From contig CAZVUY010000001.1 of NCBI GenBank assembly GCA_964630525.1, positions 114,901 to 178,900 on the forward strand: a stretch of DNA of 64,000 nucleotides, in the 5' to 3' direction. Every line of letters begins with the position of its first letter. The first letter of the stretch is position 1. This stretch comes from an uncultured Candidatus Saccharibacteria bacterium. GTDB taxonomy: Bacteria; Patescibacteriota; Minisyncoccia; Phycocordibacterales; WO2-35-19. Shown here piece by piece: positions 1-64,000 of the stretch. The notes under the pieces are model-generated. The model had not been told where the DNA came from. It did not search any database and saw only the letters and a list, made by a program, of their open reading frames with translations. Position numbers and translations under genes: made by a program.

Positions 1-308
1 CTAGTATTATCAGTGTGATAATAGCCACGATAGTATCTGTCCTTATTGCTGGGGGAATTTTCATACTATCACCTTTCAAAAAAGAACCACATCACCATTA
101 GGAGCACTGCAGCAACAATGCCCAGCACGGTGGTATATTTTATCTGCGGATCTTCCTGGATTTTCATTCAAATACCAACCCTTTCTTGACGCATTATATC
201 ATAAAAATTAGCAAAAACAATGACGTGTATTTATTATTGTTTGCCCAATTAAAACATTCAGTATATTGATGCTAAAAATCTTGTTTATGTTATAATTGGG
301 TCATGAGT

Positions 309-379
309 CCCGTAGTGAATTTTGGCTATAATTCCTACGGAATCAGTTACAAAATAACTTAGCCAAAATCTACTACGGG
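309..379 (+). repeat. ~70-bp miniature element with ~18-bp terminal inverted repeats (copy 1), ending directly at the ATG of the downstream gene
   Basis: The left arm cccgtagtgaattttggc and the right arm gccaaaatctactacggg are reverse complements with 2 mismatches. An inner palindrome attcctacggaat is present. A near-identical copy lies at 11843-11909. Confidence 0.6.
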
Positions 380-745
380 ATGAGAAACGATATAGATACA
401 AACTATTTCAAGGGGAAGCTCGAGGAGGAGTTGGTTTTGGTAGAAAAAGAGCTCAACGATGTTGGACGTAAAAACCCCGACAACGCCAAAGACTGGGAAG
501 CGGAACCGGCAGACTTAGACACCAGCACCGCTGATGATAGTGAAACCGCCGACAAAATAGAAGAGTTCGAGGGAAATACCGCCATTCTAAAAGAGCTCGA
601 AATCAGATACAACGATATCAAAGACGCTCTCGCTAAAATAGAAAAAGAGGAATATGGTTTTTGCGAAGTTTGCGGTGCGCCAATCGAAGAAGATCGTCTC
701 AAAGCCAATCAGGCCGCCCGCACTTGCAAAACTCATATGCAATAA
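380..745 (+). CDS. DksA/TraR-family C4 zinc-finger protein
   Basis: The C-terminal motif CEVCGAPIEEDRLKANQAARTCKTHMQ (CxxC...C) and an acidic coiled-coil N-terminus are typical of DksA/TraR. Confidence 0.6.
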   Translation: MRNDIDTNYFKGKLEEELVLVEKELNDVGRKNPDNAKDWEAEPADLDTSTADDSETADKIEEFEGNTAILKELEIRYNDIKDALAKIEKEEYGFCEVCGAPIEEDRLKANQAARTCKTHMQ

Positions 746-766
746 TGATTAAAAGATTGAACTATC

Positions 767-2302
767 ATGTCCTACGCGAAAGTTCACAGCGCTCAGGCAC
801 ACCTACTAAAACCTTATATTGTTGACGTGGAAGCAGACCTCTCGCGGGGTCTGAATTCGTTTTCGATCGTTGGGTTGGGGGACAAGGCAGTCGATGAGGC
901 TAAAGACCGGATCAGTGCTGCAGTCAAAAATACCGGCTTCGAATCTCCCAAGTCCAAAAATCACAAGGTAGTGATTTCTCTAGCGCCAGCTGAGATCAGG
1001 AAGGAGGGCTCGGGTTTGGATGTAGCCATCGCCCTCTCTTATCTTCTAGCCAGCGGCGAGGTGGTTTTTGATCCAACTGACAAAATATTTTTGGGCGAAC
1101 TCTCACTCGACGGATCGCTGCGATCAGTGAGAGGTGCTTTGGCCTTTGCTCGCAAAGCCAAAGAGGCCGGCTTTAAAGAAGTCTACTTGCCAGTGGAAAA
1201 TACGACTGAAGCCGCGCTGGTGCATGGGATTCGTATTTTTGGAGCGGGCACCCTACAAGAAATAATCAACCATATCGCTCGAGACGCCGATGTGAAGCAA
1301 AAAATAAAACCAGAAAAACCGAGAGAGATTAGAAACACTCAGGAAATAATTTCAGACCTCGCTGATATCAAAGGTCAGGAGGCAGCCAAGCGCGCACTGG
1401 AGATCGCCGCGGCTGGTGGCCACAACATTGCTCTCTACGGCCCACCAGGGACAGGGAAGACCATGCTCGCTCGAGCCTTATCGAGCATTTTGCCCCCACT
1501 TTCGGCAGAGGAAATTTTTGAAGTAACAGAGATTCATTCGATGATCGGTGCACTGGATTATGATCTGCTCTCGGTCCGACCTTTTCGTTCACCACACCAC
1601 ACCGCTTCTCATGTAGCGATCATTGGGGGTGGCAGCAATCCGCGCCCCGGCGAAGTGACTCTGGCTCACAAAGGAGTTCTGTTCTTGGATGAATTTCCTG
1701 AATTTGAAAACAAAGCGATCGAAGCGTTAAGAGAGCCGTTGGAAGAAAGAGTGGTCTCGGTTTCTCGAGCCAAAGGCACGGTCAAATTTCCCGCTCACTT
1801 TATTTTGGTCGCCGCCATGAACCCTTGCCCTTGCGGCAACTTCGGCATCAAAGGCAAACCTTGCACCTGTTCGCCTCTCCAAATAGAAAGATACAAGCGC
1901 AAAATATCGGGACCTATTATTGACCGCATTGACATCTGGACCGAAGTTTCCAAAGTCGATCACGACAAGCTTACTGAAAAATCGGAGAAGAGTGAAAGTT
2001 TGCTGGCACGCGCGAGAGTTCTGCGAGCGAGAGATATCCAAAGCAAGAGATTTAAATTGGCAGGTCGCCAGATCGACACCAACGCAGAGATGAACGCTCG
2101 CGATATCGCCTCGATTTTAGAAATATCAGAAGAAGTCAAAGATATTTTGAACCGCTCCGCCAAGACTCTCGACCTCTCCGCCCGCTCCTATCATAAAATA
2201 ATCAAGCTCGCCCGCACCATCGCCGACCTGCAATCTAGTGCCGAAATCGCCCCTGCCCACCTCCTCGAAGCCATCTCTTATCGGCCTAAACAAAATCGCT
2301 AA
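767..2302 (+). CDS. comM: ComM/YifB Mg-chelatase-like AAA+ ATPase (competence-associated)
   Basis: An N-terminal Lon-like domain, the Walker A GPPGTGKT, the Walker B LFLDEF, a CxxC zinc ribbon and the C-terminal Mg-chelatase subunit ChlI-like region are all present. Confidence 0.8.
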   Translation: MSYAKVHSAQAHLLKPYIVDVEADLSRGLNSFSIVGLGDKAVDEAKDRISAAVKNTGFESPKSKNHKVVISLAPAEIRKEGSGLDVAIALSYLLASGEVVFDPTDKIFLGELSLDGSLRSVRGALAFARKAKEAGFKEVYLPVENTTEAALVHGIRIFGAGTLQEIINHIARDADVKQKIKPEKPREIRNTQEIISDLADIKGQEAAKRALEIAAAGGHNIALYGPPGTGKTMLARALSSILPPLSAEEIFEVTEIHSMIGALDYDLLSVRPFRSPHHTASHVAIIGGGSNPRPGEVTLAHKGVLFLDEFPEFENKAIEALREPLEERVVSVSRAKGTVKFPAHFILVAAMNPCPCGNFGIKGKPCTCSPLQIERYKRKISGPIIDRIDIWTEVSKVDHDKLTEKSEKSESLLARARVLRARDIQSKRFKLAGRQIDTNAEMNARDIASILEISEEVKDILNRSAKTLDLSARSYHKIIKLARTIADLQSSAEIAPAHLLEAISYRPKQNR

Positions 2303-2342
2303 TAAAATTTACTTTTCACCCAAAAACGATACTATGTATTGA

Positions 2343-3266
2343 ATGAGGAAATTTTTTATACTGATCGGTGTTATTGTGGGTTTAACACTTTTATATTTCA
2401 TCTCCCCCAAACAAGAATCTAAAATCTTTTTTGTCGGAGATATGTTTTTTGATAGACATATCAGAAAGGCAATGTACGCCAAAGGGGAAGACTACATTTT
2501 TTCTTGCATTGGTGATTTTTTGAAAGAGGCTGATTTGGTGGTCGGCAATTTGGAAGGTCCGGTCACCGAAAATGCTTCGGTCAGTCTCTTGAGCCAAGTG
2601 GGAGCACCAGACAATTTTACTTTTACTTTCCCGACCAATGTTCCAAAGCTTTTGGCCAAAAATAATATAAAAGTGGTTAGCCTTGGCAACAACCACATCG
2701 GCAATTTTGGCAAAGAAGGAATATTGTCGACCAGAAAGTTTTTGGCGGAAGCTGGGGTGGAATATTTTGGCGGTCTCTCTGGTGATGAACCAATACATCA
2801 AACCAAGATTGGGGGGCAGCAGATCAGTTTCATTGCTTACAACGAATTTGGCGGCGAAAGCAAGGAGAAAGTAGCAGAAAAAATAAAAAGTGAAAAAGCC
2901 GCTGGCCAAAAAGTGATCGTTTTTGCCCACTGGGGCGAAGAATACACATCACCTCCACAGCGAGTTAAAGATGCAGCCAGACTTTTTGCGGAAAATGGGG
3001 CTGATTTTATCGTCGGCGCTCATCCTCATGTTGTTTTAAATTCTGAAATCATTCCAATAGGATTTGAAGTCTCACCGACCGCAACTGGAGTCAGAAATGT
3101 CCCCGTTTACTATTCGCTCGGCAACTTCATTTTTGACCAATATTGGAATAAAGAAGTTTCGACAGGTTTGGTTTTGGAAGTAAAAATAAAGGGAAATGAT
3201 TTAGATATCACAGAACATGAAGTTTCAATAGGAAAGGATGGGAGAACGTGCCTGCTGAGAAACTAG
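2343..3266 (+). CDS. CapA/PgsA-family metallophosphatase-like protein (poly-gamma-glutamate capsule synthesis family)
   Basis: An N-terminal TM segment and the motifs GDMFFDRH, GNLEGP and GNNH match a CapA-type calcineurin-like fold. Confidence 0.55.
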   Translation: MRKFFILIGVIVGLTLLYFISPKQESKIFFVGDMFFDRHIRKAMYAKGEDYIFSCIGDFLKEADLVVGNLEGPVTENASVSLLSQVGAPDNFTFTFPTNVPKLLAKNNIKVVSLGNNHIGNFGKEGILSTRKFLAEAGVEYFGGLSGDEPIHQTKIGGQQISFIAYNEFGGESKEKVAEKIKSEKAAGQKVIVFAHWGEEYTSPPQRVKDAARLFAENGADFIVGAHPHVVLNSEIIPIGFEVSPTATGVRNVPVYYSLGNFIFDQYWNKEVSTGLVLEVKIKGNDLDITEHEVSIGKDGRTCLLRN

Positions 3267-3347
3267 GATTTTAAATATTCGACTTAATTATATTTATGTT
3301 TTGAGCTATTGATTTTTTGATGATTATTATGTACAATAATAATCATT

Positions 3348-4481
3348 ATGAAGATAGCCACAAACATCAAGAGGGAATTGGTCGGCGGTATAACCAACAC
3401 CGTACTTAGCCTTGTTAATCATTTGCACAAATTTGATGACCAATTTATAGGTATCGAGGTTGCTACTCAAATGTGCATGAAGGGACCGACCATGTTTAGA
3501 GTACTATCACCCGAATGGTTTGAGCACCATATAGTAAATATTCACCACCTTCCATTATCAGGGACCATAATCAAATCTAAAACTTTAAAAGAGATTGAGG
3601 ATTGTTATAAAGAACCGATTTTGGCGATTCGAAGAATTTTACGAGAAACAAAGCCGGATGTTTTGCTACTTAGTGGCACATACCATCTGCCTTGGCTCAT
3701 ATCTATAGCGGCCAAAAAAGAAAAGGTTCCGATTGTACTATGGTACGCTGGTATATACACACGAGAAACAAGCCACCATAAACCAGAAATCAGTAAAATA
3801 TACTCTCAAATGGAAAAATCAATAGTAAAAAGAGCAAAAAAAATAATTTTTCCATCAAAATTGTGTCGAACGGTGGTCGAAAAAGAGGTGGTTGGTAGAA
3901 AATTAAAAAAGAGTTTCGTCATCCCAAATCCAATATCAAGCGTTTTTACTGATTTAAACGTGGTTGGCAATTCTCTGGAAAGAAGAATCGCGGCTGTTGG
4001 ACGTTACTCAAAAATAAAAAATTTTCAGGCGTTTTTTGACTTACACAAAAAACTTAAGCAAAAAAAGTGGTATCATACTGCCTCTTTTGTTACTAACCAT
4101 AGTCAAAAAATTAAAGGTTTGCCTAAAGATGTAAACGTACTACCACCAATGCATCACGAGGGTCTAAAAGAATTTTATCTTACTCAAGGTCTCGTGATCT
4201 GCCCGTCTACTTTTGAAACCTTTGGCAACGTTCCAATGGAAGCCGCTTGTCTTGGGATACCAGTACTTGTGAGCGAAAATATGGGCTGCTCTGAAATACT
4301 AAAACAAGTTGGGTTGGACAACATGATAATTTCTTTTAGCGATATAGACAAAGTGACTGATCGCGTCATTCAGCTTTGTGGTCAACATATATTACCAAAA
4401 CAGTTAAACGCTTTGAAAAAAATTCTTGATTACCATTTTATAGGAGAAGAAATAAAAGCTGTTTTACAATCTGCAATTTAG
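3348..4481 (+). CDS. Glycosyltransferase family 1 (GT4-like)
   Basis: The C-terminal FETFGNVPMEAACLGIPVLVSE motif matches the EX7E region of GT1 enzymes. Confidence 0.65.
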   Translation: MKIATNIKRELVGGITNTVLSLVNHLHKFDDQFIGIEVATQMCMKGPTMFRVLSPEWFEHHIVNIHHLPLSGTIIKSKTLKEIEDCYKEPILAIRRILRETKPDVLLLSGTYHLPWLISIAAKKEKVPIVLWYAGIYTRETSHHKPEISKIYSQMEKSIVKRAKKIIFPSKLCRTVVEKEVVGRKLKKSFVIPNPISSVFTDLNVVGNSLERRIAAVGRYSKIKNFQAFFDLHKKLKQKKWYHTASFVTNHSQKIKGLPKDVNVLPPMHHEGLKEFYLTQGLVICPSTFETFGNVPMEAACLGIPVLVSENMGCSEILKQVGLDNMIISFSDIDKVTDRVIQLCGQHILPKQLNALKKILDYHFIGEEIKAVLQSAI

Positions 4482-4687
4482 CTATAGTAAAAAGCGAAGT
4501 GGCGCTCGCACCGCGTAGCTTTGGAGCGTAGCGGAGGAGTGAAGTGGTGGAGATGTTCGATACGCCTACCTCGCAATGCCAAAGCTTCAGCGAAGGATTG
4601 GCGAACTTTGGTTGAGGAGGTATATAAATCATTAGTGATAGGGGAATTGGAAATTTAAATAAAAAGAAAGCCACCCCGATCGTACAA

Positions 4688-5380
4688 TCAAAAGAGGTGA
4701 CTTATAAATCCAACGATAGACCGCAGAGCTTTGACTAGATATGGTTGCAAGAACTTTTCAGGTTCACCGACAATTCGCAAGCTAAACGAGTGGTAGATTA
4801 TAATTACCGAAACAGCAACCATCCCAATCAAAGCAAGAAGCGTCAAACACCGATGCAAATAACTAAGCTTAGAGATTTGAGACGGGGTAACAACTGCGCG
4901 GATCAATTTTCTGCCATCGTTGTTTATTCCCCAGACGCTAAGTAGATTACTCAACTCCAGGAAAGCGGCGAGGCAAGCCCCGATGATCACGTCCTCGTAT
5001 TTCCCAAACTCTCCACACGAAAAGATTAGGAGGCTAAACGCAAGACCAAACACGGGTCCCGTAGCGGTGGAAAAATTTCCTGATTCCCAGTTTCTAATTC
5101 TGGTCTTGTAAACGCAGAGCCCTCCAAACCACGGGAACAAGTAAATTCCACGAACCGGGATACCTTTTTGGTTTGCGCCAACCGCGTGGCCTATTTCGTG
5201 CATCCAGAGTCCCAAGAAAATAAGCAAGGCTATGGGGGCCCTGAAAACCAACCAATATGAGGCAAGGCATGTTGCTGCGAGAAAAATCTTGCCACAAGGG
5301 ATCTTGTCAACAAGTCTGCAGGTAAACTCTTGAATTTTGGTCACCTTACACCACCTTTCTTCTAAGGTAGATAGAATCAA
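4688..5380 (-). CDS. Polytopic membrane zinc metalloprotease-like protein (HExxH in a TM segment, M50/site-2 protease-like)
   Basis: It has the motif MHEIGHAVGA and several hydrophobic helices. Confidence 0.45.
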   Translation of the reverse strand: MILSTLEERWCKVTKIQEFTCRLVDKIPCGKIFLAATCLASYWLVFRAPIALLIFLGLWMHEIGHAVGANQKGIPVRGIYLFPWFGGLCVYKTRIRNWESGNFSTATGPVFGLAFSLLIFSCGEFGKYEDVIIGACLAAFLELSNLLSVWGINNDGRKLIRAVVTPSQISKLSYLHRCLTLLALIGMVAVSVIIIYHSFSLRIVGEPEKFLQPYLVKALRSIVGFISHLF

Positions 5381-5545
5381 AAAAATGGATAAATGTCAAT
5401 ATTAGAGATTACGGGATAAAGGCAAACTCACAATAGGTCTAAAAATAGGCGTATTTTAGAATGTTTGAAATTCAATTAAATATTGGAAAACAAAGGCGAA
5501 AGGAAAAACCCTTCGATAAACTCAGGGTCCTACAAAAATATAGTC

Positions 5546-5570
5546 GCAAAAAATCCGCCTAACGGCGGAC
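5546..5570 (-). terminator. Rho-independent terminator downstream of tmRNA
   Basis: The minus strand reads AGTCCGCC-GTTA-GGCGGA followed by TTTTTT. Confidence 0.6.
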
Positions 5571-5588
5571 TTTTACTCCTTATTTTTG

Positions 5589-6013
5589 TGGAGAAGGGGG
5601 CATTGAAGCCCCATCCAGATAAGTTTTAACAATGTTTCTACGCGATATATTCAACTTTGTTTCCGCCGATGAGACGGAAAATTCGACGCTTGTTCTTTAA
5701 AATTGAAGAAACAAACAAACGTCTAGTTTTTTAGTTCAAACATAGAGTAAACACTTTCCATGTCCTAAGTCCGATTTATTACAATTATTTCTTCCTCCGG
5801 ACGAAGAAAGAATAACCGTCGTTTAGGCCTGAACTTAATTAAGCTCGAGCGTAAGCGAAAGCAAAGTCATTGACTCCAAAGTATGGAGAAACAACGCCTT
5901 TTGCTTTTGCAACAATGTTTTCAGCATTTATTGCTTTCTCACCTTTTTAAGAGTTATGAGAGCTCTACCGCGCACATTGTCAAAGATCCTACCTGTCTAA
6001 ACCTTTCATCCCC
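5589..6013 (-). ncRNA. ssrA: tmRNA (ssrA)
   Basis: The minus strand begins GGGGAUGAAAGGUUUAGACAGG, matching the tmRNA 5' consensus GGGG.UG....GGUUU.GACAGG. The 3' end is a T-arm GGGGC-UUCAAU-GCCCC followed by the acceptor CUUCUCC and discriminator A, giving G3:U70 alanine identity. CCA is not encoded. The internal reading frame runs ...GUC AAU GAC UUU GCU UUC GCU UAC GCU CGA GCU UAA. The gene lies directly downstream of smpB on the same strand. Confidence 0.8.
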
Positions 6014-6117
6014 AAACTATTTTTTTAATTACATTTATTAAAAAAATAATTTGGGGCCCGAGGAGCACATGACGAGGGCCTGCTCTCAGGAACTTTTGAT
6101 TTTTACCTCTATACTAG

Positions 6118-6561
6118 CTACTTGCTACTAGATTCTCTTCTCATTTCTCTCTCCGTATCCCTTTTCTTGATCGTCTCGCGCTTATCAAACTTCTTCTTGC
6201 CGCGGACGATCGCGATCTCGAGTTTCAATTTTCTCCCCTTATTATACACCGAGATTGGCACTATTGTCAATCCTTTCTGAGCTTCCTCTTTGCTTAGGTG
6301 CTCTATTTCTTTTTTGGTGAGAAGGAGTCGCCGAGTCCGGAGGGGGTCGTATTCCTTAGGGGTGTTGGCTGGTTGGTAGGGAGGGATCTGCATATTGAGG
6401 ATAAAGGCTTCATTGCCGCGCACCGTTACGTGAGCGCCCTCGAGAGAACCTTGGCTATTTTTGAGAGATTTCACCTCAAAACCAAGCAGCTCAATACCAG
6501 CCTCGATTTTTTCGAGAATTTCGTAGTTAAAATGGGCTTTTTTGCTTTGAATAAGGGGCAT
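6118..6561 (-). CDS. smpB: SsrA-binding protein SmpB
   Basis: The whole-length sequence is characteristic of SmpB (KKAHFNYEILEKIEAGIELLGFEVKS...). Its C-terminal basic tail reads KKKFDKRETIKKR. Confidence 0.9.
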   Translation of the reverse strand: MPLIQSKKAHFNYEILEKIEAGIELLGFEVKSLKNSQGSLEGAHVTVRGNEAFILNMQIPPYQPANTPKEYDPLRTRRLLLTKKEIEHLSKEEAQKGLTIVPISVYNKGRKLKLEIAIVRGKKKFDKRETIKKRDTEREMRRESSSK

Positions 6562-6601
6562 GCTCGTAATATTAGCATTTTCGTGCTATGATTGCCCCAA
6601 C

Positions 6602-8521
6602 ATGGCTAAAAACCAAAAATCTAATACGCCACCCAAGGACCCGTTAGAGGGCGCTGGCGGCGGTTTCGGTAGTTCCTTTTTTGGTAATTTCCTGATTGGA
6701 ATTTTAATCATATTTCTTGTCATTTCCATTTATTCAGTTATTTCGGACAATAAACAAAAGGAGGAGATCAGCATTTCCGAATTGGCTAGAGCGGTGAAGG
6801 TGGGTGAGGTGAAAGAACTGCAAATAAAAAACGGCGCTGTGGAAGCTATTTTCAAAGATGAGAGCACCAAAAAATCAACCAAAGAAGACAACGCCAGTAT
6901 CGCTGAGACCCTCTCCGCTTACGGAGTGACTCCGGAAGAACTGGGTGCAATCAAGGTCAACGTCAACCAAGAAGAAGGATTCCTTTATTGGCTCGTCAAC
7001 CTTTCACCGATCCTTTTCCCGATTCTTTTCATCGCTGTCTTCATCTGGCTTATGACCAGACAAATAAAAGGGGCGGGGATGCAAGCGTTTTCTTTCGGTC
7101 AGTCACGAGCTCGACTCACTACTCCAGATGATCAGAAGCAAAAAGTTACCTTCAAAGACGTAGCTGGTTGTAAAGAAGCCAAGGAAGAACTTTCCGAAAT
7201 CGTCGATTTTCTAAAAAACCCTAAAAAGTTTTTTGAGATTGGCGCCAGAATCCCAAAAGGTATATTGCTCATGGGTGCACCTGGTACTGGTAAAACCTTG
7301 CTAGCGAGGGCGGTCGCTGGCGAAGCTGGTGTTTCTTTCTTCTCGATCTCTGGTTCGGAATTTGTCGAAATGTTTGTCGGAGTAGGAGCGAGCCGAGTGC
7401 GCGACCTTTTCTTGATCGCCAAAAAGGCGGCACCCGCTATCATTTTCATGGATGAGATTGATGCGGTCGGCCGAGTGAGAGGTGGGGGCTTAGGTGGCGG
7501 CAATGACGAGAGGGAGCAGACCCTCAACCAGATTTTGGTAGAAATGGACGGTTTTGAACCAACCGAAAAAGTGGTAGTGATGGCGGCCACCAACCGCCCA
7601 GACGTACTCGATCCAGCTCTTTTGCGACCAGGCCGATTTGATCGCAGAGTCACCATAGATCTACCGGACCGCAATGATAGGGAGGAGATCCTTAAAATCC
7701 ATGCGAAATCAAAACCGTTAGCCGAAGATGTAAACCTCTCAGTTATCGCCGAAAGAACACCTGGTTTTTCTGGGGCCGATCTTTATTCCCTGATGAATGA
7801 AGGTGCGATCCTGACAGCGAGGGAAAACAGAGGCAAAATATCTCAGTTTGACCTGATCCGCTCTATTGAGAAAGTAATGCTCGGTCCAGAACGCAGAAGT
7901 CACATCCTTTCGAAAAAAGAAAAAGAGATCACTGCTTATCATGAAGCCGGTCATGCCCTAGTCGCGAGCGCCCTACCTTATGCTGATCCGGTCCACAAAA
8001 TATCAATCATTAGCCGCGGCCGAGCTGCTGGCTACACCTTGAAACTGCCGATAGAAGACAGAAAGTTGCAATCCAAAAAAGAATTCCTGGACGATATCGC
8101 CATGTCACTTGGTGGTTATGTGACCGAAAAAATAGTTTTTGGCGATCTGACCACCGGCCCTTCCAACGATCTACAAGTTTCGACTGCCATGGCGAGAGAC
8201 ATGGTGACCAAATACGGTATGTCCGAAAATATTGGGCCCGTAGCCCTAGAAGAGGCGAGTGGCAAAGCCATCTTTGGCAAAGGAGTCAATGAGAAAGATT
8301 ATTCTGAACAGGTCGGCGCCCTTATCGATACTGAAGTCTCTAAAATTATGAAGGAGGCTTACAATAAAGCAGAGCAAATCATTACCGAGCACCGACCACT
8401 ACTCGACATTATCGCCAAAAGATTGATCGAGACAGAAACCATCGAAAGAGACGAGTTTGAAAAAATACTCATCGCAAACGGTATCCAACCAAAAAAGAAA
8501 GAGGAGGTTTCTGGCCAATAA
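6602..8521 (+). CDS. ftsH: ATP-dependent zinc metalloprotease FtsH
   Basis: It has an N-terminal TM segment, the AAA+ Walker A GAPGTGKT, the SRH region and the HEAGHAL zinc motif. The likely start is MAKNQ at 6602; the track ORF begins at 6560. Confidence 0.95.
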
Positions 8522-8592
8522 TCCAGATCTAGATTTGCTTGAGTTCAAAACTACTATAAGATTATAGTACTTGTTTAATTAAACAAAAATTA

Positions 8593-9075
8593 ATGATAAA
8601 AAACAAAAAAACTAAAGCTGGTTTTACCCTGATCGAACTTTTGGTAGTGATCGCTATTATCGGTATCCTCTCTTCCGTAGTACTCGCGAGCCTCAATATC
8701 GCAAGAAGTAGGGGGGCAGATGCAAAAGTGAAAGCTCAGATCGCAAACATTCGTTCATCGGCCGAAATTTATTCCGACACAAACAGTGGTTATAACGGCA
8801 GTGCCGGAGATATAGACGGAACAATTCTCACTTGCACTACTGCAGATTCAATGTTTCAAGATACTGATTCTGGCATGATCCAATACACTGATTTAAACAA
8901 TTATCCAGCCCCAACTACTATCAGATGCTCTTCTACCGCTGACTCTTTTGTGGTCAGTGCCTCGCTTAGTACCGCCGGCGAATTTTGGTGCGTTGATGGT
9001 AGCGGCAACTCCACTCTCATCACCGGTGTAGACCATCTCACTGCCCATCCTGACGGCGCCACCTCTTGTAGCTAA
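8593..9075 (+). CDS. Type IV pilin / pseudopilin with prepilin-type N-terminal cleavage-methylation domain
   Basis: The leader MIKNKKTKAG|FTLIELLVVIAIIGIL is a classic G|FTLIE prepilin signature. Confidence 0.8.
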   Translation: MIKNKKTKAGFTLIELLVVIAIIGILSSVVLASLNIARSRGADAKVKAQIANIRSSAEIYSDTNSGYNGSAGDIDGTILTCTTADSMFQDTDSGMIQYTDLNNYPAPTTIRCSSTADSFVVSASLSTAGEFWCVDGSGNSTLITGVDHLTAHPDGATSCS

Positions 9076-9138
9076 ATCAAATATTTGGCTAACCAAAAAT
9101 TGAAATTAGAGCTTAAAAAGGCTAGTATTTGATTACTT

Positions 9139-9215
9139 CCGCCCTTAGCTCAGTTGGTTAGAGCACAGAGCTTATACCTCTGGGGTCCCACGTTCGAATC
9201 GTGGAGGGCGGACCA
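9139..9215 (+). tRNA. tRNA, anticodon loop CUUAUAC gives anticodon UAU (Ile, AUA-decoding type)
   Basis: The cloverleaf has acceptor CCGCCCU/AGGGCGG, D-arm GCUC-AGUUGGUUA-GAGC, anticodon stem CAGAG/CUCUG, T-arm CCACG-UUCGAAU-CGUGG, discriminator A and an encoded CCA. The 1:72 pair is C:G, which is unusual. Confidence 0.6.
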
Positions 9216-9216
9216 G

Positions 9217-9291
9217 GCCGCCGTAGCTCAATGGATAGAGCAGTCCCGTCCTAAGGGAAAGATATGGGTTCGATTCCTGTCGGTGGCACCA
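9217..9291 (+). tRNA. tRNA-Arg (anticodon CCU)
   Basis: Acceptor GCCGCCG/CGGUGGC, D-arm GCUC-AAUGGAUA-GAGC, anticodon loop GUCCUAA, T-loop UUCGAUU and an encoded CCA. The overall sequence resembles known tRNA-Arg(CCU). Confidence 0.8.
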
Positions 9292-9346
9292 TGTAAAATT
9301 TGAACCATTAATTATATAATAATATTTATTATTATAATCTAATAAT

Positions 9347-9892
9347 ATGAGGCAACTTGATCCTAAAGCGGTTTGGTTATTTTTTCTCAGTTTTGTTTTA
9401 AGATGGGTATTCTTCGTGGCAATAATTGGGAGTCTTTGGGGAATATCGGTACTCCAAAACAGTCTTGTGGCTACCGGATACGATGAGGGTATGCCAGTTC
9501 CAATTAATTTTATCGGGTGGCTAATATCATTTACCCTGTTATTCTTTGTTATTTGCTTTATTTGGGCCAAACTTAGTTACAAATTTTACCGATATGAACT
9601 GACCGATCTTGGATTTAGAAAAGAATCTGGGGTAATTTATAAAAAATATGTGACAATACCTTACAATCGGATTCAGAACGTGGATATTTATAGAGGAATA
9701 CTGGCCCGACTTTTAGGGTTATCGGATCTCAACATTCAAACCGCTGGGTCAAGTGCTGTCATGGCTCAATATGGAGCTTACGGTATGGGTGCCGAAGGTA
9801 GACTCCCGGCCTTATCCAGAGAAGTGGCCGAGCAGTTGCGTGATGAGCTTATAAGGCGAGCATCAGAATCTCGAGGGAGTCAGGGATTATAA
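9347..9892 (+). CDS. Membrane protein with bacterial PH domain (bPH_2 / YdbS-YdbT-like)
   Basis: Two N-terminal TM helices are followed by the motif YRYELTDLGFRKESGVIYKKYVTIPYNRIQNVDIYRGILARLLGLSDL, typical of DUF304/bPH_2. Confidence 0.6.
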   Translation: MRQLDPKAVWLFFLSFVLRWVFFVAIIGSLWGISVLQNSLVATGYDEGMPVPINFIGWLISFTLLFFVICFIWAKLSYKFYRYELTDLGFRKESGVIYKKYVTIPYNRIQNVDIYRGILARLLGLSDLNIQTAGSSAVMAQYGAYGMGAEGRLPALSREVAEQLRDELIRRASESRGSQGL

Positions 9893-9996
9893 ACAAATTT
9901 CCCCGACTTCTAACTATCGCAGATCGGCGATTTTTGAGATCTCTCAATGTAAACAACTTTACTAGCCCACCAAATCGAGGGTGGTAGAATGGGGTT

Positions 9997-10755
9997 ATGA
10001 AAAATAAAAAAATTCTCACTTTTGGTATTATTTTAGTAATCATCGTCGCTATAATTATAAGTTTGGATTTTCCTTCAGAACCAAATCAACCTAACGAGTC
10101 CCAAGAAGAGGTAGCGGGTAAAGCGGGGGACAAAACAAACCCAACCGCCACAAATAAAGTTTCTACTCAGAGCAAAATTAACCAAACAGCACCCAGGGTG
10201 AGCTACCCTGAAATTGAATTCCTAGACAAGAGAACAGTCTTCAGTCTGAAAGATTTTCCAGGAGCCAAATTTACCATCGAAAAAGTGGTTTTCGGGAGAG
10301 GAAACTCGGTTATTTCTCCAGAATGCCAAGGGGTTCCAAATACCAATTTTACCACCTATCTCTACCCGGGTAGTCGAGCTTGCATAAAAGAATCTGCTGT
10401 AGACGGAAGTCCGGTGGGGATATTGGCCTTCCATCTCCTCGTAGAAAACAACAGCAATGTTGCTATCGGAGGTACAGATATTTTAAAACTTCACTATTTA
10501 AGGTCTGATCCTGCCGGATCACCTCAATTTAGATTTGCTACTCCACTCATAGATTTGCGTTCTTATTACATCAATGGATACTCTTCTAAAAATATTATTC
10601 TTTCTTATCTTGTCCCAGAAGATCAGTTAGTCTACAACCTAGTAGCCGGGTACAAGGAACCAAGTGTCGAGAATAGGACTTTGAACATCTATGACTTTTC
10701 GAAAAATGGCATCCTGATCGACTTTAAATCTAAAAACTTGACTGTTGTGAAGTGA
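9997..10755 (+). CDS. Hypothetical membrane-anchored/secreted protein
   Basis: The ORF has an N-terminal TM helix and no motif I recognise. A clean terminator follows it. Confidence 0.45.
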   Translation: MKNKKILTFGIILVIIVAIIISLDFPSEPNQPNESQEEVAGKAGDKTNPTATNKVSTQSKINQTAPRVSYPEIEFLDKRTVFSLKDFPGAKFTIEKVVFGRGNSVISPECQGVPNTNFTTYLYPGSRACIKESAVDGSPVGILAFHLLVENNSNVAIGGTDILKLHYLRSDPAGSPQFRFATPLIDLRSYYINGYSSKNIILSYLVPEDQLVYNLVAGYKEPSVENRTLNIYDFSKNGILIDFKSKNLTVVK

Positions 10756-10763
10756 TCCAAATC

Positions 10764-10788
10764 AAAACCCCCCTTACGGGGGATTTTG
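10764..10788 (+). terminator. Rho-independent terminator
   Basis: The sequence AAAACCCCCC-TTAC-GGGGG-ATTTTGAT lies right after the stop at 10755. Confidence 0.6.
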
Positions 10789-10843
10789 ATAAGTGAGAAC
10801 AAGATTTTTATATCCTGTTTTATTTAAAATAATAGCTTCGCTA

Positions 10844-11116
10844 TTATTTTACGGCATCCTTCAGGGCTTTTGAGGCTCTGAATTTTGGCACCCTCATGGC
10901 TGGTACACTGACTGAAGCACCAGTCCTTGGGTTCCTAGCGGTCCTCGCAGCTCTAGTTTTGGTAGAGAAGATGCCTAAGCCGGCAATCGAAACTTCACCA
11001 CCTTTTTTAAGAGCACCTACGATCTCACTTACAATAGTCTCAACCACTTCTTCGGCTTGCACCTTGGTACCACCAATCTTCTGGTGAACCACGTTGGCCA
11101 AATCTGCTTTATTCAT
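10844..11116 (-). CDS. hup: DNA-binding protein HU
   Basis: It is 90 aa and carries the HU/IHF signature ...GLGIFSTKTRAARTARNPRTGASVSVPAMRVPKFRASKALKDAV. Confidence 0.9.
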   Translation of the reverse strand: MNKADLANVVHQKIGGTKVQAEEVVETIVSEIVGALKKGGEVSIAGLGIFSTKTRAARTARNPRTGASVSVPAMRVPKFRASKALKDAVK

Positions 11117-11148
11117 TTTTTATAAAATTAAAAAGTTGTTAAATTCGA

Positions 11149-11184
11149 CCCGCCCGCAACGCTCTCGCTAGCGAGGCGGGCGGG
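11149..11184. repeat. GC-rich perfect hairpin element (CCCGCCCGC...GCGGGCGGG), copy 1
   Basis: It is 36 nt with a 9-bp GC stem and an inner CTCGCTAGCGAG palindrome. An exact reverse-complement copy lies at 22147-22182. A second hairpin (GACGGAC...GTCCGTC) follows at 11197-11223. Confidence 0.6.
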
Positions 11185-11296
11185 CCCTAGTTTTGCGACG
11201 GACAGTCTCGAGAGCCGTCCGTCAACCCTCCACAATCAAGTATATATTTAAGGAGTTTTTGGAGCAATATCTTGACCAAATAACAAAAAAATTTTG

Positions 11297-11641
11297 TTAT
11301 TTTACGTGAGAGATTATTTTTTTGATGATTTCTGGCTTATCAGCTGCAATTTCCGATAGCATCTTGCGATTCAAAACAACATTTTTCTTTTTGAGAGCCC
11401 CCATAAAAACACTGTAAGAAACTCCGCTCTGGTCGAGTAAAGCGTTTAAGCGCACATTCCAAATACGACGAAAGTCACCTTTCTTGTCTCGGCGGTGAGC
11501 AAAAGCGTAGCTACCGGCGTGAGAGATGGCTTCATACGCCTGGCGTTCCTTTTTTGAGCGTCCAAAACGATATCCTTTTACTTGTTTTAAAACATTCCTT
11601 CTGGTTTTGAGTGCATTGACTCCTTTTTTGACTCTGGTCAT
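11297..11641 (-). CDS. rplT: 50S ribosomal protein L20
   Basis: The full-length sequence matches L20 (MTRVKKGVNALKTRRNVLKQVKGYRFGRSK...). Confidence 0.95.
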   Translation of the reverse strand: MTRVKKGVNALKTRRNVLKQVKGYRFGRSKKERQAYEAISHAGSYAFAHRRDKKGDFRRIWNVRLNALLDQSGVSYSVFMGALKKKNVVLNRKMLSEIAADKPEIIKKIISHVK

Positions 11642-11656
11642 ATGTTTGTTGAAAAA

Positions 11657-11842
11657 TTAGAGATTGTTCAAGAAGCGGCCCCTTTCTTTATTAGACATAT
11701 CAATCAAAACTGATCGGCGTTTGCCGAGGGTAGTCCTGGTTCTGTTTTTTGCATTAAAATGGTTCTGGCCAATCTTGCGAGTTACCAATTTGCCATTTTT
11801 AGTGACTTTTATGCGTTTAGCGAAAGACTTGTTAGTTTTCAT
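11657..11842 (-). CDS. rpmI: 50S ribosomal protein L35
   Basis: The L35-like sequence is MKTNKSFAKRIKVTKNGKLVTRKIGQNHFNAKNR.... The track ORF extends 18 codons upstream via a TTG into the inserted repeat element. The ATG at 11842 abuts the element end. Confidence 0.8.
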   Translation of the reverse strand: MKTNKSFAKRIKVTKNGKLVTRKIGQNHFNAKNRTRTTLGKRRSVLIDMSNKERGRFLNNL

Positions 11843-11909
11843 CCCGTAGTAGATTTTGGCAATTTTTAAAAACGATTCCGTAGGAATTATTGCCAAAATT
11901 CACTACGGG
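11843..11909. repeat. ~67-bp miniature element with terminal inverted repeats (copy 2, inverted relative to copy 1), inserted between infC and rpmI
   Basis: The sequence cccgtagtagattttggc...gccaaaattcactacggg reverse-complements to about 85% identity with 309-379. In both copies the ...ACTACGGG end is followed directly by a gene ATG. Confidence 0.6.
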
Positions 11910-11923
11910 ATTCATGGGCTACT

Positions 11924-12439
11924 CTATTTTGCACGTTCTATTATAGATGTCAAGCCTTTAATGCTTTTTTTGGGCGCCTCGGCAATCCGGAAATCTTCAG
12001 ATATTAGCTTGAAAACTCGGTCGAGTCTTTCCTTCAAAAAAGCCTCATTCATATATTTGGTGCGGCCCGGTAGAAATAGGTCTATCTTGACCCTGTGACC
12101 CTCTTTTAGCCATTCCGACGCTTTCCTGGCCTTCAAGCCCAGATCGTGATCACCAGTACCAACCTTGATCTGTAAACTTTTGACTTCTACCGTCTTGCTT
12201 TTACTTTTGATTGACTTTTGTTTCTTATTTTCAGCATAGAGAAACTTGCCATAATCAACTATTTTAGCGATCGGGGGATTGGCGTTTGGAGATATTTCCA
12301 CCAGATCAAGACCAAATTCCATCGCCTTGTCCATCGCTTCCTTAAAGGGGGTAATACCGAAATTTTCTCCTTGCGGCCCGATCAAACGAACGTTTTCCGC
12401 CCTAATGAAGTTATTGATTCTGTGTTTTTCGTTGGCCAA
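11924..12439 (-). CDS. infC: Translation initiation factor IF-3
   Basis: It carries RINNFIRAENVRLIG and the ...DLVEISPNANPPIAKIVDYGKFLY... core. The start is non-ATG (TTG in the track), as is common for infC. Confidence 0.9.
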   Translation of the reverse strand: MANEKHRINNFIRAENVRLIGPQGENFGITPFKEAMDKAMEFGLDLVEISPNANPPIAKIVDYGKFLYAENKKQKSIKSKSKTVEVKSLQIKVGTGDHDLGLKARKASEWLKEGHRVKIDLFLPGRTKYMNEAFLKERLDRVFKLISEDFRIAEAPKKSIKGLTSIIERAK

Positions 12440-12515
12440 AAAAAGTTTCAGTTAAATTCTAAACAAGGGAAGCTTAGCATGTTTTTGAGTAATTGCCTAG
12501 ATGGTAGCCCGGCTA

Positions 12516-13499
12516 CTAAAAAGGGTTTTTGGCGCCACGAATCTCAAAGTGGAGATGTGGGCCTGTAGCTTTGCCGGTAGCCCCAATAAAGCCGATGATG
12601 TCTCCCTGTTTGACAGTATCGCCCACCGCAACAGCATTCTTACTATTGTGAGAATAGAGAGTTTGAGTACCGTTTGAGTGGCGGATAACCACATAATTGC
12701 CGTATCCACCATTCCAACCACCGCTTCTGCTTATGATCACCTCTCCATCAGCTGATGCATAGATCGGTGTACCGACCGGGGCTCCTATATCAACTCCGTT
12801 ATAGCCGTGAATACCTTGTGTTTTCTTACCACCAGCAACCGGCCTCATATAGTAGCCAGCATATTCTTTAAGACCACTCGATGAACTACCAGGGGGACGG
12901 GTCCCAGAACCAGAAGTGGATGAAGGGGCAGGCAAAACTTCACCGTCAGGAATAATGATCACCGAACCAACGGCCAGAGAATCCCCTTTATTTAGGTTAT
13001 TGTAAGCCAAGATTTCCTCCACATCTCCTTTGTATTTTTTGGCCAAAGAATTAACACTGTCACCCTTCTTGACGGTATGCTTAACCCCAGAAATAGGGAG
13101 GATGACCAACACCTCTCCCGCTTTTAAAGTATTGGAAGATAGATCGTTGCCCCATTTGATAGTGTTTACCGTCACATTGAACATCTCGGCTATCTGAGAA
13201 AGAGTATCGCCTTCCCGGACAACATAAACACTGATTTGATCGCTAGTCGCTTTATGAGCTATCGCCTCAGAAACAAGTCCGGCTGGTCCGGTTTCTGAGA
13301 CAAGGGCGTTGTGTTCAACCGTCGGTATGTGCTGACCAGAACCATTACTAAAAGGGGCGGCGCTCGCAACCAGTAAATTCATCTTGTGAATACTTTCCTG
13401 GTTTAACAAAATTTCATCACTTGTACCTTTAAAAATGCTGCTCAGGAAATTACCAACTGGACCAGCATAAACAGATATTGGCAACAGGAGTACAGCCAA
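12516..13499 (-). CDS. LysM-domain M23 family peptidoglycan endopeptidase
   Basis: Two LysM repeats (GDTLSQIAEMFNV...; VKKGDSVNSLAKKY...) are present. The C-terminal M23 domain reads HGYNGVDIGAPVGTPIYASADGEV...HSNGTQTLYSH...GATGKATGPHLHFEIR. Confidence 0.85.
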   Translation of the reverse strand: MAVLLLPISVYAGPVGNFLSSIFKGTSDEILLNQESIHKMNLLVASAAPFSNGSGQHIPTVEHNALVSETGPAGLVSEAIAHKATSDQISVYVVREGDTLSQIAEMFNVTVNTIKWGNDLSSNTLKAGEVLVILPISGVKHTVKKGDSVNSLAKKYKGDVEEILAYNNLNKGDSLAVGSVIIIPDGEVLPAPSSTSGSGTRPPGSSSSGLKEYAGYYMRPVAGGKKTQGIHGYNGVDIGAPVGTPIYASADGEVIISRSGGWNGGYGNYVVIRHSNGTQTLYSHNSKNAVAVGDTVKQGDIIGFIGATGKATGPHLHFEIRGAKNPF

Positions 13500-13783
13500 C
13501 AGAACAGCTACCTTCCTGGTACTGAAAAGTTTTATTAGCTTATTATTTCGCCTGATTTTTGTTGGAAAATAACGTTTTTTCGAATCAGGGTCATTAAGAG
13601 AGGTTAAAATAGCCTTTGGATTAATGATAATTCGGCTTTTTCTGTAAAAAATGGCTTAACTGAGCCATTTGGTGGAAATGCGGAAAAATCAAACCACGAG
13701 TCAAATTTTAACAAACAGAGCTAAGAGGTCAACCTTGCTTTCCCCAACGATCTTTACTCTAAATTTTCTGGTAAGATAGACGG

Positions 13784-15724
13784 GTGGAAATATTTAATTC
13801 ACTCAATGGGGCCCAAAAAGGGGCAGTTCTAAAAACCGATGGGCCAGTATTGGTGCTTGCCGGGGCGGGGGCCGGTAAAACCAAGACTGTTACTTATCGG
13901 ATTTTAAATTTAGTTCACCAAGGGGTCGCCCCAGAATCGATCCTGGCCGTTACCTTTACCAACAAAGCGGCCAAGGAAATGAAGGAGCGAGTGCTAAAAC
14001 TATTTTCCGAAACAAAGGAGCTTAACAGACCCATTTCGCCAGACACTCTACCTTTTGTTGCCACCTTCCATTCTCTTGGTGCTTATATCATCAAGGAAAA
14101 TTTGGACAAAGTGGGTTTAAAAAAACATTTTAGTATCTACGACCGAGAAGATTCCAAAAAAGCGATCAAGGAAGCTTTGGAAAAAAATAGCTTCAATCCA
14201 AAAGAGTTCGATCCAAACAAAATACTCTCGATCATCTCCAGAGAAAAAGGAGCCTTCGTTGGAGTAGATGAATACCTAGAAAGGGGGGCGGATAGTTTCT
14301 TTGGTGAAGTGGTAGGTAAGGTTTGGCAAGAGTATGAGACGATCCTACGCCATGAAAACGCCTTGGATTTCGATGATCTATTGCTAGTCACCGGTAAATT
14401 GCTGCAACAAGAAGAGGTTCGAAAAAAGTACAGCGAGAGGTGGCGGTATGTCCATATAGACGAATACCAAGACACCAACAAAGTACAGTATGCGATCACC
14501 GCAGCGATCGTCCAAGATCACCACAATATTTGCGCGGTCGGCGATATCGACCAAAATATTTATAGCTGGCGAGGGGCCAATATTCGCAACATTATGAATT
14601 TTGAGCGCGATTTTCCGGGCGCCGAACTGATCGTACTCGAGGAAAATTATCGGTCCACCAAAACCATTTTGGCAGTAGCCAACAAGGCTATCGAGAAAAA
14701 TAAATACCGTCGCGAAAAAACTTTGGTTACCAAAAACGGTGCCGGCGAAAACGTAAGTGTGTTTGAAGCACTGACCGAGGAACACGAGGCTCAATTTGTC
14801 GTAGAAAAAATAAAAGAATTGAGAAACCAGGGAATTCCCCTTGGGGAAATAGCGGTGCTTTATCGAGCCAACTTCCAATCTCGAGTATTGGAGGAACAGT
14901 TCTTAAAAAAAGAAGTTCCTTACCAAATACTTGGCACCAGATTTTTCGATCGCAAGGAAATCAAAGATATTTTGGCTTTTATGCGGCTTTCGCTCAACAG
15001 AGAGAGTATTGCTGATTTGAAAAGAGTGATCAACGTACCACCGAGAGGTATCGGCAAAACCACCTTGCTTAAAATAGTAGAGGGTAAGGAAGCTTTGCTG
15101 CCTGCTAGCATGAGAATAAGGATAGCTTCTTTTCGAAACCTGTTGGAGCGCATCAAAAATTTTGGTTTGCACAATCCACCATCAAAAACAGTTTTTTTCG
15201 TAGCCGAAGAAGTTGGTCTCAACCAAAACTTGGAAAAAACCGAAGAGGGAGTGGAGCGAATCGAAAACATCAAGGAGTTGGGAGCACTCGCTTCGATGTA
15301 CGACCATTTGCCCCCAGAAGAGGGTTTGGGTAAATTGCTTGAAGATACTTCTTTGGTTTCTGATCAGGATAGTGATCAAAAAGAAAAAGACGGGGTAAGG
15401 CTGATGACGGTCCATGCCAGCAAAGGATTGGAATTTGCCTATGTTTTCGTGACCGGCCTTGAAGAAGGGCTCTTCCCTCACAACAAAGATGGGGCTAACC
15501 TGAGTGAGGATGAGGCCGAGGAGGAGAGGCGGCTCTTCTATGTTGCCGTCACCAGAGCCAAGAAAAAACTTTTCCTCACTTACGCCCAGACTCGCACCAT
15601 TTTCGGCAGCCGAGGAGTGAATATCCCATCCGAATTTGTACTTGAGTTGCCAGATGAATACATCGATAAAGAATTCTTAGACTACACCCCAAAAAGAAAG
15701 CCGCTTCTGCATATTGAATTTTAA
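13784..15724 (+). CDS. pcrA: UvrD/PcrA-type ATP-dependent DNA helicase
   Basis: The Walker A AGAGAGKTKTVTYR, TFTNKAAKEMKERV, DEYQDTN and the UvrD C-terminal motifs VTRAKKKLFLTYA are present. Confidence 0.9.
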   Translation: MEIFNSLNGAQKGAVLKTDGPVLVLAGAGAGKTKTVTYRILNLVHQGVAPESILAVTFTNKAAKEMKERVLKLFSETKELNRPISPDTLPFVATFHSLGAYIIKENLDKVGLKKHFSIYDREDSKKAIKEALEKNSFNPKEFDPNKILSIISREKGAFVGVDEYLERGADSFFGEVVGKVWQEYETILRHENALDFDDLLLVTGKLLQQEEVRKKYSERWRYVHIDEYQDTNKVQYAITAAIVQDHHNICAVGDIDQNIYSWRGANIRNIMNFERDFPGAELIVLEENYRSTKTILAVANKAIEKNKYRREKTLVTKNGAGENVSVFEALTEEHEAQFVVEKIKELRNQGIPLGEIAVLYRANFQSRVLEEQFLKKEVPYQILGTRFFDRKEIKDILAFMRLSLNRESIADLKRVINVPPRGIGKTTLLKIVEGKEALLPASMRIRIASFRNLLERIKNFGLHNPPSKTVFFVAEEVGLNQNLEKTEEGVERIENIKELGALASMYDHLPPEEGLGKLLEDTSLVSDQDSDQKEKDGVRLMTVHASKGLEFAYVFVTGLEEGLFPHNKDGANLSEDEAEEERRLFYVAVTRAKKKLFLTYAQTRTIFGSRGVNIPSEFVLELPDEYIDKEFLDYTPKRKPLLHIEF

Positions 15725-15738
15725 TATACGAAAATTTT

Positions 15739-16743
15739 ATGAAAAATAAAAAGACCTCACCCCAAAGAAAACTAGGTCCCAAAAAATCATTGGGGCAAAA
15801 TTTTTTGAGAGATCCGAAAATTTTGAAAAAAATAGTTGATTTCGCTCAAATCGAAAAAGGTGACACTGTGGTAGAGGTTGGACCAGGCGAAGGAGGCTTG
15901 ACGGAAGAGTTGTTAAAACAAGCAAAAAAAGTAATCGCGATCGAAAAAGATGAGGAGCTAGCAAAAAAGCTGGAAGATAAATTTCGGGATCAAATTCTAA
16001 ACTCAAGACTGAAGATTTTGGTGGGAGATATATTGGAGCTGAGAGCTGAGAGCTTAGAGCTTGAAGGAAGAAATCAGAAAAACAAAAACTCTGAGCTCTT
16101 AGCTCCAAGCTATAAGCTTGTCGGCAATATTCCGTACTACATTACCGGCGCTTTGTTTAAAAAATTTTTGGAAACAGAGCAACAACCAAAATCGATCACC
16201 TTTGTTGTCCAAAAAGAAGTGGCGGAGAGGATAGTGGCCCGAAACCCCAACTCCGCTAAAGCTTCGCGGGGCAAGCAAAAGGAAAGTATTTTGAGTATAT
16301 CGGTCAAGGTATATGGGGAACCAAAATTTGGCGGAGTCATCAAGGCTGGTAGCTTCTTTCCTAAACCAAAAGTTGATTCGGCTATTTTAAGTATTAGGAA
16401 TATCAGCAAAGAAAGATTCAATGATCTAATCCCCCCAACCCCCTTTACTTTAAAGGGGGAGGAGGCTCGAATAGAAAATAATTTTTTTGAAGAAATAACT
16501 CCCCCAACCACTCTTACAACAAGAGGGGAGTTGGAAAATAAATTTTTTGAAATATTAAAGACTGGCTTTGCTCACAAAAGAAAGCTGCTACTCCGCAACC
16601 TCCTCGACGCAAAAGTGTCAAAGGGCACCTTTGACACTTTTGCGATTAAAGAGGTTTTTGGAGTTTGTGGGCTGGATGAGAAAGCGCGGGCTGAAGATTT
16701 GAGAGTGGAAGACTGGCTAGCGCTTACACAAAAACTGGCCTAA
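15739..16743 (+). CDS. rsmA: 16S rRNA adenine dimethyltransferase RsmA/KsgA carrying two in-frame insertions
   Basis: It has LGQNFLRDPKIL...VVEVGPGEGGLTEEL and NIPYYIT. It is about 334 aa against about 260-290 typical. The first insert is the palindromic AGCT element at 16035-16119. The second is a ~65-bp x2 tandem duplication at 16431-16560. Confidence 0.85.
   Translation: MKNKKTSPQRKLGPKKSLGQNFLRDPKILKKIVDFAQIEKGDTVVEVGPGEGGLTEELLKQAKKVIAIEKDEELAKKLEDKFRDQILNSRLKILVGDILELRAESLELEGRNQKNKNSELLAPSYKLVGNIPYYITGALFKKFLETEQQPKSITFVVQKEVAERIVARNPNSAKASRGKQKESILSISVKVYGEPKFGGVIKAGSFFPKPKVDSAILSIRNISKERFNDLIPPTPFTLKGEEARIENNFFEEITPPTTLTTRGELENKFFEILKTGFAHKRKLLLRNLLDAKVSKGTFDTFAIKEVFGVCGLDEKARAEDLRVEDWLALTQKLA
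16035..16119. repeat. AGCT-rich palindromic miniature element inside the rsmA reading frame
   Basis: The left arm is ggagctgagagctgagagcttagagcttgaagg, an A-rich loop follows, and the right arm is ctctgagctcttagctccaagctataagctt. The same family occurs at 22327-22420, 22831/23247, 23857-23925, 53065-53115 and 55205-55280. Confidence 0.65.
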
Positions 16744-16833
16744 TTATTCTAATTTACCTAAACAATCTCAAAACCGAGTCTTGATTTAGAATAATTAGAG
16801 TACTTGAAATCATTCCTGTGTTACAATTAGATT

Positions 16834-17151
16834 ATGGTTTTAAGATTTTCATCTGTTTTGTTTCTGGTATTCGTTGTTAGCCTGTTTTTCTACCAGAAAA
16901 GTTACGCATTTATTGGTTTTGGTGGCAACATTATTGCTGTTACTCCTTGTAGCGTTGGAGTATTGTTAGTTGTTGGTCCTCCACGAGGGGGAGTTTTTTT
17001 GTTGCCACCAGGAGCAAAAATTTATCCGTTCTTTAGTATAAAACCTGGATCTTGGGTTTTGGGTGCCTATGCCCCAGTTGGAACTTGTGTTGTGGGCTTT
17101 ATTCCCGTACCGGTACAAGGGACCATTCTCATGCTTGGAACTTCTGGGTAG
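16834..17151 (+). CDS. Hypothetical small secreted Gly/Pro/Val-rich protein (first gene of co-directional secretion-like cluster)
   Basis: It has an N-terminal signal-like hydrophobic segment and no motif I recognise. Confidence 0.35.
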   Translation: MVLRFSSVLFLVFVVSLFFYQKSYAFIGFGGNIIAVTPCSVGVLLVVGPPRGGVFLLPPGAKIYPFFSIKPGSWVLGAYAPVGTCVVGFIPVPVQGTILMLGTSG

Positions 17152-17192
17152 TAACCTTGGTTATTAAGACAAATTGTTGATATAATTTTGGT

Positions 17193-18032
17193 ATGGTTTT
17201 GCCTAGCCGAAAAGTTTTGAGTTTGATGGTGCTCACCATCGCTTTGGTCGCTTCGATCATTATTGTTTTTGGTAAAGAAAAATCCGGCCAAGCGATCAAT
17301 TTTGCCAACAACTTAGTGGCAGGGGAGAAGTTTAATATCCCAGAAAATGACGGCTGGCAAACAGAGGTCAACCAAGTAGCCAAGCCAATCGACGTCCCCG
17401 AGCTTGAAGCTGAAGAGCAGACGGTCACTGATACCGTCTCCACCACCATCCTCTCCAACTACCTGGCTCTAAAACAAAATGACGCTCTCACCCAGGAGTC
17501 GGCACAAGAACTTATCGATCAGGCATCTGATTATATAAAACAAAACACCCCAACCAAGACACAGTTGGCAGATTTGAAAATAGTGGAAAGCAGTAAAGAG
17601 TCTATAGCCACCTATGGAGAAACCCTCGGTGAAATATTAAGAAGGAACAAACCAAAAAATTTTATAGACGAGATCTCAGTCATAGAAAAAATTGTTGGTG
17701 GGACAAACAACAAATCTATAAATAACGAACTTGAGATAGTGATAAAAAATTACCAGTCACTGGCAACAGAAATAAAAAAAATGCCAGTTCCTAAAATACT
17801 TGCCAAAACAAATCTGGAAATGATCAGTGGCCTAGAGGGAATAACCTATGGTCTTGAAGAAATAAAGAAAATCTCAAATGACCCTTTGCTAGGATTGGAG
17901 GGAATAAAGGTCTATAAGTTGGGAGGAAACTTGTTTATACAAGCACTCAAAACGGCAACCGAATTTATAAAACAAAGTAATATTGACTATAAACAGGGTA
18001 GTGGTGGTTATTACCTTTTTTACGGCATATAA
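17193..18032 (+). CDS. Hypothetical bitopic membrane protein (N-terminal TM, helical ectodomain)
   Basis: It has the TM segment LSLMVLTIALVASIIIVF. Its topology is compatible with a VirB8/VirB10-like accessory protein, but no motif supports that. Confidence 0.4.
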   Translation: MVLPSRKVLSLMVLTIALVASIIIVFGKEKSGQAINFANNLVAGEKFNIPENDGWQTEVNQVAKPIDVPELEAEEQTVTDTVSTTILSNYLALKQNDALTQESAQELIDQASDYIKQNTPTKTQLADLKIVESSKESIATYGETLGEILRRNKPKNFIDEISVIEKIVGGTNNKSINNELEIVIKNYQSLATEIKKMPVPKILAKTNLEMISGLEGITYGLEEIKKISNDPLLGLEGIKVYKLGGNLFIQALKTATEFIKQSNIDYKQGSGGYYLFYGI

Positions 18033-18041
18033 TTAAATAAA

Positions 18042-19331
18042 ATGCCAGAAAAAAATAGAAAAAAATTCAATAAATACTTTGGGTTTTTATCCATAGTTTT
18101 AATTTCTCTGTTTATTTTTTCTCCAATAGTGGTCCATAGAGCTAGCGCTCAACTTTTTGTACCAGTCTGGGATCCTGCCAACTTATCCGCCAACACAGTT
18201 ACCGCATCGAATGCCACCAGTCTCTCAATAAAGGAGCATATTTTAGACGCCATTGTTTACAAGGTATTGGATCTTATAATACAAAAAATGGCCGCAAGTA
18301 CCGTTAATTGGATAAACAGCGGGTTTAAAGGAAAACCCACTTTCATCACAAACCCTGGAGCCTTTTTTCAAGACGTTGGTGATAAAGTAGCGGGTCAATA
18401 TATATACGCCAACCCAAATCTAAACTTCCTCTGTGGACCAATCAGTGGTCGAATAAAAATTGCCCTTTCAAACAAATACCGTGGCAACGATATTAGGTGG
18501 CAGTGTACCCTTACTGACGTGGCGGGCAATATGGAAGATTTCATAAATGATTTTGACAAGGGTGGCTGGGATAAATTTTTCAGATTGACTCAAGATCCTC
18601 AGAACAACCCAATCGGTGCCTACATTCAAGCCGAAGGGGAACTGGCAAGACGAATTGCCAAAGAAACGGATGAGAAAAATAAAGAACTTAGTTGGGGTAA
18701 AGGTTTTTTTTCTACAACAAAATGTCCGGCTGGTCGCAGTATAACTAACGTAGTAGATAATCCAGAAGGTGGGAAGACGGTTACTTATGAGGACGGATCA
18801 ACCATAAACCAAATGCCTGACCCGAGCCTAAAGGTTGGAGGATGCGGAGTTAAAGAAAACATAGTTACACCAGGGTCAGTTGTTGAGGGACAACTGGGAG
18901 AGGTTCTCAGTATTGGCGGTAAAAAACTAGCTGTTGCCGATGAGATAAATGAAATAATAAGTGCACTACTTAACCAACTGGTCAGCAAAGCTTTTAGTGG
19001 ACTTGCGAGTCTGAGTCAACGCAACCCGACAAACGAAGGGGGGCGTTCATTTACAGAGTTATTGCACAGCTCCACAACCGATTCGGTTATTGATAACTAT
19101 ATAGAGTCGTCAACAGAAACCCTTCAACAGGCTATCCAAAATTCTATTGACAATCCTTACAATCCTTACGCCTGCAGAGATAATCCAAACCTCCCAGAGT
19201 GTCAAGTGCCTCAAGGACAGGTTGGTGGTAGTGGAGGAATAGATGGTAGTGGCGGAACAAGGTCATCCTGTGATCCAACCATAGAAACTTGCGAAGCCCA
19301 AGGAGCGCCAGGTGGTGGGCGAGGGAGATAA
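18042..19331 (+). CDS. Hypothetical secreted/anchored protein
   Basis: It has an N-terminal TM/signal (FGFLSIVLISLFIFSPIVV), several Cys and a Gly-rich tail. Confidence 0.45.
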   Translation: MPEKNRKKFNKYFGFLSIVLISLFIFSPIVVHRASAQLFVPVWDPANLSANTVTASNATSLSIKEHILDAIVYKVLDLIIQKMAASTVNWINSGFKGKPTFITNPGAFFQDVGDKVAGQYIYANPNLNFLCGPISGRIKIALSNKYRGNDIRWQCTLTDVAGNMEDFINDFDKGGWDKFFRLTQDPQNNPIGAYIQAEGELARRIAKETDEKNKELSWGKGFFSTTKCPAGRSITNVVDNPEGGKTVTYEDGSTINQMPDPSLKVGGCGVKENIVTPGSVVEGQLGEVLSIGGKKLAVADEINEIISALLNQLVSKAFSGLASLSQRNPTNEGGRSFTELLHSSTTDSVIDNYIESSTETLQQAIQNSIDNPYNPYACRDNPNLPECQVPQGQVGGSGGIDGSGGTRSSCDPTIETCEAQGAPGGGRGR

Positions 19332-19342
19332 AATTTTTAAAC

Positions 19343-21748
19343 ATGGATATTTTAAAAAATACCAAAAAACCGACGATTAAAAAGATATTAACGATTATTG
19401 TTATAGTCACTATAACAATAGGGGTTTTGGGATTTCCTGATAAAACTGTTCTGGCAGATGTAAGTTTGCTTCAAGCAGCATTGGGACCGGGTGCCATAGG
19501 GTTGGGCATGATGGGTGTAGATGTTTTTGAGGTTATGGCAAAAGGTACAGCAGAAATGCTAATTAAAATTTCAGGTTTATTTCTAACAATAACAGGAAAG
19601 ATGTTTGACTATGTTGTTGATTTTACAATCCTCAATATGGCCCAGAGAGTTGGTAATTCCGAGGGAGGATTAGGGGCTAGCATTAGCGCGTCTTGGGCAT
19701 CTTTGCGTGATATAGCAAACATGTTGTTTATTTTTGTACTTTTGTACGTAGCCTTTAAAGCGATATTTGATTTAGACTTTGGTAGCGTAAGTAAGTCAAT
19801 CAGAAATATTATTATTGTTGCCCTACTAATTAACTTTAGTCTCTTTTTCTCGAAAGTAGTGATAGACGCCTCAAATATTGTGTCCATTGGATTCTATAAC
19901 TCTATAGTAACGGCTAACACCAGGAGTGTACAAGGAGAGGGTGCGGTGGTTGGTAACCAAACTATTTCAACTGGTTATATGCGGTTACTTGGACTAACAA
20001 AGTGGTTTGATTCAAAAATACTGGAAAAAACAAAAATGACTGACGCAAAACAAATACTGGCTTATGGAATTTTAACATTCATATTTATGATGGTGGTAAC
20101 AGTGGTTTTGCTTATCGCCACAATAATGCTGTTGGCTAGATTTGTCATGCTTATATTTATCATGATCCTTTCGCCACTTGCCCTAATTGCCATTATAGTT
20201 CCAGGTATGAGAGGTTATTTTGATAAGTGGTTTCATGCCCTAATAGACCAATCCTTTTTTGCCCCAGTTTTCCTTGCCTTAACTTGGGTAGTATTCAAAA
20301 TAGCCTCCACTCCCGGTTTTATAGTCGGTGGTACAACAATAATCGCTTCGCAGGGTGCCTCATACACCGATCTGATGTCCGAGGCACCATCTGGTGGAGT
20401 GCTAGCCCTTGTGCTTAATTACGCATTGATAATAGGATTTACAATCGCGTCTCTGGTGATCTCCAAACAAATGGCGAGCAGGACCGCCGGGTTTACAGCC
20501 ATCAGTGGTGGTATAGGTGCCGGTGCTATTGGTGGCGCGGCGATACTAGGAAGACAAACTATTGGGAGGGGGGCAAAAATGCTCGCCGAATCAAGCAAAC
20601 TTCGAGATGCGGCTTCTGCTGGCAAATGGTATTCGGGAGCTGCCCGAGCAGGCCTTTGGACGGCTGACAAGGGGGCAGGTGGTAGTTTTGATTTGAGAGC
20701 AACCGACACTTTAAAAAAGGTTCCGGGGCTTGGTAAGGAACTAGATCTGTTGGGCAAAGCGGGTGGTAAGGGTGGTTTTGTTAAAGCGGTTGAACAAAAA
20801 GCAGATGATAAAGCTAAATACGCTAAGCGTGTTTATGGTCAAACTGCGACTGAAACTGAAAAAGCGCGGGAATTGGAGATAGATTATAACAAGCAAAAAT
20901 CTTTAGATGAAATTAGGATTAAAACAGAAAGAGAAAAGATGGCTCGCGAGAAAGAAACTATTCATAATAGAAACATTATCAATAGAGATAGGTACTTCAA
21001 TGACTCAAGGGTGGCTGGAGACCAAAGACTTATAGATATTCAAAATGATTTTGAGTTTAAAAAAGACGAGTATGAAAAGGCAAAGAAATCAGGAACAAAA
21101 ACCAAGGAAGAGTTGGAAGAGCTAATGAAAGCCAGGGATGAAAGTAGAGAAAACATGGAAAAAACTCAGACATCTATCGCTGATGAGGTATTCAAAGGGG
21201 ATGTTGATTATGTGAACACTAGGGAAGCAGCCAAGTCAAGCAAAGAAGAGCTACGGAAAGCGAAAGAGAGGTTGAAAATGAACAAAGAAAATAAGTTTGA
21301 TGATAATGAATATTTGGATGAAGTGCAAAACCTAAAGAAAGAATGGGTAGCCAAAAAAGAAGCGGGTAAAAGGAGGATGATAGAATTTGCGGATAGAGTA
21401 GAAAAAGGTTCACCGGTTTCAACGATGGTGGGAGGGTTGGCTGGTGGCGCCTTAGGAACAATATTTGGGGGACCTATTGGGACGCTGATTGGAGCTGGAG
21501 CTGGTGCGGGAGGTGGCAGCTGGGCGGGCGGCAAGCTACCTAAGCGAGCTAACTGGGCAGGAAACACAGAGGCGGGAAGAAAAATAAGAGCGGCAGCCGA
21601 AGGAAGAGATAAAAAAGATCCTAAGAAACTTAAGAAAGAGATAGATGATTTGTTTGGTATAAAAAATGAAGAAGGGGATGGTCAAAGTGGTGACGAAGGA
21701 AATAAAAAAGAAGGCGAGGAAGATAAAGATAAGAAAAAAGAATCGTAA
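19343..21748 (+). CDS. Polytopic membrane protein with long charged coiled-coil C-terminus (VirB6/TrbL-like architecture)
   Basis: The first ~400 aa hold at least 6 hydrophobic helices. A K/E-rich region and GGxGG repeats follow. The likely start is MDILKNTKKP at 19343. Confidence 0.5.
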   Translation: MDILKNTKKPTIKKILTIIVIVTITIGVLGFPDKTVLADVSLLQAALGPGAIGLGMMGVDVFEVMAKGTAEMLIKISGLFLTITGKMFDYVVDFTILNMAQRVGNSEGGLGASISASWASLRDIANMLFIFVLLYVAFKAIFDLDFGSVSKSIRNIIIVALLINFSLFFSKVVIDASNIVSIGFYNSIVTANTRSVQGEGAVVGNQTISTGYMRLLGLTKWFDSKILEKTKMTDAKQILAYGILTFIFMMVVTVVLLIATIMLLARFVMLIFIMILSPLALIAIIVPGMRGYFDKWFHALIDQSFFAPVFLALTWVVFKIASTPGFIVGGTTIIASQGASYTDLMSEAPSGGVLALVLNYALIIGFTIASLVISKQMASRTAGFTAISGGIGAGAIGGAAILGRQTIGRGAKMLAESSKLRDAASAGKWYSGAARAGLWTADKGAGGSFDLRATDTLKKVPGLGKELDLLGKAGGKGGFVKAVEQKADDKAKYAKRVYGQTATETEKARELEIDYNKQKSLDEIRIKTEREKMAREKETIHNRNIINRDRYFNDSRVAGDQRLIDIQNDFEFKKDEYEKAKKSGTKTKEELEELMKARDESRENMEKTQTSIADEVFKGDVDYVNTREAAKSSKEELRKAKERLKMNKENKFDDNEYLDEVQNLKKEWVAKKEAGKRRMIEFADRVEKGSPVSTMVGGLAGGALGTIFGGPIGTLIGAGAGAGGGSWAGGKLPKRANWAGNTEAGRKIRAAAEGRDKKDPKKLKKEIDDLFGIKNEEGDGQSGDEGNKKEGEEDKDKKKES

Positions 21749-21753
21749 ATAAT

Positions 21754-22326
21754 ATGGAGGAGAGTAATAAAATATTAAAAGAACAGATAGAAAAATTGCC
21801 AACAGCGCTTAAAAATTTTGTGCTTAGCAATGAGTGGACAAAAAAATTGAGAGTATACCTGGATAGTCTTCAGCTGGAAGAGTGGCAGAAAGTTTCGGTA
21901 GAAAACGAAGTGTTTTTGATCTTGATGGGTTTCGAAGAGTATGCAAATTTACCAGGCAACATATCCGAAAATACCGAAATGGATTTTGAGGTAGCCGAAA
22001 AAATATCGGAGTTTGTAATAAAAGATATTTTGAAACCAGTAGCAGATTTGGTAGTAAAAGAATTTGAAAAATCGGAACAACCGCCATCCAGTTCAATCGG
22101 CAACTCATTCGAACGTATCATCTTAAACCAAGCGAGGGCGATGCAGCCCGCCCGCCTCGCTAGCGAGAGCGTTGCGGGCGGGCCAGCCCGCGAAGCGGGT
22201 AGTGGTAGCCAGCAACCAGCACCTAGCAGCCGGGTTCCGGACAATCTGCCGACTGAAGATTTGAAACCAAAACCTACAACACCAAATTATTCTGGGCAGG
22301 ATCCGTATAGAGAACCGGTGGAGTAG
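21754..22326 (+). CDS. Hypothetical acidic cytoplasmic protein with REP-hairpin-encoded low-complexity C-terminus
   Basis: The C-terminal residues ...ARAMQPARLASESVAGGPAREAGSG... are encoded by the GC hairpin copy at 22147-22182. Confidence 0.45.
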   Translation: MEESNKILKEQIEKLPTALKNFVLSNEWTKKLRVYLDSLQLEEWQKVSVENEVFLILMGFEEYANLPGNISENTEMDFEVAEKISEFVIKDILKPVADLVVKEFEKSEQPPSSSIGNSFERIILNQARAMQPARLASESVAGGPAREAGSGSQQPAPSSRVPDNLPTEDLKPKPTTPNYSGQDPYREPVE

Positions 22327-22420
22327 GGAGCTTGGAGCTAAAAGCTTAGAGCTTAGAGGAGAAAAATAAAAAATGATATAATTTTGAAAGCTTACAGCTC
22401 TAAGCTCTAAGCTCTAAGCT
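22327..22420. repeat. AGCT-rich palindromic miniature element filling the intergenic spacer exactly (stop-to-start)
   Basis: The sequence is ggagcttggagctaaaagcttagagcttagagg, an A/T loop, then aagcttacagctctaagctctaagctctaagct. Confidence 0.65.
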
Positions 22421-22423
22421 AAA

Positions 22424-22843
22424 ATGCGTTTTCAAATCCCACAATTCATCGACGTTGAAGATAAAATATTTGGTCCTTTTACCTTGAAGCAATTTATCTA
22501 CTTAGCCGGGGGGGCCAGTATCGCCCTCGCCTGCGTTACTATTTTCGGCTTAGTTTTGGGGCTCATGATCGCCTCACCGATCATCATCCTCGCCGCCGCG
22601 CTCGCTTTTTATAAGGTCAACAACAGACCGTTCATCAACATGCTCGAGTCTGCTTTCAAATATCTCACCAAAGACAAGCTTTATATTTGGCAAAAAAGCG
22701 AAAAAACTGAAGCTGAGATGGTGGCGGAAGAGAAAAAGTATAGCTCGGTCATTGTACCCAATCTTGGTGATAGCAAACTCAAAGACATGAACTGGCAATT
22801 GGATGTGAAGAAAAAGGAAGATGATCTATTAGCTAAGAGCTGA
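22424..22843 (+). CDS. Small two-TM membrane protein (VirB3-like position and topology)
   Basis: It is 139 aa with a hydrophobic hairpin LAGGASIALACVTIFGLVLGLMIASPIIILAAALAF. It lies upstream of the VirB4-like ATPase, as in Gram-positive T4SS operons. Confidence 0.4.
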   Translation: MRFQIPQFIDVEDKIFGPFTLKQFIYLAGGASIALACVTIFGLVLGLMIASPIIILAAALAFYKVNNRPFINMLESAFKYLTKDKLYIWQKSEKTEAEMVAEEKKYSSVIVPNLGDSKLKDMNWQLDVKKKEDDLLAKS

Positions 22844-22863
22844 GAGCTTGGAGCTTAGAGTAG
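22831..22863. repeat. Left half-arm of AGCT palindromic element
   Basis: The sequence agctaagagctgagagcttggagcttagagtag supplies the stop codon of the upstream gene. Confidence 0.55.
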
Positions 22864-22866
22864 AAA

Positions 22867-23235
22867 ATGCTAAAAACTTATAGAGATTTACTCATATGGA
22901 AAAGGTCGATAGATTTGGCAACAAAAGTATATAAAGTTACAGAAATTTTTCCAAAATCAGAAATATACGGGATTGTATCCCAAATGAGAAGATCGGCTGT
23001 TTCTATATCTTCAAACATAGCAGAGGGAAGGAACAGGGGCACAAGAAAAGATTTTGCTCAATTTTTGAGAATAGCGTTGGGTTCTACAGCGGAACTAGAA
23101 TCTCAGACAGAGATATCAAAAAATTTGAATTTTATAAACCAGATTGAATATTCACAGATAATCTCTGAGACAAATGAAATAGGAATGATGTTGCGTGCTA
23201 TAATTAGAAAGCTGGACTCTAAGCTCCAAGCTTAA
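22867..23235 (+). CDS. Four-helix-bundle protein of the '23S rRNA intervening-sequence protein' family
   Basis: It is 122 aa with YRDLLIWKRSIDLATKVYKVTEIFPKSEIYGIVSQMRRSAVSISSNIAEG, typical of the TIGR02436-like family. Half-arms of the AGCT element flank it on both sides. Confidence 0.75.
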   Translation: MLKTYRDLLIWKRSIDLATKVYKVTEIFPKSEIYGIVSQMRRSAVSISSNIAEGRNRGTRKDFAQFLRIALGSTAELESQTEISKNLNFINQIEYSQIISETNEIGMMLRAIIRKLDSKLQA

Positions 23236-23247
23236 AGCTCTAAGCTT
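23212..23247. repeat. Right half-arm of AGCT palindromic element
   Basis: The sequence ctggactctaagctccaagcttaaagctctaagctt encodes the last residues and the stop of the four-helix-bundle gene. Confidence 0.55.
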
Positions 23248-23250
23248 TTT

Positions 23251-23871
23251 ATGAAAAATGCTACTCAAGAATTTGTACCGATAGACGATGTGCGCGATGG
23301 GATAGCCATCCTCAAAAGCGGTGGGATGCGCGGCGTACTCATGGCTTCAAGCGTAAACTTCTCCCTCAAGTCAGAAGAGGAGAGGCAGGCTATCCTATTC
23401 CAATTCCAAGATTTCTTAAACTCTCTGGATTTTTCGGTCCAGATCATCGTCCAATCAAGAAAGCTCGATATCAGACCCTATATCGCCCTTTTGGAGAACA
23501 GGCACAAAGAGCAAACCAACGACCTGATGAAAATCCAGATCGAACAATACATTGCTTTCATTAGAAGTTTTACCGAATCGACCAACATCATGACCAAAAA
23601 CTTCTTCATTGTGGTCCCATATGATGCCGCCATCATCTCTACCAAAACAGGGTTGTTGGACAATTTGCGAGGCAATAGGAACAAAGAGACAAAGGAAGAA
23701 GATTTCGAAGAAAGGCGCAATCAGCTCGAGCAGCGAATGGGAGTGGTAGAGCAGGGCTTGGTGCGCTCCGGCGTCAGGGTAGCCAAGCTCGGTACCGACG
23801 AAGTGGTCGAGTTGTTTTATAAGATATTTAATCCGGGAGAAACGGAGAAACCAATCAAGCTTGGAGCTTGA
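23251..23871 (+). CDS. VirB4/TrbE/CagE N-terminal-domain-like protein (separate ORF)
   Basis: The motif IDDVRDGIAILKSGGMRGVLMASSVNFSLKSEEERQAILFQFQDFLNSL resembles the N-terminal domain of VirB4-family ATPases. Its stop codon lies inside a palindromic element. Confidence 0.5.
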   Translation: MKNATQEFVPIDDVRDGIAILKSGGMRGVLMASSVNFSLKSEEERQAILFQFQDFLNSLDFSVQIIVQSRKLDIRPYIALLENRHKEQTNDLMKIQIEQYIAFIRSFTESTNIMTKNFFIVVPYDAAIISTKTGLLDNLRGNRNKETKEEDFEERRNQLEQRMGVVEQGLVRSGVRVAKLGTDEVVELFYKIFNPGETEKPIKLGA

Positions 23872-23925
23872 AGCTAATAGCTTAGAGGAAAAAACTTTAA
23901 ACTCCAAGCTCTTAGCTCTAAGCTT
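23857..23925. repeat. AGCT-rich palindromic miniature element separating the two VirB4-like ORFs
   Basis: The sequence is aagcttggagcttgaagctaatagcttagagg, then aaaaaactttaaa, then ctccaagctcttagctctaagctt. Confidence 0.65.
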
Positions 23926-23933
23926 TCAAAAAT

Positions 23934-25727
23934 ATGTTCGACTTTTTAAAGAAAAAACCAAAAGAAAATCTGACCACCGTTTCGATCTTGCCCAAATCGA
24001 TCACCGAGAGCTCCGAGCTTGAGCTGCGCGATATCTTGGCCCCGAGCGCCCTCAAGGTCAATGTTAAAGAACTGAATTTGGGCGAGAAAGTAGTGAGAAC
24101 TTTTTTCGTCATCTCTTATCCTAGGTTTTTGTCCGAAGATTGGTTCGCACCGGTCATCAACATGGACAAAATGTTTGATATTTCTATCTTCATCCACCCA
24201 GTTGAGACCGCGACCGTCCTACGTGGTTTTCAAAAAAAGGTAGCCGAAGTACAAAGCCAGATCAGGATCAGGGAAGAGAAGGGGTTGGTCCGCGACCCGA
24301 TTTTAGACACCGCCTATCAAGATTTGGAGAATTTGCGCGACCAACTCCAACAAGCCCAAGAGAAAATGTTTGAGGTCGGTCTCTATGTATCCATCTACGC
24401 CAACAATACCGACGAGCTCGACAAGGCCGAATCCGAGATCAAATCGATCCTCGAATCAAAGCTAGTCTATATGAAGCCAGCCCTCTTCCAGCAAGAGCAA
24501 GGCTTTCGCAGCATCCTACCAATCGGTGAGGACGAACTCGCTGTCCACTCGAAAATAAACTCTTCGCCGCTTTCAAGTATTTTCCCTTTTATCTCCTTCG
24601 ACCTCACTTCCGACAAGGGTATCCTCTACGGTATCAACCGACACAACTCCTCTCTGGTACTTTTCGACCGTTTCTCGCTTGAGAACTACAATTCCGTCAC
24701 CTTCGCCAAATCCGGTTCTGGTAAATCATACGCTACCAAACTCGAGATTCTTCGTACTTTGATGTTCGATACCGAAGTAATTGTGATGGATCCGGAAAAC
24801 GAGTACCAATATATGGCTGAAGCGGTGGGTGGTCGTTATTTCAATATTTCTCTCAATTCCGACCATCATATCAATCCGTTTGAGCTGCCGGTGCCCGGAG
24901 AAGATGAGTCGAGCGCCTCGGTCTTGCGCTCCCAAATCATCAACTTGGTAGGTCTTTTCCGGATCATGATGGGTGGCCTCACCGCTGAAGAAGACGCGAT
25001 CATCGACCGAGCTATCACTGAGACTTACGCCCTCAAAGACATCACCGCTGATTCTGATTTTAAAAATGTTGAACCACCACTTCTCTCCGACTTCGAGCTC
25101 GTGCTAGGTGGGATGGAGGGAGGGGAGTCACTCGCTCAACGCCTTTCCAAATACACCCGCGGCACCTGGTCCAACTTCATCAACAAACCTTCCAATATCG
25201 ACATCAATAAAAAGTTTGTCGTCTTCTCGATTCGCGACATGGAAGACGAGCTCAAACCGGTCGCTATGTACATCGTCATGCACTACATCTGGAATGCTAT
25301 TAGGCGGGAGATCAGGAAGCGTCTCTTGGTGATCGACGAGGCCTGGTGGATGATGAAATCTGAAGACACCGCCTCCTTTCTCCTGTCGCTCGCCAAACGT
25401 GGCCGCAAATATTATCTCGGGCTCGCCACCATCACTCAAGACGTCGACGACTTTTTGAAATCACCTTATGGCATGCCGATCGTCACCAACTCTTCAATCC
25501 AAATACTACTCAAACAGTCGCCAACCACCATCGACCGACTGCAGGAAGTTTTCAACCTGACCAACGAAGAGAAATACTTGCTCATCGAGTCGGGGGTAGG
25601 TGAGGGAATATTTTTCGCCGGCCTCAAACACGTAGCGATCAAGATCATTGCCTCCTACACCGAAGACCAGATCATCACCTCCGATCCGTCTCAAATCTTG
25701 GCGATCAAAAAACAAAATGCAAAATAA
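23934..25727 (+). CDS. VirB4/TraC/CagE-family type IV secretion ATPase (ATPase domain)
   Basis: It has the Walker A FAKSGSGKSY, the Walker B LLVIDEAWWMM, and the C-terminal LGLATITQDVDDF and KQSPTTIDRL motifs. Confidence 0.8.
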   Translation: MFDFLKKKPKENLTTVSILPKSITESSELELRDILAPSALKVNVKELNLGEKVVRTFFVISYPRFLSEDWFAPVINMDKMFDISIFIHPVETATVLRGFQKKVAEVQSQIRIREEKGLVRDPILDTAYQDLENLRDQLQQAQEKMFEVGLYVSIYANNTDELDKAESEIKSILESKLVYMKPALFQQEQGFRSILPIGEDELAVHSKINSSPLSSIFPFISFDLTSDKGILYGINRHNSSLVLFDRFSLENYNSVTFAKSGSGKSYATKLEILRTLMFDTEVIVMDPENEYQYMAEAVGGRYFNISLNSDHHINPFELPVPGEDESSASVLRSQIINLVGLFRIMMGGLTAEEDAIIDRAITETYALKDITADSDFKNVEPPLLSDFELVLGGMEGGESLAQRLSKYTRGTWSNFINKPSNIDINKKFVVFSIRDMEDELKPVAMYIVMHYIWNAIRREIRKRLLVIDEAWWMMKSEDTASFLLSLAKRGRKYYLGLATITQDVDDFLKSPYGMPIVTNSSIQILLKQSPTTIDRLQEVFNLTNEEKYLLIESGVGEGIFFAGLKHVAIKIIASYTEDQIITSDPSQILAIKKQNAK

Positions 25728-25728
25728 C

Positions 25729-25802
25729 ACCCCTCCCAACCCTCCCCAAAAGAGAGGGTTCCAAACCCCCTTCCCCTTCGGGGAAGGGTTGAGGATGGGG
25801 TG
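25729..25802. repeat. GC-rich hairpin cluster (CCCTTCCCC-TTCG-GGGAAGGG etc.)
   Basis: It sits directly after the VirB4 stop. It is terminator-like and related in style to the other GC-rich REP-like hairpins. Confidence 0.45.
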
Positions 25803-25825
25803 GAAATGATATAATCAAGTGAAAT

Positions 25826-26263
25826 ATGGAAGAAGAAGTCCAACCAAAACAAAAACTAATTAGAAGGTCAGTGCCGCAACCTGCCCAACCAGAACAAAAA
25901 AAAGAGCGAATAAAAGTTTGGGTTGGTTTTATGTTAGCAGCCATTGTTTTGTTTATTGATGGGTTCCAAGCTTTGTTGGGCACCTTTGCCATAGGTATTG
26001 CCATAAATTCGGTTATAACAGCTGTGGCTTACTTTGCTTTCTGGGTCATATTTATGATCCTGGGAGTGTCTTTTATGGGAAATCCGAAAAGTTTTGCCGC
26101 CATAGGAGTGTCCGGGTTGGCAGAATTAATTCCAGCATTAAACATGCTGCCGGCATTGAGCGCTGGAGTCATATCTGTGATCTTGATCACTATGGCCGAA
26201 GACAAAGGTGGTATAATTGGTGAAGCTGCCGGCTTAATGCAAGGTAAATTCAAACAAGGATGA
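25826..26263 (+). CDS. Small polytopic membrane protein
   Basis: Three hydrophobic helices follow a basic N-terminus. Confidence 0.45.
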   Translation: MEEEVQPKQKLIRRSVPQPAQPEQKKERIKVWVGFMLAAIVLFIDGFQALLGTFAIGIAINSVITAVAYFAFWVIFMILGVSFMGNPKSFAAIGVSGLAELIPALNMLPALSAGVISVILITMAEDKGGIIGEAAGLMQGKFKQG

Positions 26264-27252
26264 GAATTTTTAGTAAAATCACAATATTATTTTTTGGTTT
26301 CTTATTGGTGCCAGCACTCTCTTTTGCCCAAACATTTGGCGCTTCTACCTTTGCAAATGAACTCGGTGTAGAGATCATCCCCACCTATCCCAAACCAAAC
26401 CAAAACGTTTCAATCAACCTTACTCTTTACAGTGGGGATCTGAATTCTGCAGATATCACTTGGTATCAAAACGGTAAAAATGTTTTGAGCGGCAAAGGGG
26501 AGAAACGCTACTCCTTCAAAATGGGTCCGGCTGGTACAGAAACAGATATAGAAATCAGAATAAAGCTCATGGGCGGCAGCTCCTTTACCAAAACTTTTAC
26601 TTTAGGCGGAGCCGGTGTGGATCTGGTCTGGGAAGCTAGCACTTACACTCCTCCATTTTACAAAGGCAAAGCGATGCATGGGTTCCAGGGCTATCTGAAA
26701 GTGGTAGCCATGCCTGATTTTATAAGGAATGGCAATCGAATCTCACCTAAAAACCTAATTTATGAATGGTCAAACAGTACCAGTGTTTACGAGGATCAGT
26801 CTGGCTATGGTCGAGACACTTTGGTCTTAAATGGTTCGTTGCTTGGCCGAGAAGAGCAGGTCGACGTTTTGGTCACCGATCCAACTACCAACCTGGTTGC
26901 TACTAACTTTATTATTATAAATCCGATTGAGCCGGAAATTATTTTCTATGAGAACAGTCCTTACTATGGACCCATTTTCGATAAGGCCATCAGGAGTTTG
27001 GAATTGGAAGCTGAAGAAACTCAAATTTTAGCTGCCCCTTACAACCTCTCAAAAGAGCCTTTGGGCAAATTGGTGTACGATTGGCGACTCAACGGTGTCT
27101 CGGTGCCAGAGCTCAAAAATTCTCGCACTGCTATCTTCAAAAAACCAGAAGAAGGGAGCGGTCAATCAGCGATCTCTCTCAGTATTGAAAATTTGAATCG
27201 CATTCTCCAGCAAGGGAGCGGCCAAGTAAATATCCAATTCAAAAATGATTAA
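26260..27252 (+). CDS. Secreted protein (signal peptide, beta-rich)
   Basis: It has the signal peptide ILFFGFLLVPALSFA. Its start overlaps the previous stop (ATGA). Confidence 0.5.
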   Translation: MRIFSKITILFFGFLLVPALSFAQTFGASTFANELGVEIIPTYPKPNQNVSINLTLYSGDLNSADITWYQNGKNVLSGKGEKRYSFKMGPAGTETDIEIRIKLMGGSSFTKTFTLGGAGVDLVWEASTYTPPFYKGKAMHGFQGYLKVVAMPDFIRNGNRISPKNLIYEWSNSTSVYEDQSGYGRDTLVLNGSLLGREEQVDVLVTDPTTNLVATNFIIINPIEPEIIFYENSPYYGPIFDKAIRSLELEAEETQILAAPYNLSKEPLGKLVYDWRLNGVSVPELKNSRTAIFKKPEEGSGQSAISLSIENLNRILQQGSGQVNIQFKND

Positions 27253-28168
27253 AAGATTTTATTTTTCAGTTATTTTGTTCGTTGTCTTGCTGGGTTTTAT
27301 GGCTCCGGTTTTGACTGCAGTCGCCCAAACAGCAGCGGATCGTGAATATACCGTACTAGCCCCACTGCCTGGCACCACTCTTGAAAATTGCGTATCTGGT
27401 CCAGAATGTAAAACAACCTTAGCAAAGTACCTACCCAGCCTCTTCAAATTATTGGTTGGTTTGGCAGCAGCAGGAGCGGTTTTGCGGATCGTTTTCGGTG
27501 GTTTCCTTTACATATCTTCAGATGCTCTCCAAGGCAAAGAAGATGGCCGGACCATGATCTGGAATTCGGTCAAAGGCTTGGTCTTGATAATCGGCGCCTG
27601 GCTCATTCTCTACACTATCAACCCCGGACTGCTTGAACTGCGACTCAACATAGAAACAGTCGAAATCAGCGGTCCACCCTCAAGTGCTAATGGTGGGGTA
27701 TTGTCTGGTGGTGGCACTCCAGGTAGAGCGATGACTCAAGCAGAAATAGATGAGAGCAATGCAATAAGAGAGGCTTTAGAAAAAGTGGGAGTTTACACCT
27801 ACACCGGCCCTTGCACCAAGGGACAGACCAGAGGTTGCGTAAATTTAAACGGATTAACCCAGACAACTCAAAGTGGGCTGGATGCATTAACTAAAATGTT
27901 AGCCGAAAATGGAGCGGCACGATTTATAACATTGACTGGAGGCACAGAAGGTGGGCATTCGAGTACTGGAGGGCACCCCGCTGGGGACTCTGTAGATATA
28001 GGAAGATCGGCTAACAGTGCTAGTTATACAGCGCTGAGTAATTTTATAATCTCCCGTGGTGGCACCCCAGTTCCAACTTCTTATGGGAACCTTTATACCA
28101 TCCAAATCAACGGCCGACCAGTAACATTTTTGGATGAAAATGATCATTGGCACGTAACTTTCAAATAA
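27245..28168 (+). CDS. Secreted protein with TrbC/VirB2-pilin-like hydrophobic hairpin plus Gly/Thr-rich C-terminal domain
   Basis: A signal peptide is followed by LPSLFKLLVGLAAAGAVLRIVFGGFLYISSD...GLVLIIGAWLILYTI, two hydrophobic helices separated by a short polar loop as in TrbC/VirB2. Confidence 0.45.
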   Translation: MIKRFYFSVILFVVLLGFMAPVLTAVAQTAADREYTVLAPLPGTTLENCVSGPECKTTLAKYLPSLFKLLVGLAAAGAVLRIVFGGFLYISSDALQGKEDGRTMIWNSVKGLVLIIGAWLILYTINPGLLELRLNIETVEISGPPSSANGGVLSGGGTPGRAMTQAEIDESNAIREALEKVGVYTYTGPCTKGQTRGCVNLNGLTQTTQSGLDALTKMLAENGAARFITLTGGTEGGHSSTGGHPAGDSVDIGRSANSASYTALSNFIISRGGTPVPTSYGNLYTIQINGRPVTFLDENDHWHVTFK

Positions 28169-28169
28169 A

Positions 28170-29408
28170 ATGTCAAAGAAAATATTATTGATTGTTGGAA
28201 TAATCTTGATCCTCGCCGTAGCCGCCTTCTTTATTTTCCGAGGCCAACCTCAAAACGGGGAAGAGGGTTTCGGTTTTTCTTTTGGTGACTTTTTACCCTT
28301 TGGTAGTAGCGGGAATATCGGCAGTGAGGCTGTTGTTGATACCACACCCAAAAAAGAAGAGAAGCCAAACCAGGCCGTTTCTGGTGTGGTGCCGAAACTC
28401 CGAAAAATATCGAGTGGACCAGTGGCTGGAGCAGCGATTTTCAACATTGGTAGCACCACCTACGTCAGGTTTGTCGAGAAGGGTACTGGCAATGTTTATG
28501 AAGCGAGATCTGATTCTTCGGAGGTAAAAAGGTTGACCAACACCACCATCCCTAAAATAATTCGTGCTTTTTGGTTGGGAGACGGCTCCGGTTTCCTAGC
28601 TCAAACACTGGTACCTGATACCGAGATAATCGAAACCACTTTTGTAAAACTTGGCAAAAATACAGCGACCAGCTCGACCGAAAGCCTGACCCCATTTACT
28701 ACCACTTTAAGCAAATTGCCGACCGGTATAGCTGAGCTCAGTATTAGGCCTGATGGAACAAAAATATTCTATTACACTCTCTCTCAAAATGGTTCCAATT
28801 GGTACACCAGCAATCCAGATGGTACTGGTGCCACTCTAGTCAATAACCATCCGCTCTCTGAATGGTTGCCGGCTTGGGTTTCTAACAATCTGATCACTAT
28901 GCAAACAAAAGGAAGTGTCGGAGTCACTGGCCACCTCTATCATTTTGATCCAACTACCAAAGGACTTAGAAAAGTGGGGGTACAAACTTTTGGCTTATCC
29001 ACCAAATCAAAAGATGGGAACATCACTCTTTTCTCAAAAGGTGGCAGTATCCCTCGTTTATTCGTCTTTAATAGCAAAGAAAACAATACTACTGATAGCA
29101 CCAGGGACACTCTGGCCGAAAAGTGTGTTTGGTCTGCCAAGGACAGTCTTTCGGTCTATTGTGGAGTGCCTGACAGCTTTGGTCCTGGCCTTTATCCAGA
29201 CAGTTGGTACAAGGGACTCACTAATACCGAGGATTCGATTCGCAAAATAGACCTGAATAACCTGGTTGACTACACCGTTTCCTATCTTTCTGACGAATCA
29301 GGCGAAAAAATAGACGTGGTAGACCCAAGGATCTCAAAAGATGAGTCTCATCTTGTGTTTAACAACAAAATCGATGGTTATTTGTGGGTTTTGAGAATAG
29401 GGGAATAG
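28170..29408 (+). CDS. Secreted/anchored protein, beta-rich
   Basis: It has the N-terminal TM segment ILLIVGIILILAVAAFFIF. Confidence 0.5.
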   Translation: MSKKILLIVGIILILAVAAFFIFRGQPQNGEEGFGFSFGDFLPFGSSGNIGSEAVVDTTPKKEEKPNQAVSGVVPKLRKISSGPVAGAAIFNIGSTTYVRFVEKGTGNVYEARSDSSEVKRLTNTTIPKIIRAFWLGDGSGFLAQTLVPDTEIIETTFVKLGKNTATSSTESLTPFTTTLSKLPTGIAELSIRPDGTKIFYYTLSQNGSNWYTSNPDGTGATLVNNHPLSEWLPAWVSNNLITMQTKGSVGVTGHLYHFDPTTKGLRKVGVQTFGLSTKSKDGNITLFSKGGSIPRLFVFNSKENNTTDSTRDTLAEKCVWSAKDSLSVYCGVPDSFGPGLYPDSWYKGLTNTEDSIRKIDLNNLVDYTVSYLSDESGEKIDVVDPRISKDESHLVFNNKIDGYLWVLRIGE

Positions 29409-29461
29409 TGTTGTATTATTTATATAGTGATTGTGTCTTTTATAAGAGTCATCATTAAAAA

Positions 29462-30538
29462 ATGAAAAAAAATATTATTGGCGGACTTATCGGACTGGCT
29501 TTATTGCTCCCAGGTGTGGCCTCTGCGACAGTAAATGAGCTTGAGGAATTGCGCGCTCGGATCAACAGTTTGCTTGCTATAGTGGCCCAACTTCAATCCC
29601 AGCTTGCGTCCCAAACAGGGGCATCCGAAGGGGCTTTTTGTTTTACTTTTAATACAGATCTAAAAATAGGGGATAGGGGTAGTGGGACAGGATACCTACA
29701 CAAAGCTCTTGAAAGAGAAGGGTTTTCTATACCAGACAGCGAGAAGCCACAAAAGGATGGGGAGACTATTAACGATAGCTTTTTTGGTGAAGCGACCGCT
29801 TCAAGAGTGAGTGCTTTTCAAGAAAAATATAGAAGTGAAATTTTGACTCCGGCTGGTCTTTCCAACGGTACTGGCTATCTCGGCGCTAGGACCAGAGCAA
29901 AATTAAATCAACTTTATGGGTGCAACCAAACACCTTGCACAGACGTAACCGGATCAAGGTGTGCTTACATAGAAAACCCAAATTGGTATCCAAAACCCAT
30001 AGCCATGTGCGACTATCCTGCTCCTCCGGAAAATTGCAAATACGTAGATGGGCCAAATTTTAATCCGACCACTCAGTGTGGCAAAATACTGAGCTGTTCT
30101 ACCACCATAAACCCAATCGCTTGCACCCTGGAGGCCAAACTTTGTTCTGACGGTAAAACTTATGTTGGCCGCACCGGCCCAAAATGTGAGTTTTCTGCTT
30201 GTCCTAATACAACAAATACACTTAAAATTGTTTCCCCAAACGGAGGGGAAAGATGGGAAACAGGTAACATCTACACCATTTCATGGGCAGGAACTAGTGC
30301 CAGCCCCGATTATTATGTTGGTAGAGTAGCACTTTACAAAGGCAATGATTTTGTGATCGACTTAGTGCCTTTTATGAAGCGCTCACTCCTAAATGGGTTT
30401 GTTCAGTATAAAGTACCGGCAACCAATGTACTGGGTCATGATTTTAGAGTTCAAGCTATTCTTTACAAAGGCGATTCAGAAATAATTCAGGATTGGAGCG
30501 ATGGTTATTTTAGTATAATCTCCCCAACAACAGACTAG
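29462..30538 (+). CDS. Secreted protein with peptidoglycan-binding-like domain and Cys-rich C-terminal region
   Basis: A signal peptide is followed by GDRGSGTGYLHKALEREGF...ASRVSAFQEKY, a PG_binding_1-like region, then about 14 Cys. Confidence 0.55.
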   Translation: MKKNIIGGLIGLALLLPGVASATVNELEELRARINSLLAIVAQLQSQLASQTGASEGAFCFTFNTDLKIGDRGSGTGYLHKALEREGFSIPDSEKPQKDGETINDSFFGEATASRVSAFQEKYRSEILTPAGLSNGTGYLGARTRAKLNQLYGCNQTPCTDVTGSRCAYIENPNWYPKPIAMCDYPAPPENCKYVDGPNFNPTTQCGKILSCSTTINPIACTLEAKLCSDGKTYVGRTGPKCEFSACPNTTNTLKIVSPNGGERWETGNIYTISWAGTSASPDYYVGRVALYKGNDFVIDLVPFMKRSLLNGFVQYKVPATNVLGHDFRVQAILYKGDSEIIQDWSDGYFSIISPTTD

Positions 30539-31251
30539 ATTGTTTGCTTGGTTAAACTTTTCTTTATATACAAATCTTGGGCAATACCTACCAAGTTGCT
30601 GACAAACCAATAAAGAGATACCACGGCGGATATTTTCCAAGAAACCAGAAAAACCACGACTGGCATGGTGTATTTCATTTGTTTGGCCATCATTTTAGCA
30701 AAATCTTCAGTGTTTCCAGGTTTGTTATTTGTTGGTGTGTTTGGAGAAGAGAGGTGCATTTGCCAAAAAGTACTGATCGCGGCAAATAGAGCCAAAATAA
30801 TACTTTTCTGGGACACATCGATAAAACCAAAAAGAGTCATCGAAACTGAGGCTGGCGCCTTGATAAACGAGTAGAGCAGGTTGGTGTCGATCACGGGCAG
30901 CCCGGACCTGAAAAATACGTAATAAAGCGAAAAGACGATCGGTATCTGGAGCAGGATAGTAAAAATACTTGAGAAAGGATTGATATTGTTTGTTTTGTAA
31001 AACTCCATCACTTTTAGGGCCTGCTCTTCACGGCTTTTGTATTTCTCCTTGATTGCCAAAAGCTCGCCTTCCTTTTCCTTCATTTTAAGTTGAGTAATGG
31101 TTGCTTTTTTAGAGAGGGGGTAGAGGAGTAGCTTCACCAAAACCGTGAGGATTATCGCCGCGAGCCCTACATCGACCCATTCTACATTCAAGATAAGGAT
31201 CAATATGTTGTATAAAGGGGTATAGATAATTGTTTTGAAAAAATTTATCAT
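30535..31251 (-). CDS. yidC: Membrane protein insertase YidC (short form)
   Basis: It carries ...LLYPLSKKATITQLKMKE...FYKTNNINPFSSIFTILLQIPIVFSLY.... The conserved rpmH-rnpA-yidC order supports the call. Confidence 0.85.
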   Translation of the reverse strand: MINFFKTIIYTPLYNILILILNVEWVDVGLAAIILTVLVKLLLYPLSKKATITQLKMKEKEGELLAIKEKYKSREEQALKVMEFYKTNNINPFSSIFTILLQIPIVFSLYYVFFRSGLPVIDTNLLYSFIKAPASVSMTLFGFIDVSQKSIILALFAAISTFWQMHLSSPNTPTNNKPGNTEDFAKMMAKQMKYTMPVVVFLVSWKISAVVSLYWFVSNLVGIAQDLYIKKSLTKQTI

Positions 31252-31263
31252 CTTATTTAAAAA

Positions 31264-31593
31264 TTACATTAGATTTGCTCTTTTAAAGACTTCTTTGAAA
31301 GCCACTTCGATTGAAATTTTGTCTGTCGGTATTTTTTTAAAAGAAAGGAGGGCTATTATATCTTTTTTGATATTTGGAATGTTTTTGGCAATAAGAGCAT
31401 ACCCCGATCTCCTTAGTTTGTTCCTTGTAACTGCTTTTTTGGCCACCTTCTTAGACACCGACACCCCAAAACGACTGCCTAGGTGTTGATTTCGATTAAA
31501 CCTTAACAAAAACAAGTCGTTTCCGAAAAACTTAGCCTGCTTCAAAAGAAGACTAAACATTTTCCTTGGGATTCGACTTTTTTTAGGCAACAT
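31264..31593 (-). CDS. rnpA: RNase P protein component
   Basis: It is a basic 109-aa protein with ...VSVSKKVAKKAVTRNKLRR... and sits downstream of rpmH. Confidence 0.85.
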   Translation of the reverse strand: MLPKKSRIPRKMFSLLLKQAKFFGNDLFLLRFNRNQHLGSRFGVSVSKKVAKKAVTRNKLRRSGYALIAKNIPNIKKDIIALLSFKKIPTDKISIEVAFKEVFKRANLM

Positions 31594-31606
31594 CTTGATC
31601 CGCTCC

Positions 31607-31741
31607 TTAAGGGGTCAGCTTTTTGCGCCCCTTGCGACGCCTACCTCTCAAAACTTTTGACCCAGAAGTTGTCTTGCTGCGCTTCAAAAATCCATGAGTT
31701 TTTGATCTTTTTCTTTTTTTGGGCTGGTATGTGATTGACAT
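31607..31741 (-). CDS. rpmH: 50S ribosomal protein L34
   Basis: The 44-aa [47 protein letters not shown] is not in the track because it is under 60 aa. I translated it by hand. Confidence 0.85.
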
Positions 31742-31909
31742 ATTAATACTTTATTCTTCCTTTTTAAGAAAATAGGGTTATAAACACATTATAAACACAT
31801 TTGGTTACAAACACAAGTTCCCGAAATTATTTTTAAATATATAATAGGCTCATAAAAATGGTTAGGTTTGAGTTTAAACGATAAGCATTACGATTAATTT
31901 CTAAAATAA
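31742..31909. promoter_or_regulatory. AT-rich spacer upstream of dnaA with tandem 11-mers TTATAAACACA x2 and TTACAAACACA (candidate oriC/DnaA-box-like part)
   Basis: The repeats are seen at about 31777-31814. The region is divergent between rpmH and dnaA. Confidence 0.4.
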
Positions 31910-33253
31910 ATGGATATCCATGAACTTTGGAAAGATGTCTTACCTAAAATAGAAGCTTCTGTTTCAAAAGCTAACTTCTCCACTTGGTTTAAAGATACTA
32001 AGGTAGCCGGTTTTGAGGGTGGCATAATATACCTAAGTGTCCCAAACACCTTTGTTCAAGAATGGCTATTAAAGAAATTTCATCAGCTTATTTTGCGATT
32101 CCTTAGGGAGTCCTCTGAATCAATCCATGCATTAGAATACGTAATCAAAGAAGAGGTTGAAACAAAAAACCAATACATCCCAACCAAAAACACTTCGGCT
32201 ACCAAGGAGTTGCCACTCTCTGAACATTATGTGAATAAGGACGATAATCTAAACCCACGCTATACTTTTGAATCTTTCGTAGTTGGTCCATTTAATGAGC
32301 TGGCTCACTCTGCTGCCCAAGCGGTCATTCGCAACCCAGGCATCGCCTATAACCCACTGTTTATCTACGGTAATACGGGGCACGGAAAGACCCATTTGAT
32401 CCAAGCAATCGGTAATGCCATAAAAGCTGTCGACGCATCCAAAAAAGTTTACTATTTCAACTCGGAAAAGTTCATCAACGATTATGTAAACTCTGTTCAA
32501 TCAAACAAGGTTAGCCAATTCAAAGAAAAATATCGAAAATACGATATGTTAATAATGGACGATGTCCAGTTCCTTTCTGGTAAAGAAAAAACCCAGGAGG
32601 AGCTTTTCCATCTATTTAACATCATGAAAGAGAGTAACAAACATATTGTCTTCTCTTGCGATAAGCACCCCAATTTCGTCACCGGCCTAGAAGATAGATT
32701 AAAATCCAGATTCTCAGCTGGTATGGTTATCGATATTCCAGCCCCAGATCACGAATCAAGAGTGGCGATTATAAAATCAAAATGTGCCAGCATCAACCTC
32801 TTTATAGAAGATGATGTTATAAATTATTTGGCTGATGCCATAAAGGGTAACATTCGAGATCTAGAAGGGGCGATCAATTTGATTGTTTGCCAGTCAGAAA
32901 CAAAAAACAAAGTTCTTAACTTAAACGAAATTAAAGATTTAGTTAAAAACAGTATAAAACAAAAGAAATTATTGTCTTACAAAGAAGTTGTGAAGATAAT
33001 ATCTGATTTTTATAAAATAGAAGAAGGTTCAATATACGAAAAAACCAGAAGAAAGGAAATAATAAAACCGAGACAAATTATTATGTATATTCTCCGAGAA
33101 GATTTCAGTATCTCTTACCCTTCGATAGGAGAAAAACTTGGTGGTAGAGACCACACTACAGTTATCCACTCTTGTGAAAAGATAAAAAAAGAAATAAAGG
33201 TCGATTCTTTATTATTAAAAGAAATTCAGGAAATCCGATCAATGATTGGATGA
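31910..33253 (+). CDS. dnaA: Chromosomal replication initiator DnaA
   Basis: It has the Walker A GNTGHGKTHL, the sensor motifs and the C-terminal DNA-binding domain ...GGRDHTTVIHSCEKI. Confidence 0.95.
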   Translation: MDIHELWKDVLPKIEASVSKANFSTWFKDTKVAGFEGGIIYLSVPNTFVQEWLLKKFHQLILRFLRESSESIHALEYVIKEEVETKNQYIPTKNTSATKELPLSEHYVNKDDNLNPRYTFESFVVGPFNELAHSAAQAVIRNPGIAYNPLFIYGNTGHGKTHLIQAIGNAIKAVDASKKVYYFNSEKFINDYVNSVQSNKVSQFKEKYRKYDMLIMDDVQFLSGKEKTQEELFHLFNIMKESNKHIVFSCDKHPNFVTGLEDRLKSRFSAGMVIDIPAPDHESRVAIIKSKCASINLFIEDDVINYLADAIKGNIRDLEGAINLIVCQSETKNKVLNLNEIKDLVKNSIKQKKLLSYKEVVKIISDFYKIEEGSIYEKTRRKEIIKPRQIIMYILREDFSISYPSIGEKLGGRDHTTVIHSCEKIKKEIKVDSLLLKEIQEIRSMIG

Positions 33254-33463
33254 TAATTTGTTATTTAACTGTTAATAACTTGTTCCCAAACCAAGTTGAT
33301 TTAGTGGATAAGTTTAGAGTGGTCGTAGGGTTGTTGATTTGATCAATAGACTATGCACAATTGATTATAGGAAAATTATCAACAAAACATTGATTAATAA
33401 ATACTTTATTGAGATATCCACAAATCCACAGTAATAATAAGAGTTTGTTTCTTTAAATAAAAA
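33254..33463. promoter_or_regulatory. dnaA-dnaN intergenic region with DnaA-box-like 9-mers (candidate oriC)
   Basis: GTGGATAAG, TTATCAACA, ATATCCACA and AATCCACAG all lie within an AT-rich spacer. Confidence 0.55.
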
Positions 33464-34573
33464 ATGAAATTTAAATCAGAAAAAATAAAAGTTGAAAATG
33501 TTTTTCAGAAGGCCGTCCGATTTTCAGGAAAACACCTAACTCTACCAGTATTGGCGTGTGTTTATTTGGAAACCATTGGCAATAACAAGGTTTTAGTCAA
33601 GGCAACTAATCTTGATGTTGGTATTGAGATTGAATTCAAATCAGAAGTCTTGGAGCCTGGATCGATGGCGGTACCAGCAAATATTATTCTAAATACAATC
33701 TCTTCAATGAGAGAAGGGGAGATCTCTTTTGAAACAATAGACAACAACCTGAAGATTTCTTCTGGTAAGAATTCTGTATTGATAAAATCAATGTCTCACG
33801 AAGATTTCCCGGTTATTCCAAGATTAAATCCGGATAATAATTCAAAATTTGTAAAAATCAGCAGTCATGATCTGGTTCTTGGTTTCAAGTCTGTTTGGTA
33901 TAGCGCCTCAAATTCAAATATCAAACCAGAATTAGGAAGTGTTTTTGTTTATCATAATGACAATAATCTAGTTTTTGTTTCCACTGATTCTTTTAGGTTG
34001 GCTGAGAAAAAAATAACAACAAAATCTGATTTGGAATTTCCACCAGTTTTGATTCCCTATAAAAACGCGGTTGAAATAATAAAACTTTTTGAGGATTATA
34101 AAGGGGATATAGAGATCATTTTTGAGAAAAACCAAGCGGCCTTTATGGTAGATGGGTTATACCTCATCTCTCGTTTGGTAGACGGCTCATTTCCTGATTA
34201 TAAACAAATAATACCAAAATCATTTGTCGCCAAAGCAACTGTTTTAAAAAACGATCTTCTAAACTCCATCAAAGTTTCAAATATTTTTTCTGACAACCTT
34301 AATCAGGTAAAATTAAAAATAAATATTAAAGATAAAATTATTAACCTCGAATCAAAAAATAATGATGTTGGGGAATATAAAGAGTCAATCAAAGCAACTC
34401 TTTCTGGTGATGATTTGGAGTTAAATTTCAACAACAAATATCTGACGGACTGTTTTCAATCTATACCAAGTGAGAGTGTTGATCTGGATTTTGGTGGTTT
34501 GGGTAAGCCGCTTATAATCACAGGACACAATGATAAAAGTTTTATGTATTTAGTGATGTCTATGAATAGATAA
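33464..34573 (+). CDS. dnaN: DNA polymerase III beta sliding clamp
   Basis: It is 369 aa and sits directly downstream of dnaA. Confidence 0.9.
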   Translation: MKFKSEKIKVENVFQKAVRFSGKHLTLPVLACVYLETIGNNKVLVKATNLDVGIEIEFKSEVLEPGSMAVPANIILNTISSMREGEISFETIDNNLKISSGKNSVLIKSMSHEDFPVIPRLNPDNNSKFVKISSHDLVLGFKSVWYSASNSNIKPELGSVFVYHNDNNLVFVSTDSFRLAEKKITTKSDLEFPPVLIPYKNAVEIIKLFEDYKGDIEIIFEKNQAAFMVDGLYLISRLVDGSFPDYKQIIPKSFVAKATVLKNDLLNSIKVSNIFSDNLNQVKLKINIKDKIINLESKNNDVGEYKESIKATLSGDDLELNFNNKYLTDCFQSIPSESVDLDFGGLGKPLIITGHNDKSFMYLVMSMNR

Positions 34574-34814
34574 AATGATCAATATCTCCGGTTTTTTAAA
34601 TAAATTCTTAAAGCTAGACAAGGACAATGAATCCAAAAAGAGTGTTGCTATCAGCATCATTAAGTCTTTTGTTGGTGTAGATCTGCCGGTAGATAGGTTG
34701 GAGATAAAAGGGGATAAACTTTTTATCAAATGTAACCCGAGTATTAGGAACGAGATTTTTATGCACCAAGAATCAATCAAGAACAGTCTTGTTTCCCAGA
34801 ATATATTTTTAGAT

Positions 34815-36968
34815 TTAATTTAGAATAACCGGCTTGTCTTCGTGTAGGTTGTTTTGTTGAGCCCAGATTCTGACACCGTACTCCCAACGTTCATATTGAG
34901 AGTCGTCACTAGGGTTTTCTGGGACCGACCCCCTCGGGTCGTCTTTGTTTACCCAGTTTAAGATTGTGTGGATACCGCCCACAACCATTTTCTCATTCCT
35001 GGTTGAGGTGGCGTATTCTCCACCTTGCCAAATACCTCTCAAAACTGGTTTTAACGATTCAACATCTTCTATTAATGGAGCCTCAAATTGACTGTCTGGT
35101 ATTTTGGCTAAAGCTTGGTCCATAAAAGCCCGCCACATTGGGGCAACGATAAAACCAGCCACCTTCTTTTCCATAGGAGTGTTGTCGTTGTTGCCGGCCC
35201 AGGCCCCAACAGCGATGTCGGGTGTATAACCCATAATCCAAGCGTCTTTGTAGTCGTTGGTGGTACCGGTTTTTACTGCTACGTCTCTATTGGCGAAATA
35301 AAGAACAGAGGTTTGGCCAAAAGCTGGTGCCCTCGCTACATTATCGGAGAGAATATCTGATATTTTTAAAGCGACTTCTTTTGGTAAAACCTGATTTTCA
35401 ATTGGATTTATCTTTTCCAAAACTTCGCCACTCTTATTTTTTATTTCAATGATTGGGGTTAAGTTTACTTTTGCTCCGTTGTTAGCAAAAACACCATAAG
35501 CACCAGTGAGCTCTAGGGGAGTAACTTCGCCACCTCCAAGAACCAAGGTCAGCCCATAGTCACCCTTGTTGCTCAGCGACTCTATGCCCATGTCTCTAGC
35601 TAGTCTGATAGACTCGTTTAAACCAGCCAAATATAAAACCTTAACAGAGGGAATGTTTAAAGATTGGGCCAAGGCGTTTCTTAAGGTTATTGGCCCCCTG
35701 AAAAGGTTGTCGTAATTTTCTGGCGAGTAGCAGCCGTTTCCGGTGGTGAGGTTGTTGGCGGCGCACGACGTAGAAAACTGGGTTTTAAGATCGAACACCA
35801 CTGTTTCCGGGGTGTAGCCCTTAATGAAGGCTTGAGAATAAACAAATGGTTTGAAAGTTGAACCAGGCTGTCTTTTGGCGGTAGTAACATTGAACGCCCC
35901 GTCTATTTCTTGGTCAAAATAATTTCTGGAACCAACCATTGTTAAGATCCCTCCCGTTTTCGGATCGGTGGCCACAATGGCACCATTTTCTGCGTTAAAA
36001 TTTTTTTTATTTTGGAGAGCGTAGTCGTGAGCGATCTTTTCGGCAATTGATTGGAGATCATAATCGAGGGTGGTTGTTACTCTCAGGCCACCAGTATTTA
36101 CAATATCTTCGCCGTATTTATTTTTGATGTACTCTAAAACATAGAAGACAAAGTGGGGCGCCTTAACACTCTGGTCTCCCTTTTCCAAAAAAGAAACTTT
36201 CTCTTGTTTTGCCGCCTCATATTCTTCCTCGGTTATAAAATTGTTACTTAACATTTCTCGTAAAACCAAGTTCTTTCTCTCCTCAAGCTTATCTTTATTT
36301 TTACCATAAGGAGAATAAAAAGAGGGGGCTTTTGGTAGGGCCGCCAAATAGGCAGCTTCAGCCAAAGTAACTTCCCCAGATTTTTTACCAAAAAAAGCCT
36401 CGCTTGCCTCTTCTACTCCATAAATCACACCCCCGTAAGGTATCTCATTTAGGTACATGGAAAGAATCTCTTCTTTTGAGGCCATCTGCTCTAGCTTTAT
36501 AGCCAGCACCCATTCTTTCATTTTGCGGGAGATCAACTTCTCATTAGTTAGAATAGAATTTTTTACTACCTGTTGGGTGATGGTTGATCCGCCCTGGCTA
36601 AAATCTAAAGAAAGCAGATTTACCAAGATTGCTCTCAAAAAAGCAGTTGGTCTAACTCCGATGTGGTTGTAAAACTCAGTATCTTCAATGGCGATGGTAG
36701 CGTTTTTTATGTGTCTAGAGATTTCTTCGATTGGCACAATACTTCTCCTTACGTTACCACCGGTATCATAAAGCAAAACTTTACCAGTTTTGTCGTATAT
36801 TTTGGTTGACTCAGTAACCCTTCTTTCCCTAATTGACTCAGAGGTTGGCACCTTAAAAGTGCTAATCCAAATCAAAACAAAGGCGCTAACGATAAGACCT
36901 ATAGAAATACCAAGTATTAGTAGGGTTTTTAAGAGGTGGCCGTGTGTTTTTAAAGATATTTTAACCAT
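34815..36968 (-). CDS. Class A penicillin-binding protein (transglycosylase + transpeptidase)
   Basis: It has the GT51 motifs EDTEFYNHIGV and GGSTITQQVVKN, and the TP motifs STFKPF and KTGTT. Confidence 0.9.
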   Translation of the reverse strand: MVKISLKTHGHLLKTLLILGISIGLIVSAFVLIWISTFKVPTSESIRERRVTESTKIYDKTGKVLLYDTGGNVRRSIVPIEEISRHIKNATIAIEDTEFYNHIGVRPTAFLRAILVNLLSLDFSQGGSTITQQVVKNSILTNEKLISRKMKEWVLAIKLEQMASKEEILSMYLNEIPYGGVIYGVEEASEAFFGKKSGEVTLAEAAYLAALPKAPSFYSPYGKNKDKLEERKNLVLREMLSNNFITEEEYEAAKQEKVSFLEKGDQSVKAPHFVFYVLEYIKNKYGEDIVNTGGLRVTTTLDYDLQSIAEKIAHDYALQNKKNFNAENGAIVATDPKTGGILTMVGSRNYFDQEIDGAFNVTTAKRQPGSTFKPFVYSQAFIKGYTPETVVFDLKTQFSTSCAANNLTTGNGCYSPENYDNLFRGPITLRNALAQSLNIPSVKVLYLAGLNESIRLARDMGIESLSNKGDYGLTLVLGGGEVTPLELTGAYGVFANNGAKVNLTPIIEIKNKSGEVLEKINPIENQVLPKEVALKISDILSDNVARAPAFGQTSVLYFANRDVAVKTGTTNDYKDAWIMGYTPDIAVGAWAGNNDNTPMEKKVAGFIVAPMWRAFMDQALAKIPDSQFEAPLIEDVESLKPVLRGIWQGGEYATSTRNEKMVVGGIHTILNWVNKDDPRGSVPENPSDDSQYERWEYGVRIWAQQNNLHEDKPVILN

Positions 36969-37012
36969 TCTAATATTATGCCAAAAATTTCAAATTATGG
37001 TAGCATTCTTCT

Positions 37013-38227
37013 ATGTTTTGGAATGAACCTAAAGTTTCAATAGATGAGAAAAAAATCGACAACCTTTTGAGTAGGGGGGTAGACAGGATTTACCCTTCAA
37101 GAGAAGCTTTAAAACAACTACTCATGTCTGGCAAGAGGTTGAGGCTTTATCAAGGCTTTGATCCGACCGGTAAAGACCTTCATATTGGTCATATGGTTGG
37201 TTTGCGTAAACATCGCGAATGGCAGGAGCTCGGCCATGAGGTCATTTTTTTGATCGGTGACGGTACTGGTACCGCTGGTGATCCGAGTGGCAAAAAAAAG
37301 ACCAGGGATAAATTTTTTACCAAAAAAGAATTACGGGAAAATGCTCATGGTTATCTCAATCAAGCTGGCAAGCTGGTGCGTTTTGACGGGCCAAACCCAG
37401 TAAAAGTAATGTACAACGGTGACTGGTTAGACAAACTCACTAAAGAAGATATTTTAAACATAGCCCAAAATTTTTCGGTGCAACAACTTATTGAGCGTGA
37501 CATGTTTCAAGAAAGGTTAAAACTCGGGGAGTCTATCAATATGCGAGAATTTCTATACCCACTCCTCCAAGGCTATGATTCTGTAGCAATGGATGTGGAT
37601 TTGGAAATCGGCGGTACCGACCAGACATTCAACATGTTGGCGGGCCGAACTCTAATGAGGGCCATGAAGGGTAAAGAGAAATTTGTTATGACAACCCCAC
37701 TCCTGGTTGATGCCAAAGGGGTAAAAATAGGCAAGAGCGAGGGGAATGTAATCGCTCTTAACGATGAACCAAGTGTGTTGTTTGGTAAAATAATGTCCCT
37801 TGGGGACGACGCCATTGTTCCAATGTTAAACTTGCTTTCCGATATCTCCTCCGAAGAAATAGCTACCTTTGATATTCAAAAAAATGCCATGTCCCTCAAG
37901 AAGATGGTCGCGGAAATCATTATAAAACAACTGTATGGGGTAGAATTGGCGAGTCAAGCTAGGGCCAAATTTGAAAATACTTTTGGTCGAGGAGAGTTCC
38001 CAACGGACGCCCTGGAAATCAAAGCTCCAAAAGAATCTAAATTGGTAGATGTTTTGGTTTCAGAAAAAATAATTGAATCAAAGTCGGAATTTCGTAGATT
38101 GATTGAGGCTGGAGCAATTTCTGATTTTCCTGATCAAAAAATTTCTGACCCAAATGAAGTGGTGGGGGAGTCAAAGAGAAAAATAAAAGTTGGTAAAAAA
38201 ACTTTTGTATTCGTTATTCCTCTATAA
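37013..38227 (+). CDS. tyrS: Tyrosyl-tRNA synthetase
   Basis: It has HIGH (GKDLHIGHMVG), KIGKSEGN (KMSKS-like) and a C-terminal S4-like domain. Confidence 0.8.
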   Translation: MFWNEPKVSIDEKKIDNLLSRGVDRIYPSREALKQLLMSGKRLRLYQGFDPTGKDLHIGHMVGLRKHREWQELGHEVIFLIGDGTGTAGDPSGKKKTRDKFFTKKELRENAHGYLNQAGKLVRFDGPNPVKVMYNGDWLDKLTKEDILNIAQNFSVQQLIERDMFQERLKLGESINMREFLYPLLQGYDSVAMDVDLEIGGTDQTFNMLAGRTLMRAMKGKEKFVMTTPLLVDAKGVKIGKSEGNVIALNDEPSVLFGKIMSLGDDAIVPMLNLLSDISSEEIATFDIQKNAMSLKKMVAEIIIKQLYGVELASQARAKFENTFGRGEFPTDALEIKAPKESKLVDVLVSEKIIESKSEFRRLIEAGAISDFPDQKISDPNEVVGESKRKIKVGKKTFVFVIPL

Positions 38228-38484
38228 TAAAAACAGACCCTCTAAATTTGGATCTGTTTTTATTGTTTCTATTCTTCCCTCTCCTCTCCTTCTTCGTCGG
38301 TTTCGTCTTCCTCTTCGTCAACCTCATCCCCAGTATCTTCTCCCACACCTTCTGTATCTTCCACTTCTTCTTCTAAAACATCTTTTTGTGGATCAAAATC
38401 ATCACTCATGATTTTAAAATTATCTTTCTAATTATCCGCTGGCGCGGCTAATACTTTTTAGCATACCAAAAACTTTTTGCAACA

Positions 38485-39000
38485 CTAATTAAGCGGAATT
38501 GTGGATTGGGTGATAGAAGCGCAAGTGATGGCTACCGCTATGGCGTCGTACTCATCATCATAACGTTTTTTTTCTTTTATTTTTAATAATCGCTCTACCA
38601 TGTTTATGACCTGGTTTTTATCACTCTTACCATAACCGGTAACTGCCAGCTTGATTTGATTAGGGTTGAACTCCCTTATTTTCAAGTTGTTTTTAGCGGC
38701 TGCAGCTAAAATCACCCCTCTGGCTTCGGCCACTAACAAAGCGGTCTTTTTGTTTTTACTCCAAAGAAGGGTTTCGAGAGCGAATTGATCAGGGTTGAAT
38801 TCTTTTATTATTTCTTCAATCTTGCAGCCCAATTTAAATAACCTTAGTGAATGGGGTAGCTTCACCTCGGTTTCAAAGCATTCCGAATAGATAAGCTTTT
38901 GATCGGGACCTTTTGTTTTTAGGATGGCAATACCCATTCGACCGTAGCCTGGATCAATGCCAATAATAGTCGAACAAGGGTCTTTGATTTTTTTATTCAT
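38485..39000 (-). CDS. ruvC: Holliday junction resolvase RuvC
   Basis: IIGIDPGYGRMGIAIL is the RuvC N-terminal catalytic motif. Confidence 0.9.
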   Translation of the reverse strand: MNKKIKDPCSTIIGIDPGYGRMGIAILKTKGPDQKLIYSECFETEVKLPHSLRLFKLGCKIEEIIKEFNPDQFALETLLWSKNKKTALLVAEARGVILAAAAKNNLKIREFNPNQIKLAVTGYGKSDKNQVINMVERLLKIKEKKRYDDEYDAIAVAITCASITQSTIPLN

Positions 39001-39006
39001 GATTTG

Positions 39007-39543
39007 CTATTCCGCGTTGGTGTAAACTTCTCTCACCTCGTCGTTTTCTTCAAGCTCCTCAATTAGCTTATCGAGAATTAACCCATCTGATTCGCTGACT
39101 GATACTTTCAAATTGGGTTCCCAAGAACTGTCGGCCGATTTGGTAAAAGCCCAAGAAGCTGAACCAGGGGCGGCCAGTTCGAAACCATTTTTAGAAAGAA
39201 TATGCTTGATCTCCTGAGCTGCTTTATTTCGGTTGTCTGTGAGAGCATCAATGATAAGAGCACACCCCCCCGGACCGTAAGCTTCATAAGTTATCTGCTC
39301 CAAGTTTCCGCCCTCGCTACCGCTTTTGCCTTTGCTGACTGCCCGTTCAATGTTGTCATTTGGTACATTGGCGGCTCGAGCTTTTTCAATCGCACTTCGT
39401 AGGCTGGGCGAATTTATATCCCCACCACTCTTTTTTGACTCGATTGTAATAAAACGGACTAGTTTGCCAAAAATCTTACTCTTCTGGGCATCGGTGACCG
39501 CTTTTTTATTCTTTATTTTTGACCATTTATTGTGTCCGGACAT
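39007..39543 (-). CDS. YebC/PmpR-family transcriptional regulator (short form)
   Basis: The N-terminus MSGHNKWSKIKNKKAVTDAQKSKIFGKL matches the YebC family. Confidence 0.8.
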   Translation of the reverse strand: MSGHNKWSKIKNKKAVTDAQKSKIFGKLVRFITIESKKSGGDINSPSLRSAIEKARAANVPNDNIERAVSKGKSGSEGGNLEQITYEAYGPGGCALIIDALTDNRNKAAQEIKHILSKNGFELAAPGSASWAFTKSADSSWEPNLKVSVSESDGLILDKLIEELEENDEVREVYTNAE

Positions 39544-39567
39544 ATAACGAATATATCATAATTTTTA

Positions 39568-39618
39568 AAACCCCACCCGGCTTTTCAGCCACCCTCCCCT
39601 TGTTCAGGGGAGGGAAGG
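39568..39618. repeat. GC-rich REP-like element (ccccaccc...ccaccctcccctt-gttcagg-ggagggaagg), left copy flanking DUF559 gene
   Basis: An inverted copy lies at 40002-40049 and a direct copy at 46317-46362. Confidence 0.6.
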
Positions 39619-39626
39619 CACCACAT

Positions 39627-39977
39627 TCACGCTAAATGGTTTTGTATGGTACTCAACACTTCGTTTATATTTTGTTCAATTTGAGCATTGGAAAATCTCA
39701 AAACTTTATAATCTAAATCTGTTAAAAACTTGTCCCGTACCTCATCATACCCTTTGGCCTCTCTGGTATTATGTATTTTACCGTCAAGTTCAATGATTAG
39801 TTTCTTTTCCTTGCAATAAAAATCAAGAATATAACCACTTACACTGTGTTGTCTTCTAAACTTAATTCCCAATCTTTTATCTTTCAAATACCACCATAAT
39901 TTTTCTTCTTGAGAAGTTTGGTTTTTTCTTAATTCTTTTCGACGATCAACAAGTTTATGAATATTATGAATTTTCAC
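39627..39977 (-). CDS. DUF559 / Vsr-like endonuclease-domain protein
   Basis: KLWWYLKDKRLGIKFRRQHSVSGYILDFYCKEKKLIIELDGKIH is typical of DUF559. A ~48-bp inverted REP pair flanks it. Confidence 0.7.
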   Translation of the reverse strand: MKIHNIHKLVDRRKELRKNQTSQEEKLWWYLKDKRLGIKFRRQHSVSGYILDFYCKEKKLIIELDGKIHNTREAKGYDEVRDKFLTDLDYKVLRFSNAQIEQNINEVLSTIQNHLA

Positions 39978-40001
39978 TACACTCTAAATTATCGCGGTTT
40001 T

Positions 40002-40049
40002 CCCTCACCTGAACAAGGGGAGGGCTACGCGAAGCGAGGGGTGGGGTTT
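40002..40049. repeat. GC-rich REP-like element, right (inverted) copy flanking DUF559 gene
   Basis: ccctcacctgaacaaggggagggc...cgaggggtggggttt is the reverse complement of the left copy, with a few mismatches. Confidence 0.6.
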
Positions 40050-40111
40050 GCATTGGTTTGAAAAATAATAAGAGTGGAGTATGATTTAGGTATTAAAATT
40101 AATATAAACAT

Positions 40112-40438
40112 ATGGGAATGGAATCATTTGGCGGAGTACCTTCTAAAAAAGAAATTGAGGAACAGATTACCCCAGAAGTAATGAATGAATCGCATGATAA
40201 ATTTTTAGAGGAAGCCAGAAGGCAAGCTGAGTATTGGAACGAGGCCATAAAAGGATACCAAGCCAAAATTGAGGAATACGAAAAAGCTACTGAAGACGAG
40301 AATGGAAATATTGTCGATAAAACAGTAGGCCACACTACTACAAAAAGAGAAGGTATCCAAGGAGTGAAGAAATTAATAGAAGAGGCCGAAATAGCAAAGG
40401 AAAAAGAGGAAACTAAATTTATGTCTAAACTAGAGTAA
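40112..40438 (+). CDS. Hypothetical coiled-coil protein
   Basis: It is an E/K-rich 108-aa ORF with no motif I recognise. Confidence 0.35.
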   Translation: MGMESFGGVPSKKEIEEQITPEVMNESHDKFLEEARRQAEYWNEAIKGYQAKIEEYEKATEDENGNIVDKTVGHTTTKREGIQGVKKLIEEAEIAKEKEETKFMSKLE

Positions 40439-41461
40439 TTTCTCTCTTCTCTCCCCCGGAAAAAATAATCCTAAATGTTCATATCCTAATTTGGTCAACA
40501 CTCTACCACGAGGGGTGCGTTCGATAAATCCAATTTGGATCAGATAAGGCTCATTGAATTCTTCAATCGTAGCCTCTTCTTCGGCGAGAGAGGTGGCCAA
40601 AGTATTGAGGCCGACTGGGCCGCCATTAAATTTTTGAGCGATTGTTGTTAATAAATTTCTGTCAGACAGGTTTAGGCCAACCTCGTCTATACCAAGTAGG
40701 GCGAAAGCCTGGTTTACCACCTCTTCATCTATTTTTCTTTTTTCCATTTGGGCGTAGTCGCGAGCCCGCTTCAGCAGATAGTTGGCGGTTCTGGGGGTGA
40801 AGCGGCTGCGGCTAGCGATCGCTTTTTGAGCCGGTGTATCCAACTCGATTCCCAAAATATCAGCCGATCTTTTTACTATCTCCATTATTTCTGCTGGTGT
40901 GTAAAATTCGAGCTTGAAAATACCACCAGAAAAACGGCTCCGAAGTGGGGAAGAGATCATCGCTACTTTAGTTGTCGCTCCGATCAGGGTGAATTTGGGC
41001 AACTCTAGCTGGATAGTTCTGGCACTCGGACCCTTGCCAAGAATTATATCCAACGAACCAGATTCCATGGCGGGGTAGAGAACCTCTTCGATGTTTTTGT
41101 TGAGCCGATGAATTTCGTCTATAAACAAAATATCCTGAGCAGAAAGATTGGTTAATATCGAAGCGAGATCACCGACCTTTTCGATAGCTGGGCCAGAGGT
41201 TGAGCGCATTTGACTACCAGACTCTTTGGCGATAAGGTGGGCCAGGGTTGTTTTGCCTAAACCTGGTGGTCCATAAAAAAGCAGGTGCTCGGGAGGGTGG
41301 TTGCGTTCTTTGGCTGCTGAGAGCAGAATATGGAGGTTTTTCTTGATGTTTTCTTGGCCGATATAATCTGACCAGCGAGATGGGCGTAAGGTTTGGTCCA
41401 AAAAATCATAATCTCGCCCCTCATCTGACTGATCAGCAGGGTTTTTTGTTTTCCTTGACAT
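40430..41461 (-). CDS. ruvB: Holliday junction branch-migration helicase RuvB
   Basis: It has the Walker A LLFYGPPGLGKTTLA and a winged-helix C-terminus. Confidence 0.95.
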   Translation of the reverse strand: MSRKTKNPADQSDEGRDYDFLDQTLRPSRWSDYIGQENIKKNLHILLSAAKERNHPPEHLLFYGPPGLGKTTLAHLIAKESGSQMRSTSGPAIEKVGDLASILTNLSAQDILFIDEIHRLNKNIEEVLYPAMESGSLDIILGKGPSARTIQLELPKFTLIGATTKVAMISSPLRSRFSGGIFKLEFYTPAEIMEIVKRSADILGIELDTPAQKAIASRSRFTPRTANYLLKRARDYAQMEKRKIDEEVVNQAFALLGIDEVGLNLSDRNLLTTIAQKFNGGPVGLNTLATSLAEEEATIEEFNEPYLIQIGFIERTPRGRVLTKLGYEHLGLFFPGERREKLL

Positions 41462-41524
41462 ATTTTATGCTACATGATATACTTCTCCAGAATTTGCATT
41501 GTGGCAAAATTGGCGGCGGTTGGA

Positions 41525-41684
41525 GGTACAAATCTCTAAGCGGCGGTTCACCTTGGGTGGATTTTGACATTAAATCAAGGAAGTGCCGGTGCCATCTTTC
41601 TAAGAGGGATTGCTAGCGCTCTCCTCAGAGTAATGTTTTGCTTTCGATATAAAAATTGAAAGTGCCGCTTAGAGATTTGTATCC
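41525..41684. other. ~160-nt element closed by a 20-bp perfect long-range inverted repeat (ggtacaaatctctaagcggc / gccgcttagagatttgtatcc); candidate structured RNA or miniature element
   Basis: The arms lie at 41525-41546 and 41664-41684 in the pilB-ruvB intergenic region. The interior contains GAAGUGCCGG and GAAAGUGCCGC motifs. Confidence 0.3.
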
Positions 41685-41747
41685 CTAATTCCCATTATTC
41701 ATAAAAGGTTGCCTCGGGCAATTTTTTATGTGAATAACTTTTCATTC

Positions 41748-43427
41748 TTAAGACTCTATATCGATGACCCTGCTCAGTTCATCCAAAGAAGTGATTCCTT
41801 TTAGAATTTTTATTACCCCATCTTGGAGCATGTTCGGTATGCCTTGATCTTCAGCGGCCTTATTTATCTCTCTTTCGCTCGGGTTTTGGATGACCGCAGC
41901 CTCTATTCTTTCGTCAGTAACGATCGCTTCATAGATACCGGTTCTACCTCGATAGCCGGTGAAATTGCACAGGGCACAACCGACCGCTTCATGAATGTTG
42001 TTTGGGTCAATTTCTTTCAAGAAATCCTTGTCTTTGATTTCACTCAAAACTTTTTTGATCAGGGCCGCGTCTCTCTCGTTTGGTAGTGATTTTTTCTTGC
42101 ATTTATCACAAAGTTTTCTTACCAATCTTTGAGCCATAGCCAAATTGATAGCGGAAGTAATAACTTTTGGGTTTACCCCGAGATCAATCAATCTGGGGAA
42201 TGTGCCAGCGGCGTTGTTAGTGTGTAAGGTAGAGAAAACCAAGTGTCCAGTCAAAGCCGAGTTTACGGCTATCTCAGCTGTTTCTTCGTCGCGAATTTCT
42301 CCAACCATGATAATGTCCGGATCTTGGCGTAAAGCACTCCTGAGGCCTTCCAGAAAAGTGTAACCTTTTTCTTCCTCTGTTTGGGTTTGGACGATTCCCT
42401 TGAGATGGTACTCGATCGGGTTTTCAATAGTGATAATTTTGACTTCTGGCGAGTGGATCTTTCTCAAGAAAGCATAAAGGGTGGTGGTTTTACCCGAACC
42501 AGTCGGCCCGGTATTGAGAATCATTCCGTTGGGTTTCTTTAGTTCTTTCAGAAGGATGTTTAACAGCTTATTGTTGATACCCAAATCTTCCAAAGAGACA
42601 GCGATGGCGTTTGGGTTGAGGACTCGCAGCACCACGGAGTCGCCATAATTACCAGGGAGTAGGGAAGTACGGATCTCTATTTCGGTATCGCCAATTTTTA
42701 TACTAAACCTACCGTCTTGAGCCTTACCTTTAATGTTGAGCTTAAGGTTTGAAATGAGCTTGATTCGGGAGAGTAACAGACTGTAAATATTGTGATCAAG
42801 CTCTAAGATATCGTTTAGTACTCCGTCTAGTCGGTAACGCAGTCGGACCGAAGCCTCTTCTGGTTCGATGTGGATATCCGAGGCGTTTATGGAGATGGCG
42901 CCCGCTAGGATGATCTCTAAGATTCTGGTTATTCGATAACTCTTTTTTTGGGCCAAGACTTGGTCAATAGAATTTTTGATATCGGAAACACTTTTGACGT
43001 TTTTCACTAAGTCCTGGATTTCTTCATTCGCAATATCCAAAGCACCTCCCTTGGTTTCCATCGAATAAGATAAGTCCTTGTAGCGCTCCCAAACTTTTTG
43101 GAGACTTTGGTGAGAGACCATAAAAAGATTGACCAAGTAGCCTCTACTTTTCAAATCATCTATTATTTCAATCGTTTTCGGGTTGTTGGGGGAAATAATC
43201 GCCAAGGAAACCTTTTTGTTTATTATATTGAAGGGGGCGACTTCCGCTGCCTTTGCCACCTCTTCTTTTACAAGACGTAGAGCATCAATATTGATCGGGT
43301 TTACGCCCAGGTCAATATAGGAGAGACCGTATTTTTGAGACATTATCTTTGCCAACCCCTCTTCTTCCTCTTCTCGTAGGGTTTCTAATTTTCTTTTCTG
43401 CTTTCCTTCGTTGAATTGGATAACCAT
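41748..43427 (-). CDS. pilB: Type IV pilus assembly ATPase PilB (GspE family)
   Basis: It has the Walker A LNTGPTGSGKTTTL, an Asp box, His box and a tetracysteine motif. Confidence 0.9.
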   Translation of the reverse strand: MVIQFNEGKQKRKLETLREEEEEGLAKIMSQKYGLSYIDLGVNPINIDALRLVKEEVAKAAEVAPFNIINKKVSLAIISPNNPKTIEIIDDLKSRGYLVNLFMVSHQSLQKVWERYKDLSYSMETKGGALDIANEEIQDLVKNVKSVSDIKNSIDQVLAQKKSYRITRILEIILAGAISINASDIHIEPEEASVRLRYRLDGVLNDILELDHNIYSLLLSRIKLISNLKLNIKGKAQDGRFSIKIGDTEIEIRTSLLPGNYGDSVVLRVLNPNAIAVSLEDLGINNKLLNILLKELKKPNGMILNTGPTGSGKTTTLYAFLRKIHSPEVKIITIENPIEYHLKGIVQTQTEEEKGYTFLEGLRSALRQDPDIIMVGEIRDEETAEIAVNSALTGHLVFSTLHTNNAAGTFPRLIDLGVNPKVITSAINLAMAQRLVRKLCDKCKKKSLPNERDAALIKKVLSEIKDKDFLKEIDPNNIHEAVGCALCNFTGYRGRTGIYEAIVTDERIEAAVIQNPSEREINKAAEDQGIPNMLQDGVIKILKGITSLDELSRVIDIES

Positions 43428-43558
43428 GAATTAAATTGTACCATAAGACCTCACCCCCGACCCCTCTCCCCCCGCTTCGCCAAGGCTTCGCTGGGCGAGT
43501 AGAATTAGGAGAGGGGAGAAATAGAAGCTTGTAGTTTTATGGTAGTATAGAAAATTAT

Positions 43559-43999
43559 ATGGAAATTATTTCTAAAAATACAGAAGAAACCAAACAGGCA
43601 GCTTTCGATTTTGCCGCTAATTTAAAGCCGAGAGGTACCGGCGCGACCATAGTCGGTCTTTATGGCGAGCTTGGTGCTGGCAAGACCACTTTTATGAAAT
43701 ATTTAGCCGAACATTTTGGAGTAAAAGAAACAGTACAGAGTCCAACTTTTGTGATTATGAAATCTTTCAATCTTTCGACCCCTCCTTTTTTTAATAAGCT
43801 GATCCATATTGACGCCTATCGCCTAGAAGACCCGTCAGAGATGCTCAAATTGGGTTGGCAAGAAATGATTGGTTACCCCAAAAATCTGATTTGTATCGAA
43901 TGGCCGGAAAAAATAGAAAACATCTTACCACCCCATATTGTGGTAAGATTTGAGCATGTTAAAGACGGGGAAAGTCAAAGAAAGATTAGTTTTGCTTGA
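43559..43999 (+). CDS. tsaE: tRNA threonylcarbamoyladenosine biosynthesis protein TsaE
   Basis: It has the P-loop GELGAGKTTFMKYLAEHFG and QSPTF. Confidence 0.8.
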   Translation: MEIISKNTEETKQAAFDFAANLKPRGTGATIVGLYGELGAGKTTFMKYLAEHFGVKETVQSPTFVIMKSFNLSTPPFFNKLIHIDAYRLEDPSEMLKLGWQEMIGYPKNLICIEWPEKIENILPPHIVVRFEHVKDGESQRKISFA

Positions 44000-46316
44000 T
44001 GCCCACGCCATCATTCACCGGGCGTATCACGCTTTGCCGGATTTTGCGACTAGCCGAGGGGAACCGACCGGGGCTCTCTACGGCCTTACTTTGATGGTTT
44101 TGAAGATCGCTTCCGAACTGAAACCCGATTTCCTGATCGCTTGTTTTGATCTGCCCAAACCCACTTATCGACACGAGGTTTACGAGGGCTACAAAGCTGG
44201 TCGGCAGAAGACTGACGACGACCTGGCAATCCAGCTTGAGAAGTCGAAATCGATCTGCGAGGCGCTCAACATCCCGATCTACTCCAAAGAAGGATTCGAA
44301 GCCGATGATATGCTTGGGACCATTGTGGAAAGGTTGAAAAATGAAGATTTAGAAATCATTATCGCTTCTGGTGATATGGACACTCTCCAGCTTGTCGACG
44401 GCCAGGTGAAAGTCTATACCCTTAAAAAGGGAATCAAAGACACGATCCTTTATGATGAAAAAGCTGTTAAAGAAAGATTTGGTTTTGAACCCCGACTTCT
44501 GCCCGATTATAAAGGTTTGCGGGGCGACCCCTCAGACAACATTATTGGAATTCCCGGTATTGGTGAGAAAAGTGCGACCGAACTCATCACCAACTTTGGT
44601 AGTCTGGAAAACATATACAAAAAATTAAAAGCCAAAAACTCAGAACTTCAGGAAAAAATAAAACCAAGAACTCTGGAATTGTTGAAAGAGGGAGAAGAGG
44701 AAGCCAAATTTAGCAAAATGCTCGCTACCATTAGAAGGGATGCCTCGATAGATTTTGAACTACCTAAAAAACGTTGGTCTGATGGACTAGACTTAAAAAG
44801 AGCTGAAGAGATATTTACCGCCTTTGAATTTAGAACAATGGGCCAAAAACTCAGGGAGGCTTTAAATAAAAATGGGACAGCAACAGTAGAAAAACAAAAA
44901 CAAACAGAAGATATAAATCCTACCGAACTAGAAGAGACTCTCTTGGCTTTGTGGGTGGTGGATTCGAATATCACTAACCCGAAAATCGAAGATCTTTTCA
45001 GATTTGCTCAGACTGAGGATTTCCGTGTGGCTAGAGACAAAGTTTTCTTGGAGCTTAAAAAGAGAGAAAGCGAATCTGTTTTTGCCGAAATAGAAAAGCC
45101 GCTAATCCCGATCCTGAAGGAAACCGAGCGCTATGGTATTTTGGTCGATAAAGTTTTTTTGGGTAAACTCAAAGAAGAATATTCCAAAGAATTGAAAGAG
45201 GTTGAAGAAAAGATCTGGCAACTGGCTGGTGCCACTAAATTCAATATCGCTTCACCAAAGCAACTCTCAGAGATTCTTTTTGATAAGCTTGGACTCCAGG
45301 TTAAAAATCACAAGAAGACTGGATCTGGTGCCAAGTCGACCCGCGAATCAGAATTGGAGAAGATGAAAGGAATGCACCCGATCGTACCGTTGGTGCTGGA
45401 GTATCGGGAAATCAGCAAACTTCTCTCTACTTATATCGAACCGATCCCAAAAGCACTTGACCAAAATTCAAGACTTCATTCTCACTTTGTCCAAGCCGGA
45501 GCAGCGACAGGTAGAATGTCTTCGGAAAATCCAAATTTGCAAAATATTCCGATTGGGAGTGAGAGGGGTAGAAGAATAAGACATGCTTTCTTGGCATCAA
45601 CAGGCCACCAGCTGCTGGCTCTCGACTATTCCCAGATTGAACTAAGGATCGCCGCTATCTTATCCAGAGAAGATAGTCTGATTGATATTTTTAAGAGCGG
45701 CAAGGATGTGCACACCGCGGTTGCGGCAGAAGTGTTTGGTGTTTCTCTGGAATCGGTGACCAAAGAGATGCGTCGCCAAGCGAAGGTGATAAATTTCGGT
45801 ATTCTCTATGGTATGGGAGTGAACGCTCTTCAGGTTAATCTGGGTACTGACCGGAAAACTGCCCAACAATTTTTGAATGCTTATTTTGCTAATTTCCCGA
45901 AATTGTCAGAGTATTTGGATCAGTCAAAACTGAGGGCGGAGCGTGATGGTTATACAAAAACCATCTTTGGCCGGCGCCGCTATTTTGAAGGGATCAAATC
46001 AAAAATCCCTTACATCAAGGCAGCGGCGGAGAGGATGGCGATCAACGCGCCAATTCAGGGTACCAACGCTGACATTGTCAAAATAGCAATGAAAAGAATT
46101 GATGAGATGCTACAGCAAGAGGGGTGGTCAAAAGAAGTACATCTGCTCATGCAAATACATGACGAATTGGTGTACGAAGTGAATGACCGGCTTATCGACC
46201 CTTTTAGTAGGGTGGCAAAAGAGATCATGGAACAAGTGTTGACCAAGGAGCAGACTCTCGGGGTGCCGATCGTTGTCAATCATTCAGTTGGGCCAAATTG
46301 GGGGGAGATGAAATGA
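43950..46316 (+). CDS. polA: DNA polymerase I (5'-3' exonuclease + polymerase domains)
   Basis: It has the 5'-nuclease N-terminus, motif A DYSQIELRIAA, motif B RRQAKVINFGILYGMG and motif C QIHDELVYEV. Confidence 0.95.
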   Translation: MSMLKTGKVKERLVLLDAHAIIHRAYHALPDFATSRGEPTGALYGLTLMVLKIASELKPDFLIACFDLPKPTYRHEVYEGYKAGRQKTDDDLAIQLEKSKSICEALNIPIYSKEGFEADDMLGTIVERLKNEDLEIIIASGDMDTLQLVDGQVKVYTLKKGIKDTILYDEKAVKERFGFEPRLLPDYKGLRGDPSDNIIGIPGIGEKSATELITNFGSLENIYKKLKAKNSELQEKIKPRTLELLKEGEEEAKFSKMLATIRRDASIDFELPKKRWSDGLDLKRAEEIFTAFEFRTMGQKLREALNKNGTATVEKQKQTEDINPTELEETLLALWVVDSNITNPKIEDLFRFAQTEDFRVARDKVFLELKKRESESVFAEIEKPLIPILKETERYGILVDKVFLGKLKEEYSKELKEVEEKIWQLAGATKFNIASPKQLSEILFDKLGLQVKNHKKTGSGAKSTRESELEKMKGMHPIVPLVLEYREISKLLSTYIEPIPKALDQNSRLHSHFVQAGAATGRMSSENPNLQNIPIGSERGRRIRHAFLASTGHQLLALDYSQIELRIAAILSREDSLIDIFKSGKDVHTAVAAEVFGVSLESVTKEMRRQAKVINFGILYGMGVNALQVNLGTDRKTAQQFLNAYFANFPKLSEYLDQSKLRAERDGYTKTIFGRRRYFEGIKSKIPYIKAAAERMAINAPIQGTNADIVKIAMKRIDEMLQQEGWSKEVHLLMQIHDELVYEVNDRLIDPFSRVAKEIMEQVLTKEQTLGVPIVVNHSVGPNWGEMK

Positions 46317-46362
46317 CCCCACCCAGCCTTTGGCCACCCTCCCCTTGGTAAGGGGAGGGAAG
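46317..46362. repeat. GC-rich REP-like element, third copy
   Basis: ccccacccagcctttggccaccctccccttggtaaggggagggaag lies immediately after the polA stop. Confidence 0.55.
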
Positions 46363-46370
46363 ACAAAAAC

Positions 46371-46799
46371 ATGGAAAATCAAAGTTTATTTAAAGAATAC
46401 AAAGGAGTTTTTGAAGAAGAAGTCGAAACTCCAAAAGAAAAGAAAGAGCTTGAATATACGTATTCTCCTTTTGCCCTACAAGATGCGATTGGGGAGCGGA
46501 ATGTTAAAAATATTTGGATACAATACAACAAACTCATCTTCCAAGGTGTTGAACCCGAAGAGTTGGTCCATAAAATTGTTGGCAAAGTGAGAGATATGGT
46601 GGCGATCGGTGCTGGGGCTAGTGCGCTAGACTTGGGTATCAAAGATTATCCATTCAATAAATCAAAAAAAGATTTGAAAAATTGGAAAACAGACGATTTG
46701 AAAAATTTTTATACCAAACTAATCACTCTTTATCACGAATCAAGAATGGGTGGTGATGAGCTAGGGATTGCTTTAGAGAAAGCACTGCTAAGTTTATAA
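46371..46799 (+). CDS. Hypothetical protein; its last ~25 codons are duplicated at 48122-48199
   Basis: The C-terminus is ...HESRMGGDELGIALEKALLSL. Confidence 0.5.
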   Translation: MENQSLFKEYKGVFEEEVETPKEKKELEYTYSPFALQDAIGERNVKNIWIQYNKLIFQGVEPEELVHKIVGKVRDMVAIGAGASALDLGIKDYPFNKSKKDLKNWKTDDLKNFYTKLITLYHESRMGGDELGIALEKALLSL

Positions 46800-46842
46800 T
46801 TACACCGAATTATAGTATGGAGATAAAGTAACGAATAAGTGC

Positions 46843-48108
46843 TTACCCAGCAAAACCTATAAAAGCGACGTATCTCCCAATTACAGCTCCAACTATCACA
46901 ATAATAATACACACGGAAAGAGTGATCATCAGATGAGATGGAGTGGCGTTAGTCGCTATTCCAGATAATTTCTTTTTATTGTTAAACTTGTAAGCCATTA
47001 CGGTAAAAATTATTGCGGAAATCCAGTAAAAAAAGATTGGGTCTGTTGTTTGTCCCACTACTTCACCCAAACGGGCAACAAAAATATTCCTGTAGGCGCT
47101 GTTTAGGAAACCATATTCCGAAGTTAGGGTAGACAATAAAGCGAGAATACTTGTAAAAAACCCTGCAAAAGAATAAACGTTTATTTTTACAAAATCATTC
47201 GTATTGTTTTTATAAATTAAAAATCCAATAAAGATGATTAGTAGAATTCGCATGATGTTTGTAAAAACCCCAGTCTCTAAGCCGGGAGTAATTTTTACAT
47301 CATCAATCATTGTGGGAAAATTTGTTGTCGTGTAATCCAACCACTGGCCCCTCTCTTTTTGTAACTGCTCTAATGTTGCAATATCGCTGATTTTTCTTAC
47401 CTGACTGTAAGAATTGTATGCTACATGGGGGTAAACGCTCCTATAAATTCCTGGCGAGATTTCCCCTTCATAACCTATTCCACCCGGACTGTATTTAACG
47501 GTATAATCCGCGGCGGGGACACTTATTATGTAATCATTATATTCTGCTGCTAATGCGTATATGTCGGTCACATCTACGTTGTCAAAATACTTTGTAATTT
47601 TAAAATAATGAGTACATGAACCATTACCACATAAGAAATTTATAATTTCTGTATCAGGGGCTTGGCCACTTGTTACAGGAAGACCATTACTTTGGGGGAA
47701 AGGCGTCTGGTCATCAGTGGTTACAGTAGGAATTGTTATTCCAAATTTATTACTAATTTCTAAACTCCCAGGAGCAATAATATATATCTTAAAACCATAG
47801 CCAGAACCATAAATGTCTGGAACAATCAAACTATATGAACCATTATTTGGTACTCCGGAAGCAATTTCATATACATAATTTCTGTCAGGGTTGTCGTTAT
47901 TCGGTACTTCTAGCTTAATATCAACAGTAGGAGAATTGGTGAAAGTGTTCCACTTTATATCAAAACTTGAACCTTGGACCAAATTTTCATTACCACTAGG
48001 GGCAAGAATAAAAGAGCTTGGGCTCGGTGTAGTAACTTGCGCGTAGATATGGAATGGGAATAAGACTAAAAACTCAAAAATAGCTATAAACGCTATTATC
48101 CTTCTCAT
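46843..48108 (-). CDS. Hypothetical surface protein: signal peptide, extracellular domain, C-terminal multi-TM anchor
   Basis: It is 421 aa with at least 4 C-terminal hydrophobic helices. Direct repeats at 46732-46765 and 48132-48165 bracket it. Confidence 0.55.
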   Translation of the reverse strand: MRRIIAFIAIFEFLVLFPFHIYAQVTTPSPSSFILAPSGNENLVQGSSFDIKWNTFTNSPTVDIKLEVPNNDNPDRNYVYEIASGVPNNGSYSLIVPDIYGSGYGFKIYIIAPGSLEISNKFGITIPTVTTDDQTPFPQSNGLPVTSGQAPDTEIINFLCGNGSCTHYFKITKYFDNVDVTDIYALAAEYNDYIISVPAADYTVKYSPGGIGYEGEISPGIYRSVYPHVAYNSYSQVRKISDIATLEQLQKERGQWLDYTTTNFPTMIDDVKITPGLETGVFTNIMRILLIIFIGFLIYKNNTNDFVKINVYSFAGFFTSILALLSTLTSEYGFLNSAYRNIFVARLGEVVGQTTDPIFFYWISAIIFTVMAYKFNNKKKLSGIATNATPSHLMITLSVCIIIVIVGAVIGRYVAFIGFAG

Positions 48109-48239
48109 TCTGAAATATTACATGAACCAACATCACGAATCAAGAATGGGTGGTGATGAGCTAGGTCTTGACCTCGAAAAGGCGATTCTCAAACTTTGAT
48201 TTATTATAATTTTATAGTATATTTGCTCTTGTATTTATT

Positions 48240-48315
48240 GCGCCCGTAGCTCAGTCGGTAGAGCAGCTCCCTTTTAAGGAGATGGTCGTAGGTTCGATTC
48301 CTACCGGGCGCACCA
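48240..48315 (+). tRNA. tRNA-Lys (anticodon UUU)
   Basis: Acceptor GCGCCCG/CGGGCGC, D-arm GCUC-AGUCGGUA-GAGC, anticodon loop CUUUUAA, T-arm GUAGG-UUCGAUU-CCUAC and an encoded CCA. Confidence 0.85.
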
Positions 48316-49779
48316 GAAAGGAAATTGCAAGTCAGAGCTCGCCGCCTCGCTCTGCTCGGCGGCTCGCGCGTATTGTATTTTCGGCTCAAAACGGAATTCG
48401 CGATTTCGCAAAACATGGTTCGCGCCGATGTTTTTTAGAAATGCTGTCATTTTGGCAAAATCATTTTCGTTAGTCAGATTCGCGGCTTGATTCAAGGATA
48501 AAACAAATTCACGAGCCGGTTCGAGCCAAGACGCTCCTTTTTGCTCGATGTCGGTAATTTTCTCCTCCAATCGCACTTTTTCATACACGAGAGAGTTCTT
48601 TTTGGCGGCGTATTCGTCTGTGGATAGCGCGTCAGAAAGATAAAGGTTGAGAAGTTTTTCGAGCTTTGCCTCAATCTGCGCGAGTTCTCTTTTTAGAGTT
48701 TCCGCTTCTGTTCGCGCTTCCTCCTTTGCTTGCTCCTCGTCTTGTTCCAACGCCGCCAAAACTTTCTTGGTGTCTTGGCCCGATAAAGAAACTTTTTGAA
48801 GATAAGTTTTGATTTGCGCGGCAAGCATAGTTTCGCTGATGTAGCGTTCCGGGCACGCGCCTCGTTTTTTGGTACAGCGATAGTAGGTATAAGAGCCACC
48901 ATTGCCTTTTGCATATTGCGCGGTAATAGAACAACCGCACGAGGCGCATTTGAGTAGTCCGAGGAACGCGAAACTGTGTTTGCGGTCTGGTCGCACCTTG
49001 CCGCGCTTTTGCATAACTTCTTGGCATTTATCAAAAAGTTTCTTTGAAATTAACGGCTCGTGTTTTCCCTCAAAAGTTTCCGACTTGTACCTCATCAAAC
49101 CAGTGTAGAAAGGATTTTGGAGTATGGACTGAACATTGCTTAATGATATTTTCTTGCCTTTGTTGCCGAGCAGTTTCTTTTTCTCACACCAATTTGCGAG
49201 AGCAGAAAGTGGATATGCTCCGGTGGCGTAGAGTTCAAACATTTTTCTCACTTTCGGTGCTTTGTCGGGGTCAATATCAATTATTCTCGTCTTGGGATTG
49301 TTGAGATAGCCCACCGGAGCCCAGCCGGGCCATACTCCATTTCGTATCTTTTGCCGCAAACCTCTTTTTACATTCTCTCTCAAATTGTCTACGAAATATT
49401 TACTCTGTCCGAAAGCAATGTTCAACATAAACAAGCCTTGTGGTGTCGGTTCAAACCAAAAAGTCGGAAACTTGAGGGAACGAATCAAGCCGCGATCAAT
49501 CAGATGTATGATTTTGCCTCCGTCCACCGAATTTCGGGCAAGGCGGTCGGGGTGCCACGCGATAATGCCGTCTGCTTTTTGTCGTTCAATCAATGACAGC
49601 ATTTCTGCGAACTTCGTTCGCCCGGGCTCTTTTGCGGTTTTCGCCTCCTCAAAGGAGGCGACAATTTCAAGTTTTTCTTTGACGGCGAATGCGCGCAACT
49701 CTTCAAGTTGCGCCTGAATAGAAAGCACCTGTCTGTCCTCTTCCTCTGTACTTTTTCTTGCGTAGAGTATGTATCTCAT
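48301..49779 (-). CDS. Large serine recombinase (resolvase/invertase catalytic domain + recombinase domain + zinc ribbon)
   Basis: It carries YARKST and the active-site Ser region, ...VGYLNNPKT..., CxxC...C, and a coiled-coil C-terminus. The ORF reads through IR-A into the tRNA, so the true 3' end is uncertain. GC content is visibly higher than in flanking genes. Confidence 0.8.
   Translation of the reverse strand: MRYILYARKSTEEEDRQVLSIQAQLEELRAFAVKEKLEIVASFEEAKTAKEPGRTKFAEMLSLIERQKADGIIAWHPDRLARNSVDGGKIIHLIDRGLIRSLKFPTFWFEPTPQGLFMLNIAFGQSKYFVDNLRENVKRGLRQKIRNGVWPGWAPVGYLNNPKTRIIDIDPDKAPKVRKMFELYATGAYPLSALANWCEKKKLLGNKGKKISLSNVQSILQNPFYTGLMRYKSETFEGKHEPLISKKLFDKCQEVMQKRGKVRPDRKHSFAFLGLLKCASCGCSITAQYAKGNGGSYTYYRCTKKRGACPERYISETMLAAQIKTYLQKVSLSGQDTKKVLAALEQDEEQAKEEARTEAETLKRELAQIEAKLEKLLNLYLSDALSTDEYAAKKNSLVYEKVRLEEKITDIEQKGASWLEPAREFVLSLNQAANLTNENDFAKMTAFLKNIGANHVLRNREFRFEPKIQYARAAEQSEAASSDLQFPFWCAR
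48309..48408. repeat. ~100-bp perfect inverted repeat IR-A (partner 49826-49925) bracketing the serine recombinase; begins inside the tRNA-Lys 3' end
   Basis: gcaccagaaaggaaattgcaagtcagagctcgcc...cggaattcgcgatttcg has an exact reverse complement at 49826-49925. Confidence 0.7.
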
Positions 49780-49825
49780 GTTGTTTTGATTGAATTAAGG
49801 ATTAAAAATTTTTCTTCCCCTCAAA

Positions 49826-49925
49826 CGAAATCGCGAATTCCGTTTTGAGCCGAAAATACAATACGCGCGAGCCGCCGAGCAGAGCGAGGCGGCGAGCTCT
49901 GACTTGCAATTTCCTTTCTGGTGCA
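49826..49925. repeat. IR-A' (inverted copy of 48309-48408)
   Basis: It is an exact reverse complement of IR-A. The 26-bp IR-C ggattaaaaatttttcttcccctcaa (49799-49824) precedes it, and its partner is at 50061-50086. Confidence 0.7.
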
Positions 49926-50012
49926 GGATACTTGAATTAGTGCGAACCCACCGCGCCTTCGGCGCGGCACAACCCCCGCCAAAAATGCAGGCGGCGAAGC
50001 CGCACCGCTCAA
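49921..50012. repeat. ~92-bp perfect inverted repeat IR-B (partner 51006-51097) bracketing a membrane-protein gene
   Basis: gtgcaggatacttgaattagtgcgaacccaccgcgccttcggcgcggcacaacccccgccaaaaatgcaggcggcgaagccgcaccgctcaa has an exact reverse complement at 51006-51097. Confidence 0.7.
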
Positions 50013-50257
50013 AACCGCAAAAGAGCCCGGAAAAAACATCGGCGCGAACCATGTTTTGAATTGAGGGGAAGAAAAATTTTTAATCCAATAAATTCCCAAG
50101 GAAGAAGCCGCAATCGTGCGGATTTTTCGTTGCCCTTGACGTAAGGTACGGAATATGCTATGCTTATTTGCGAAAGATTGAGCCATGGTGGCTTGGTCGC
50201 AATAGCACATTTTCAACTCAAAAAACGGAGGTGCAGCTTGAGCGCAGAAACGATTGG

Positions 50258-50849
50258 CATGGTTTCTGGGCTGTTGGTGGTGGCGAGCGTCATCCCTTAC
50301 AGCATCAGAACCCACCAGGGCAAGGTGCAGCCGAACCTGACGAGCTGGTCGCTCTGGACGCTGATCGGCCTCGCCCTCTTGCTCACTTACAAGAGTTCGG
50401 GTGCCGAAGCGAACGTCTGGCCAGCGGTGTTCGGGTTCACTAACCCGCTCCTCATCACCTTGCTTGTTCTCAAACAGCATGGTGGGTGGACGAAGCCAAA
50501 CCGAGTCGAGGTCGCTTGTCTCGTGTTTGGCCTGTTGTCTCTCGGCCTGTGGCTGGGAGTTCGCGAAAACAAGGAGATGGCCCAATGGGCTCTCTATCTG
50601 GCAATTGTCGCGGACTTGTTCGCGGCGATTCCCACGATTGTGTTCGTGTGGACGCAACCGAATGGCGACCGACCGTTTGCTTGGGCGTTCTTCGCCGTCG
50701 GCTATGGTCTGGCAATCTTCGCCATTACCGAACACACCTTCGCGAACTACGTTCTCCCGCTCTACATGTTCTTCGGAGCGTTGAGCGTTACTCTCCCACT
50801 CGTTCTGTATCGGTGGCGACACAAAGTCCCGTTGTCGGAGTGGGTATGA
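50258..50849 (+). CDS. Hypothetical polytopic membrane protein (about 6 TM) inside IR-B/IR-B' segment
   Basis: The sequence from MVSGLLVVASVIPYS... onward is GC-rich. The track ORF starts at 50160. The antisense ORF 49821-50975 is an alternative that I judge spurious. Confidence 0.45.
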
Positions 50850-51005
50850 GTCAGAGACGAATAGCAAATCCGAGGCCCCTTGTGGTAGCAACATCACCAC
50901 TTGGGGCCTTTCTTCTTTTTGATTTGTTTGGTTATTTTTCATACAATACATTTGGTGTTTGCTTCGCAAACTCACATTTATTCGCCGTCAAAGAAAAACT
51001 TGAAA

Positions 51006-51097
51006 TTGAGCGGTGCGGCTTCGCCGCCTGCATTTTTGGCGGGGGTTGTGCCGCGCCGAAGGCGCGGTGGGTTCGCACTAATTCAAGTATCCTGCAC
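51006..51097. repeat. IR-B' (inverted copy of 49921-50012)
   Basis: It is an exact reverse complement of IR-B. Confidence 0.7.
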
Positions 51098-51280
51098 AAA
51101 ATAGCGGAGCAATTTTGTGCGCCCGAGCAAGCAAACTGCTTTGCTTGCGGGTAGGAATCGAACGGCGGAATGTGAAATTTGGAGCACCAAATTTCCATGA
51201 GCCGGTGCCCAGACCAAAAATTTGTGACTGACAAATTTTTGAGTCGAGGGAGATATTCCTACCGAGATTTTATTATTATC

Positions 51281-51309
51281 TTGACAAATCCTTCCCAAAG
51301 AGGTAATTT
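51281..51309 (+). promoter_or_regulatory. Sigma70-like promoter (TTGACA-17-TAATTT) with strong SD AAGGAGG before 51387
   Basis: ttgacaaatccttcccaaagaggtaattt is followed by ggctaaggaggtcgcATG. Confidence 0.45.
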
Positions 51310-51386
51310 TGTGGTGGAACCGACTCAGACTTTTCCTATATGGGATTGCTCTGAAATCTACAAGCCTATATGGCTAAGGAGGTCGC

Positions 51387-51923
51387 ATGATAACACAAAG
51401 AGCCTTCAAAAAGCTCGCTGAACAGAACCGTTGGTTGGTTGGTGCCTTGGAAAATCTGAAGCATCCCGACGACGACAGACCGTTTGAACGACGGGTCAAG
51501 GAGAGCATTGCCTTTATCGCTTTTCGCCCATTTGAGAAGCTGAGTCCAAACTGGCTGGCAAAGGGTGAATTTTACCCAATCTTCCACAAATCTCGGATGG
51601 CTGGAAGTGACGGAGCAATGTGTAGCTCCTATCCGCTTATTGTTTTTCATAAAGAGGGTTGGGAAGGCTTCAAGTATGTCCAACTCTCTCCACTCAACAC
51701 GGGTCTGACGATCGGGAAATGTATGGAGTGGTATGTAGACACTGCAAAGAAGAATGGATATCCAAAATGTATTGCCTTTGATGCAGTTATTATCCCGCTT
51801 CAAGTTCGCATCAACCCACACCGAATGATCGCCGAGTGTTACGAGATTTACCGATTTCCCGAGCCACTTGATTTTAAGTTTGACGACTTCAAGAAGTGGC
51901 TGGTAACCGCACCGCAGGAGTAA
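51387..51923 (+). CDS. Hypothetical protein (island cargo)
   Basis: It is 178 aa with no motif I recognise. It has a strong RBS and promoter. Confidence 0.5.
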   Translation: MITQRAFKKLAEQNRWLVGALENLKHPDDDRPFERRVKESIAFIAFRPFEKLSPNWLAKGEFYPIFHKSRMAGSDGAMCSSYPLIVFHKEGWEGFKYVQLSPLNTGLTIGKCMEWYVDTAKKNGYPKCIAFDAVIIPLQVRINPHRMIAECYEIYRFPEPLDFKFDDFKKWLVTAPQE

Positions 51924-52202
51924 TCAGAGGCTCGCCTAGTAGTGGAGACACGAACGGCGAGTCTTCTTCGTTTTTATATTGACAATTCGTGCACAAAACA
52001 ATATTCTTCCGTCTAAGTCAGGTTCCTTGCGGAATGGAATGGGTAGAACGCGGTCAAGTCTGAACTGCAAGCTAGTATAGAGTTCGTGCCATTCTTCACT
52101 TGCTCCAACGTATAAGTGAGCGAGGCTTCTCTTGGGTTGGAAATCTGACAAGTGCCCGGGCGTTCACGCGTCCGGGCTATAATTTATACAAATAAGTATT
52201 TT

Positions 52203-52607
52203 CTACAACGGTAAATCGACAGCGAAGGCGCCGGCGCCGGAGAGGAGAAGGGAGAGTAGGATTGATAAAATCAAAATATAGAAGACAAAGTTTCTTTTGA
52301 GAATGCTCGGGTCTTTATATTCCACATAAGCTTCGGCAAAGGTGAGGAGGGCGAGCACTAGGGCAATGATTTGGGTATAAAATCCAACTAGCAACATAAG
52401 TCCTCCGATCACCTCGACGGTACCCAGTATTTTGACTGCCAATTCTGGTCTCGGTATTCGGAGGGCGGAACAGGAAACTATCCAACACCTCTTTTCGTTT
52501 TTGAAGGCGAGAGCGCCCAAATTTACGAATATCAAACCCACCACCACCCGGATAATAAAAGGCGAAAGAAGCGAGAAGGCGAGCAGGTCTGGAAATGGAT
52601 TTAACAT
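52203..52607 (-). CDS. DoxX-family membrane protein
   Basis: It has four hydrophobic helices and LLSPFIIRVVVGLIFVNLGALAF...GTVEVIGGLMLLVGFYTQIIALV. Confidence 0.7.
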   Translation of the reverse strand: MLNPFPDLLAFSLLSPFIIRVVVGLIFVNLGALAFKNEKRCWIVSCSALRIPRPELAVKILGTVEVIGGLMLLVGFYTQIIALVLALLTFAEAYVEYKDPSILKRNFVFYILILSILLSLLLSGAGAFAVDLPL

Positions 52608-52655
52608 TGGGGTAAATTATTCTAATTAACCTAATTATTCTAATTATACTAAACA

Positions 52656-53264
52656 ATGACTAAAACCCAAAACCCCAATATCGTCGTTGTTTTAAATGAT
52701 ATAAGGAGTAACGAAAATGTCGGCTCGATTTTTCGTACCTGCGATGCGGCTGGCGTCTCCAAGATTTTTTTATGTGGCTACACTCCAGCTCCGGTTGACC
52801 GATTTGGCCGGGAAAACAAGGGGTTGACCAAAGCGTCTTTGGGAGCCGAGAGGTGGGTTCTGTGGGAAAAAGTAGAAAGTTTGCAGGGGGCTATTGAAAA
52901 AATTAAGCAGCTTCCTTCGGGGAATTCTCAAAAATGCACGGATATTTTCTTGCTAGAAAATTCCTCGTGCTCGGCTCAGTCAGCCTCGCAAGGCATTTTT
53001 GATAACACCCACTCAGGAAGCTGCTTAGTGGTTGGAGTCGAACAATCAGAAAATTCGATTGATTACCGCGAGCTCAAAAAATCTACGCTCCTAGCTTCTA
53101 GCTCTCAGCTTGCTCTTGTTTTTGGAAATGAGGTAGGTGGTTTGTCTCAGGAAGACTTAAAACTTTGTGATCTGGTGGCCGAAATTCCAATGCATGGTCG
53201 CAAAGAGTCCCTCAATGTGGCCGTCTCAGTGGGTGTCGTCCTGTTTTCGTTAGTAGCTGACTGA
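52656..53264 (+). CDS. SpoU/TrmH-family RNA 2'-O-methyltransferase with in-frame insertion
   Basis: It has NVGSIFRTCDAAG, LVFGNEVGGLSQEDL and a C-terminal SPOUT knot. An inserted segment at about 52900-53115 ends in an AGCT-element arm (53088-53115). Confidence 0.8.
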   Translation: MTKTQNPNIVVVLNDIRSNENVGSIFRTCDAAGVSKIFLCGYTPAPVDRFGRENKGLTKASLGAERWVLWEKVESLQGAIEKIKQLPSGNSQKCTDIFLLENSSCSAQSASQGIFDNTHSGSCLVVGVEQSENSIDYRELKKSTLLASSSQLALVFGNEVGGLSQEDLKLCDLVAEIPMHGRKESLNVAVSVGVVLFSLVAD

Positions 53265-54179
53265 GTCGACGATCAGACCGTTGCGATCGTGGAGGTTGAG
53301 TTTTTCACGTTCTTTGCGCCAGAGAGGGCCAAATTTGTTGAGGTAGACACGGTACTGGTTGCCGGGGAAATCGGTGTCGCCAAAATGGAGGGCGACACAG
53401 GAGTTGTAGTTGATCTGGGTTTTCAAATAATTTTTGCAAGAAGTAGGCACGGTATCTGGCAATTTTCGGATAAATTCATTGCCGACGGTGGTGCAACGGG
53501 GGATCCGTTCTATGAGATCTATACATTCATCCTGACGGTCTAGATCGGTTGAAAATCTGGGCAATTTTTCATCTTCTGGTTCAGGGCACTGGCGGGGTAG
53601 GCCAGGAGTGAAGCGCCGATTTTCTTCAAAGAAGCCGGTACACTTGTTGGTGCGGAAGGAAATACCGATCGGAGAGAAACCTTTGGTGATGATGGCGCGG
53701 TCACCTCTTTGTAGCACTACATCACTTTCGGTTTTGGTGAAGGGGAAGGGGAGGAGAGAGGCTTTGCCGATAGTTGCGTAATAGCCGGTCACTTCGCTTT
53801 TAAAATACCAACCAGTGATGTTGACGGTCTCGTTTTTTTCTAGATTAGTAGAAAGTTCAATAAATTCTCTATTTGGATCATCGCCATAAATCCCAGAGAC
53901 TCCGGACATTCTGATTTTGTTGTAATAAGGTGATCTTTTGGTTTCGGCGATTTGTTTTTGAATATTTTTTTCCAATCTCTCAATGTCGTCCTCAACATCT
54001 CTGATATTTTCTGCCAATTCTTTGTTGGATGAATAACCCAGGCTTTGAGTTCCGTTACCAATGCTCGATCCACCTCTCGGAGTGTTGCTGGTCGTACGGT
54101 CAGCGTTTTTGATCGGCTCATAAGCCAACCCTAAAATAATGATGAGGATTATTAATATTGGTAGGGGGCTGTCCTTCAT
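53250..54179 (-). CDS. Hypothetical secreted protein with lamin-tail-domain-like segment and Cys-rich C-terminus
   Basis: It has an N-terminal TM segment, an NITGWYFKSEVTGYYATIGK...LQRGDRAIITKG LTD-like pattern and 8 Cys. Confidence 0.45.
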   Translation of the reverse strand: MKDSPLPILIILIIILGLAYEPIKNADRTTSNTPRGGSSIGNGTQSLGYSSNKELAENIRDVEDDIERLEKNIQKQIAETKRSPYYNKIRMSGVSGIYGDDPNREFIELSTNLEKNETVNITGWYFKSEVTGYYATIGKASLLPFPFTKTESDVVLQRGDRAIITKGFSPIGISFRTNKCTGFFEENRRFTPGLPRQCPEPEDEKLPRFSTDLDRQDECIDLIERIPRCTTVGNEFIRKLPDTVPTSCKNYLKTQINYNSCVALHFGDTDFPGNQYRVYLNKFGPLWRKEREKLNLHDRNGLIVDSVSY

Positions 54180-54324
54180 CCTGTTAGTGAAAAAATGGCA
54201 TAGCTTTCTGAAAGCCTCCCATTTTATTTATTAAATTTGTAATGAAATAAACCATCGACATTTTAATTTAATCTGATCGAAAAAGCTCTTCAATGCCATT
54301 TTATACTACAGGATTCATTTTGTT

Positions 54325-55200
54325 CTATAGATAAATTTTTTGATGTTTGGGGCAGAAATGAGCACTACGTCCTCTAACCACCGTTCTTTCTATTATACCG
54401 CTACAACTCTTTTTCTGACACCTCTCTTTTTTCTTACCATATACCTGATGAAAATTTTGGAAGCCACCCTTTTCTCCAAAGGCATTGCGATAATCTGATT
54501 TGGAGTCGCCACCGTGTTTGATTGAAAATTTTAGTATCCGCTGCATGTTTTTGAATATCTCATCAAATTTTTTCTTCGGAACTTTATCGGCTCTCGAAAG
54601 TGGGTGAATACCGCTTGCCCAGAGGATTTCATCAGAATAGATATTGCCAATGCCGGCAATTATTTTTTGGTCCAACAAGGCTGATTTGATAGGTGTGTTT
54701 TTGCGTTCACCGACCATTTCAAAAAGTTTTTTGGCACTCAGCTTGGGGTCAAGAGCGTCTGGTCCTAGTTTTGCTGCATCATGGCTCCCGAGGTCGTTTG
54801 TTTCGACGATCGAAACGGAAGCAAATTTCCGCAGGTCTGACAAAAGTAGAAAATCACCACTTTTAAAAGAGAGTACAAAATGGACGTACTTTTCTGTCTT
54901 ACTTTTTTTGTACATCAAGCAGCCAGTCATTTTCATGTGGACTATTATAGTGAAAGCCCCGCCTCCTGCCGGAGGATTGAGGTGGATCAAGATGTGTTTG
55001 CCACGCCTTTCCAGATTGTTGATTGTAGAACCAATGACTAGTTTTTTGAATCTTTCAAAATATTTTTTGTTTTTTATTGTCTGGCGGTCGCCATGAGCGC
55101 TGCCAATATGAAAATCCGACCAAGCATCCGTTATTGTTTTGCCTATGATCACCGTCTTTAGACCCTCGACGGTAGTATGGACTTCTGGTAGTTCTGGCAT
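54325..55200 (-). CDS. mutM: Formamidopyrimidine-DNA glycosylase (Fpg/Nei family)
   Basis: It has the N-terminus MPELPEV, an H2TH region and the C-terminal zinc finger CQKKSCSGIIERTVVRGRSAHFCPKHQ. Confidence 0.85.
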   Translation of the reverse strand: MPELPEVHTTVEGLKTVIIGKTITDAWSDFHIGSAHGDRQTIKNKKYFERFKKLVIGSTINNLERRGKHILIHLNPPAGGGAFTIIVHMKMTGCLMYKKSKTEKYVHFVLSFKSGDFLLLSDLRKFASVSIVETNDLGSHDAAKLGPDALDPKLSAKKLFEMVGERKNTPIKSALLDQKIIAGIGNIYSDEILWASGIHPLSRADKVPKKKFDEIFKNMQRILKFSIKHGGDSKSDYRNAFGEKGGFQNFHQVYGKKKERCQKKSCSGIIERTVVRGRSAHFCPKHQKIYL

Positions 55201-55204
55201 ATTG

Positions 55205-55280
55205 AAAGCTTAAAACTAAGAGCTTTTAGCTTAGAGTGTAAGGGAATAAACTTCAAGCTCCTAGCTCTCAGCTCTAAGCC
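55205..55280. repeat. AGCT-rich palindromic miniature element between mutM and murE; encodes the last residues and stop of the Mur ligase
   Basis: The sequence is aagcttaaaactaagagcttttagcttagagtg, then taagggaataaact, then tcaagctcctagctctcagctctaagcc. Confidence 0.6.
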
Positions 55281-56640
55281 TTTGCAATTCTTCTCTGGCC
55301 ACACTGGCGTCATCCCACTCCTCTTTGCTTCCATTTGGCCCCATGATGTAAGGGTCAGTACCTTTGCCAGTGATGAGTACGGCTACGTTTTCGGATTGTT
55401 TATCGTAAGCGAGCTCCTTAGCTTTAGAGAGAGCGAGTCGGATAGCCTCTCTTCTGTCCATTATTATTTCCACTTTATTTTTTTCTGTTATACCGCCAAC
55501 CATCTCCTCAACTATTTTTTTCGGATCTTCATCGTAAGGGTCTTCGTTGGTCAGTATTATCTGATCGCAATATTGGTCAGCTACTTTGCCCATCTCTGGT
55601 CTTTTCCAAGTATCGCGGCCACCGCCAGTGTTGCCCAGTACACAAATCAATTTATGCTTGATTCCGGATTTTTCTTGAGACTTGTATGTTTCGTAAACTG
55701 CTTTTAGTGAGTCTGGAGTGTGGGCATAATCGACTATCACCTCAAAGTTTTGTCCGACCGCTATCTTTTCCATTCGACCTCGCACCAACTCTATTTTTTC
55801 GAGGGCGGTTTTTATTTTCTGATCTTGGATACCGGCAAATTTGGCGAAGGCGATGGCTCCTAGCATGTTGTAGATACTGAAAACGCCAGGCAAATGGCTA
55901 TGGATCACGATTTTGCCGACTTGGAACGAAGAACCATTGTTGTCTGTCTTTACATTGACCGCATCGCGCAAAGAATAGGGGATTTTGTTTTTAATATTGA
56001 GGGCCAAAAATTTCTGACCCTCTTTGTCATCGGTGTTGGCGATAATTACCGGTTCAAAATAATGGGAAGAAAAATTTTGAGAAGCGTGGGAACCATTTAA
56101 GGAGGAGCTTTCAAAATTTTTCTTCCCATTATTTTCTAGTTCTTTAGCAATAGACAGCTTGGCTTCAAGATACTTTTGATACGAACCATGAGATTCTACA
56201 TGTTCCGGTGCCAAGTTGGTGAAGATCAAAGCGTCGGGGTAGGTAAATTTGTGGCGGAACTGTTTCGCACCCTCACTCGTCATCTCAATGACGGCGTGGC
56301 TGCAACCTTTTTTGATAGCGTCAGAGAGGAATTTTTGGATGAAGAAACGGCCGGGCATGCTCATCTTGAACAAGTTTCTTTCTGACCGCCTACCAATTTT
56401 AAATCGCAAAGTATTCATGAGAGCCGTTTGAAAGCCGGCTTCTTCTAGAATGGCATTTACCAGTTCGGTCACGGTGCTTTTGCCTTTGGTGCCCGTCACT
56501 CCGACGACGATTATTTTTTTACCCGGAAAGCCGTAGAGAGTAGCGCCGAGCAAAGCCAGTAGATAATGATAAATCGGCTGACCGAGTCGAAAGATTTTTT
56601 TTGGTATTATTTTTTTTGCCAATTTAAGCAAACTATTCAT
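55261..56640 (-). CDS. murE: Mur ligase family protein, MurE-like
   Basis: It has the P-loop VGVTGTKGKSTV, the central domain and the C-terminal ILTNEDPYDEDP...ITGKGTDPYIMG pattern, like MurE DNPR...AGKGHE. Confidence 0.65.
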   Translation of the reverse strand: MNSLLKLAKKIIPKKIFRLGQPIYHYLLALLGATLYGFPGKKIIVVGVTGTKGKSTVTELVNAILEEAGFQTALMNTLRFKIGRRSERNLFKMSMPGRFFIQKFLSDAIKKGCSHAVIEMTSEGAKQFRHKFTYPDALIFTNLAPEHVESHGSYQKYLEAKLSIAKELENNGKKNFESSSLNGSHASQNFSSHYFEPVIIANTDDKEGQKFLALNIKNKIPYSLRDAVNVKTDNNGSSFQVGKIVIHSHLPGVFSIYNMLGAIAFAKFAGIQDQKIKTALEKIELVRGRMEKIAVGQNFEVIVDYAHTPDSLKAVYETYKSQEKSGIKHKLICVLGNTGGGRDTWKRPEMGKVADQYCDQIILTNEDPYDEDPKKIVEEMVGGITEKNKVEIIMDRREAIRLALSKAKELAYDKQSENVAVLITGKGTDPYIMGPNGSKEEWDDASVAREELQRLRAES

Positions 56641-56660
56641 ATATTTTGATCTTATTTGGA

Positions 56661-57224
56661 TTATTTACCCAGATTTTTGAGGGCGATTTTTATTTTCTCA
56701 TTGGTGCCAGTGACTTCTTTTGGCAAGTTGCGGATCACTTCTTGGATATCTTTTTCTCGATAGCCGAGCGACTTGAGGGCGTCAAAAACATCAATATCTT
56801 CTCTGTTGTCTCGATGTTCTGATCTGGTGACTAATTTGCCATTGAGCTCTATCACTATTCGTTCGGCTGTTTTTTTGCCGATGCCGGATATTTTGGTGAG
56901 AGCTGAAATGTCTCCGGAGCCGACCGCTTCTTCGATCGCTCTTACTCCGGCTACTCCCAAAATAGCCAAGCCCGACTTTGGACCAACCCCAGAAACAGAG
57001 ATGAGAAGTTCAAAAACCCTCAATTCTTCTTCGGTTTCAAAACCGTAAAGATCGATTGAATTTTCTCGGACAGCCGTATATGTCCAGAAACTTGCTTCCA
57101 GACCAGCCCTTAGTCGTTCACTATAGGAGGGGACGATGTGGATGGTAAAGCCGATCCCACCAGTCATGACGATGACCTTGGTCGGTTTGAGATCAAATAT
57201 TTTGCCGCTGATGTAGCCAAACAT
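56661..57224 (-). CDS. ruvA: Holliday junction DNA helicase RuvA
   Basis: It has an OB-fold N-terminus MFGYISGKI and the HhH motifs VSGVGPKSGLAIL and ISGIGKKTAERI. Confidence 0.9.
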   Translation of the reverse strand: MFGYISGKIFDLKPTKVIVMTGGIGFTIHIVPSYSERLRAGLEASFWTYTAVRENSIDLYGFETEEELRVFELLISVSGVGPKSGLAILGVAGVRAIEEAVGSGDISALTKISGIGKKTAERIVIELNGKLVTRSEHRDNREDIDVFDALKSLGYREKDIQEVIRNLPKEVTGTNEKIKIALKNLGK

Positions 57225-57373
57225 AAATTAAGTGGCCAGTAGCAAGTAGCTAGTAGCTGGATATAATATAGCAAACCTAAGGTTATTTTGCCGTTGCATT
57301 TTTTAAAGCTTTCTGTTACTGTATTTAAGCCAATTTCCTAGATACTGGATACTGGCTACTAAATACTAAAATT

Positions 57374-57631
57374 ATGCCAATCACAAGTTCAGCCAAAAAA
57401 GCCCTCCGTTCTTCCAAAAGGAAGAAGGTTTTCAATTTGAAAAGAAAGAACGAAATGCAGGGGGTGATCAAGGAATACAAAAAACTCCTCGCTGGGAAGA
57501 AAGGTGAGGAAGCCAAGAAGCTTCTCCCTAAGCTCCAGCAGGCGATCGACAAAGCTAGCAAAAAAGGGGTGATCAAAAAGAACACTGCTTCTCGCAAAAA
57601 GTCTCGTTTGATGAAAAAACTGGCTAAATAA
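57374..57631 (+). CDS. rpsT: 30S ribosomal protein S20
   Basis: It begins MPITSSAKKALRSSKRKKVFNLKRKNEM.... Confidence 0.9.
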   Translation: MPITSSAKKALRSSKRKKVFNLKRKNEMQGVIKEYKKLLAGKKGEEAKKLLPKLQQAIDKASKKGVIKKNTASRKKSRLMKKLAK

Positions 57632-57762
57632 AGTTGGTCGCTCCTCAATATTTACAGGAGTGACACCAAGGCAACTTTGTTGGTATAGAGCAGGCCTCCG
57701 TCTGCCTTTTTGAAATTCCAATAGCCGGTTTTTTGTCTAGATCCAAACTGGGGATAACCCTA

Positions 57763-57790
57763 TTGACTAAATAGAAATTTTGTGTATTAT
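57763..57790 (+). promoter_or_regulatory. Sigma70-like promoter TTGACT-16-TATTAT upstream of protease gene
   Basis: The sequence is ttgactaaatagaaattttgtgtattat. Confidence 0.4.
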
Positions 57791-57856
57791 TTGGGCTAGA
57801 GTCCCATTTGGTTGGGGCCGCACTTTGAATATTTTTTGAACCCACGGGAGGAGTTT

Positions 57857-59296
57857 ATGTCCAACTGCGCTCGCATGTTGTTTGTGTTGCTCTGCGCAAC
57901 CATCTCTGTCTTTGGTCAGGTCAGCCTGATTGAAGGCAAATGGGAGGACGTAAAACCCCTTCCAAAACCGGAAACAGTTCGCTCAGCTGAAGCCGATATG
58001 CCAAATGATCCTCTGGTTCCATACCAGAATGCCATGTTTCGGCAAATCGGTTTTATTGATCTTGTGCGCGAGTATGGTATCGGTGTGTTGCGGCAGGAAT
58101 TTGATGTTCCTGTCGTAATTGTTGATACTGGCGTCTTTTCTCTCAAAGACTTTGAGGGGAGGGTTGACCCGGCCAAGAGTCGGACTTTCGCTCAAGACGG
58201 CGGAGATCCTTCGCAAGACGATGGTCCCCATGGGACTGCAGTCTCCTCGATTGGGTTTGCCACCGCTAACAACGGGACCGGGCTTGCGGGGATCAATTCC
58301 TCGAGCACCATCATATCGGTAAAGGCGCTTGGCGCTTACACCAACTCGTTCGGGCAGAAGGTTTTACGGCGGGACGACATGAATGGACTTGTTGAGTCCC
58401 TTAAGCATGTACGTTCGCTATCAGAAGAGCACCCTCTTTTGGTGGTAAACACGTCTCTTGCGGTTGACGGCATACCGGCGGAACTGCAGGAGGTGTTGGA
58501 CGACTTGCAACAGGGGAACAAAGTTCTCATTGTTGCCGCTGCGGATAACTTCCCGGGCGACTTGGCGAAACTCAAAAAGTCGTTCTGTGTCGATGAGCCG
58601 CATGTTTTATGCGTGGCCTCCCTTTCGGGCGAGGAAGGGCAGACATTCCTGTCTCTCTTCTCGGCTCACGGGTTACCGATCAACTATATCGCTCGGTGTC
58701 ACGATATCGCGGCTCAGTACACTGAGGGCTTCTATGGACGCTTCACTGGCAACAGTGGTTGTGCTCCACAGGTCTCGGCTGCTGCTTCTTTGGTCGCTAG
58801 TTATATGGCGAGCAAAGGGCGCATCCTCAAGGCATCGGAACTCAAAAATCTGATGCTACGAGGGGGGGAATTTGACCCGGGTCTCATCTCTGGAACTCGG
58901 CCAATCCGATACCCAATCACTCTCAACATGCTGCGTCTCTTTCGAGAGGCCGACAGTGTGTTGAAAAATCCAGAGTCGAACCTTCGTTCGCTTTCGGTCC
59001 TGCTGCAGGCAAATTCTCTCAAAGGAGAAGACGGCAAACCTCTCCGAGAAATCGAGAAGGGGAGGATCTATAAAGTTGAAGGTGTGGGATTTGGTGAGAA
59101 CACAACCGTGTTTCTCAATCGGATTCCGCTGGGGACAGTAGTTTTGTCCCCAAACACTTTGGAGTTTCGGGTAGGGGACGAATCATCCCTTGCTTCCGGC
59201 GAGAAGGTGGTCTATGTCGCCAACAGAGGGAATGATGGCAACATCAATCCTCTCGAGGTCGTACCAATCCTTCTCGGGTTGATAAATATTCGCTAG
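57857..59296 (+). CDS. Subtilisin-like (S8) serine peptidase, secreted
   Basis: It has a signal peptide and an Asp VVIVDTGV, His HGTAVSS and Ser GNSGCAPQVSAAASLVAS triad pattern. It is GC-rich relative to the genome. The likely start is MSNCARM at 57857, after GGGAGGAG. Confidence 0.65.
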   Translation: MSNCARMLFVLLCATISVFGQVSLIEGKWEDVKPLPKPETVRSAEADMPNDPLVPYQNAMFRQIGFIDLVREYGIGVLRQEFDVPVVIVDTGVFSLKDFEGRVDPAKSRTFAQDGGDPSQDDGPHGTAVSSIGFATANNGTGLAGINSSSTIISVKALGAYTNSFGQKVLRRDDMNGLVESLKHVRSLSEEHPLLVVNTSLAVDGIPAELQEVLDDLQQGNKVLIVAAADNFPGDLAKLKKSFCVDEPHVLCVASLSGEEGQTFLSLFSAHGLPINYIARCHDIAAQYTEGFYGRFTGNSGCAPQVSAAASLVASYMASKGRILKASELKNLMLRGGEFDPGLISGTRPIRYPITLNMLRLFREADSVLKNPESNLRSLSVLLQANSLKGEDGKPLREIEKGRIYKVEGVGFGENTTVFLNRIPLGTVVLSPNTLEFRVGDESSLASGEKVVYVANRGNDGNINPLEVVPILLGLINIR

Positions 59297-59327
59297 TCCG
59301 CCAGCGTACGGGTTACAAAGGCGGTGA

Positions 59328-59382
59328 ACGGGTTTGGTGTTTGCGAGGATGAAGAGTCCACGCAAACACCGGCCCGTTTTTT
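59328..59382 (+). terminator. Rho-independent terminator
   Basis: ACGGGTTTGGTGTTTGCG...CGCAAACACCGGCCCG is followed by TTTTTT. Confidence 0.6.
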
Positions 59383-59397
59383 GCTGTACATTTTTGC

Positions 59398-59426
59398 TTG
59401 ACAGATTTAATGAGACATGTAATAAT
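59398..59426 (+). promoter_or_regulatory. Sigma70-like promoter TTGACA-17-AATAAT
   Basis: The sequence is ttgacagatttaatgagacatgtaataat. Confidence 0.5.
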
Positions 59427-59476
59427 AGAGGGCAGAAAAACGTCGGGCACTTCGTCCCGCAAGAAAGGAGGGCGTT

Positions 59477-60139
59477 ATGAACGCTCTTGTGATGATTTTT
59501 GTCATTTTCTTCGGGGCGCTGGCCCCGGGGCAAACCATTAGTGAGATGAAAATGCTGGAAGGCGGAGTGATGGCGTCGCAAGATGGTGTGCATCTCTACC
59601 TCTCCTCCCCGGCTGGGGTGGATGTTAAGATCGGTGACATCGAACTGAAGAGTGGGGATGGTCCTCATTGGGGAGAAAAACTTTCCAATGGGATCGAAAA
59701 ATTCCCATTGAAAAATTTTGGCTTGGTGGGGGCTGGAGAGATCGTGGTTGGGATTCGGCAGCCTTCCGGCGAATTTATCAACCAAAAGGTTGAGAATATC
59801 GCTGGCAAGGTTACGTTGCTTCCGGGCGACGTGACCCTGATTGAGGGGCAGCAGCTTCGGATCGCCACACTCATTTTCGGCGCCCCGTCGGAGGTTCGCC
59901 TTATAGCCGGCTTCAAGCAATTGAAGCTTGGCATCGAAAAGAGGAAATCAACTCTTTCATCTGGCGCAGTGGCTACCGAATATCTGGAAGGATTCGAGTT
60001 GCCAGCGGGTGACTGGAAGGTTACCTTCTCTGCCCGAAACGCAAAAGGATTTTTCTCGGACACTATCCGTGTCAGGGTACTCAAAACTCTACAGATGGTC
60101 GCGTGCTCGACACGCGACTGCGACAACATCCTCAAGTGA
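59477..60139 (+). CDS. Hypothetical secreted protein (GC-rich island cargo)
   Basis: It has the signal peptide MNALVMIFVIFFGALAPG. A terminator hairpin plus TTTTCTTTT follows at about 60150-60200. Confidence 0.45.
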   Translation: MNALVMIFVIFFGALAPGQTISEMKMLEGGVMASQDGVHLYLSSPAGVDVKIGDIELKSGDGPHWGEKLSNGIEKFPLKNFGLVGAGEIVVGIRQPSGEFINQKVENIAGKVTLLPGDVTLIEGQQLRIATLIFGAPSEVRLIAGFKQLKLGIEKRKSTLSSGAVATEYLEGFELPAGDWKVTFSARNAKGFFSDTIRVRVLKTLQMVACSTRDCDNILK

Positions 60140-60302
60140 TCCGCGCGGGATGCGACGAGATCACACAACATACTGCCTTGGCGCATGACACGCCTGGGCA
60201 GTTTTCTTTTGGTAAAAATCTGTGGATAAAAAAGCTAGACAGAGGGGATGCGTGATATACTTATATTTGAATAAATATTTATTTTAGACTCCAAGCAAAT
60301 CC

Positions 60303-60758
60303 ATGAATAAACTCCAAATTTTTTTGATTGTGATCGTGGTCGCCATCCTAGCCTTTTTGGGTTTTAGGTATTATCAAGAACAAAAAGAAATATTGCCCCC
60401 GGTCGAAGAACCGAAAGTGGTGGTTGATAATGTGCCAACCGAAGAGTTGCCCCAGCGTTTCCCGGCCAATTTTCCTATAGAGAAAAACGTACCAGTGAAC
60501 GCTAACTATACCGCTCAGGCAGAGGGTGCTTTCCAGTCGACTCGGCAGTTTATCAGCACGAAAAGTGTGGCTGAAAATTTTAAAATTTATAATGATTTTC
60601 TAAAGAAAGATGGCTGGACCATACAAGCGGTGTTGGATCAGGAAAATATAAAGTCGATCTTTGCTCAAAAGAGCGAGAGATATTCGGTCACTGTTACTAT
60701 AAACAAGAGCGATTCGACCAGCGAAGTAACAGTCGACATCTCTTTTACTTATAGATAG
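60303..60758 (+). CDS. Hypothetical membrane-anchored protein
   Basis: It has the N-terminal TM segment IFLIVIVVAILAFLGF. Confidence 0.45.
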   Translation: MNKLQIFLIVIVVAILAFLGFRYYQEQKEILPPVEEPKVVVDNVPTEELPQRFPANFPIEKNVPVNANYTAQAEGAFQSTRQFISTKSVAENFKIYNDFLKKDGWTIQAVLDQENIKSIFAQKSERYSVTVTINKSDSTSEVTVDISFTYR

Positions 60759-60775
60759 AAAAATAAATTAAAATC

Positions 60776-63700
60776 ATGAAAAAATTGTTTTTTAATAAAG
60801 ACGTATCAAAAGTATTTTTTGTGGCGACTGTATTTCTGGGTTTGTTTTCTGTAACAACTAGTGTTTTTGCTGCAACACAAATAAATTTTGTTGGTATAAA
60901 TCAGGGGGCAAGTAATTGTACCGGTGGATCAGGGGGTGCCTGCCAGTCTTTGTTAACTAACAATACTACCGTAGGAATTACGTCTGACAGTAACCCGACC
61001 CAAAATAGTAACACCGCCATTATTGGTAGTGAGGGTTTAACAAATTGGCAGCCGTCAGGCGCCTTTCAGCTTCGAGGGATCAATTTTGGAGCCACTGGCA
61101 GTACTGTGCCTGGGAACGGGGTAATTCGAAATTTAGGTGGAGACCCCAGCGAATACGAGGCTCAGTATGCTTGTAGTGTTGGTGGCGGCAATACTGTGTA
61201 CCGCAACGAACCGGTTTCTTCAAACGGCACTTGGACAGCTTCCTTACCGGATGGTGCGACCTGTACTCTTCAGATTAGTCATACGGGGTTTGAACCAGAT
61301 CCGGTAAACCCAACCGCCTGTGATGGTACACCAAGTAATCCTTGTCGAATCAGTATATGTGAGACAGGACAATGTAAGGCAGTAACTAATTATCCCGATG
61401 GTACACCGGTTCAACCCGGTGCTCGAAGTCAATGCGGTCTGGAGGCAGGTACCGGAGCAGAAACAAGTTGCCTAACCCAATTTACCGTTTCTGTTTCGCC
61501 GGTCAATACGACCATCAATAAGGGCGGTGCAGCAGTTTATGCGGTGACTTTCAATTTCAATAACAACAAGCCTTATCGTTACGCGAACATAAACGTGAGT
61601 GCTCCCGGTCTTGCCAATAACAATTTTTCTTGGTCGGGCGTAGGGTATACCAACCAAACCTTAGGTTACCCTTCCTCAAATCCAAGTTTGGGTATTTTGG
61701 ATATGTATAACCCCAGCACCATGGCAATGGACCAAAGCAGAACCCTTTTCCTTACCGTCAGTAACGCCCCCGTGGGGAGTTATACATTAAATATCCGTGC
61801 TTCTACCGGAGATCCTGTGGGCGCTTTGAACGCGAACTCCCAGTTTGAATTTACCAACTGTTTCGGTGGTTGCAACCCGACAGCAGATGCGACCTTGACT
61901 GTTCAAGAAACGTCCTGTGCTTCTCTTATAACCACCAATCCAACCCCTGGACCTAATCAGTGTGGCAACACTTCTTCTACTGGCTATACGCTAGGTTGGA
62001 CCAGAGCGAACGGGACTTACCCTACTCAATATGTCAGAGTCTCCACTTCCTATGAGGGAGTAGCGAGTGGCTTGTGCGCAGTACCTGGTTCGCCGAGCTA
62101 TGATCCGGTCAATTGCCGCAACGATGTTTCAAATAGTGCCTCCACTTTTCCGGCTACCGGTTTGCAACCTGGTACGGTCTATTACAACAGGGTAGCTGCT
62201 GTCTGTACAGAAAACGGAATGGTGAAGTATAAAGATACACCGGTATGGACCTGTACTACCGGTTCGGGCGGGTCTTCCTGTGTTGATAATCCGACAATAA
62301 CTAGCATAAATGGGCAGTCTGTCCCAGTGAGCTCGGTTACTCTATCTGCAGCTACTGGCGATATTACCTTTAACTGGGCGTCTGTGGCTGGCGCTTCCGG
62401 TTATCGAGTGGAATTGTATCGAGCCGACAGCGGCTTAGTATTTCTTGAATCAAAGAATGTGTCTGGAACATCGGCGACTTTTTCAGTAACACCCGCCGCT
62501 GCGGGTACTAGATATGCTGTCGCCATCTATAGCAGTGTCACAGCTCCAGCCACCGCCTGTGTCGGTGTCAACTATTTCAATGTTATAGTTTTCCCGCCAG
62601 CCACATCTTGTCCGAGCACCCAAGGTACGGTGGTGCTTAGTAAATACACTTCATATGTGGGTGATACTAGCCCGATCAAAGCTTATTCTCCTCCTGGTTA
62701 TTCTTGCGGTGGTTTTAATAGTAGCGATAATGGAATAGTAAGTGCTCAGCCGGCTACTGGTAACCCGTCTAGCAGCGACCTTGTTTTGATGGGTGGTAAT
62801 GGTACAGCCACTATTAGCGCCAGCTCTAATTCATGTGTTTATCAGGGAGGACCAACTTGTCCGGTCAATTCTACTCAGCTTGTGGTAAATGCTGCACCGC
62901 CGCCTGCTGGTTATGATTTTACTATCACCCCTTCAGTTAGCCTTGAAGCCAAGTTGGTCAATGGATTACCAGTGATTAATCCGAGCGTGAAAGATTTTAA
63001 CATTACCAATACTGGTTCAAACTGGATGGCGGTCTGGCCAGTCTATGCTCAGACTCCAGCCAATGATAACCCCATCTTTAGTTTTGACAGGTACATATGG
63101 CGTACGGGTACTGGCCATGGCTTGAACCCCCTTCAACAATCATCGGTTACCGGGACAACTGTTTCCCCAGACGGCATATCTTTTGAGGATAGTGAATATG
63201 TGAGGAGGGTGGGGAATTATACAGAAACAATAGCTTTTGCCGGATACGACAGTACCGGTAATCCAGCTAACAAGCTTACAGCTGATAAATTCATTACAGT
63301 CAATCTTGCTGTTACGGTGGCCAACTCTTCTTATACCGTCAGTCCAGCTAATCTTACTTTTCCAGCTTCGGGATTAATGACAAGAGGAGGTACGTTACCT
63401 ACCGGTCAACCAATAACAGTTTATAACAATGGCGATGTTGATCTGAATATCAATGTTTCAGAATCTATTCCTTGGGCCACTTTGTCTGTGCCTGGAGGAG
63501 GATCAAGTTTTACTTTAAATCAGGGTGAGACCAAAGTAGTTACAGTGAATGTTACAGACAATAATCCTAGTCCGGATACTGAAACATCATACACCGGCGC
63601 TATAAACTTCACCGAAAGTTCTGCAGGGAACAAAACAGTGGGGGTAACTTACAATTTTGCTAGCGGGGGAGGTTCGTGTACTCCGGTTGATGGAGGTCCT

Positions 63701-64000
63701 TCAGGTTGGAGCGAATGTTCTTCTGGGTATAGAACACGGACATGTACTAACCCCGCACCATCTTGTGGTGGTGCGCTTTGCACAGAATCTTTAAGAGAGG
63801 CTTGCACCAATAATCCTGGTGAGGTAACGATAGAAAGGAGTGGGTGCGGTACGGTAACCAACACAAGCAACACTGGCAGTCCGGCAAACCTAAATTGCGG
63901 TCCGACCGGATCGGTCTGTCAGGCATCATTCCCACAAGATACAACAGTTCAGCTGACAGCCACACCATCTAGCCGCTGTGTCTTTATCGAATGGCAGGGC
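60776..64000 (+). CDS. Giant Cys-rich secreted surface protein (partial, continues beyond window end)
   Basis: It begins ATG at 60776 with the signal peptide VFFVATVFLGLFSVTTSVFA. I translated a stop-free frame by eye to the window end (1075 codons). The track lists only minus-strand ORFs here, which is consistent. The sequence is Thr/Ser/Gly/Asn-rich with many paired Cys, suggesting Ig-like or fibronectin-like repeats. Confidence 0.6.
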   Translation, partial: MKKLFFNKDVSKVFFVATVFLGLFSVTTSVFAATQINFVGINQGASNCTGGSGGACQSLLTNNTTVGITSDSNPTQNSNTAIIGSEGLTNWQPSGAFQLRGINFGATGSTVPGNGVIRNLGGDPSEYEAQYACSVGGGNTVYRNEPVSSNGTWTASLPDGATCTLQISHTGFEPDPVNPTACDGTPSNPCRISICETGQCKAVTNYPDGTPVQPGARSQCGLEAGTGAETSCLTQFTVSVSPVNTTINKGGAAVYAVTFNFNNNKPYRYANINVSAPGLANNNFSWSGVGYTNQTLGYPSSNPSLGILDMYNPSTMAMDQSRTLFLTVSNAPVGSYTLNIRASTGDPVGALNANSQFEFTNCFGGCNPTADATLTVQETSCASLITTNPTPGPNQCGNTSSTGYTLGWTRANGTYPTQYVRVSTSYEGVASGLCAVPGSPSYDPVNCRNDVSNSASTFPATGLQPGTVYYNRVAAVCTENGMVKYKDTPVWTCTTGSGGSSCVDNPTITSINGQSVPVSSVTLSAATGDITFNWASVAGASGYRVELYRADSGLVFLESKNVSGTSATFSVTPAAAGTRYAVAIYSSVTAPATACVGVNYFNVIVFPPATSCPSTQGTVVLSKYTSYVGDTSPIKAYSPPGYSCGGFNSSDNGIVSAQPATGNPSSSDLVLMGGNGTATISASSNSCVYQGGPTCPVNSTQLVVNAAPPPAGYDFTITPSVSLEAKLVNGLPVINPSVKDFNITNTGSNWMAVWPVYAQTPANDNPIFSFDRYIWRTGTGHGLNPLQQSSVTGTTVSPDGISFEDSEYVRRVGNYTETIAFAGYDSTGNPANKLTADKFITVNLAVTVANSSYTVSPANLTFPASGLMTRGGTLPTGQPITVYNNGDVDLNINVSESIPWATLSVPGGGSSFTLNQGETKVVTVNVTDNNPSPDTETSYTGAINFTESSAGNKTVGVTYNFASGGGSCTPVDGGPSGWSECSSGYRTRTCTNPAPSCGGALCTESLREACTNNPGEVTIERSGCGTVTNTSNTGSPANLNCGPTGSVCQASFPQDTTVQLTATPSSRCVFIEWQG

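Follow-up and report, generated by a model that had tools for sequence, protein, structure and literature searches.

The gene cluster at 16834-30538 of a 64-kb stretch of DNA (the window) from a Paceibacteria/Parcubacteria genome is a chromosomal, non-conjugative T4SS of the kind carried by nearly all ultra-small Patescibacteria, and it adjoins the replication origin. Its products include a split VirB4 motor (TrsD and VirB4), a PrgI/VirB3 anchor, a VirB2-like pilin-domain protein and conserved envelope proteins. We consider it probable that these parts form a pilus-building, wall-breaching machine for host contact, derived from the monoderm MPF_FATA lineage and encoded beside oriC. Systems of this kind, including their dnaA-adjacent site in Paceibacteria, have been described, and novelty is low because descriptions of the Patescibacteria-clade T4SS from 2023 and 2025 fit the cluster. 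The original prediction, which called such systems poorly characterised, overrated their novelty; its interpretation agrees with the published view (PMC12102498, PMC10633639). Its central proposal of a T4SS-like apparatus lacking relaxase and coupling protein held up, with VirB4, PrgI and a VirB2-like domain recovered and neither of the missing parts seen in the scanned ORFs. Its attribution to an ultra-small episymbiont agrees with the 80 relatives kept for comparison, nearly all of which are labelled Paceibacteria, Parcubacteria or other Patescibacteria (~10 are labelled only 'bacterium').

A co-directional cluster beside the replication origin

The cluster comprises 14 long ORFs rather than the 15 genes first counted and, as predicted, every one lies on the + strand. 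The intergenic distances are, in order, 41, 9, 11, 5, 97, 23, 15, 62, 98, -4, -8, 1 and 53 nt. The ATGA overlap claimed at 26260 is present, while the overlap at 27245 is instead 8 nt long (ATGATTAA). All cluster ORFs are intact, and the features are as follows.

16834..17151, +, g1, small hydrophobic or secreted 105-aa protein, a doubtful member of the system
17193..18032, +, g2, 279-aa protein anchored in the membrane by its N-terminus (one hydrophobic segment), a probable accessory part
18042..19331, +, g3, secreted protein of 429 aa bearing a VirB5/TrbJ-type motif at its N-terminus (profiles on homologues)
19343..21748, +, g4, VirB6-like polytopic membrane protein (hydropathy, weak TrbL/VirB6 matches)
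21754..22326, +, g5, acidic 190-aa protein
22329..22420, unstranded, solo hairpin built from (AGCTCTA)n heptamers, between g5 and PrgI
22424..22843, +, PrgI/VirB3-type small membrane protein (Pfam PrgI)
22831..23246, +, IVS-like cassette, a 23S_rRNA_IVP ORF (22867-23235) within 31-nt inverted repeats
23251..23871, +, TrsD, the VirB4 N-terminal domain as its own ORF (VirB4_plasma, TrsD/TraD and conju_CD1110 matches)
23857..23924, unstranded, solo hairpin of the AGCTCTA repeat family in the TrsD-VirB4 spacer (-27.6 kcal/mol)
23934..25727, +, VirB4 ATPase of monoderm MPF_FATA type, central plus C-terminal parts (conju_CD1110, P-loop_TraG, AAA_10)
25826..26263, +, g10, small polytopic membrane protein with three hydrophobic segments (hydropathy)
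26260..27252, +, g11, secreted 330-aa protein with Ig-like beta-sandwich repeats and a signal-type N-terminus
27245..28168, +, g12, VirB2-like T4SS pilin domain plus LAS-type zinc peptidase domain
28170..29408, +, g13, membrane-anchored 412-aa protein (one N-terminal TM segment) with a probable beta-propeller ectodomain
29462..30538, +, g14, secreted protein of 358 aa whose PG_binding_1-like segment is below threshold, a variable neighbour and not a conserved member

The cluster is flanked by pcrA-rsmA on one side and by yidC-rnpA-rpmH and then dnaA-dnaN on the other; yidC and an M23-LysM peptidase gene are its envelope-biogenesis neighbours. A Pfam scan of 44 window ORFs, which included each distinct ORF of at least 187 aa and left aside ~10 non-overlapping ORFs of 108-181 aa, mostly outside the cluster, revealed no VirD4/T4CP, VirB11 or relaxase domain in the scanned set, in line with the original prediction. 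No integrase domain was found in the cluster or the scanned window ORFs, and the sole recombinase of the window (48301-49779) lies ~18 kb away from the cluster. The type IV pilin and PilB expected elsewhere in the window were located at 8593-9075 (with a GFTLIE motif) and 41748-43427 (minus strand), respectively.

Across 41 related Paceibacteria genomes of different species with full flanks, the order pcrA-rsmA-...-g3-g4-PrgI-TrsD-VirB4-g10-g11-g12-g13-yidC-rnpA-(rpmH)-dnaA-dnaN was identical in every one, which answers the synteny check proposed earlier. Because this order recurs throughout, the grouping of these genes is more than chance.

A split VirB4 motor and its membrane anchor

By its sequence, the product of 23934-25727 is a genuine VirB4 and no HerA/FtsK outlier, as had been claimed. 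It carries a Walker A motif (FAKSGSGKSYATK) and a Walker B motif (LLVIDEAWW), and it matches NCBIfam conju_CD1110 above cutoff (3.8e-112, 375.9 bits against 325) over profile positions 179-733 of 752. Pfam matches to P-loop_TraG (2.2e-27) and AAA_10 (7e-11) were also obtained. We checked for a grouping with FtsK/HerA ATPases amid neighbours from no T4SS family, and found neither. The predicted separate ORF for the VirB4 N-terminal domain was confirmed by NCBIfam profiles: TrsD matches VirB4_plasma (4.1e-11, profile 101-233), TrsD/TraD (1.2e-7) and conju_CD1110 positions 2-167 (i.e., the N-terminal ~170-230 positions of VirB4 models), and its precomputed Pfam annotation is TraC-like. TrsD is its own ORF of 185-272 aa in 77 of 80 loci.

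The protein encoded at 22424-22843 passes the Pfam PrgI threshold (5.2e-10, 40.2 bits, gathering score 27), and its gene is present in 41/41 loci. The prediction of a VirB3-like protein therefore stands, with the correction that an IVP gene separates PrgI from TrsD and VirB4.

Candidate platform and pilus proteins

Sequence comparisons suggest that g3 is a candidate VirB5-like minor pilin or tip subunit. The gene is present in 41/41 loci, where it immediately precedes the VirB6-like gene each time, and its product bears the N-terminal motif AQ-x-VV-DP-x-N. When 116 homologues were compared with NCBIfam, 67 matched TrbJ (best 2.6e-7), 10 matched TrbJ_Ti and 3 matched VirB5; homologues also reached 2.4e-8 against Pfam DUF4141 (33.7 bits, gathering score 30). 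Aligned with hhalign to Agrobacterium VirB5 (AQFVVSDP), the motif gave E 1.2e-3 with a probability of 19%, and the link to VirB5 consists of this ~30-residue motif adjoining the signal peptide. The AF2 model was poor (pLDDT 62.9), and a fold search with it gave nothing informative.

The g4 product has ~6 hydrophobic segments in residues 16-367, followed by a ~380-aa charged tail with a glycine zipper. The topology and tail predicted for this protein were thus seen by hydropathy, while its identity as VirB6 is weak by sequence: TrbL was matched by 2/46 orthologues and TrbL_4 by 1/46, hhalign against A. fabrum VirB6 gave E 0.028 over the P...W region, and no PDB match was found. The gene is present in 41/41 loci, and we tentatively assign its product as the VirB6 platform.

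The cluster's only pilin-domain protein is g12. Its N-terminal part consists of a signal peptide and a helical hairpin (residues ~30-130), and its C-terminal part (~165-306) is a LAS-type (hedgehog/DD-peptidase fold) zinc peptidase domain. The VirB2-like domain was recovered in 57 of 59 orthologues, among which further types of wall hydrolase domain also occur (M15_4, NlpC/P60 and CHAP). The TrbC/VirB2-like hairpin protein of the original prediction is therefore real as a domain, though it is the N-terminal third of 27245-28168 and not a small stand-alone protein. The 140-residue extra domain may hinder packing of g12 into a VirB2-type filament, and if the two are incompatible, g12 could be a membrane-tethered hydrolase instead of a filament subunit.

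Conserved envelope proteins and variable neighbours

By sequence and position, g10 is a conserved partner directly downstream of VirB4: an iterative HMM search placed its family there in 67/80 loci, nearly always within ~500 nt, and it has no Pfam family. Both g11 and g13 are present in 41/41 loci. Orthologues of g11 match BiPBP_C (9/36), Ig_3 and PKD_3, and weak PDB matches to Ig domains were obtained; orthologues of g13 match DPPIV_N, PD40 or DUF5050 (5/36), and g13 weakly matches TolB (E 0.011).

Other members are less constant. g2 lies upstream of g3 in 20/41 full-flank loci at ~25% identity and was without a match in Pfam and PDB searches. Relatives of g5 occupy the same position in 11/41 loci; it has no TM segment and no Pfam or NCBIfam family. 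The first and last ORFs (g1 and g14) are not conserved at the same positions in relatives. g1 has no Pfam or NCBIfam match, and tblastn detected its relatives in only 3/80 loci, on the opposite strand. The supposed peptidoglycan-binding-domain protein, g14, fell below threshold for PG_binding_1 (E 0.012, 16.2 bits against 23), and in other loci its partial relatives are found upstream of g2 in the opposite orientation.

Median identity declines from VirB4 (81%) through TrsD (63%) and PrgI (50%) to the envelope parts (25-36%). Furthermore, strains with 100% identical VirB4, TrsD and IVP differ in g4 (60-64% identical), g3 (53-97%), g2 (58-97%), g10 (74-97%) and g12 (~80%). Such strain-level divergence of membrane and surface parts is expected for parts that face a variable host surface.

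Relationship to known systems

The closest reference systems are the Patescibacteria-clade T4SS (Quinonero-Coronel et al. 2025, PMC12102498) and the Southlakia epibionticum ML1 locus SEML1_0006-0019 (Wang et al. 2023, PMC10633639). Within MPF_FATA, the VirB4 proteins of Patescibacteria form a nested clade; TrsD, PrgI, VirB6 and VirB2-like genes are found close to virB4, and the Paceibacteria T4SS locus lies near dnaA (PMC12102498). In Ca. Southlakia, the T4SS genes and pilin array are essential for epibiotic growth (PMC10633639). The cluster shares with these systems an MPF_FATA-type VirB4, a separate TrsD ORF, PrgI/VirB3, a VirB6-like component, a PF18895 pilin of VirB2-like type, a wall hydrolase function encoded 3' of virB4, a locus without relaxase or T4CP, and a chromosomal site near dnaA, dnaN, rnpA, rpmH and ksgA. 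Southlakia has a six-pilin array, whereas the locus here has one pilin-domain gene, whose product also contains a LAS-type peptidase domain. The accessory set g2, g3, g10, g11 and g13 is, at the sequence level, specific to the Paceibacteria lineage here when compared with Southlakia. T4SS essentiality has been shown only in Saccharimonadia. In the published Patescibacteria T4SS descriptions consulted we did not find a VirB5/TrbJ-type N-terminal motif in the protein upstream of VirB6, a lone pilin-domain protein fused to a LAS-type peptidase, the three further conserved core envelope proteins, or hypervariable membrane and surface parts alongside identical VirB4.

Among monoderm MPF_FATA conjugative T4SSs (pCF10 Prg/Pcf, pGO1 Trs, C. 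difficile CTn2 CD1110 and pIP501), VirB4 is closest to CD1110, TrsD resembles that of pGO1 and PrgI that of pCF10; a polytopic VirB6/PrgH-like protein, a peptidoglycan hydrolase and absence of an outer-membrane core are also shared. In contrast, a relaxase, a T4CP (PcfC/TcpA), a VirB8-like PrgL and a PrgB adhesin were not recognised in the locus, which is not on a mobile element. Its VirB2-like pilin and its protein with the VirB5-like motif are both absent from the Gram-positive systems. With the Gram-negative VirB/Trw pilus module (Agrobacterium, R388) the locus shares the VirB2, VirB3, VirB4, VirB5 and VirB6 roles, a VirB5-like gene immediately 5' of the VirB6-like gene, the AQ(F/W)VV-DP N-terminal motif of VirB5 and a helical-hairpin pilin. 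However, it has no VirB7, VirB9, VirB10 core and no VirB11, its pilin bears an enzyme domain, and its similarity to VirB2, VirB5 and VirB6 sequences is marginal.

Proposed function and alternatives

In the model we favour, g4 would act as the VirB6 platform and g3 as a VirB5-like tip or minor pilin. With these roles, the recognisable parts would equal the VirB pilus-biogenesis module (B2, B3, B4, B5 and B6) without the substrate-recruitment module, and for this reason the machine most likely builds a short pilus or tube on a single membrane. The LAS-type peptidase on the pilin-domain protein would cut cross-links in the peptidoglycan of the host or of the cell itself, wall-spanning or contact roles would fall to the Ig-like and beta-propeller proteins, and the assembled structure would link the episymbiont to its host cell. 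For the direction of transport, import of host macromolecules is at most marginally favoured over effector export, neither being more likely than not, and a function limited to attachment seems improbable.

A dedicated importer of nucleic acids like H. pylori ComB or archaeal Ced, bringing host DNA or RNA into a cell unable to make nucleotides, is possible if doubtful, and would be a sub-case of the pilus-building machine without contradicting it. ComB and Ced are the precedent for inward transport; both are driven by the VirB4 family without relaxase, T4CP or VirB11, and the locus likewise lacks VirD4, VirB11 and relaxase, as ComB does. For Saccharibacteria, an import role has been suggested on the grounds that their T4SS is essential and comEC is not (PMC11665869, PMC12857230), and a 2026 preprint reports host-RNA feeding and tubular structures, perhaps T4SS pili, at the parasite-host interface (bioRxiv 10.64898/2026.06.21.733656). 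VirB4 also matches CedB, but weakly and in the P-loop only (5.3e-9, ~70 residues of the ATPase core). Pfam and NCBIfam recognised no nucleic-acid-binding or nuclease component in the cluster, and no import by a monoderm bacterial T4SS is known. ComB differs in its VirB7-10 outer-membrane core and in passing DNA to ComEC, and CedA, CedA1 and CedA2 have no recognised counterpart here.

Export of effectors or toxins that manipulate or permeabilise the host cell, as by the T4CP-less Ptl or Brucella VirB systems, is rather unlikely. Effector delivery was the original speculation for Saccharibacteria (PMC10633639; PMC11665869), and several Sec-signal proteins in the operon, including the LAS peptidase fusion, are possible two-step substrates. 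However, neither the cluster nor the scanned window ORFs yielded a recognisable effector, chaperone or coupling protein, and the conserved secreted proteins fit structural parts better than cargo because they are present in 41/41 genomes in fixed order.

That VirB4/TrsD instead powers surface-protein insertion or display, or wall remodelling, in the cell's own envelope with no transport machine is very unlikely: the fusion of the sole pilin-domain protein to a peptidoglycan-type peptidase and the envelope-biogenesis neighbours would suit it, but VirB3, VirB4 and a VirB6-like protein are known in combination solely from T4SSs, and hypervariable surface parts in near-identical strains suit an interaction between cells better than they suit housekeeping synthesis of the wall. 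A conjugative system or ICE remnant with relaxase and coupling protein outside the window is hardly credible: VirB4 is most similar to conjugative MPF_FATA ATPases (conju_CD1110), other parts of Patescibacteria genomes often encode VirD4 homologues (PMC12102498) and the window covers 64 kb of the genome, but the site and order beside dnaA are constant in 41 species with no bounding integrase or repeats, the ORFs are intact, VirB4 is 77-93% identical across the 80 species-level genomes, relaxases occur in just 103/3,035 Patescibacteria genomes (near virB4 in 15; PMC12102498), and in Southlakia the T4SS genes are essential while the T4CP is non-essential (PMC12102498).

An IVP cassette and repeat hairpins within the cluster

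The ORF at 22867-23235, between PrgI and TrsD, was ruled out as a secretion component: it is a 23S_rRNA_IVP gene (Pfam, 4.8e-38) encoding a four-helix bundle. The two arms of its cassette (22831-22861 and 23216-23246) show 87% complementarity. Only 9/41 loci contain the IVP gene, in three different spacers, and genome-specific inverted repeats surround it in 4 of 5 loci examined. The window contains 27 copies of the AGCTCTA heptamer where 0.94 would be expected, and the hairpin at 22329-22420 has 25-nt arms (88% complementary), a 42-nt loop and a predicted RNA fold of -37.5 kcal/mol.

A type IV secretion-like cluster around a VirB4-family ATPase

Between 16834 and 30538 lie 14 ORFs, which encode products of 105-802 aa; every one is on the plus strand, and the spacers measure -8 to 98 nt. 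The original prediction had described 15 co-directional genes around a VirB4-like ATPase, resembling a type IV secretion system (T4SS) that lacks a relaxase and a coupling protein. The layout matches this description apart from the gene count, which is 14, and the IVP gene, which has no secretion role. Of the two ATGA overlaps that had been placed at 26260 and 27245, the first is present, while the overlap at 27245 is 8 nt long (ATGATTAA). Promoter and terminator scans gave no excess over shuffle expectation and were uninformative on operon structure.

Genes of the cluster (all plus strand)
16834-17151: g1
17193-18032: g2
18042-19331: g3, candidate VirB5-like protein
19343-21748: g4, VirB6-like protein
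21754-22326: g5
22424-22843: PrgI/VirB3
22867-23235: IVP gene
23251-23871: TrsD
23934-25727: VirB4
25826-26263: g10, small polytopic protein
26260-27252: g11
27245-28168: g12, fusion of pilin and peptidase domains
28170-29408: g13
29462-30538: g14

The product of 23934-25727 is a VirB4-family ATPase. The ATPase motifs quoted for it were found in the sequence. NCBIfam conju_CD1110 matched it with an E-value of 3.8e-112 and 375.9 bits (cutoff 325), covering profile positions 179-733 of 752, and there were further matches to TraC-F-type (2.2e-57), VirB4_CagE (1.5e-37) and Pfam P-loop_TraG (2.2e-27). The alternative that this product is a HerA/FtsK-type ATPase was rejected on the NCBIfam matches. 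A VirB4 scan of a genome collection returned 595 relatives, of which 80 were kept; these came from metagenome-assembled genomes, were 77-93% identical, and were nearly all labelled Paceibacteria, Parcubacteria (Zambryski- and Taylorbacteria) or other Patescibacteria, with about ten labelled just 'bacterium'. The best curated model is that of the MPF_FATA prototype, CD1110, and the relatives nearly all carry Patescibacteria labels; judged by these proxies, the VirB4 probably falls in the Patescibacteria clade nested in MPF_FATA.

The N-terminal ~170 positions absent from the VirB4 ORF are supplied by the ORF at 23251-23871, which covers CD1110 positions 2-167 and matches VirB4_plasma over 101-233 (4.1e-11) and TrsD/TraD (1.2e-7). 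We rejected the explanation that the split reflects a frameshifted VirB4 pseudogene, because a separate ORF of ~210 aa next to virB4 is conserved in 77/80 related loci and is a published feature (PMC12102498). This ORF is the TrsD component known from the literature. The PrgI anchor of the motor, also near virB4, scored 40.2 bits against Pfam PrgI (gathering score 27).

Pfam scans of 44 window ORFs, which included every distinct ORF of at least 187 aa and left out about ten of 108-181 aa, found no coupling protein (VirD4/TcpA), VirB11 or relaxase. The relaxase, coupling protein and element boundaries that together mark a conjugative T4SS, ICE or plasmid were not found within the 64 kb. The family matches and these scans support the reading of the cluster as T4SS-like. 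No ORF of the cluster matched the VirB7, VirB9 or VirB10 families; in contrast, ComB-type DNA-uptake T4SSs have a VirB7/VirB9/VirB10 core coupled to ComEC. A type IV pilin and PilB had also been predicted elsewhere in the window, and both are present.

8593-9075: type IV pilin (GFTLIE)
41748-43427, minus strand: PilB with an MshEN domain

The locus occupies one chromosomal site beside the replication origin

Flanks of the cluster
Upstream: M23-LysM peptidase (minus strand), PcrA/UvrD, RsmA/KsgA
Downstream: YidC, RnpA, RpmH (minus strand), then DnaA, DnaN

Because YidC, RnpA and RpmH are followed downstream by DnaA and DnaN, the cluster abuts the replication origin. As in the Patescibacteria clade, it lies at a chromosomal site near dnaA with neither relaxase nor coupling protein in the locus. 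All 41 related loci with full 10-kb flanks share the order pcrA-rsmA-(variable)-g3-g4-PrgI-TrsD-VirB4-(g10)-g11-(g12)-g13-yidC-(rnpA)-dnaA-dnaN, which places the locus at one fixed chromosomal site in 41 species. Among related loci, median identity was highest for VirB4 (81%), followed by TrsD (63%) and PrgI (50%), and fell to 25-36% in membrane or secreted proteins. The cluster is a core locus passed on vertically at oriC rather than a mobile element.

In a published survey, VirB4 was found in 2,417 of 3,035 Patescibacteria genomes, nearly all in one clade nested in MPF_FATA, with TrsD, PrgI/VirB3, VirB6 and VirB2-like pilins (PF18895/PF04956) near virB4; relaxases occurred in just 103 genomes, coupling-protein genes were seldom nearby, and in Paceibacteria and Microgenomatia the T4SS locus adjoins dnaA, dnaN, rnpA, ksgA and rpmH (Quinonero-Coronel et al. 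2025, PMC12102498). In Ca. Southlakia, whose T4SS lacks a coupling protein and relaxase, Tn-seq showed that epibiotic growth requires the T4SS genes and a pilin array (Wang et al. 2023, PMC10633639). Given its match to these published features, the cluster is a typical member of the described kind; what the window offers is an example from Paceibacteria that is both clean and complete, not a system of a new kind.

The M23 peptidase (12516-13499, minus strand), which carries two LysM domains, lies just 5' of pcrA, and tblastn found relatives of it in 7 of the 41 full-flank loci. VirB1-type matches in Patescibacteria often have M23 and LysM domains and are linked to virB4 in Paceibacteria (PMC12102498), so this peptidase could be a further wall-hydrolase partner.

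Candidate VirB5- and VirB6-like proteins and other envelope parts

In the g4 protein, a part with some six hydrophobic segments precedes a charged tail of ~380 residues, and this tail contains a glycine zipper. Three of 46 orthologues matched TrbL/TrbL_4 at about 1e-3, the family aligned marginally with Agrobacterium VirB6 by hhalign (E 0.028, over a conserved P...W stretch), and a PDB profile search with the membrane domain returned no match. Precomputed PF19590 annotations on three homologues were set aside because they were not reproduced at E <= 0.01. The topology and position of g4 fit a VirB6 homologue near virB4, with weak support from sequence.

Always immediately 5' of the VirB6-like gene is g3, whose product begins with a signal peptide and the motif AQ-x-VV-DP-x-N. 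Its homologues matched the NCBIfam models TrbJ (67/116, best 2.6e-7), TrbJ_Ti (10/116) and VirB5 (3/116), and several matched Pfam DUF4141, with one of these matches, at 33.7 bits, exceeding the gathering score. TraJ of Bacteroides conjugative transposons is the VirB6 counterpart. In those transposons, a DUF4141 protein adjoins traJ (PMC10434189). The VirB5/TrbJ minor pilin family is defined by an N-terminal mature-end motif together with an elongated helical-bundle fold; hhalign aligned the g3 motif with AQFVVSDP of Agrobacterium VirB5 at E 1.2e-3, at only 19% probability and over 27 columns. We consider g3 a candidate VirB5-like protein. PDB profile searches with g2 and g3 gave nothing meaningful, and matches to Ski7 in the g2, g3 and g4 searches were discarded as low-complexity.

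Among the remaining parts, a member of the g10 family lies 3' of VirB4 in 67/80 loci, nearly always within ~500 nt (iterative HMM). BiPBP_C was matched by 9/36 orthologues of g11, which also gave Ig_3 and PKD_3 matches; this conserved envelope protein looks as if it is made of Ig-type beta-sandwich repeats. Orthologues of g13 matched DPPIV_N, PD40 or DUF5050 in 5 of 36 cases and g13 gave a TolB match at E 0.011, and this membrane-anchored protein, likewise a conserved part of the envelope, is probably a beta-propeller. The positions of g1 and g14 are not conserved among related loci.

A fusion of pilin and peptidase domains

Against Pfam T4SS_pilin (PF18895), g12 scored 23 bits, just under the gathering score of 26.6. 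T4SS_pilin was nevertheless matched by 57 of 59 positional orthologues (best 3.8e-12) and TrbC/VirB2 by five of them, homologues carry the NCBI name 'pilin', and the family aligned marginally with Agrobacterium VirB2 (hhalign, E 0.018). With a pilin-domain HMM, every one of the 41 full loci gave at least one ORF, and the window gave exactly one. The family matches and the predicted structure show that g12, near virB4, contains a VirB2-like pilin domain.

In an AF2 model built from 102 sequences (pLDDT 86.4), a signal helix precedes a helical hairpin (59-91, 95-125), from which a linker leads to an alpha/beta domain (165-306). The C-terminal part carries H238, H244, D251, H301 and H303, of which H244, D251 and H301 are invariant and H238 and H303 are at least 90% conserved. 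Zinc peptidases of the LAS/hedgehog-DD-peptidase fold, M15-like, are recognized by H-x(n)-D and H-x-H zinc-ligand motifs on that fold, and the g12 domain fits this description. Among PDB profiles it matched only hedgehog N domains, with the alignment falling on the zinc-binding motif SLHYEGRAVD, at an E of ~1 that is not significant alone. Peptidase_M15_4 was matched in three orthologues and NlpC/P60 or CHAP in others, and most of the pilin-domain ORFs of related loci (n = 70) have a C-terminal extension of 70-420 residues. VirB2 membrane topology, if applied to g12, would place this extension outside the cell. In g12, a pilin domain is joined to a peptidase domain, an arrangement that could explain how a pilus crosses the cell wall.

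Membrane and surface parts vary between strains with the same motor

Contigs from other samples encode a VirB4 100% identical to that of the window, and one, from run SRR13355620, equals the window at 100% over 9.4 kb. In two other strains (L083 and L084), compared through metagenome assemblies, TrsD, VirB4 and IVP proteins are 100% identical to those of the window and PcrA is about 99% identical, whereas identity is 60-64% for g4, 96% or 53% for g3, 97% or 58% for g2, 74% or 97% for g10 and about 80% for g12. Allele replacement is therefore concentrated in membrane and surface parts. The replacement is cassette-like, covering g2-g3-g4, g10 and part of g12 (window 17193-28168) at 53-81% amino-acid identity. 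This pattern suggests that recombination or diversifying selection acts on T4SS surface parts, and the hypervariable parts point to those likely touching the host.

Possible functions of the apparatus

Patescibacteria, which account for much of bacterial diversity, live attached to host cells. For extracting what they need, the T4SS is among the few candidate machines, and it is essential in the one species tested. Reviews call its role 'completely unknown' and discuss effector export or pilus uptake of host molecules (PMC11665869, PMC12857230), and a preprint describes feeding on host RNA and, at the interface of parasite and host, tubular structures that may be T4SS pili (bioRxiv 10.64898/2026.06.21.733656).

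The recognizable roles (B2, B3, B4, B5-like and B6-like) would amount to a VirB-type pilus-biogenesis module without a substrate-recruitment module. A machine with these roles only would most likely build a short tube or filament on the single membrane. The peptidase of g12 would cut wall cross-links, and the Ig-like (g11) and propeller (g13) proteins may serve as wall-spanning or contact parts. The main weakness of this model is that the sole protein with a pilin domain bears a head of 140 residues, which a VirB2-type filament may be unable to accommodate; g12 would then act as a hydrolase tethered to the membrane, a functional equivalent of VirB1. We tentatively entertain import of host macromolecules as the direction of transport. 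Effector export is only slightly less likely, adhesion only is improbable, and conjugation has at best a very slight chance.

A more specific reading, which we think unlikely, is that the T4SS of this Paceibacteria lineage builds an enzymatically armed pilus. On the surface of the filament, its sole VirB2-like subunit would present a peptidoglycan peptidase of LAS type, with NlpC/P60, CHAP or other heads at the same position in sister genomes. The VirB5-like g3, seated on the hypervariable VirB6 platform, would confer host specificity, and the filament, by boring through the wall of the host, would open up a feeding conduit for host macromolecules. If so, the allele swaps in g2-g3-g4, g10 and g12 beside an identical VirB4 would amount to a host-range switch.

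Neither a VirB5-like motif protein nor pilin-hydrolase fusions were found discussed in PMC12102498, PMC10633639, PMC11665869, PMC12857230 or the 2026 preprint, and the same holds for the conserved envelope parts g11 and g13 and for strain-level surface variation. The window contributes testable details, namely a candidate VirB5-like subunit, the pilin-peptidase fusion, three further conserved envelope parts and the hypervariability between strains.

Repeat-bracketed insertions and other features of the window

The IVP gene encodes a 23S_rRNA_IVP four-helix-bundle protein (4.8e-38) and has no connection with secretion. Its ORF is flanked by 31-nt inverted repeats (22831-22861 and 23216-23246) of heptamer units, (AGCTCTA)n, and 'empty' hairpins of the same repeat occupy two neighbouring spacers (22329-22420 and 23857-23924). 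In related genomes, the gene lies in any of three spacers equivalent to those of the 22329-23924 region; in four of five loci examined (L015, L024, L007 and L043 among the loci), it is bracketed by inverted heptamer repeats whose sequence is genome-specific and differs. The unit resembles an rRNA-IVS-type cassette that resides within an mRNA operon and acts either as a mobile element or as an RNA processing signal.

Palindromic insertions also occur in frame in rsmA (15739-16743), at 16037-16118, 16403-16531 and 16608-16644, and are reminiscent of Rickettsia palindromic elements, which sit in coding genes. A heptamer-repeat hairpin (-38.4 kcal/mol) encodes ~15-17 extra residues missing from 12 orthologues, and a perfect 17-nt palindrome is found at a second extra segment. 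A 69-nt segment present in the window is missing from two identical-VirB4 strains (RsmA of 334 aa versus 311 aa).

Elsewhere, a large serine recombinase gene (Resolvase, Recombinase and Zn_ribbon_recom; 48301-49779, minus strand) abuts a tRNA gene (48240-48312), and beyond it, to ~52000, lie ORFs without family matches and with raised G+C (0.46-0.50). The region from 48240 to ~52000 probably represents an element that integrated here or the remnant of a prophage, unrelated to the T4SS. The window also holds a tmRNA gene (5586-6013, minus strand), two adjacent tRNA genes (9139-9288) and, among ruvC, yebC and ruvB, a DUF559/REase_MTES_1575 endonuclease-like gene (39627-39977, minus strand). At ~60710 begins an ORF whose secreted product is very large (>1,078 aa) and has a signal-like N-terminus; the ORF runs off the window end at 64000.

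What the first reader, a model, noticed from the sequence alone, without database searches (positions are those of the whole stretch)
22327..22420. Family of AGCT-rich palindromic miniature elements that precisely fill intergenic spacers (not a CRISPR array)
Copies are seen at 16035-16119, 22327-22420, 22831-22863/23212-23247, 23857-23925, 53065-53115 and 55205-55280. Each has a left arm of (G/A)AGCT(T/C)(A/T)(G/A) repeats ending ...TTAGAGG, a short A/T-rich loop, and a reverse-complementary right arm ...CTCTAAGCT. Several copies span exactly from one gene stop to the next start and contribute the stop codon or last codons to the upstream gene. This looks like a REP/MITE-like repeat class particular to this genome. 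The copies cluster in the VirB4 region.
Basis: seen in the sequence. Interest (0 to 1): 0.6.

Follow-up and report, generated by a model that had tools for sequence, protein, structure and literature searches.

The report
Heptamer-armed hairpin elements resembling rRNA intervening sequences
The AGCT-rich palindromes are real hairpin inserts built from 7-base repeats, and the full-length copy carries the same small gene and has the same architecture as the "intervening sequences" known from bacterial 23S rRNA, but here they sit between and inside protein-coding genes of a candidate-phyla-radiation bacterium.

Summary
AGCTNNN heptamer runs occur 38 times against 0.14 expected by chance. Five of the six reported copies fold into 17-31 bp stems (z -3.6 to -4.9). 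The copy at 53086-53110 is a single array with no hairpin. Copy A lies in frame inside the RsmA gene, not in a spacer.

The arms are inverted tandem arrays of a 7-nt unit: AGCT plus a purine-rich spacer on the left and a pyrimidine-rich spacer on the right.

Copy C (22831-23247, 417 nt) encloses a PF05635/TIGR02436 four-helix-bundle gene. That matches the published Coxiella 23S rRNA intervening sequence: 428 nt, a 28-bp stem, an S23p ORF, tandem heptamers upstream of the ORF, and RNase III cleavage.

All 11 PF05635 genes sampled in Patescibacteria sit between inverted heptamer arrays of several sequence types (AGCT, CTAGG, CACTGT, AATTCAT).

The short copies look like ORF-less derivatives. The loop of copy B retains both ends of the gene.

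Relatives show empty sites, replacements and half copies. No transposase or target duplication was found.

Best reading: these are IVS-type selfish hairpin elements living outside rRNA, probably cut by RNase III. This is a new variant of a known kind. The family is not specific to this genome.

The parts
16035..16119 (+). Copy A: AGCT-heptamer hairpin (arms 16037-16061 and 16087-16118) translated in frame inside the RsmA/KsgA gene (15739-16743) as ELRAESLELEGRNQKNKNSELLAPSYKLV.
   Evidence: Fold of -34.5 kcal/mol, z -3.8. ORF and Pfam RrnaAD match. Homologue alignment shows an insert of about 17 aa relative to the 12-aa basal loop. One + frame is free of stop codons.
22327..22420 (+). Copy B (the finding itself): hairpin filling the spacer between ORF190 (stop at 22324-22326) and the PrgI-family gene (ATG at 22424). 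Its loop is a collapsed remnant of a 4HB gene.
   Evidence: Fold of -37.5 kcal/mol, z -4.8. The empty site in L005 reads TAA-A-ATG. The loop resembles the 5' and 3' ends of element C (shuffle p = 0.001). Orthologous copies are present in L001, L126-128, L249 and L258.
22831..23247 (+). Copy C: full-length element of 417 nt. Left arm 22831-22863, four-helix-bundle gene 22867-23235 (122 aa), right arm 23212-23247. The PrgI stop codon (22841-22843) lies in the left arm. The 4HB stop codon (23233-23235) lies in the right arm.
   Evidence: Inverted repeat of 31 nt, 87% complementary. Arm duplex of -49.1 kcal/mol, z -7.2, with lag-7 identity 0.61 and 0.48. PF05635 match E = 4.8e-38. TIGR02436 match E = 7e-38.
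23857..23925 (+). Copy D: hairpin between the TraC-like N-terminal VirB4 piece (23251-23871) and the VirB4 ATPase gene (ATG at 23934). The TraC-like stop codon TGA at 23869-23871 lies inside the arm.
   Evidence: Fold of -27.6 kcal/mol, z -3.6. L005 has a 10-nt spacer with no hairpin. L001 has an unrelated AGCTAGT-type hairpin after an intact KIS* end. Orthologous copies are present in L258 and L249.
53086..53112 (+). Copy E: a solo array of right-arm type (CGCTCCT AGCTTCT AGCTCTC AGCT) in frame inside the SpoU/TrmH methylase gene (52656-53264). It is not a palindrome.
   Evidence: No significant fold (z -0.46). Alignment to PDB 1zjr shows a 6-aa insertion, STLLAS, at this place.
55205..55280 (-). 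Copy F: hairpin between the Mur ligase gene (55261-56640, minus strand, last codons ...LRAES* read from the arm) and the Fpg gene (ATG at 55200, minus strand).
   Evidence: Sense-strand fold of -37.5 kcal/mol, z -4.9. The sense strand folds about 14 kcal/mol better than the antisense strand. Pfam assignments.
57230..57375 (.). Related family, not AGCTTAG-type: inverted arrays of AGTAGCT / GATACTG heptamers with a TATAAT in the loop. The same type occupies site D in L001 and site C in L001 and L005.
   Evidence: TRF period-7 arrays at 57230-57257 and 57341-57360. Sequence read. The fold is weak (z -1.6).

Best explanation
The elements are hairpin-forming inserts whose two arms are inverted tandem arrays of the heptamer AGCTNNN.

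They belong to the same kind of element as the ORF-containing intervening sequences (IVS) of 23S rRNA. The full-length form is copy C. It is a stem of about 30 bp made of heptamers that encloses a PF05635 / TIGR02436 four-helix-bundle (S23p/Avd-like) gene. The short copies A, B, D and F are ORF-less hairpins and E is a half copy. All of them appear to derive from such units.

They behave as selfish or near-neutral DNA. They are gained, lost and swapped at a few permissive places in a very compact genome. Those places are 1-10 nt gene junctions, which is why they seem to 'precisely fill' spacers, and surface loops of proteins, where stop-free in-frame copies persist.

Inferred, not shown: once transcribed, the 17-31 bp stem is cut by RNase III, as was demonstrated for the Coxiella IVS. 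The insert would then segment the operon transcript rather than block it.

Inferred more weakly: spread and replacement occur by recombination between arrays, which act as short homology arms. This could use copies elsewhere in the genome or imported DNA. A transposase would not be needed.
For: Shown here:
- Statistics and folds of the copies.
- Copy C is 417 nt with a 31-nt inverted repeat and a PF05635 ORF.
- The Coxiella IVS is 428 nt with a 28-bp terminal stem and an S23p ORF. It has 2-3 tandem GACAGAT heptamers upstream of the ORF, variable in number between strains. RNase III cuts at the first repeat (PMC4990558).
- All 11 PF05635 genes sampled in Patescibacteria lie between inverted heptamer arrays: window, L249, L251, L252, L254, L256, L257 (two), L258 and L259 (two). 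The first eight of these were scored: seven have a flank duplex z of -2.8 to -7.2 and a lag-7 identity of 0.38-0.61 against 0.19-0.29 at other lags (down to 0.38 vs 0.24 in one arm), and L251 fails the duplex test. The other three (L258, L259 x2) were judged by eye.
- L252 (T4SS-like operon) and L254 (iPGM|sigma-70 locus) share homologous arms plus gene, with a run of about 20-23 identical arm bases, but have unrelated flanks. The arms therefore travel with the gene.
- Polymorphism. L005 has no hairpin at B or D. L001 (92-94% nt identity) has a different occupant at C and an unrelated heptamer hairpin at D, with no divergence spike in the adjoining genes. L258 keeps only the loop and right arm at B.
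- The loop of B matches both ends of the 4HB unit.
- Copy A is an in-frame insertion kept in RsmA homologues down to 53-60% identity.
Against: - No RNA data exist, and no RNase III gene lies in the 64 kb window.
- Sense versus antisense fold energies are mixed across 14 copies, so RNA-level selection is not demonstrated.
- The loops of A, D and F show no similarity to the 4HB unit. Their derivation from it is inferred only from shared arm type.
- No mobility enzyme and no target duplication were found, so the mechanism of movement is unknown.
- B, C and D are shared by relatives at 66-78% nt identity. This fits long vertical inheritance, and therefore possibly function, as well as it fits selfish persistence.
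- Most AGCT-heptamer arrays found in other phyla are not next to a PF05635 gene: only 3 of 120 are.
- A genome-wide census of the source organism could not be made.
Confidence: 0.55

Rival explanations
1. The hairpins are host-selected cis-regulatory RNA structures of the operon. Possible roles are intercistronic processing or stability sites, or devices that bring the upstream stop and downstream start together for translational coupling. On this view they are maintained in situ rather than being mobile DNA.
For: Junction D carries a heptamer-armed hairpin of unrelated sequence in several lineages: AGCT type in the window, L249 and L258; AGCTAGT type in L001; ATAATAC type in L250; and a short AATT hairpin in L251. 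B, C and D are retained across 66-78% nt divergence. In every intergenic copy the downstream ATG lies 3-9 nt past the stem base and the upstream stop lies at or in the 5' arm. The sense strand folds better in all four short window copies, by 14 kcal/mol in F.
Against: L005 and L259 have functional-looking operons with no hairpin at D, and L005 has none at B. Copies also sit inside unrelated coding genes (RsmA, SpoU). A homologous arms-plus-gene unit occurs at an unrelated locus. The strand asymmetry is not consistent in relatives. No clear compensatory changes were seen between orthologous copies.
Confidence: 0.2
2. The arrays arise locally by replication slippage of heptanucleotide simple-sequence repeats, a repeat class known to be over-represented in prokaryotes. 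Their palindromic look would then be a by-product of the self-complementary AGCT core. Nothing moves.
For: The number of units differs between orthologous copies; L249 D has one more unit per arm than the window. Heptamer number varies between Coxiella strains. AGCT arrays without a partner arm are common in other phyla: 114 of 139 metagenome hits are not hairpins by the ungapped test. The literature notes heptamers as the commonest long SSR unit (PMC4679880).
Against: Left and right arms have complementary spacer composition (76% against 26% purine), which slippage alone does not produce. Whole units of 70-420 nt are present or absent at precise junctions. A homologous arms-plus-gene unit is found at unrelated loci.
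Confidence: 0.1
3. They are classical MITE or REP elements, mobilised in trans by a transposase (IS630/Tc1-like, IS200/IS605 TnpA or a RAYT) encoded elsewhere in the genome.
For: They have terminal inverted repeats, small size, several copies and insertion polymorphism. Site B is compatible with a TA duplication: GAGTA[...]TAAAATG against the empty GAATAAAATG.
Against: The TA reading at B is ambiguous, and no consistent duplication exists at A, C, D or F (sequence reading). Loops are unrelated between copies, unlike MITE families. At C about 45 nt of spacer was replaced rather than interrupted. No transposase or RAYT domain was found in the roughly 50 window ORFs scanned. The only recombinase is a serine integrase beside tRNA-Lys.
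Confidence: 0.07

Closest known systems
ORF-containing 23S rRNA intervening sequences (Coxiella burnetii helix-45 IVS; Leptospira IVS)
   Same: Size (417 nt against 428 nt). Terminal inverted repeats that form a stem of about 30 bp. A PF05635 (S23p) ORF in the loop. Tandem heptamers in the 5' arm just upstream of the ORF, with variable copy number. Sporadic distribution among relatives. ORF decay or deletion that leaves the RNA hairpin (PMC4990558; window data).
   Different: The elements here are not in rRNA. They sit between protein-coding genes of an operon and inside coding sequences. Short ORF-less copies are present. RNase III excision was not tested here. The heptamer sequence is AGCTNNN rather than GACAGAT.
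Rickettsia palindromic elements (RPE)
   Same: Palindromic repeats inserted in frame into protein-coding genes and translated as extra peptide segments in tolerant loops. Copy A in RsmA does this, and E in SpoU partly does. What is known about RPEs is from my own knowledge (Ogata et al. 2000); the review PMC10969869 was listed but I did not read it.
   Different: RPEs have conserved consensus sequences of about 100-150 bp. They have no heptamer array structure and no associated PF05635 gene. They are restricted to Rickettsia.
Neisseria Correia/nemis and enterobacterial ERIC or REP/BIME elements
   Same: Small intergenic palindromes co-transcribed with flanking genes. Nemis hairpins are reported RNase III substrates, and REP elements stabilise upstream mRNA (from my own knowledge, not checked here).
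   Different: Those families have defined consensus sequences. Correia elements make TA target duplications, and REPs have RAYT partners. None is built of heptamer arrays or carries a 4HB gene.
Intergenic heptamer direct repeats (TAACTGA repeats of Beggiatoaceae, Cyanobacteria and Bacteroidetes; cyanobacterial STRR heptamers)
   Same: Tandem 7-nt units placed immediately upstream of start codons, carrying stop codons in the forward frames, patchily distributed across phyla and of unexplained function (PMC4679880). The STRR comparison is from memory.
   Different: Those are direct arrays that are predicted to be unstructured. Here two arrays are inverted and form a long stem, often enclosing a gene.

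Membership tests
23S rRNA intervening sequence (IVS), ORF-containing type | Inserted in a 23S rRNA helix (9, 25 or 45), replacing its tetraloop | tested here: not met
   Rfam finds no rRNA in the window. The elements lie between or inside protein-coding genes.
23S rRNA intervening sequence (IVS), ORF-containing type | Complementary termini that form a long stem (28 bp in Coxiella) | tested here: met
   C has 31-nt arms, 87% complementary, with a duplex of -49.1 kcal/mol, z -7.2. A, B, D and F have z of -3.6 to -4.9.
23S rRNA intervening sequence (IVS), ORF-containing type | S23p / PF05635 ORF in the loop | tested here: met
   Met for copy C only: PF05635 E = 4.8e-38 and TIGR02436 E = 7e-38. 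B keeps remnants of both gene ends. A, D and F have no ORF.
23S rRNA intervening sequence (IVS), ORF-containing type | Tandem heptamers in the 5' arm upstream of the ORF, variable in number | tested here: met
   Period-7 arrays by TRF. Unit number differs between the window and L249. Coxiella comparison from PMC4990558.
23S rRNA intervening sequence (IVS), ORF-containing type | Excised from the transcript by RNase III | not testable with these tools
   No RNA data are available. No RNase III gene was found among the window ORFs scanned. The rest of the genome was not available.
MITE | Target-site duplication and a cognate transposase-encoding IS with the same ends | tested here: not met
   No consistent duplication at A, C, D or F, and only an ambiguous TA at B. 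No transposase domains in the window. A genome-wide search was not possible.
MITE | Copies share a conserved internal sequence | tested here: not met
   The loops of A, D and F are unrelated to each other and to C.
REP/BIME | Strictly extragenic short palindromes with a RAYT partner | tested here: not met
   A and E lie inside coding sequences. No RAYT or Y1 transposase is present in the window.
Rickettsia palindromic elements | In-frame insertion into coding genes, translated | tested here: met
   Copy A adds about 17 aa in an RsmA loop with the frame kept open. This is a resemblance in behaviour only, as the sequence families are unrelated.
CRISPR array | Regularly spaced identical direct repeats with unique spacers | tested here: not met
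   The units are contiguous 7-mers in inverted pairs at scattered loci.
Intrinsic terminator | GC-rich stem followed by a U tract | tested here: not met
   No sense-strand terminator is predicted at any element between 21700 and 24100. The stems are followed by AAAATG, TTTTTATG or TTCAAAAATATG.

The most novel reading that the evidence does not exclude
PF05635 four-helix-bundle genes flanked by inverted heptamer arrays may form a widespread, so far unnamed class of transposase-less mobile element. The classical 23S rRNA IVSs would be only the rRNA-resident minority of this class. On this reading the 4HB protein (a relative of the DGR accessory protein Avd) recognises its own heptamer arrays as RNA or DNA and promotes their maintenance or copying. 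ORF-less hairpins and solo heptamer arrays scattered through many bacterial genomes would be its relics. This could also account for part of the long-noted excess of heptanucleotide repeats in prokaryotes.
Probability: 0.25. Interest if true: 0.8.

Novelty: new variant of a known kind. Interest (0 to 1): 0.6.

Why it matters
The origin, mobility and function of rRNA intervening sequences and of their S23p/four-helix-bundle ORF have been open questions since about 1990. Here the same architecture appears outside rRNA, in many polymorphic copies. These include full-length copies, collapsed copies, half copies, in-frame coding copies and alternative occupants of the same junction in close relatives. 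That turns a one-copy curiosity into a comparative system.

Three things become testable. First, whether array sequence type co-varies with the 4HB protein. Second, whether RNase III cuts operon transcripts at these sites. Third, how elements are exchanged without a transposase.

There are also practical consequences for annotating Patescibacteria genomes. Gene ends, short ORF extensions and 'insertions' in housekeeping proteins such as RsmA, SpoU and Mur ligase are often repeat-derived.

Tried and rejected
- **Genome-wide census.** They returned mostly other phyla and nothing related to the window. Copy number in the source genome therefore remains unknown.
- **PF05635 next to AGCT arrays in other phyla.** Only 3 of 120 arrays are adjacent to such a gene. 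The link holds for 4HB genes to arrays, not for arrays to 4HB genes.
- **4HB search in viral contigs.** The three-sequence alignment found no relatives.
- **Strand test for RNA-level selection.** Comparing sense and antisense fold energy gave mixed results: about 8 copies favour sense and 5 favour antisense.
- **Target-site duplication.** None is consistent across copies.
- **Similarity of the A, D and F loops to the 4HB unit.** Not significant.
- **Horizontal transfer of element C between the window and L249.** Third-position identity is 0.57 for the 4HB gene against 0.36-0.45 for host genes. However, L258 shows equal divergence of element and flanks, so this stays unresolved.
- **Imported recombination tract around C and D in L001.** No divergence spike was seen.
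- **VirB4 split caused by element D.** Rejected. The 206-aa TraC-like piece is a separate gene in all 120 listed relatives.
- **Translational bypass or intron-like removal of D.** Dropped for the same reason.
- **Restriction-site avoidance.** AGCT is not depleted in the window (273 observed against 270 expected).
- **Rfam.** No family matches at the elements.
- **Terminator scan.** Negative.

Full report
**Organism and setting.** The window comes from a Patescibacteria (CPR) genome. The closest named relatives are Candidatus Zambryskibacteria and Paceibacterota MAGs. A Logan contig from SRR13355620 is 100% identical over 13.6 kb. The finding lies in a conserved T4SS-like operon with this gene order: ORF190, a PrgI-family gene, a TraC-like N-terminal VirB4 piece, then the VirB4 ATPase.

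- AGCTNNRAGCTNNRAGCT with one mismatch gives 38 hits against 0.14 expected. AGCTNNNAGCT gives 33 against 0.78.
- All multi-unit runs fall at the six reported places. TRF gives period 7.
- Each arm is a tandem array of 3-5 heptamers of the form AGCT plus three bases. Left-arm spacers are purine-rich (76%; GAG, TGG, TAG, AAG). Right-arm spacers are pyrimidine-rich (26% purine; CTA, CCA, CTT). The arms are therefore complementary beyond the self-complementary AGCT core.
- A, B, D and F fold at -27.6 to -37.5 kcal/mol with z of -3.6 to -4.9. The two arms of C are 31 nt long, 87% complementary and 354 nt apart.
- Two corrections are needed. The copy at 53065-53115 is one array only, with z -0.46. 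It lies in frame inside the SpoU methylase gene, where it adds about 6 aa relative to PDB 1zjr. Copy A is not intergenic. It is translated inside RsmA as ELRAESLELEG...SELLAPSYKLV.

**What the 22831/23212 pair encloses.** The arms flank a 122-aa ORF (22867-23235). It matches PF05635, '23S rRNA-intervening sequence protein', at E = 4.8e-38, and TIGR02436, 'four helix bundle protein', at E = 7e-38. It also shows weak similarity to the DGR protein Avd. The whole unit is 417 nt.

The published Coxiella burnetii IVS has these features (PMC4990558):
- It is 428 nt long.
- It carries an S23p ORF of the same family.
- It has two or three tandem GACAGAT heptamers just upstream of the ORF, varying between strains.
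- RNase III cuts it at the first repeat.

Element C therefore has every structural feature of an ORF-containing IVS except its location.

**Is the link between this gene and heptamer arms general?**
- I looked at PF05635 genes found by protein similarity alone, in L249, L251, L252, L254, L256, L257 (two), L258 and L259 (two).
- All are flanked by inverted heptamer arrays.
- Eight genes, including the window's, were scored. Seven gave a flank duplex z of -2.8 to -7.2 and lag-7 identity of 0.38-0.61, against 0.19-0.29 at other lags. L251 failed the duplex test; its left arm, read by eye, overlaps the called start codon. The remaining three genes (L258, L259 x2) were judged by eye.
- The array sequence type differs between elements: AGCT with various spacers, CTAGG, CACTGT and AATTCAT.
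- L252 (T4SS-like operon) and L254 (between iPGM and sigma-70) share homologous arms and gene but have unrelated flanks. The inner arm is identical over a run of about 20-23 bases. The arms plus the gene therefore form one unit that has reached different loci.

**Are the short copies derived from such units?**
- For B, probably. Its loop begins like the 5' end of C: TAGAGGAGAAAA..ATAAAAA against TAGAGTAGAAAATGCTAAAAA. It ends like the 3' end of the gene: TGATATAATT against TGCTATAATT. The shuffle p is 0.001.
- The same loop is kept in L258, where the left arm has been lost.
- For A, D and F the loops are unrelated. Their derivation rests only on shared arm type.

**Comparative evidence for turnover.** DNA identity to the window is 98% for L126 and L127, 92-94% for L001, about 77% for L258, 75-80% for L005, about 75% for L250 and L251, and 66-73% for L249.

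State of each junction in the relatives:

| Site | Occupants |
|---|---|
| B | AGCT hairpin in the window, L001, L249 and (as a half copy) L258. A 4HB element in L251, L252, L257 and L259. A DUF4143 ATPase gene in L250. Empty (TAA-A-ATG) in L005. |
| C | AGCT-armed 4HB element in the window, L126-128, L258, L249 and L259; a 4HB element with CTAGG-type arms in L256 and L257. A short AGTAGCT-array spacer with a TAAAAT box in L001 and L005; L250 and L251 keep only the TAAAAT-box spacer. |
| D | AGCT hairpin in the window, L258 and L249. An unrelated AGCTAGT-type hairpin placed after the intact stop in L001. An ATAATAC-type hairpin in L250. A short AATT hairpin in L251. Nothing in L005 or L259. 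|

Between the window and L001 the genes next to C and D are 92-98% identical right up to the junctions. The exchange is therefore precise at the element boundaries.

The empty spacers are 1 nt at B and 10 nt at D. Insertion into such spacers explains why the elements seem to fill them exactly. It also explains why upstream ORFs now end on stop codons inside the arms: ...KLGA* in the window against ...KIS* at the empty site.

**Mechanism.**
- Shown: the architecture, the association with PF05635, presence/absence and replacement among relatives, and tolerance of in-frame copies.
- Inferred from the Coxiella work: RNase III cuts the stem in the transcript, which makes insertion into an operon or an rRNA survivable.
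- Inferred weakly: exchange happens by recombination between arrays. The reasons are that no transposase, RAYT or reverse transcriptase is present in the window, no target duplication exists, and replacements are exact at the arrays.
- Tests that did not help: the strand asymmetry of folding is mixed. The element-versus-host divergence test is ambiguous, with the element less diverged in L249 but equally diverged in L258.

**Rivals.** A host regulatory role is not excluded. The same junctions keep hairpins of different sequence in different lineages, and the downstream start always lies 3-9 nt past the stem. Against this, some relatives lack the hairpins, and copies also occur in unrelated genes and loci. 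Pure slippage, classical MITE/REP elements, CRISPR arrays and terminators fit poorly.

**Breadth.** AGCT heptamer arrays, many of them hairpins of the same design, occur in Acidobacteriota, Selenomonadaceae, Bacteroidota, Cyanobacteria, Planctomycetota and others. One pair even flanks a ribosomal protein L20 gene (L087). Only 3 of 120 lie next to a PF05635 gene. The literature records unexplained intergenic heptamer repeats (PMC4679880). I found no description of IVS-type elements outside rRNA or of their heptamer-armed derivatives.

**Verdict.**
- The feature is real.
- The best description is a family of IVS-type, heptamer-armed hairpin elements with ORF-less derivatives, living in operon junctions and coding loops of a CPR genome.
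- This is a new variant of a known kind, of moderate to high interest.

Noticed in passing
window 16035-16119 (RsmA loop) and homologues P0001-P0120: The same loop of RsmA, between the GDIL and GNIPYY motifs, is a hot spot. 39 of 120 homologues have a 12-aa loop. The others carry at least six unrelated insert types of 19-52 aa: ELRAESLEL..., LPDEFFSIFFEEKSAK..., KVSEGVFEMPRSQKTPFD..., EIENLLKIAKLKIEN..., DLEIQNIFSPQAQKC... and ESEQKILERTSAAKH.... Those whose DNA was read (L249, L250) are palindromic; the others were seen as protein only. The common 12-aa form NYELRIKNY is encoded in L005 (the one DNA read) by an AATTAYG heptamer array.
   Followed up: partly
L249, L251, L252, L256, L257, L258, L259 (sites flanking PrgI): PF05635 four-helix-bundle genes recur immediately upstream and/or downstream of the PrgI-family gene of the T4SS-like operon across distant Patescibacteria. 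L257 and L259 have one on each side. This could reflect a preferred landing site or a functional tie to the operon.
   Followed up: partly
window 39592-40024: A DUF559 (Vsr-like endonuclease) ORF at 39627-39977 on the minus strand is bracketed by 25-nt inverted repeats (CCCTCCCCTTGTTCAGGGGAGGGAA). It lies next to a YebC/TACO1 gene (39007-39543) whose Pfam match is broken into two stretches. This is another gene-in-a-hairpin unit, of a different repeat family.
   Followed up: no
window 56056-56135: A perfect 25-bp inverted repeat (AAAATAATGGGAAGAAAAATTTTGA, 30-nt loop) lies in frame inside the Mur ligase gene. Related GGGAAGAAAAATTTT arms occur at 49799-49824 and 50061-50086.
   Followed up: no
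window 57230-57375, 6112-6131; L001 10641-10744: A second heptamer family (AGTAGCT / TACTAGC units), often followed by a TATAAT or TAAAAT box. It occupies sites C and D in relatives that lack the AGCTTAG-type elements. It may carry a promoter.
   Followed up: partly
window 308-380 and 11841-11911: Two copies of a further palindrome family, with arms TCCCGTAGT(G/A)(A/G)ATTTTGGC and loops of 25-31 nt.
   Followed up: no
window 48240-52000: tRNA-Lys (48240-48315) is followed by a large serine recombinase gene (48301-49779, minus strand), ORFs with no Pfam match, and higher GC (0.46-0.50). This is probably an integrated element.
   Followed up: no
window 23251-25727: VirB4 is encoded as two genes: a 206-aa TraC-like piece (PF26593) and a 597-aa ATPase. 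The split is conserved in all 120 closest relatives listed, so it is ancestral and was not caused by element D.
   Followed up: yes
window 9139-9215: ARAGORN calls a tRNA-Ile with anticodon TAT, next to tRNA-Arg(CCT). This anticodon is uncommon in bacteria.
   Followed up: no
window 60777-64000: One long ORF starts at 60777 and runs off the end of the window (more than 1070 aa). It is Cys-, Thr- and Gly-rich and is probably a large surface protein. The ORF tool does not list it because it is open-ended.
   Followed up: no
L087 5921-6410 (genome-contig hit): In an unrelated bacterium, inverted AGCT-heptamer arrays (GGCTAGAAGCTAGCAGCT ... AGCTTCTAGCTTCTAGCTTCTAGCT) bracket the ribosomal protein L20 gene. 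Such arms can therefore enclose housekeeping genes.
   Followed up: no

Follow-up and report, generated by a model that had tools for sequence, protein, structure and literature searches.

In Patescibacteria, TrsD is the most abundant T4SS component; it is a remote homologue of the VirB4 N terminus that mostly adjoins virB4, it is essential in Ca. S. epibionticum, and the proximity of the TrsD/T4SS operon to the origin has been remarked on (PMC12102498). In Coxiella, the intervening sequence (IVS) of 23S rRNA combines tandem heptamers and an S23p ORF with a terminal stem of 28 bp, inside which RNase III cuts; both decay of the ORF and variation in heptamer copy number have been reported (PMC4990558). 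At the locus considered here, which lies in a window of 64,000 nucleotides (the whole stretch of DNA that was analyzed), we think it likely that two independent things are superimposed at a single site, namely an ancestral two-gene VirB4 and the later insertion of a hairpin element.

The features of the locus are collected in Table 1. The gene order prgI-(IVP)-ORF1-ORF2 is found in the window and in the 77 readable orthologous loci described below, and dnaA lies ~6 kb from the T4SS operon in the window. A first-pass annotation had described two ORFs in different frames with a 69-bp AGCT palindrome between them, and both its coordinates and its placement of the first stop codon are confirmed. 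The start of ORF1 is at 23251 (mod 3 = 1) and that of ORF2 at 23934 (mod 3 = 0); the TGA of ORF1 (23869-23871) sits inside the left arm of the palindrome, which also encodes the last three codons before it (LGA; tail ...IKLGA). The palindrome had further been placed immediately before the ATG of ORF2. It is close to that ATG but not immediately adjacent, with 8 nt between the right arm and the start codon (TCAAAAAT ATG).

Table 1. Genes and heptamer hairpins of the locus, with further hairpin copies in the window
Feature	Coordinates	Strand	Details
AGCT-heptad hairpin copy	16037..16118	+	in frame inside rsmA/ksgA (15739-16743); fold z = -4.04
Short ORF-less AGCT-heptad hairpin	22329..22420	+	between 190-aa ORF (21754-22326) and prgI; fold -37.5 kcal/mol, z = -5.38
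prgI (virB3-like)	22424..22843	+	Pfam PrgI 5.2e-10; stop TGA 22841-22843 in left arm of next element
Full-length IVS-type element	22831..23246	+	S23p/IVP gene (22867-23235) inside; arms 31 nt (22831-22861/23216-23246), 87% complementary
trsD-like gene ("TraC-like," PF26593)	23251..23871	+	ORF1, 206 aa, ATG start
Imperfect palindrome with AGCT-heptad arms, read as an ORF-less IVS-type hairpin	23857..23925	+	69 bp
virB4 (MPF-FATA / CD1110-type conjugal-transfer ATPase)	23934..25727	+	ORF2, 597 aa, ATG start
AGCT-heptad hairpin copy	55207..55280	-	between Mur-ligase gene and fpg/mutM; fold -35.4 kcal/mol, z = -4.72

Judged by its sequence, ORF1 is a TrsD homologue. It is no curated member of the NCBIfam TrsD/TraD family NF041427, because the match to that model (E = 1.2e-7, model positions 16-200 of 201) reaches 31.8 bits, far under the curated cut-off of 200 bits. 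The family PF26593 ("TraC-like"), which is recorded on proteins identical to ORF1 in public contigs, describes it better than the TrsD model does; the Pfam set that we scanned did not include PF26593, and ORF1 had no match in that set even at E = 10. ORF1 is a homologue of the first ~170-215 residues of single-chain VirB4 and gives colinear N-terminal matches to two full-length VirB4 models of NCBIfam. Its homologues number 7177, with lengths of ~205-210 aa throughout the best 120. Sequence and profile searches of ORF1 against PDB chains returned nothing meaningful, and VirB4 was found by structure-based search only. With the AF2 model of ORF1 (pLDDT 86) as query, the top 14 PDB fold matches are TrwK/VirB4 chains with probabilities of 0.99-1.00 and query-normalized TM-scores of up to 0.63, and chains of this type are the only ones found at a probability of at least 0.99. 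We take ORF1 to be a TrsD-like ("TraC-like") protein whose predicted structure has the VirB4 N-terminal fold.

ORF2 scores 375.9 bits on the NCBIfam model of CD1110-type VirB4 (NF045971; cut-off 325), with residues 22-568 matching model positions 179-733. Its translation contains both a Walker A (KSGSGKSY) and a Walker B motif (LLVIDEAW), and Pfam P-loop_TraG is matched at 2.2e-27 over residues 249-551. Together, the two ORFs tile the 752 positions of the CD1110 model colinearly. Where NF045971 describes one polypeptide with a complete N-terminal region, positions 2-167 are here found in the separate ORF1. The first-pass annotation had regarded ORF2 as the ATPase domain and had placed the insertion at the linker between domains. 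ORF2 is indeed the VirB4 ATPase, but its first ~230 residues correspond to the second half of VirB4's N-terminal region, and the P-loop domain begins only at residue ~249. Because ORF2 holds this second half, the ORF1/ORF2 junction is not the N-terminal/ATPase linker; the break falls within the N-terminal half. The start codon and N terminus of ORF2 are conserved among orthologues, element-free loci included, and the alignments begin at query residue 1. No Shine-Dalgarno site is present upstream of 23934. This absence is uninformative, because among the ~37 window ORFs whose upstream regions were inspected, Shine-Dalgarno-like motifs are almost lacking; many of these ORFs have a -10-like box 6-10 nt ahead of the start codon.

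How this arrangement is distributed was surveyed at 80 species-representative orthologous loci from other Patescibacteria species, 77 of which are readable at the junction. Two separate genes are present in every one of the 77. Of these loci, 54 have a trsD-virB4 spacer of at most 30 nt, 15 one of 31-150 nt, and 8 one of >400 nt. The 54 loci of the first class have no repeat or element, their spacers being -1 to 30 nt, and in most relatives the gap is 1-10 nt, which is compatible with translational coupling. Candidate fusions were rejected: an in-frame fusion of ORF1 and ORF2 in locus L018 is apparent only, being an artifact of a masked N run, and L114 and L115 each have two ORFs, 8 nt apart. 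A search of 1.84 billion representatives returned 2352 matching proteins, the best 150 of which are nearly all stand-alone proteins of 190-450 aa. Two of these best 150, P0214 (797 aa) and P0243 (898 aa), have the length that a fusion requires, and no others do. P0214 is colinear with both ORFs, its residues 8-214 corresponding to ORF1 (41% identity) and 230-794 to ORF2 (55% identity), and fused VirB4 homologues do exist among distant relatives. The proposed homology between ORF1 and the N-terminal part of VirB4 is borne out by the colinear profiles, by the fused P0214, and by the fold match to TrwK/VirB4. Separate TrsD and VirB4 genes are the normal, ancient arrangement in Patescibacteria, whose cells are ultra-small, and one that has already been described. 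Presumably, the two gene products would assemble into one functional ATPase unit.

The palindrome reads AAGCTTGGAGCTTGAAGCTAATAGCTTAGAGG-aaaaaac-TTTAAACTCCAAGCTCTTAGCTCTAAGCTT, with AGCT recurring every 7 nt. It is imperfect, and a repeat search assigns it 26-nt arms that are 73% complementary. As RNA, this 69-bp copy folds into a perfect 12-bp outer stem followed by segments of 4, 2, and 6 bp, with 3-nt internal loops between them, and the minimum free energy is -27.6 kcal/mol compared with a shuffle mean of -16.7 (z = -4.06). The heptad pattern AGCTNNNAGCTNNNAGCT exceeds chance, since it occurs 18 times in the window as against 0.00 expected from shuffles. There are copies with 17-18 contiguous pairs, compared with 12 perfect pairs here; the 69-bp copy may be a poorer RNase III substrate than those copies because its stem is interrupted by the 3-nt internal loops.

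What the palindrome might be is suggested by the full-length element 600 bp upstream. The IVP ORF in that element matches PF05635 (4.8e-38; 130.1 bits against a cut-off of 33.8) and TIGR02436 (7.4e-38; 129 bits), and when folded as RNA, 22822-23255 closes with a terminal stem of 28 bp (-116.7 kcal/mol, z = -5.57). An IVS is recognized by a PF05635/TIGR02436 ORF in the loop, by a long (~28 bp) heptamer-bearing terminal stem, and by a position at helix 25 or 45 of the 23S rRNA gene. Such an ORF is found in the full-length element, while the 69-bp copy has none. The long heptamer-bearing stem is present; the position within 23S rRNA is not, for an Rfam scan of the window detected only tmRNA and three tRNAs and no rRNA. 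Complementarity between the arms of the 69-bp copy and those around the IVP gene is 84-87%, the loop of this copy keeps AAAAACTT of the IVP 5' end, and in L018 there is an intermediate in which the IVP gene is reduced to residues 94-122 between AGCT arms. We read the 69-bp palindrome as an ORF-less hairpin of IVS type; given the arm identity, the short loop similarity, and the one intermediate in a relative, it is most likely an internal-deletion derivative of an IVP-bearing element.

Heptamer periodicity is general in the flanks of IVP genes, where lag-7 identity is 0.44-0.50 compared with ~0.27 at other lags (29 and 59 IVP genes), and in 51 elements with two clearly periodic arms the arm complementarity is 20.4/28 compared with 13.7 for random pairing. 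In these elements, stops in all three frames occur in 32 of 51 left arms and 17 of 51 right arms, which is suggestive, though the elements are phylogenetically non-independent, and we make no claim that the left arm is a designed translational stop.

Further copies are present in the window. The hairpin upstream of prgI has in its loop TGATATAAT, an extended -10-like box, and it is nearly identical in the relative L081. The copy inside rsmA/ksgA (Pfam RrnaAD 1.9e-44) is translated as ...ELRAESLELEGRNQKNKNSELLAPSYKL..., which in an alignment to B. subtilis KsgA falls in a variable loop ahead of the GNIPYYIT motif. The copy upstream of fpg has the Mur-ligase stop TAG in its left arm and ends 6 nt before the fpg ATG; in L097 and L104, IVP-bearing elements lie directly upstream of fpg. 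The loops of the short copies are not conserved from copy to copy.

Comparison with relatives places the palindrome within an older spacer. L081 has ~90% nucleotide identity to the locus. Its alignment breaks exactly at 23858/23932, and the segment that is not homologous, 23859-23931, includes the A/T-rich 3' tail (TCAAAAAT). In place of the palindrome, L081 has an unrelated AGTAGCT-heptad element at the trsD|virB4 junction, and it lacks the whole segment 22822-23253 with the IVP element. In L004, a related AGCT-type element occupies the same junction, and hairpins of quite different heptamers are found there in other species. The junction contains a cargo gene in eight species, IVP in seven and GxxExxY in one. 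What the element is, and that it entered an old trsD|virB4 spacer secondarily, we regard as shown. The first-pass annotation had asked for verification that the insertion is real, and it is: contigs from four independent samples, built with different assemblers and carrying exactly the same ORF1, have the 62-nt spacer unchanged or with one substitution. Assemblers can be misled by short palindromic repeats, and the palindrome might in that case be a chimeric or collapsed repeat. We give such an assembly artifact almost no probability: four independent assemblies share the junction, and L004 has a related element there.

A different reading, and the one put forward in the first-pass annotation, is that a single-chain virB4 was recently cut by a miniature palindrome, leaving either a disrupted gene or a new two-chain enzyme. 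The element does hold the ORF1 stop and does separate ORFs in different frames, and P0214 shows that fused relatives exist. The attribution of the split to the palindrome nevertheless fails at the 54 two-gene loci that lack the repeat, an outcome that had been named in advance as evidence against it. There are, moreover, thousands of stand-alone homologues of ~206 aa, the start and N terminus of ORF2 are conserved where no element is present, and the TrsD plus VirB4 pair has already been described. A recent cut is therefore extremely improbable. Of the two outcomes envisaged earlier, a functional two-chain VirB4 is the right one. This is not a recently disrupted gene, because both ORFs are intact and retain identity to their orthologues (64-96% for ORF1 and 73-93% for ORF2).

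Two other explanations concern the origin of the palindrome rather than that of the split. It could have evolved locally as a regulatory structure of the T4SS operon, such as a terminator, an attenuator, or a device that couples trsD to virB4, without having been inserted. A stable hairpin exactly between two cistrons is what such a structure would look like, and in 53 loci heptamer tracts cluster at the prgI, trsD, and virB4 junctions. However, an intrinsic terminator consists of a GC-rich stem and a T-run, and no such site is found on the + strand at 23857-23925, where the stem is followed by TCAAAAAT; a promoter and terminator scan of 21700-24200 gave counts at chance level, with the + strand at the element empty. 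Most orthologous junctions also lack the hairpin, and the ~90%-identical relative has unrelated sequence in its place; the same repeat is found inside ksgA and upstream of fpg. We regard a locally evolved regulatory structure as quite improbable. Hardly stronger is the case for a classical MITE, mobilized in trans by a DDE or other transposase and unrelated to the IVP gene. Its attraction is that the palindrome is short, is present in several copies per 64 kb at intergenic and in-frame coding sites, and varies in presence between close relatives. Against a MITE, none of the four complete copies shows a target-site duplication, the arms consist of variable heptamers in arrays and lack fixed termini, and the loops of different copies are unrelated. 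The IVP gene 600 bp away is flanked by the same arms, and IVP genes in general have heptamer arms. No known transposase is present among the window ORFs scanned, and cargo-bearing relatives carry only IVP or GxxExxY genes. A MITE is thus improbable as well.

For this genome, which is of the Paceibacteria/Zambryskibacteria type (Patescibacteria), we favor an ancestral two-gene VirB4 into whose spacer a hairpin element was inserted later. The ancestral state would have been a TrsD-like gene of ~206 aa followed by a 597-aa VirB4 that comprises the rest of the N-terminal region and the ATPase. The old spacer was then invaded by a selfish hairpin element whose arms are inverted arrays of 4-5 tandem heptamers, GAGCTNR / YNAGCTC, and whose full-length family form has an S23p/IVP gene (four-helix bundle, Avd-like) in the loop. 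Internal deletion of the IVP gene would have produced the ORF-less 69-bp copy. The insertion replaced the last codons of trsD, such that the element now supplies the trsD stop, and left the virB4 start codon intact; its effect on the two genes looks harmless. Presumably, trsD and virB4 are co-transcribed, and the element may affect expression of virB4. In the polycistronic RNA, the element would form a hairpin of ~30 pairing positions, which, judging from rRNA IVSs, RNase III would probably cut; such cutting may separate the trsD and virB4 mRNAs.

For annotation, the result means that a two-ORF VirB4 in Patescibacteria is the native TrsD and VirB4 pair and should not be labeled a pseudogene or transposon damage. 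The locus also displays IVS-type S23p hairpins outside rRNA, in mRNA operons and even as in-frame parts of genes; in the literature searched, we found no description of S23p/heptamer elements outside rRNA. Full-length, partly deleted, and ORF-less forms occur, and families replace one another at one junction in ~90%-identical genomes. Such polymorphic junctions are natural experiments for insertion rules, RNase III processing, and recognition of heptamers by IVP, and where IVSs and the abundant PF05635 "four helix bundle" proteins come from, how they move, and what they do has been a question since about 1990. A wider conjecture, which we hold with more doubt than confidence, is that S23p/IVP (occasionally GxxExxY-nuclease) heptamer hairpins might constitute one large mobile "intervening sequence" superfamily that extends beyond 23S rRNA to the junctions of co-transcribed cistrons, especially the origin-proximal prgI-trsD-virB4 of Paceibacteria and elsewhere rpmI|rplT, ftsE|ftsX, and nuoC|nuoD. 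Its members would show rapid turnover among close relatives and would degenerate at their sites into ORF-less hairpins; the family-specific heptamer arrays would be recognition sites of the cognate oligomeric IVP, and the stem would be an RNase III site that uncouples the flanking cistrons. If this is true, Patescibacteria metagenomes, with hundreds of junctions that are filled, empty, or replaced, would make the origin and movement of IVSs directly testable.

Overall, the gene pair is most like TrsD and TrsE (VirB4) of the staphylococcal pGO1/pSK41 type and the Patescibacteria pair (PMC12102498), in which a gene for a VirB4-N-like protein of ~200 aa directly precedes virB4 and shares its operon with prgI/virB3. 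It differs from the TrsD-VirB4 pairs of its relatives in its spacer, expanded here to 62 nt by the hairpin element, whereas relatives mostly have at most 30 nt and many only 1-10. With single-chain VirB4 (CD1110/Tn916-type, PrgJ, TcpF; TrwK/VirB4 of R388), the locus shares a full model tiled by ORF1 and ORF2 and a predicted ORF1 fold like the N-terminal part of TrwK. Unlike single-chain VirB4, it has two polypeptides, as do almost all close relatives, and the break lies within the N-terminal half.

The hairpin element invites comparison with two classes of repeat. Rickettsia palindromic elements and REP/MITE-type palindromes are short selfish repeats located at the ends of genes, and genes can tolerate them in frame. 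The element resembles them in being short, palindromic, and tolerated in frame, as in the ksgA copy. It has no sequence relation to them, however, its arms are heptamer arrays, and the cargo of its full-length form is an IVP gene (GxxExxY in one locus) and not a RAYT or DDE transposase. The other class is the 23S rRNA IVS with S23p ORF of Coxiella burnetii and Leptospira (PMC4990558), which has in common with the elements here a heptamer-bearing terminal stem of ~28 bp (predicted in our case) that encloses an ORF for a PF05635 four-helix bundle. The ORF-less and partly deleted forms seen here likewise recall the ORF decay of the Coxiella IVS. RNase III excision is proven for rRNA IVSs and predicted by analogy for these elements, and the heptamer is GACAGAT in Coxiella but GAGCTNR here. 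Whereas the known IVSs interrupt 23S rRNA, the elements described here lie outside rRNA, between and inside the protein-coding cistrons of mRNA operons.

ORF1, the trsD-like gene, and ORF2, virB4, lie in different frames, as the first-pass annotation described them from the window (confirmed by ORF calls). ORF2 matches Pfam P-loop_TraG (2.2e-27) and scores 375.9 bits against NCBIfam NF045971, the CD1110-type VirB4 model (cut-off 325 bits), with residues 22-568 on model positions 179-733; judged from its sequence, ORF2 is VirB4. ORF1 had no match in the local Pfam copy. It aligns to positions 2-167 of NF045971, and on the Mbov_0397 VirB4 model ORF1 occupies positions 101-233 and ORF2 positions 285-893. 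ORF1 also matches the TrsD/TraD family model (1.2e-7, positions 16-200 of 201), and an identical protein is publicly annotated as PF26593 'TraC-like'. In P0214, a rare fused relative of 797 aa, ORF1 aligns with residues 8-214 at 41% identity and ORF2 with residues 230-794 at 55%. In a fold search of the PDB, the first 14 matches to the AlphaFold model of ORF1 (pLDDT 86.1) were all TrwK/VirB4 chains from the T4SS of R388 (probability 0.99-1.00), and those that followed reached at most 0.25. The colinear model matches, the fused relative and the fold all bear out the proposal that ORF1 is the N-terminal part of VirB4, and ORF1 and ORF2 together tile a complete VirB4. The insertion had also been placed at the inter-domain linker. 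The P-loop domain of ORF2 does not begin until residue ~249, which places the break within the N-terminal half, away from the ATPase-domain boundary.

Features of the trsD-virB4 region and heptamer-repeat elements in the window
Feature	Position	Strand	Context or composition
ORF1	23251-23871		206 aa
ORF2	23934-25727		597 aa
69-bp palindrome	23857-23925		AAGCTTGGAGCTTGAAGCTAATAGCTTAGAGG-aaaaaac-TTTAAACTCCAAGCTCTTAGCTCTAAGCTT
AGCT-heptad copy	22329-22420		5' of prgI
AGCT-heptad arms	22831-22861 and 23216-23246		flank 122-aa IVP gene
AGCT-heptad copy	16037-16118		in frame inside rsmA/ksgA (15739-16743)
AGCT-heptad copy	55207-55280	minus	between Mur ligase gene and fpg
Second heptamer-hairpin family (AGTAGCN / NGCTACT)	~57226-57372		between ruvA and probable rpsT, divergent region
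AGTAGCN / NGCTACT fragment	6111-6133		beside smpB

Recent disruption of virB4 by a MITE, with the palindrome as the cause of the split, is refuted by comparison with relatives. A search with ORF1 gave 7177 homologues; in the best 120 (79-96% identity) the length is always about 197-218 aa. When 1.84 billion cluster representatives were searched, 2352 matched; of the best 150, nearly all are stand-alone proteins of 190-450 aa and two reach fusion length (~800-900 aa). All 80 species-representative genomes, drawn from Paceibacterota, Zambryskibacteria and related MAGs, keep the order prgI-ORF1-ORF2. The genes are separate in 77/77 loci in which both are present and readable; 54 of these loci have a spacer of -1 to 30 nt, 15 have one of 31-150 nt and 8 have one of >400 nt. 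An apparent in-frame fusion in one relative's locus, L018, was rejected, as a masked N run at 4600-4700 mimics it; this run masks the trsD|virB4 spacer in the genome collection and misleads automated ORF calls. Loci that lack the element conserve the start codon and first residues of ORF2. The first-pass annotation's attribution of the split to the palindrome fails because orthologous loci encode two separate proteins without the repeat and the literature agrees: in Patescibacteria, TrsD is described as the commonest T4SS component and a remote homologue of the VirB4 N-terminus, it is mostly virB4-adjacent, and Ca. Southlakia epibionticum cannot do without it (PMC12102498). The two genes were separate ancestrally, and VirB4 encoded by two genes has been described before.

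The 69-bp palindrome was inserted secondarily and replaced the final codons of trsD. Orthologues of trsD end in PIK(I/M)(S/N/K) and a stop, whereas the gene in the window ends in PIKLGA and takes its stop codon from the element (TGA, 23869-23871, inside the left arm), as had been proposed. The insertion left virB4 its own start codon, which the palindrome was said to precede immediately; the ATG is indeed near but lies 8 nt after the right arm. AGCT recurs at 7-nt intervals in the palindrome, which is imperfect (arms of 26 nt, 73% complementary in a repeat search). Its RNA fold has a perfect outer stem of 12 bp followed by segments of 4, 2 and 6 bp (MFE -27.6 kcal/mol, z = -4.06 relative to dinucleotide shuffles). 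The palindrome cannot be an assembly artefact: ORF1 occurs in identical form on contigs from four independent samples with the same 62-nt spacer, differing by 0 or 1 substitution, and the junction is therefore real.

The palindrome belongs with the heptamer arms that flank the IVP gene. The window holds 18 occurrences of the triple-AGCT heptad pattern, where 0 are expected, and the 69-bp copy has arms with 84-87% complementarity to those of the IVP element. In its loop the 69-bp copy retains AAAAACTT, which matches the IVP gene at its 5' end; the loops of the short copies are unrelated to one another. The product of the IVP gene, an S23p-type 23S-rRNA-IVS protein, is weakly Avd-like and matches both TIGR02436 'four helix bundle protein' and PF05635 (4.8e-38). 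As RNA, 22822-23255 forms a terminal stem of 28 bp that encloses the ORF (-116.7 kcal/mol, z = -5.57). In L018 the IVP gene is cut down to residues 94-122 between AGCT arms, an intermediate form. The palindrome is unlikely to be a terminator or attenuator that evolved locally: it has no T-run and no terminator-like site on the plus strand, is missing from most orthologues and has its repeat in unrelated contexts. A classical MITE is also unlikely, given the link of the palindrome to the IVP and the lack of visible target-site duplications; no transposase was found among the window ORFs scanned.

The ksgA copy encodes ~27 residues (ELRAESLELEGRNQKNKNSELLAPSYKL) in a variable loop preceding GNIPYYIT, recalling those Rickettsia palindromic elements that are found inside genes. 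A SpoU rRNA methylase ORF (52656-53264) contains a lone AGCT-heptad arm, AGCTGAGAGCTAGAAGCTAGGAGC (53093-53125, minus strand). The matched stretch of this ORF exceeds the Pfam model span by ~47 residues, and the arm may be a decayed half-element.

The T4SS loci hold 33 IVP ORFs, which are not fully independent, since some of the loci come from repeated assemblies of the genome to which the window belongs. Every one of these ORFs runs in the direction of the operon and falls in one of three junctions (5' of prgI, prgI|trsD and trsD|virB4). At lag 7 the identity in their flanks is 0.44-0.50, compared with ~0.27 at other lags, and the flanks of 59 IVP genes taken from metagenomes by protein similarity give 0.50 and 0.45. 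Both arms are clearly heptamer-periodic in 51/81 non-redundant elements, and the arms of these 51 have a complementarity of 20.4/28, compared with 13.7 when arms are paired at random. The heptamers vary (TAGCTNT, CGAATAG, CAGTTNA, GAGTTAC, TGAATTA, GAGCTTA and others), an AG[CT]T core being common to many. Stops in all three frames occur in 32/51 left arms and 17/51 right arms of IVP cassettes, and in 14 loci inspected the cassettes are co-oriented with both neighbour genes. At other sites, IVP elements occupy junctions between co-oriented cistrons in housekeeping operons, for example 5' of fpg, 5' of ksgA, rpmI|rplT, ftsE|ftsX, nuoC|nuoD and gap|rpiB, with these flanking genes named by reading their translations. 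Hairpin cassettes can carry alternative cargo, one of it nuclease-like, since in locus L003 (4615-5139, trsD|virB4) TACGAAA-heptad arms enclose a GxxExxY / PD-(D/E)XK nuclease-like ORF (TIGR04256, 2.2e-17; PF13366, PDDEXK_3, 4.5e-19) and no IVP gene.

The trsD|virB4 junction holds short hairpins of differing heptamer families in different species and IVP-bearing elements in others. L081, a close relative (ORF1 protein 96% identical, region about 90% in nucleotides), aligns to the window up to 22821, over 23254-23858 and again from 23932; it lacks the IVP element and has an unrelated 124-nt trsD|virB4 spacer with an AGTAGCT-heptad element. Elements therefore come and go over short evolutionary times while neighbouring genes stay intact, which also tells against a recent disruption of virB4. 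The L081 element belongs to the second heptamer family, which also has a copy in the window, next to ruvA (56661-57224, minus strand), with TGGATATAAT in its loop. Directly 3' of the trsD stop, an inverted copy of the last trsD coding bases occurs in L013, L017, L024, L025 (~4600) and L081 (3600-3650; GAAGCCAATTAAAATTT...AAATTTTAATTGGCTTC), perfect over 15-17 bp in L017, L025 and L081; the L013 copy is shorter and that of L024 approximate. A small hairpin results right before the heptamer element, and its sequence varies by species with the halves matching in each.

No Shine-Dalgarno motif was found before 23934. This is no argument against virB4 translation because such motifs are almost absent upstream of ~37 window ORFs; many window genes have a -10-like box (TAnAAT or TGnTAnAAT) merely 6-10 nt before the ATG, a pattern that suggests widespread leaderless or very-short-leader mRNAs. 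The spacer after virB4 (25728-25825) has a different GC-rich nested palindrome, CACCCCTCCCAACCCT...CCCCTTCCCCTTCGGGGAAGGG...AGGGTTGAGGATGGGGTG, then TGATATAAT 9 nt 5' of the next ATG, and so looks like a terminator plus promoter. With dnaA and dnaN at 31910-34573, ~6 kb 3' of virB4, the T4SS operon adjoins the presumed replication origin, consistent with a published remark for Patescibacteria (PMC12102498). In three other loci (L051, L053 and L057) the virB4 ORF is ~3.8 kb long (about 4630-8430) and its match to the window protein breaks after residue ~265, near Walker A, which suggests an intein or other large in-frame insertion.

We propose that the 69-bp element arose by internal deletion of an IVP-bearing insertion. 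In the operon transcript it could fold into a hairpin cuttable by RNase III, by analogy with the rRNA IVS, and such a cut would part the trsD message from the virB4 message. The 23S rRNA IVS of Coxiella burnetii has terminal inverted repeats that form a 28-bp stem, tandem GACAGAT heptamers, and an S23p ORF in the loop; the stem is cut by RNase III, and the ORF and repeats are decaying (PMC4990558). The IVP element of the window has the same architecture (28-bp stem, heptamers and S23p ORF), but the window elements are sited in mRNA operons and coding regions. Our literature search found no account of S23p heptamer hairpins outside 23S rRNA, although one may exist elsewhere. The 69-bp hairpin is best called an ORF-less form of the IVS-type S23p heptamer hairpin outside 23S rRNA, and through this element family the long-standing question of how IVSs arise and move could become tractable.
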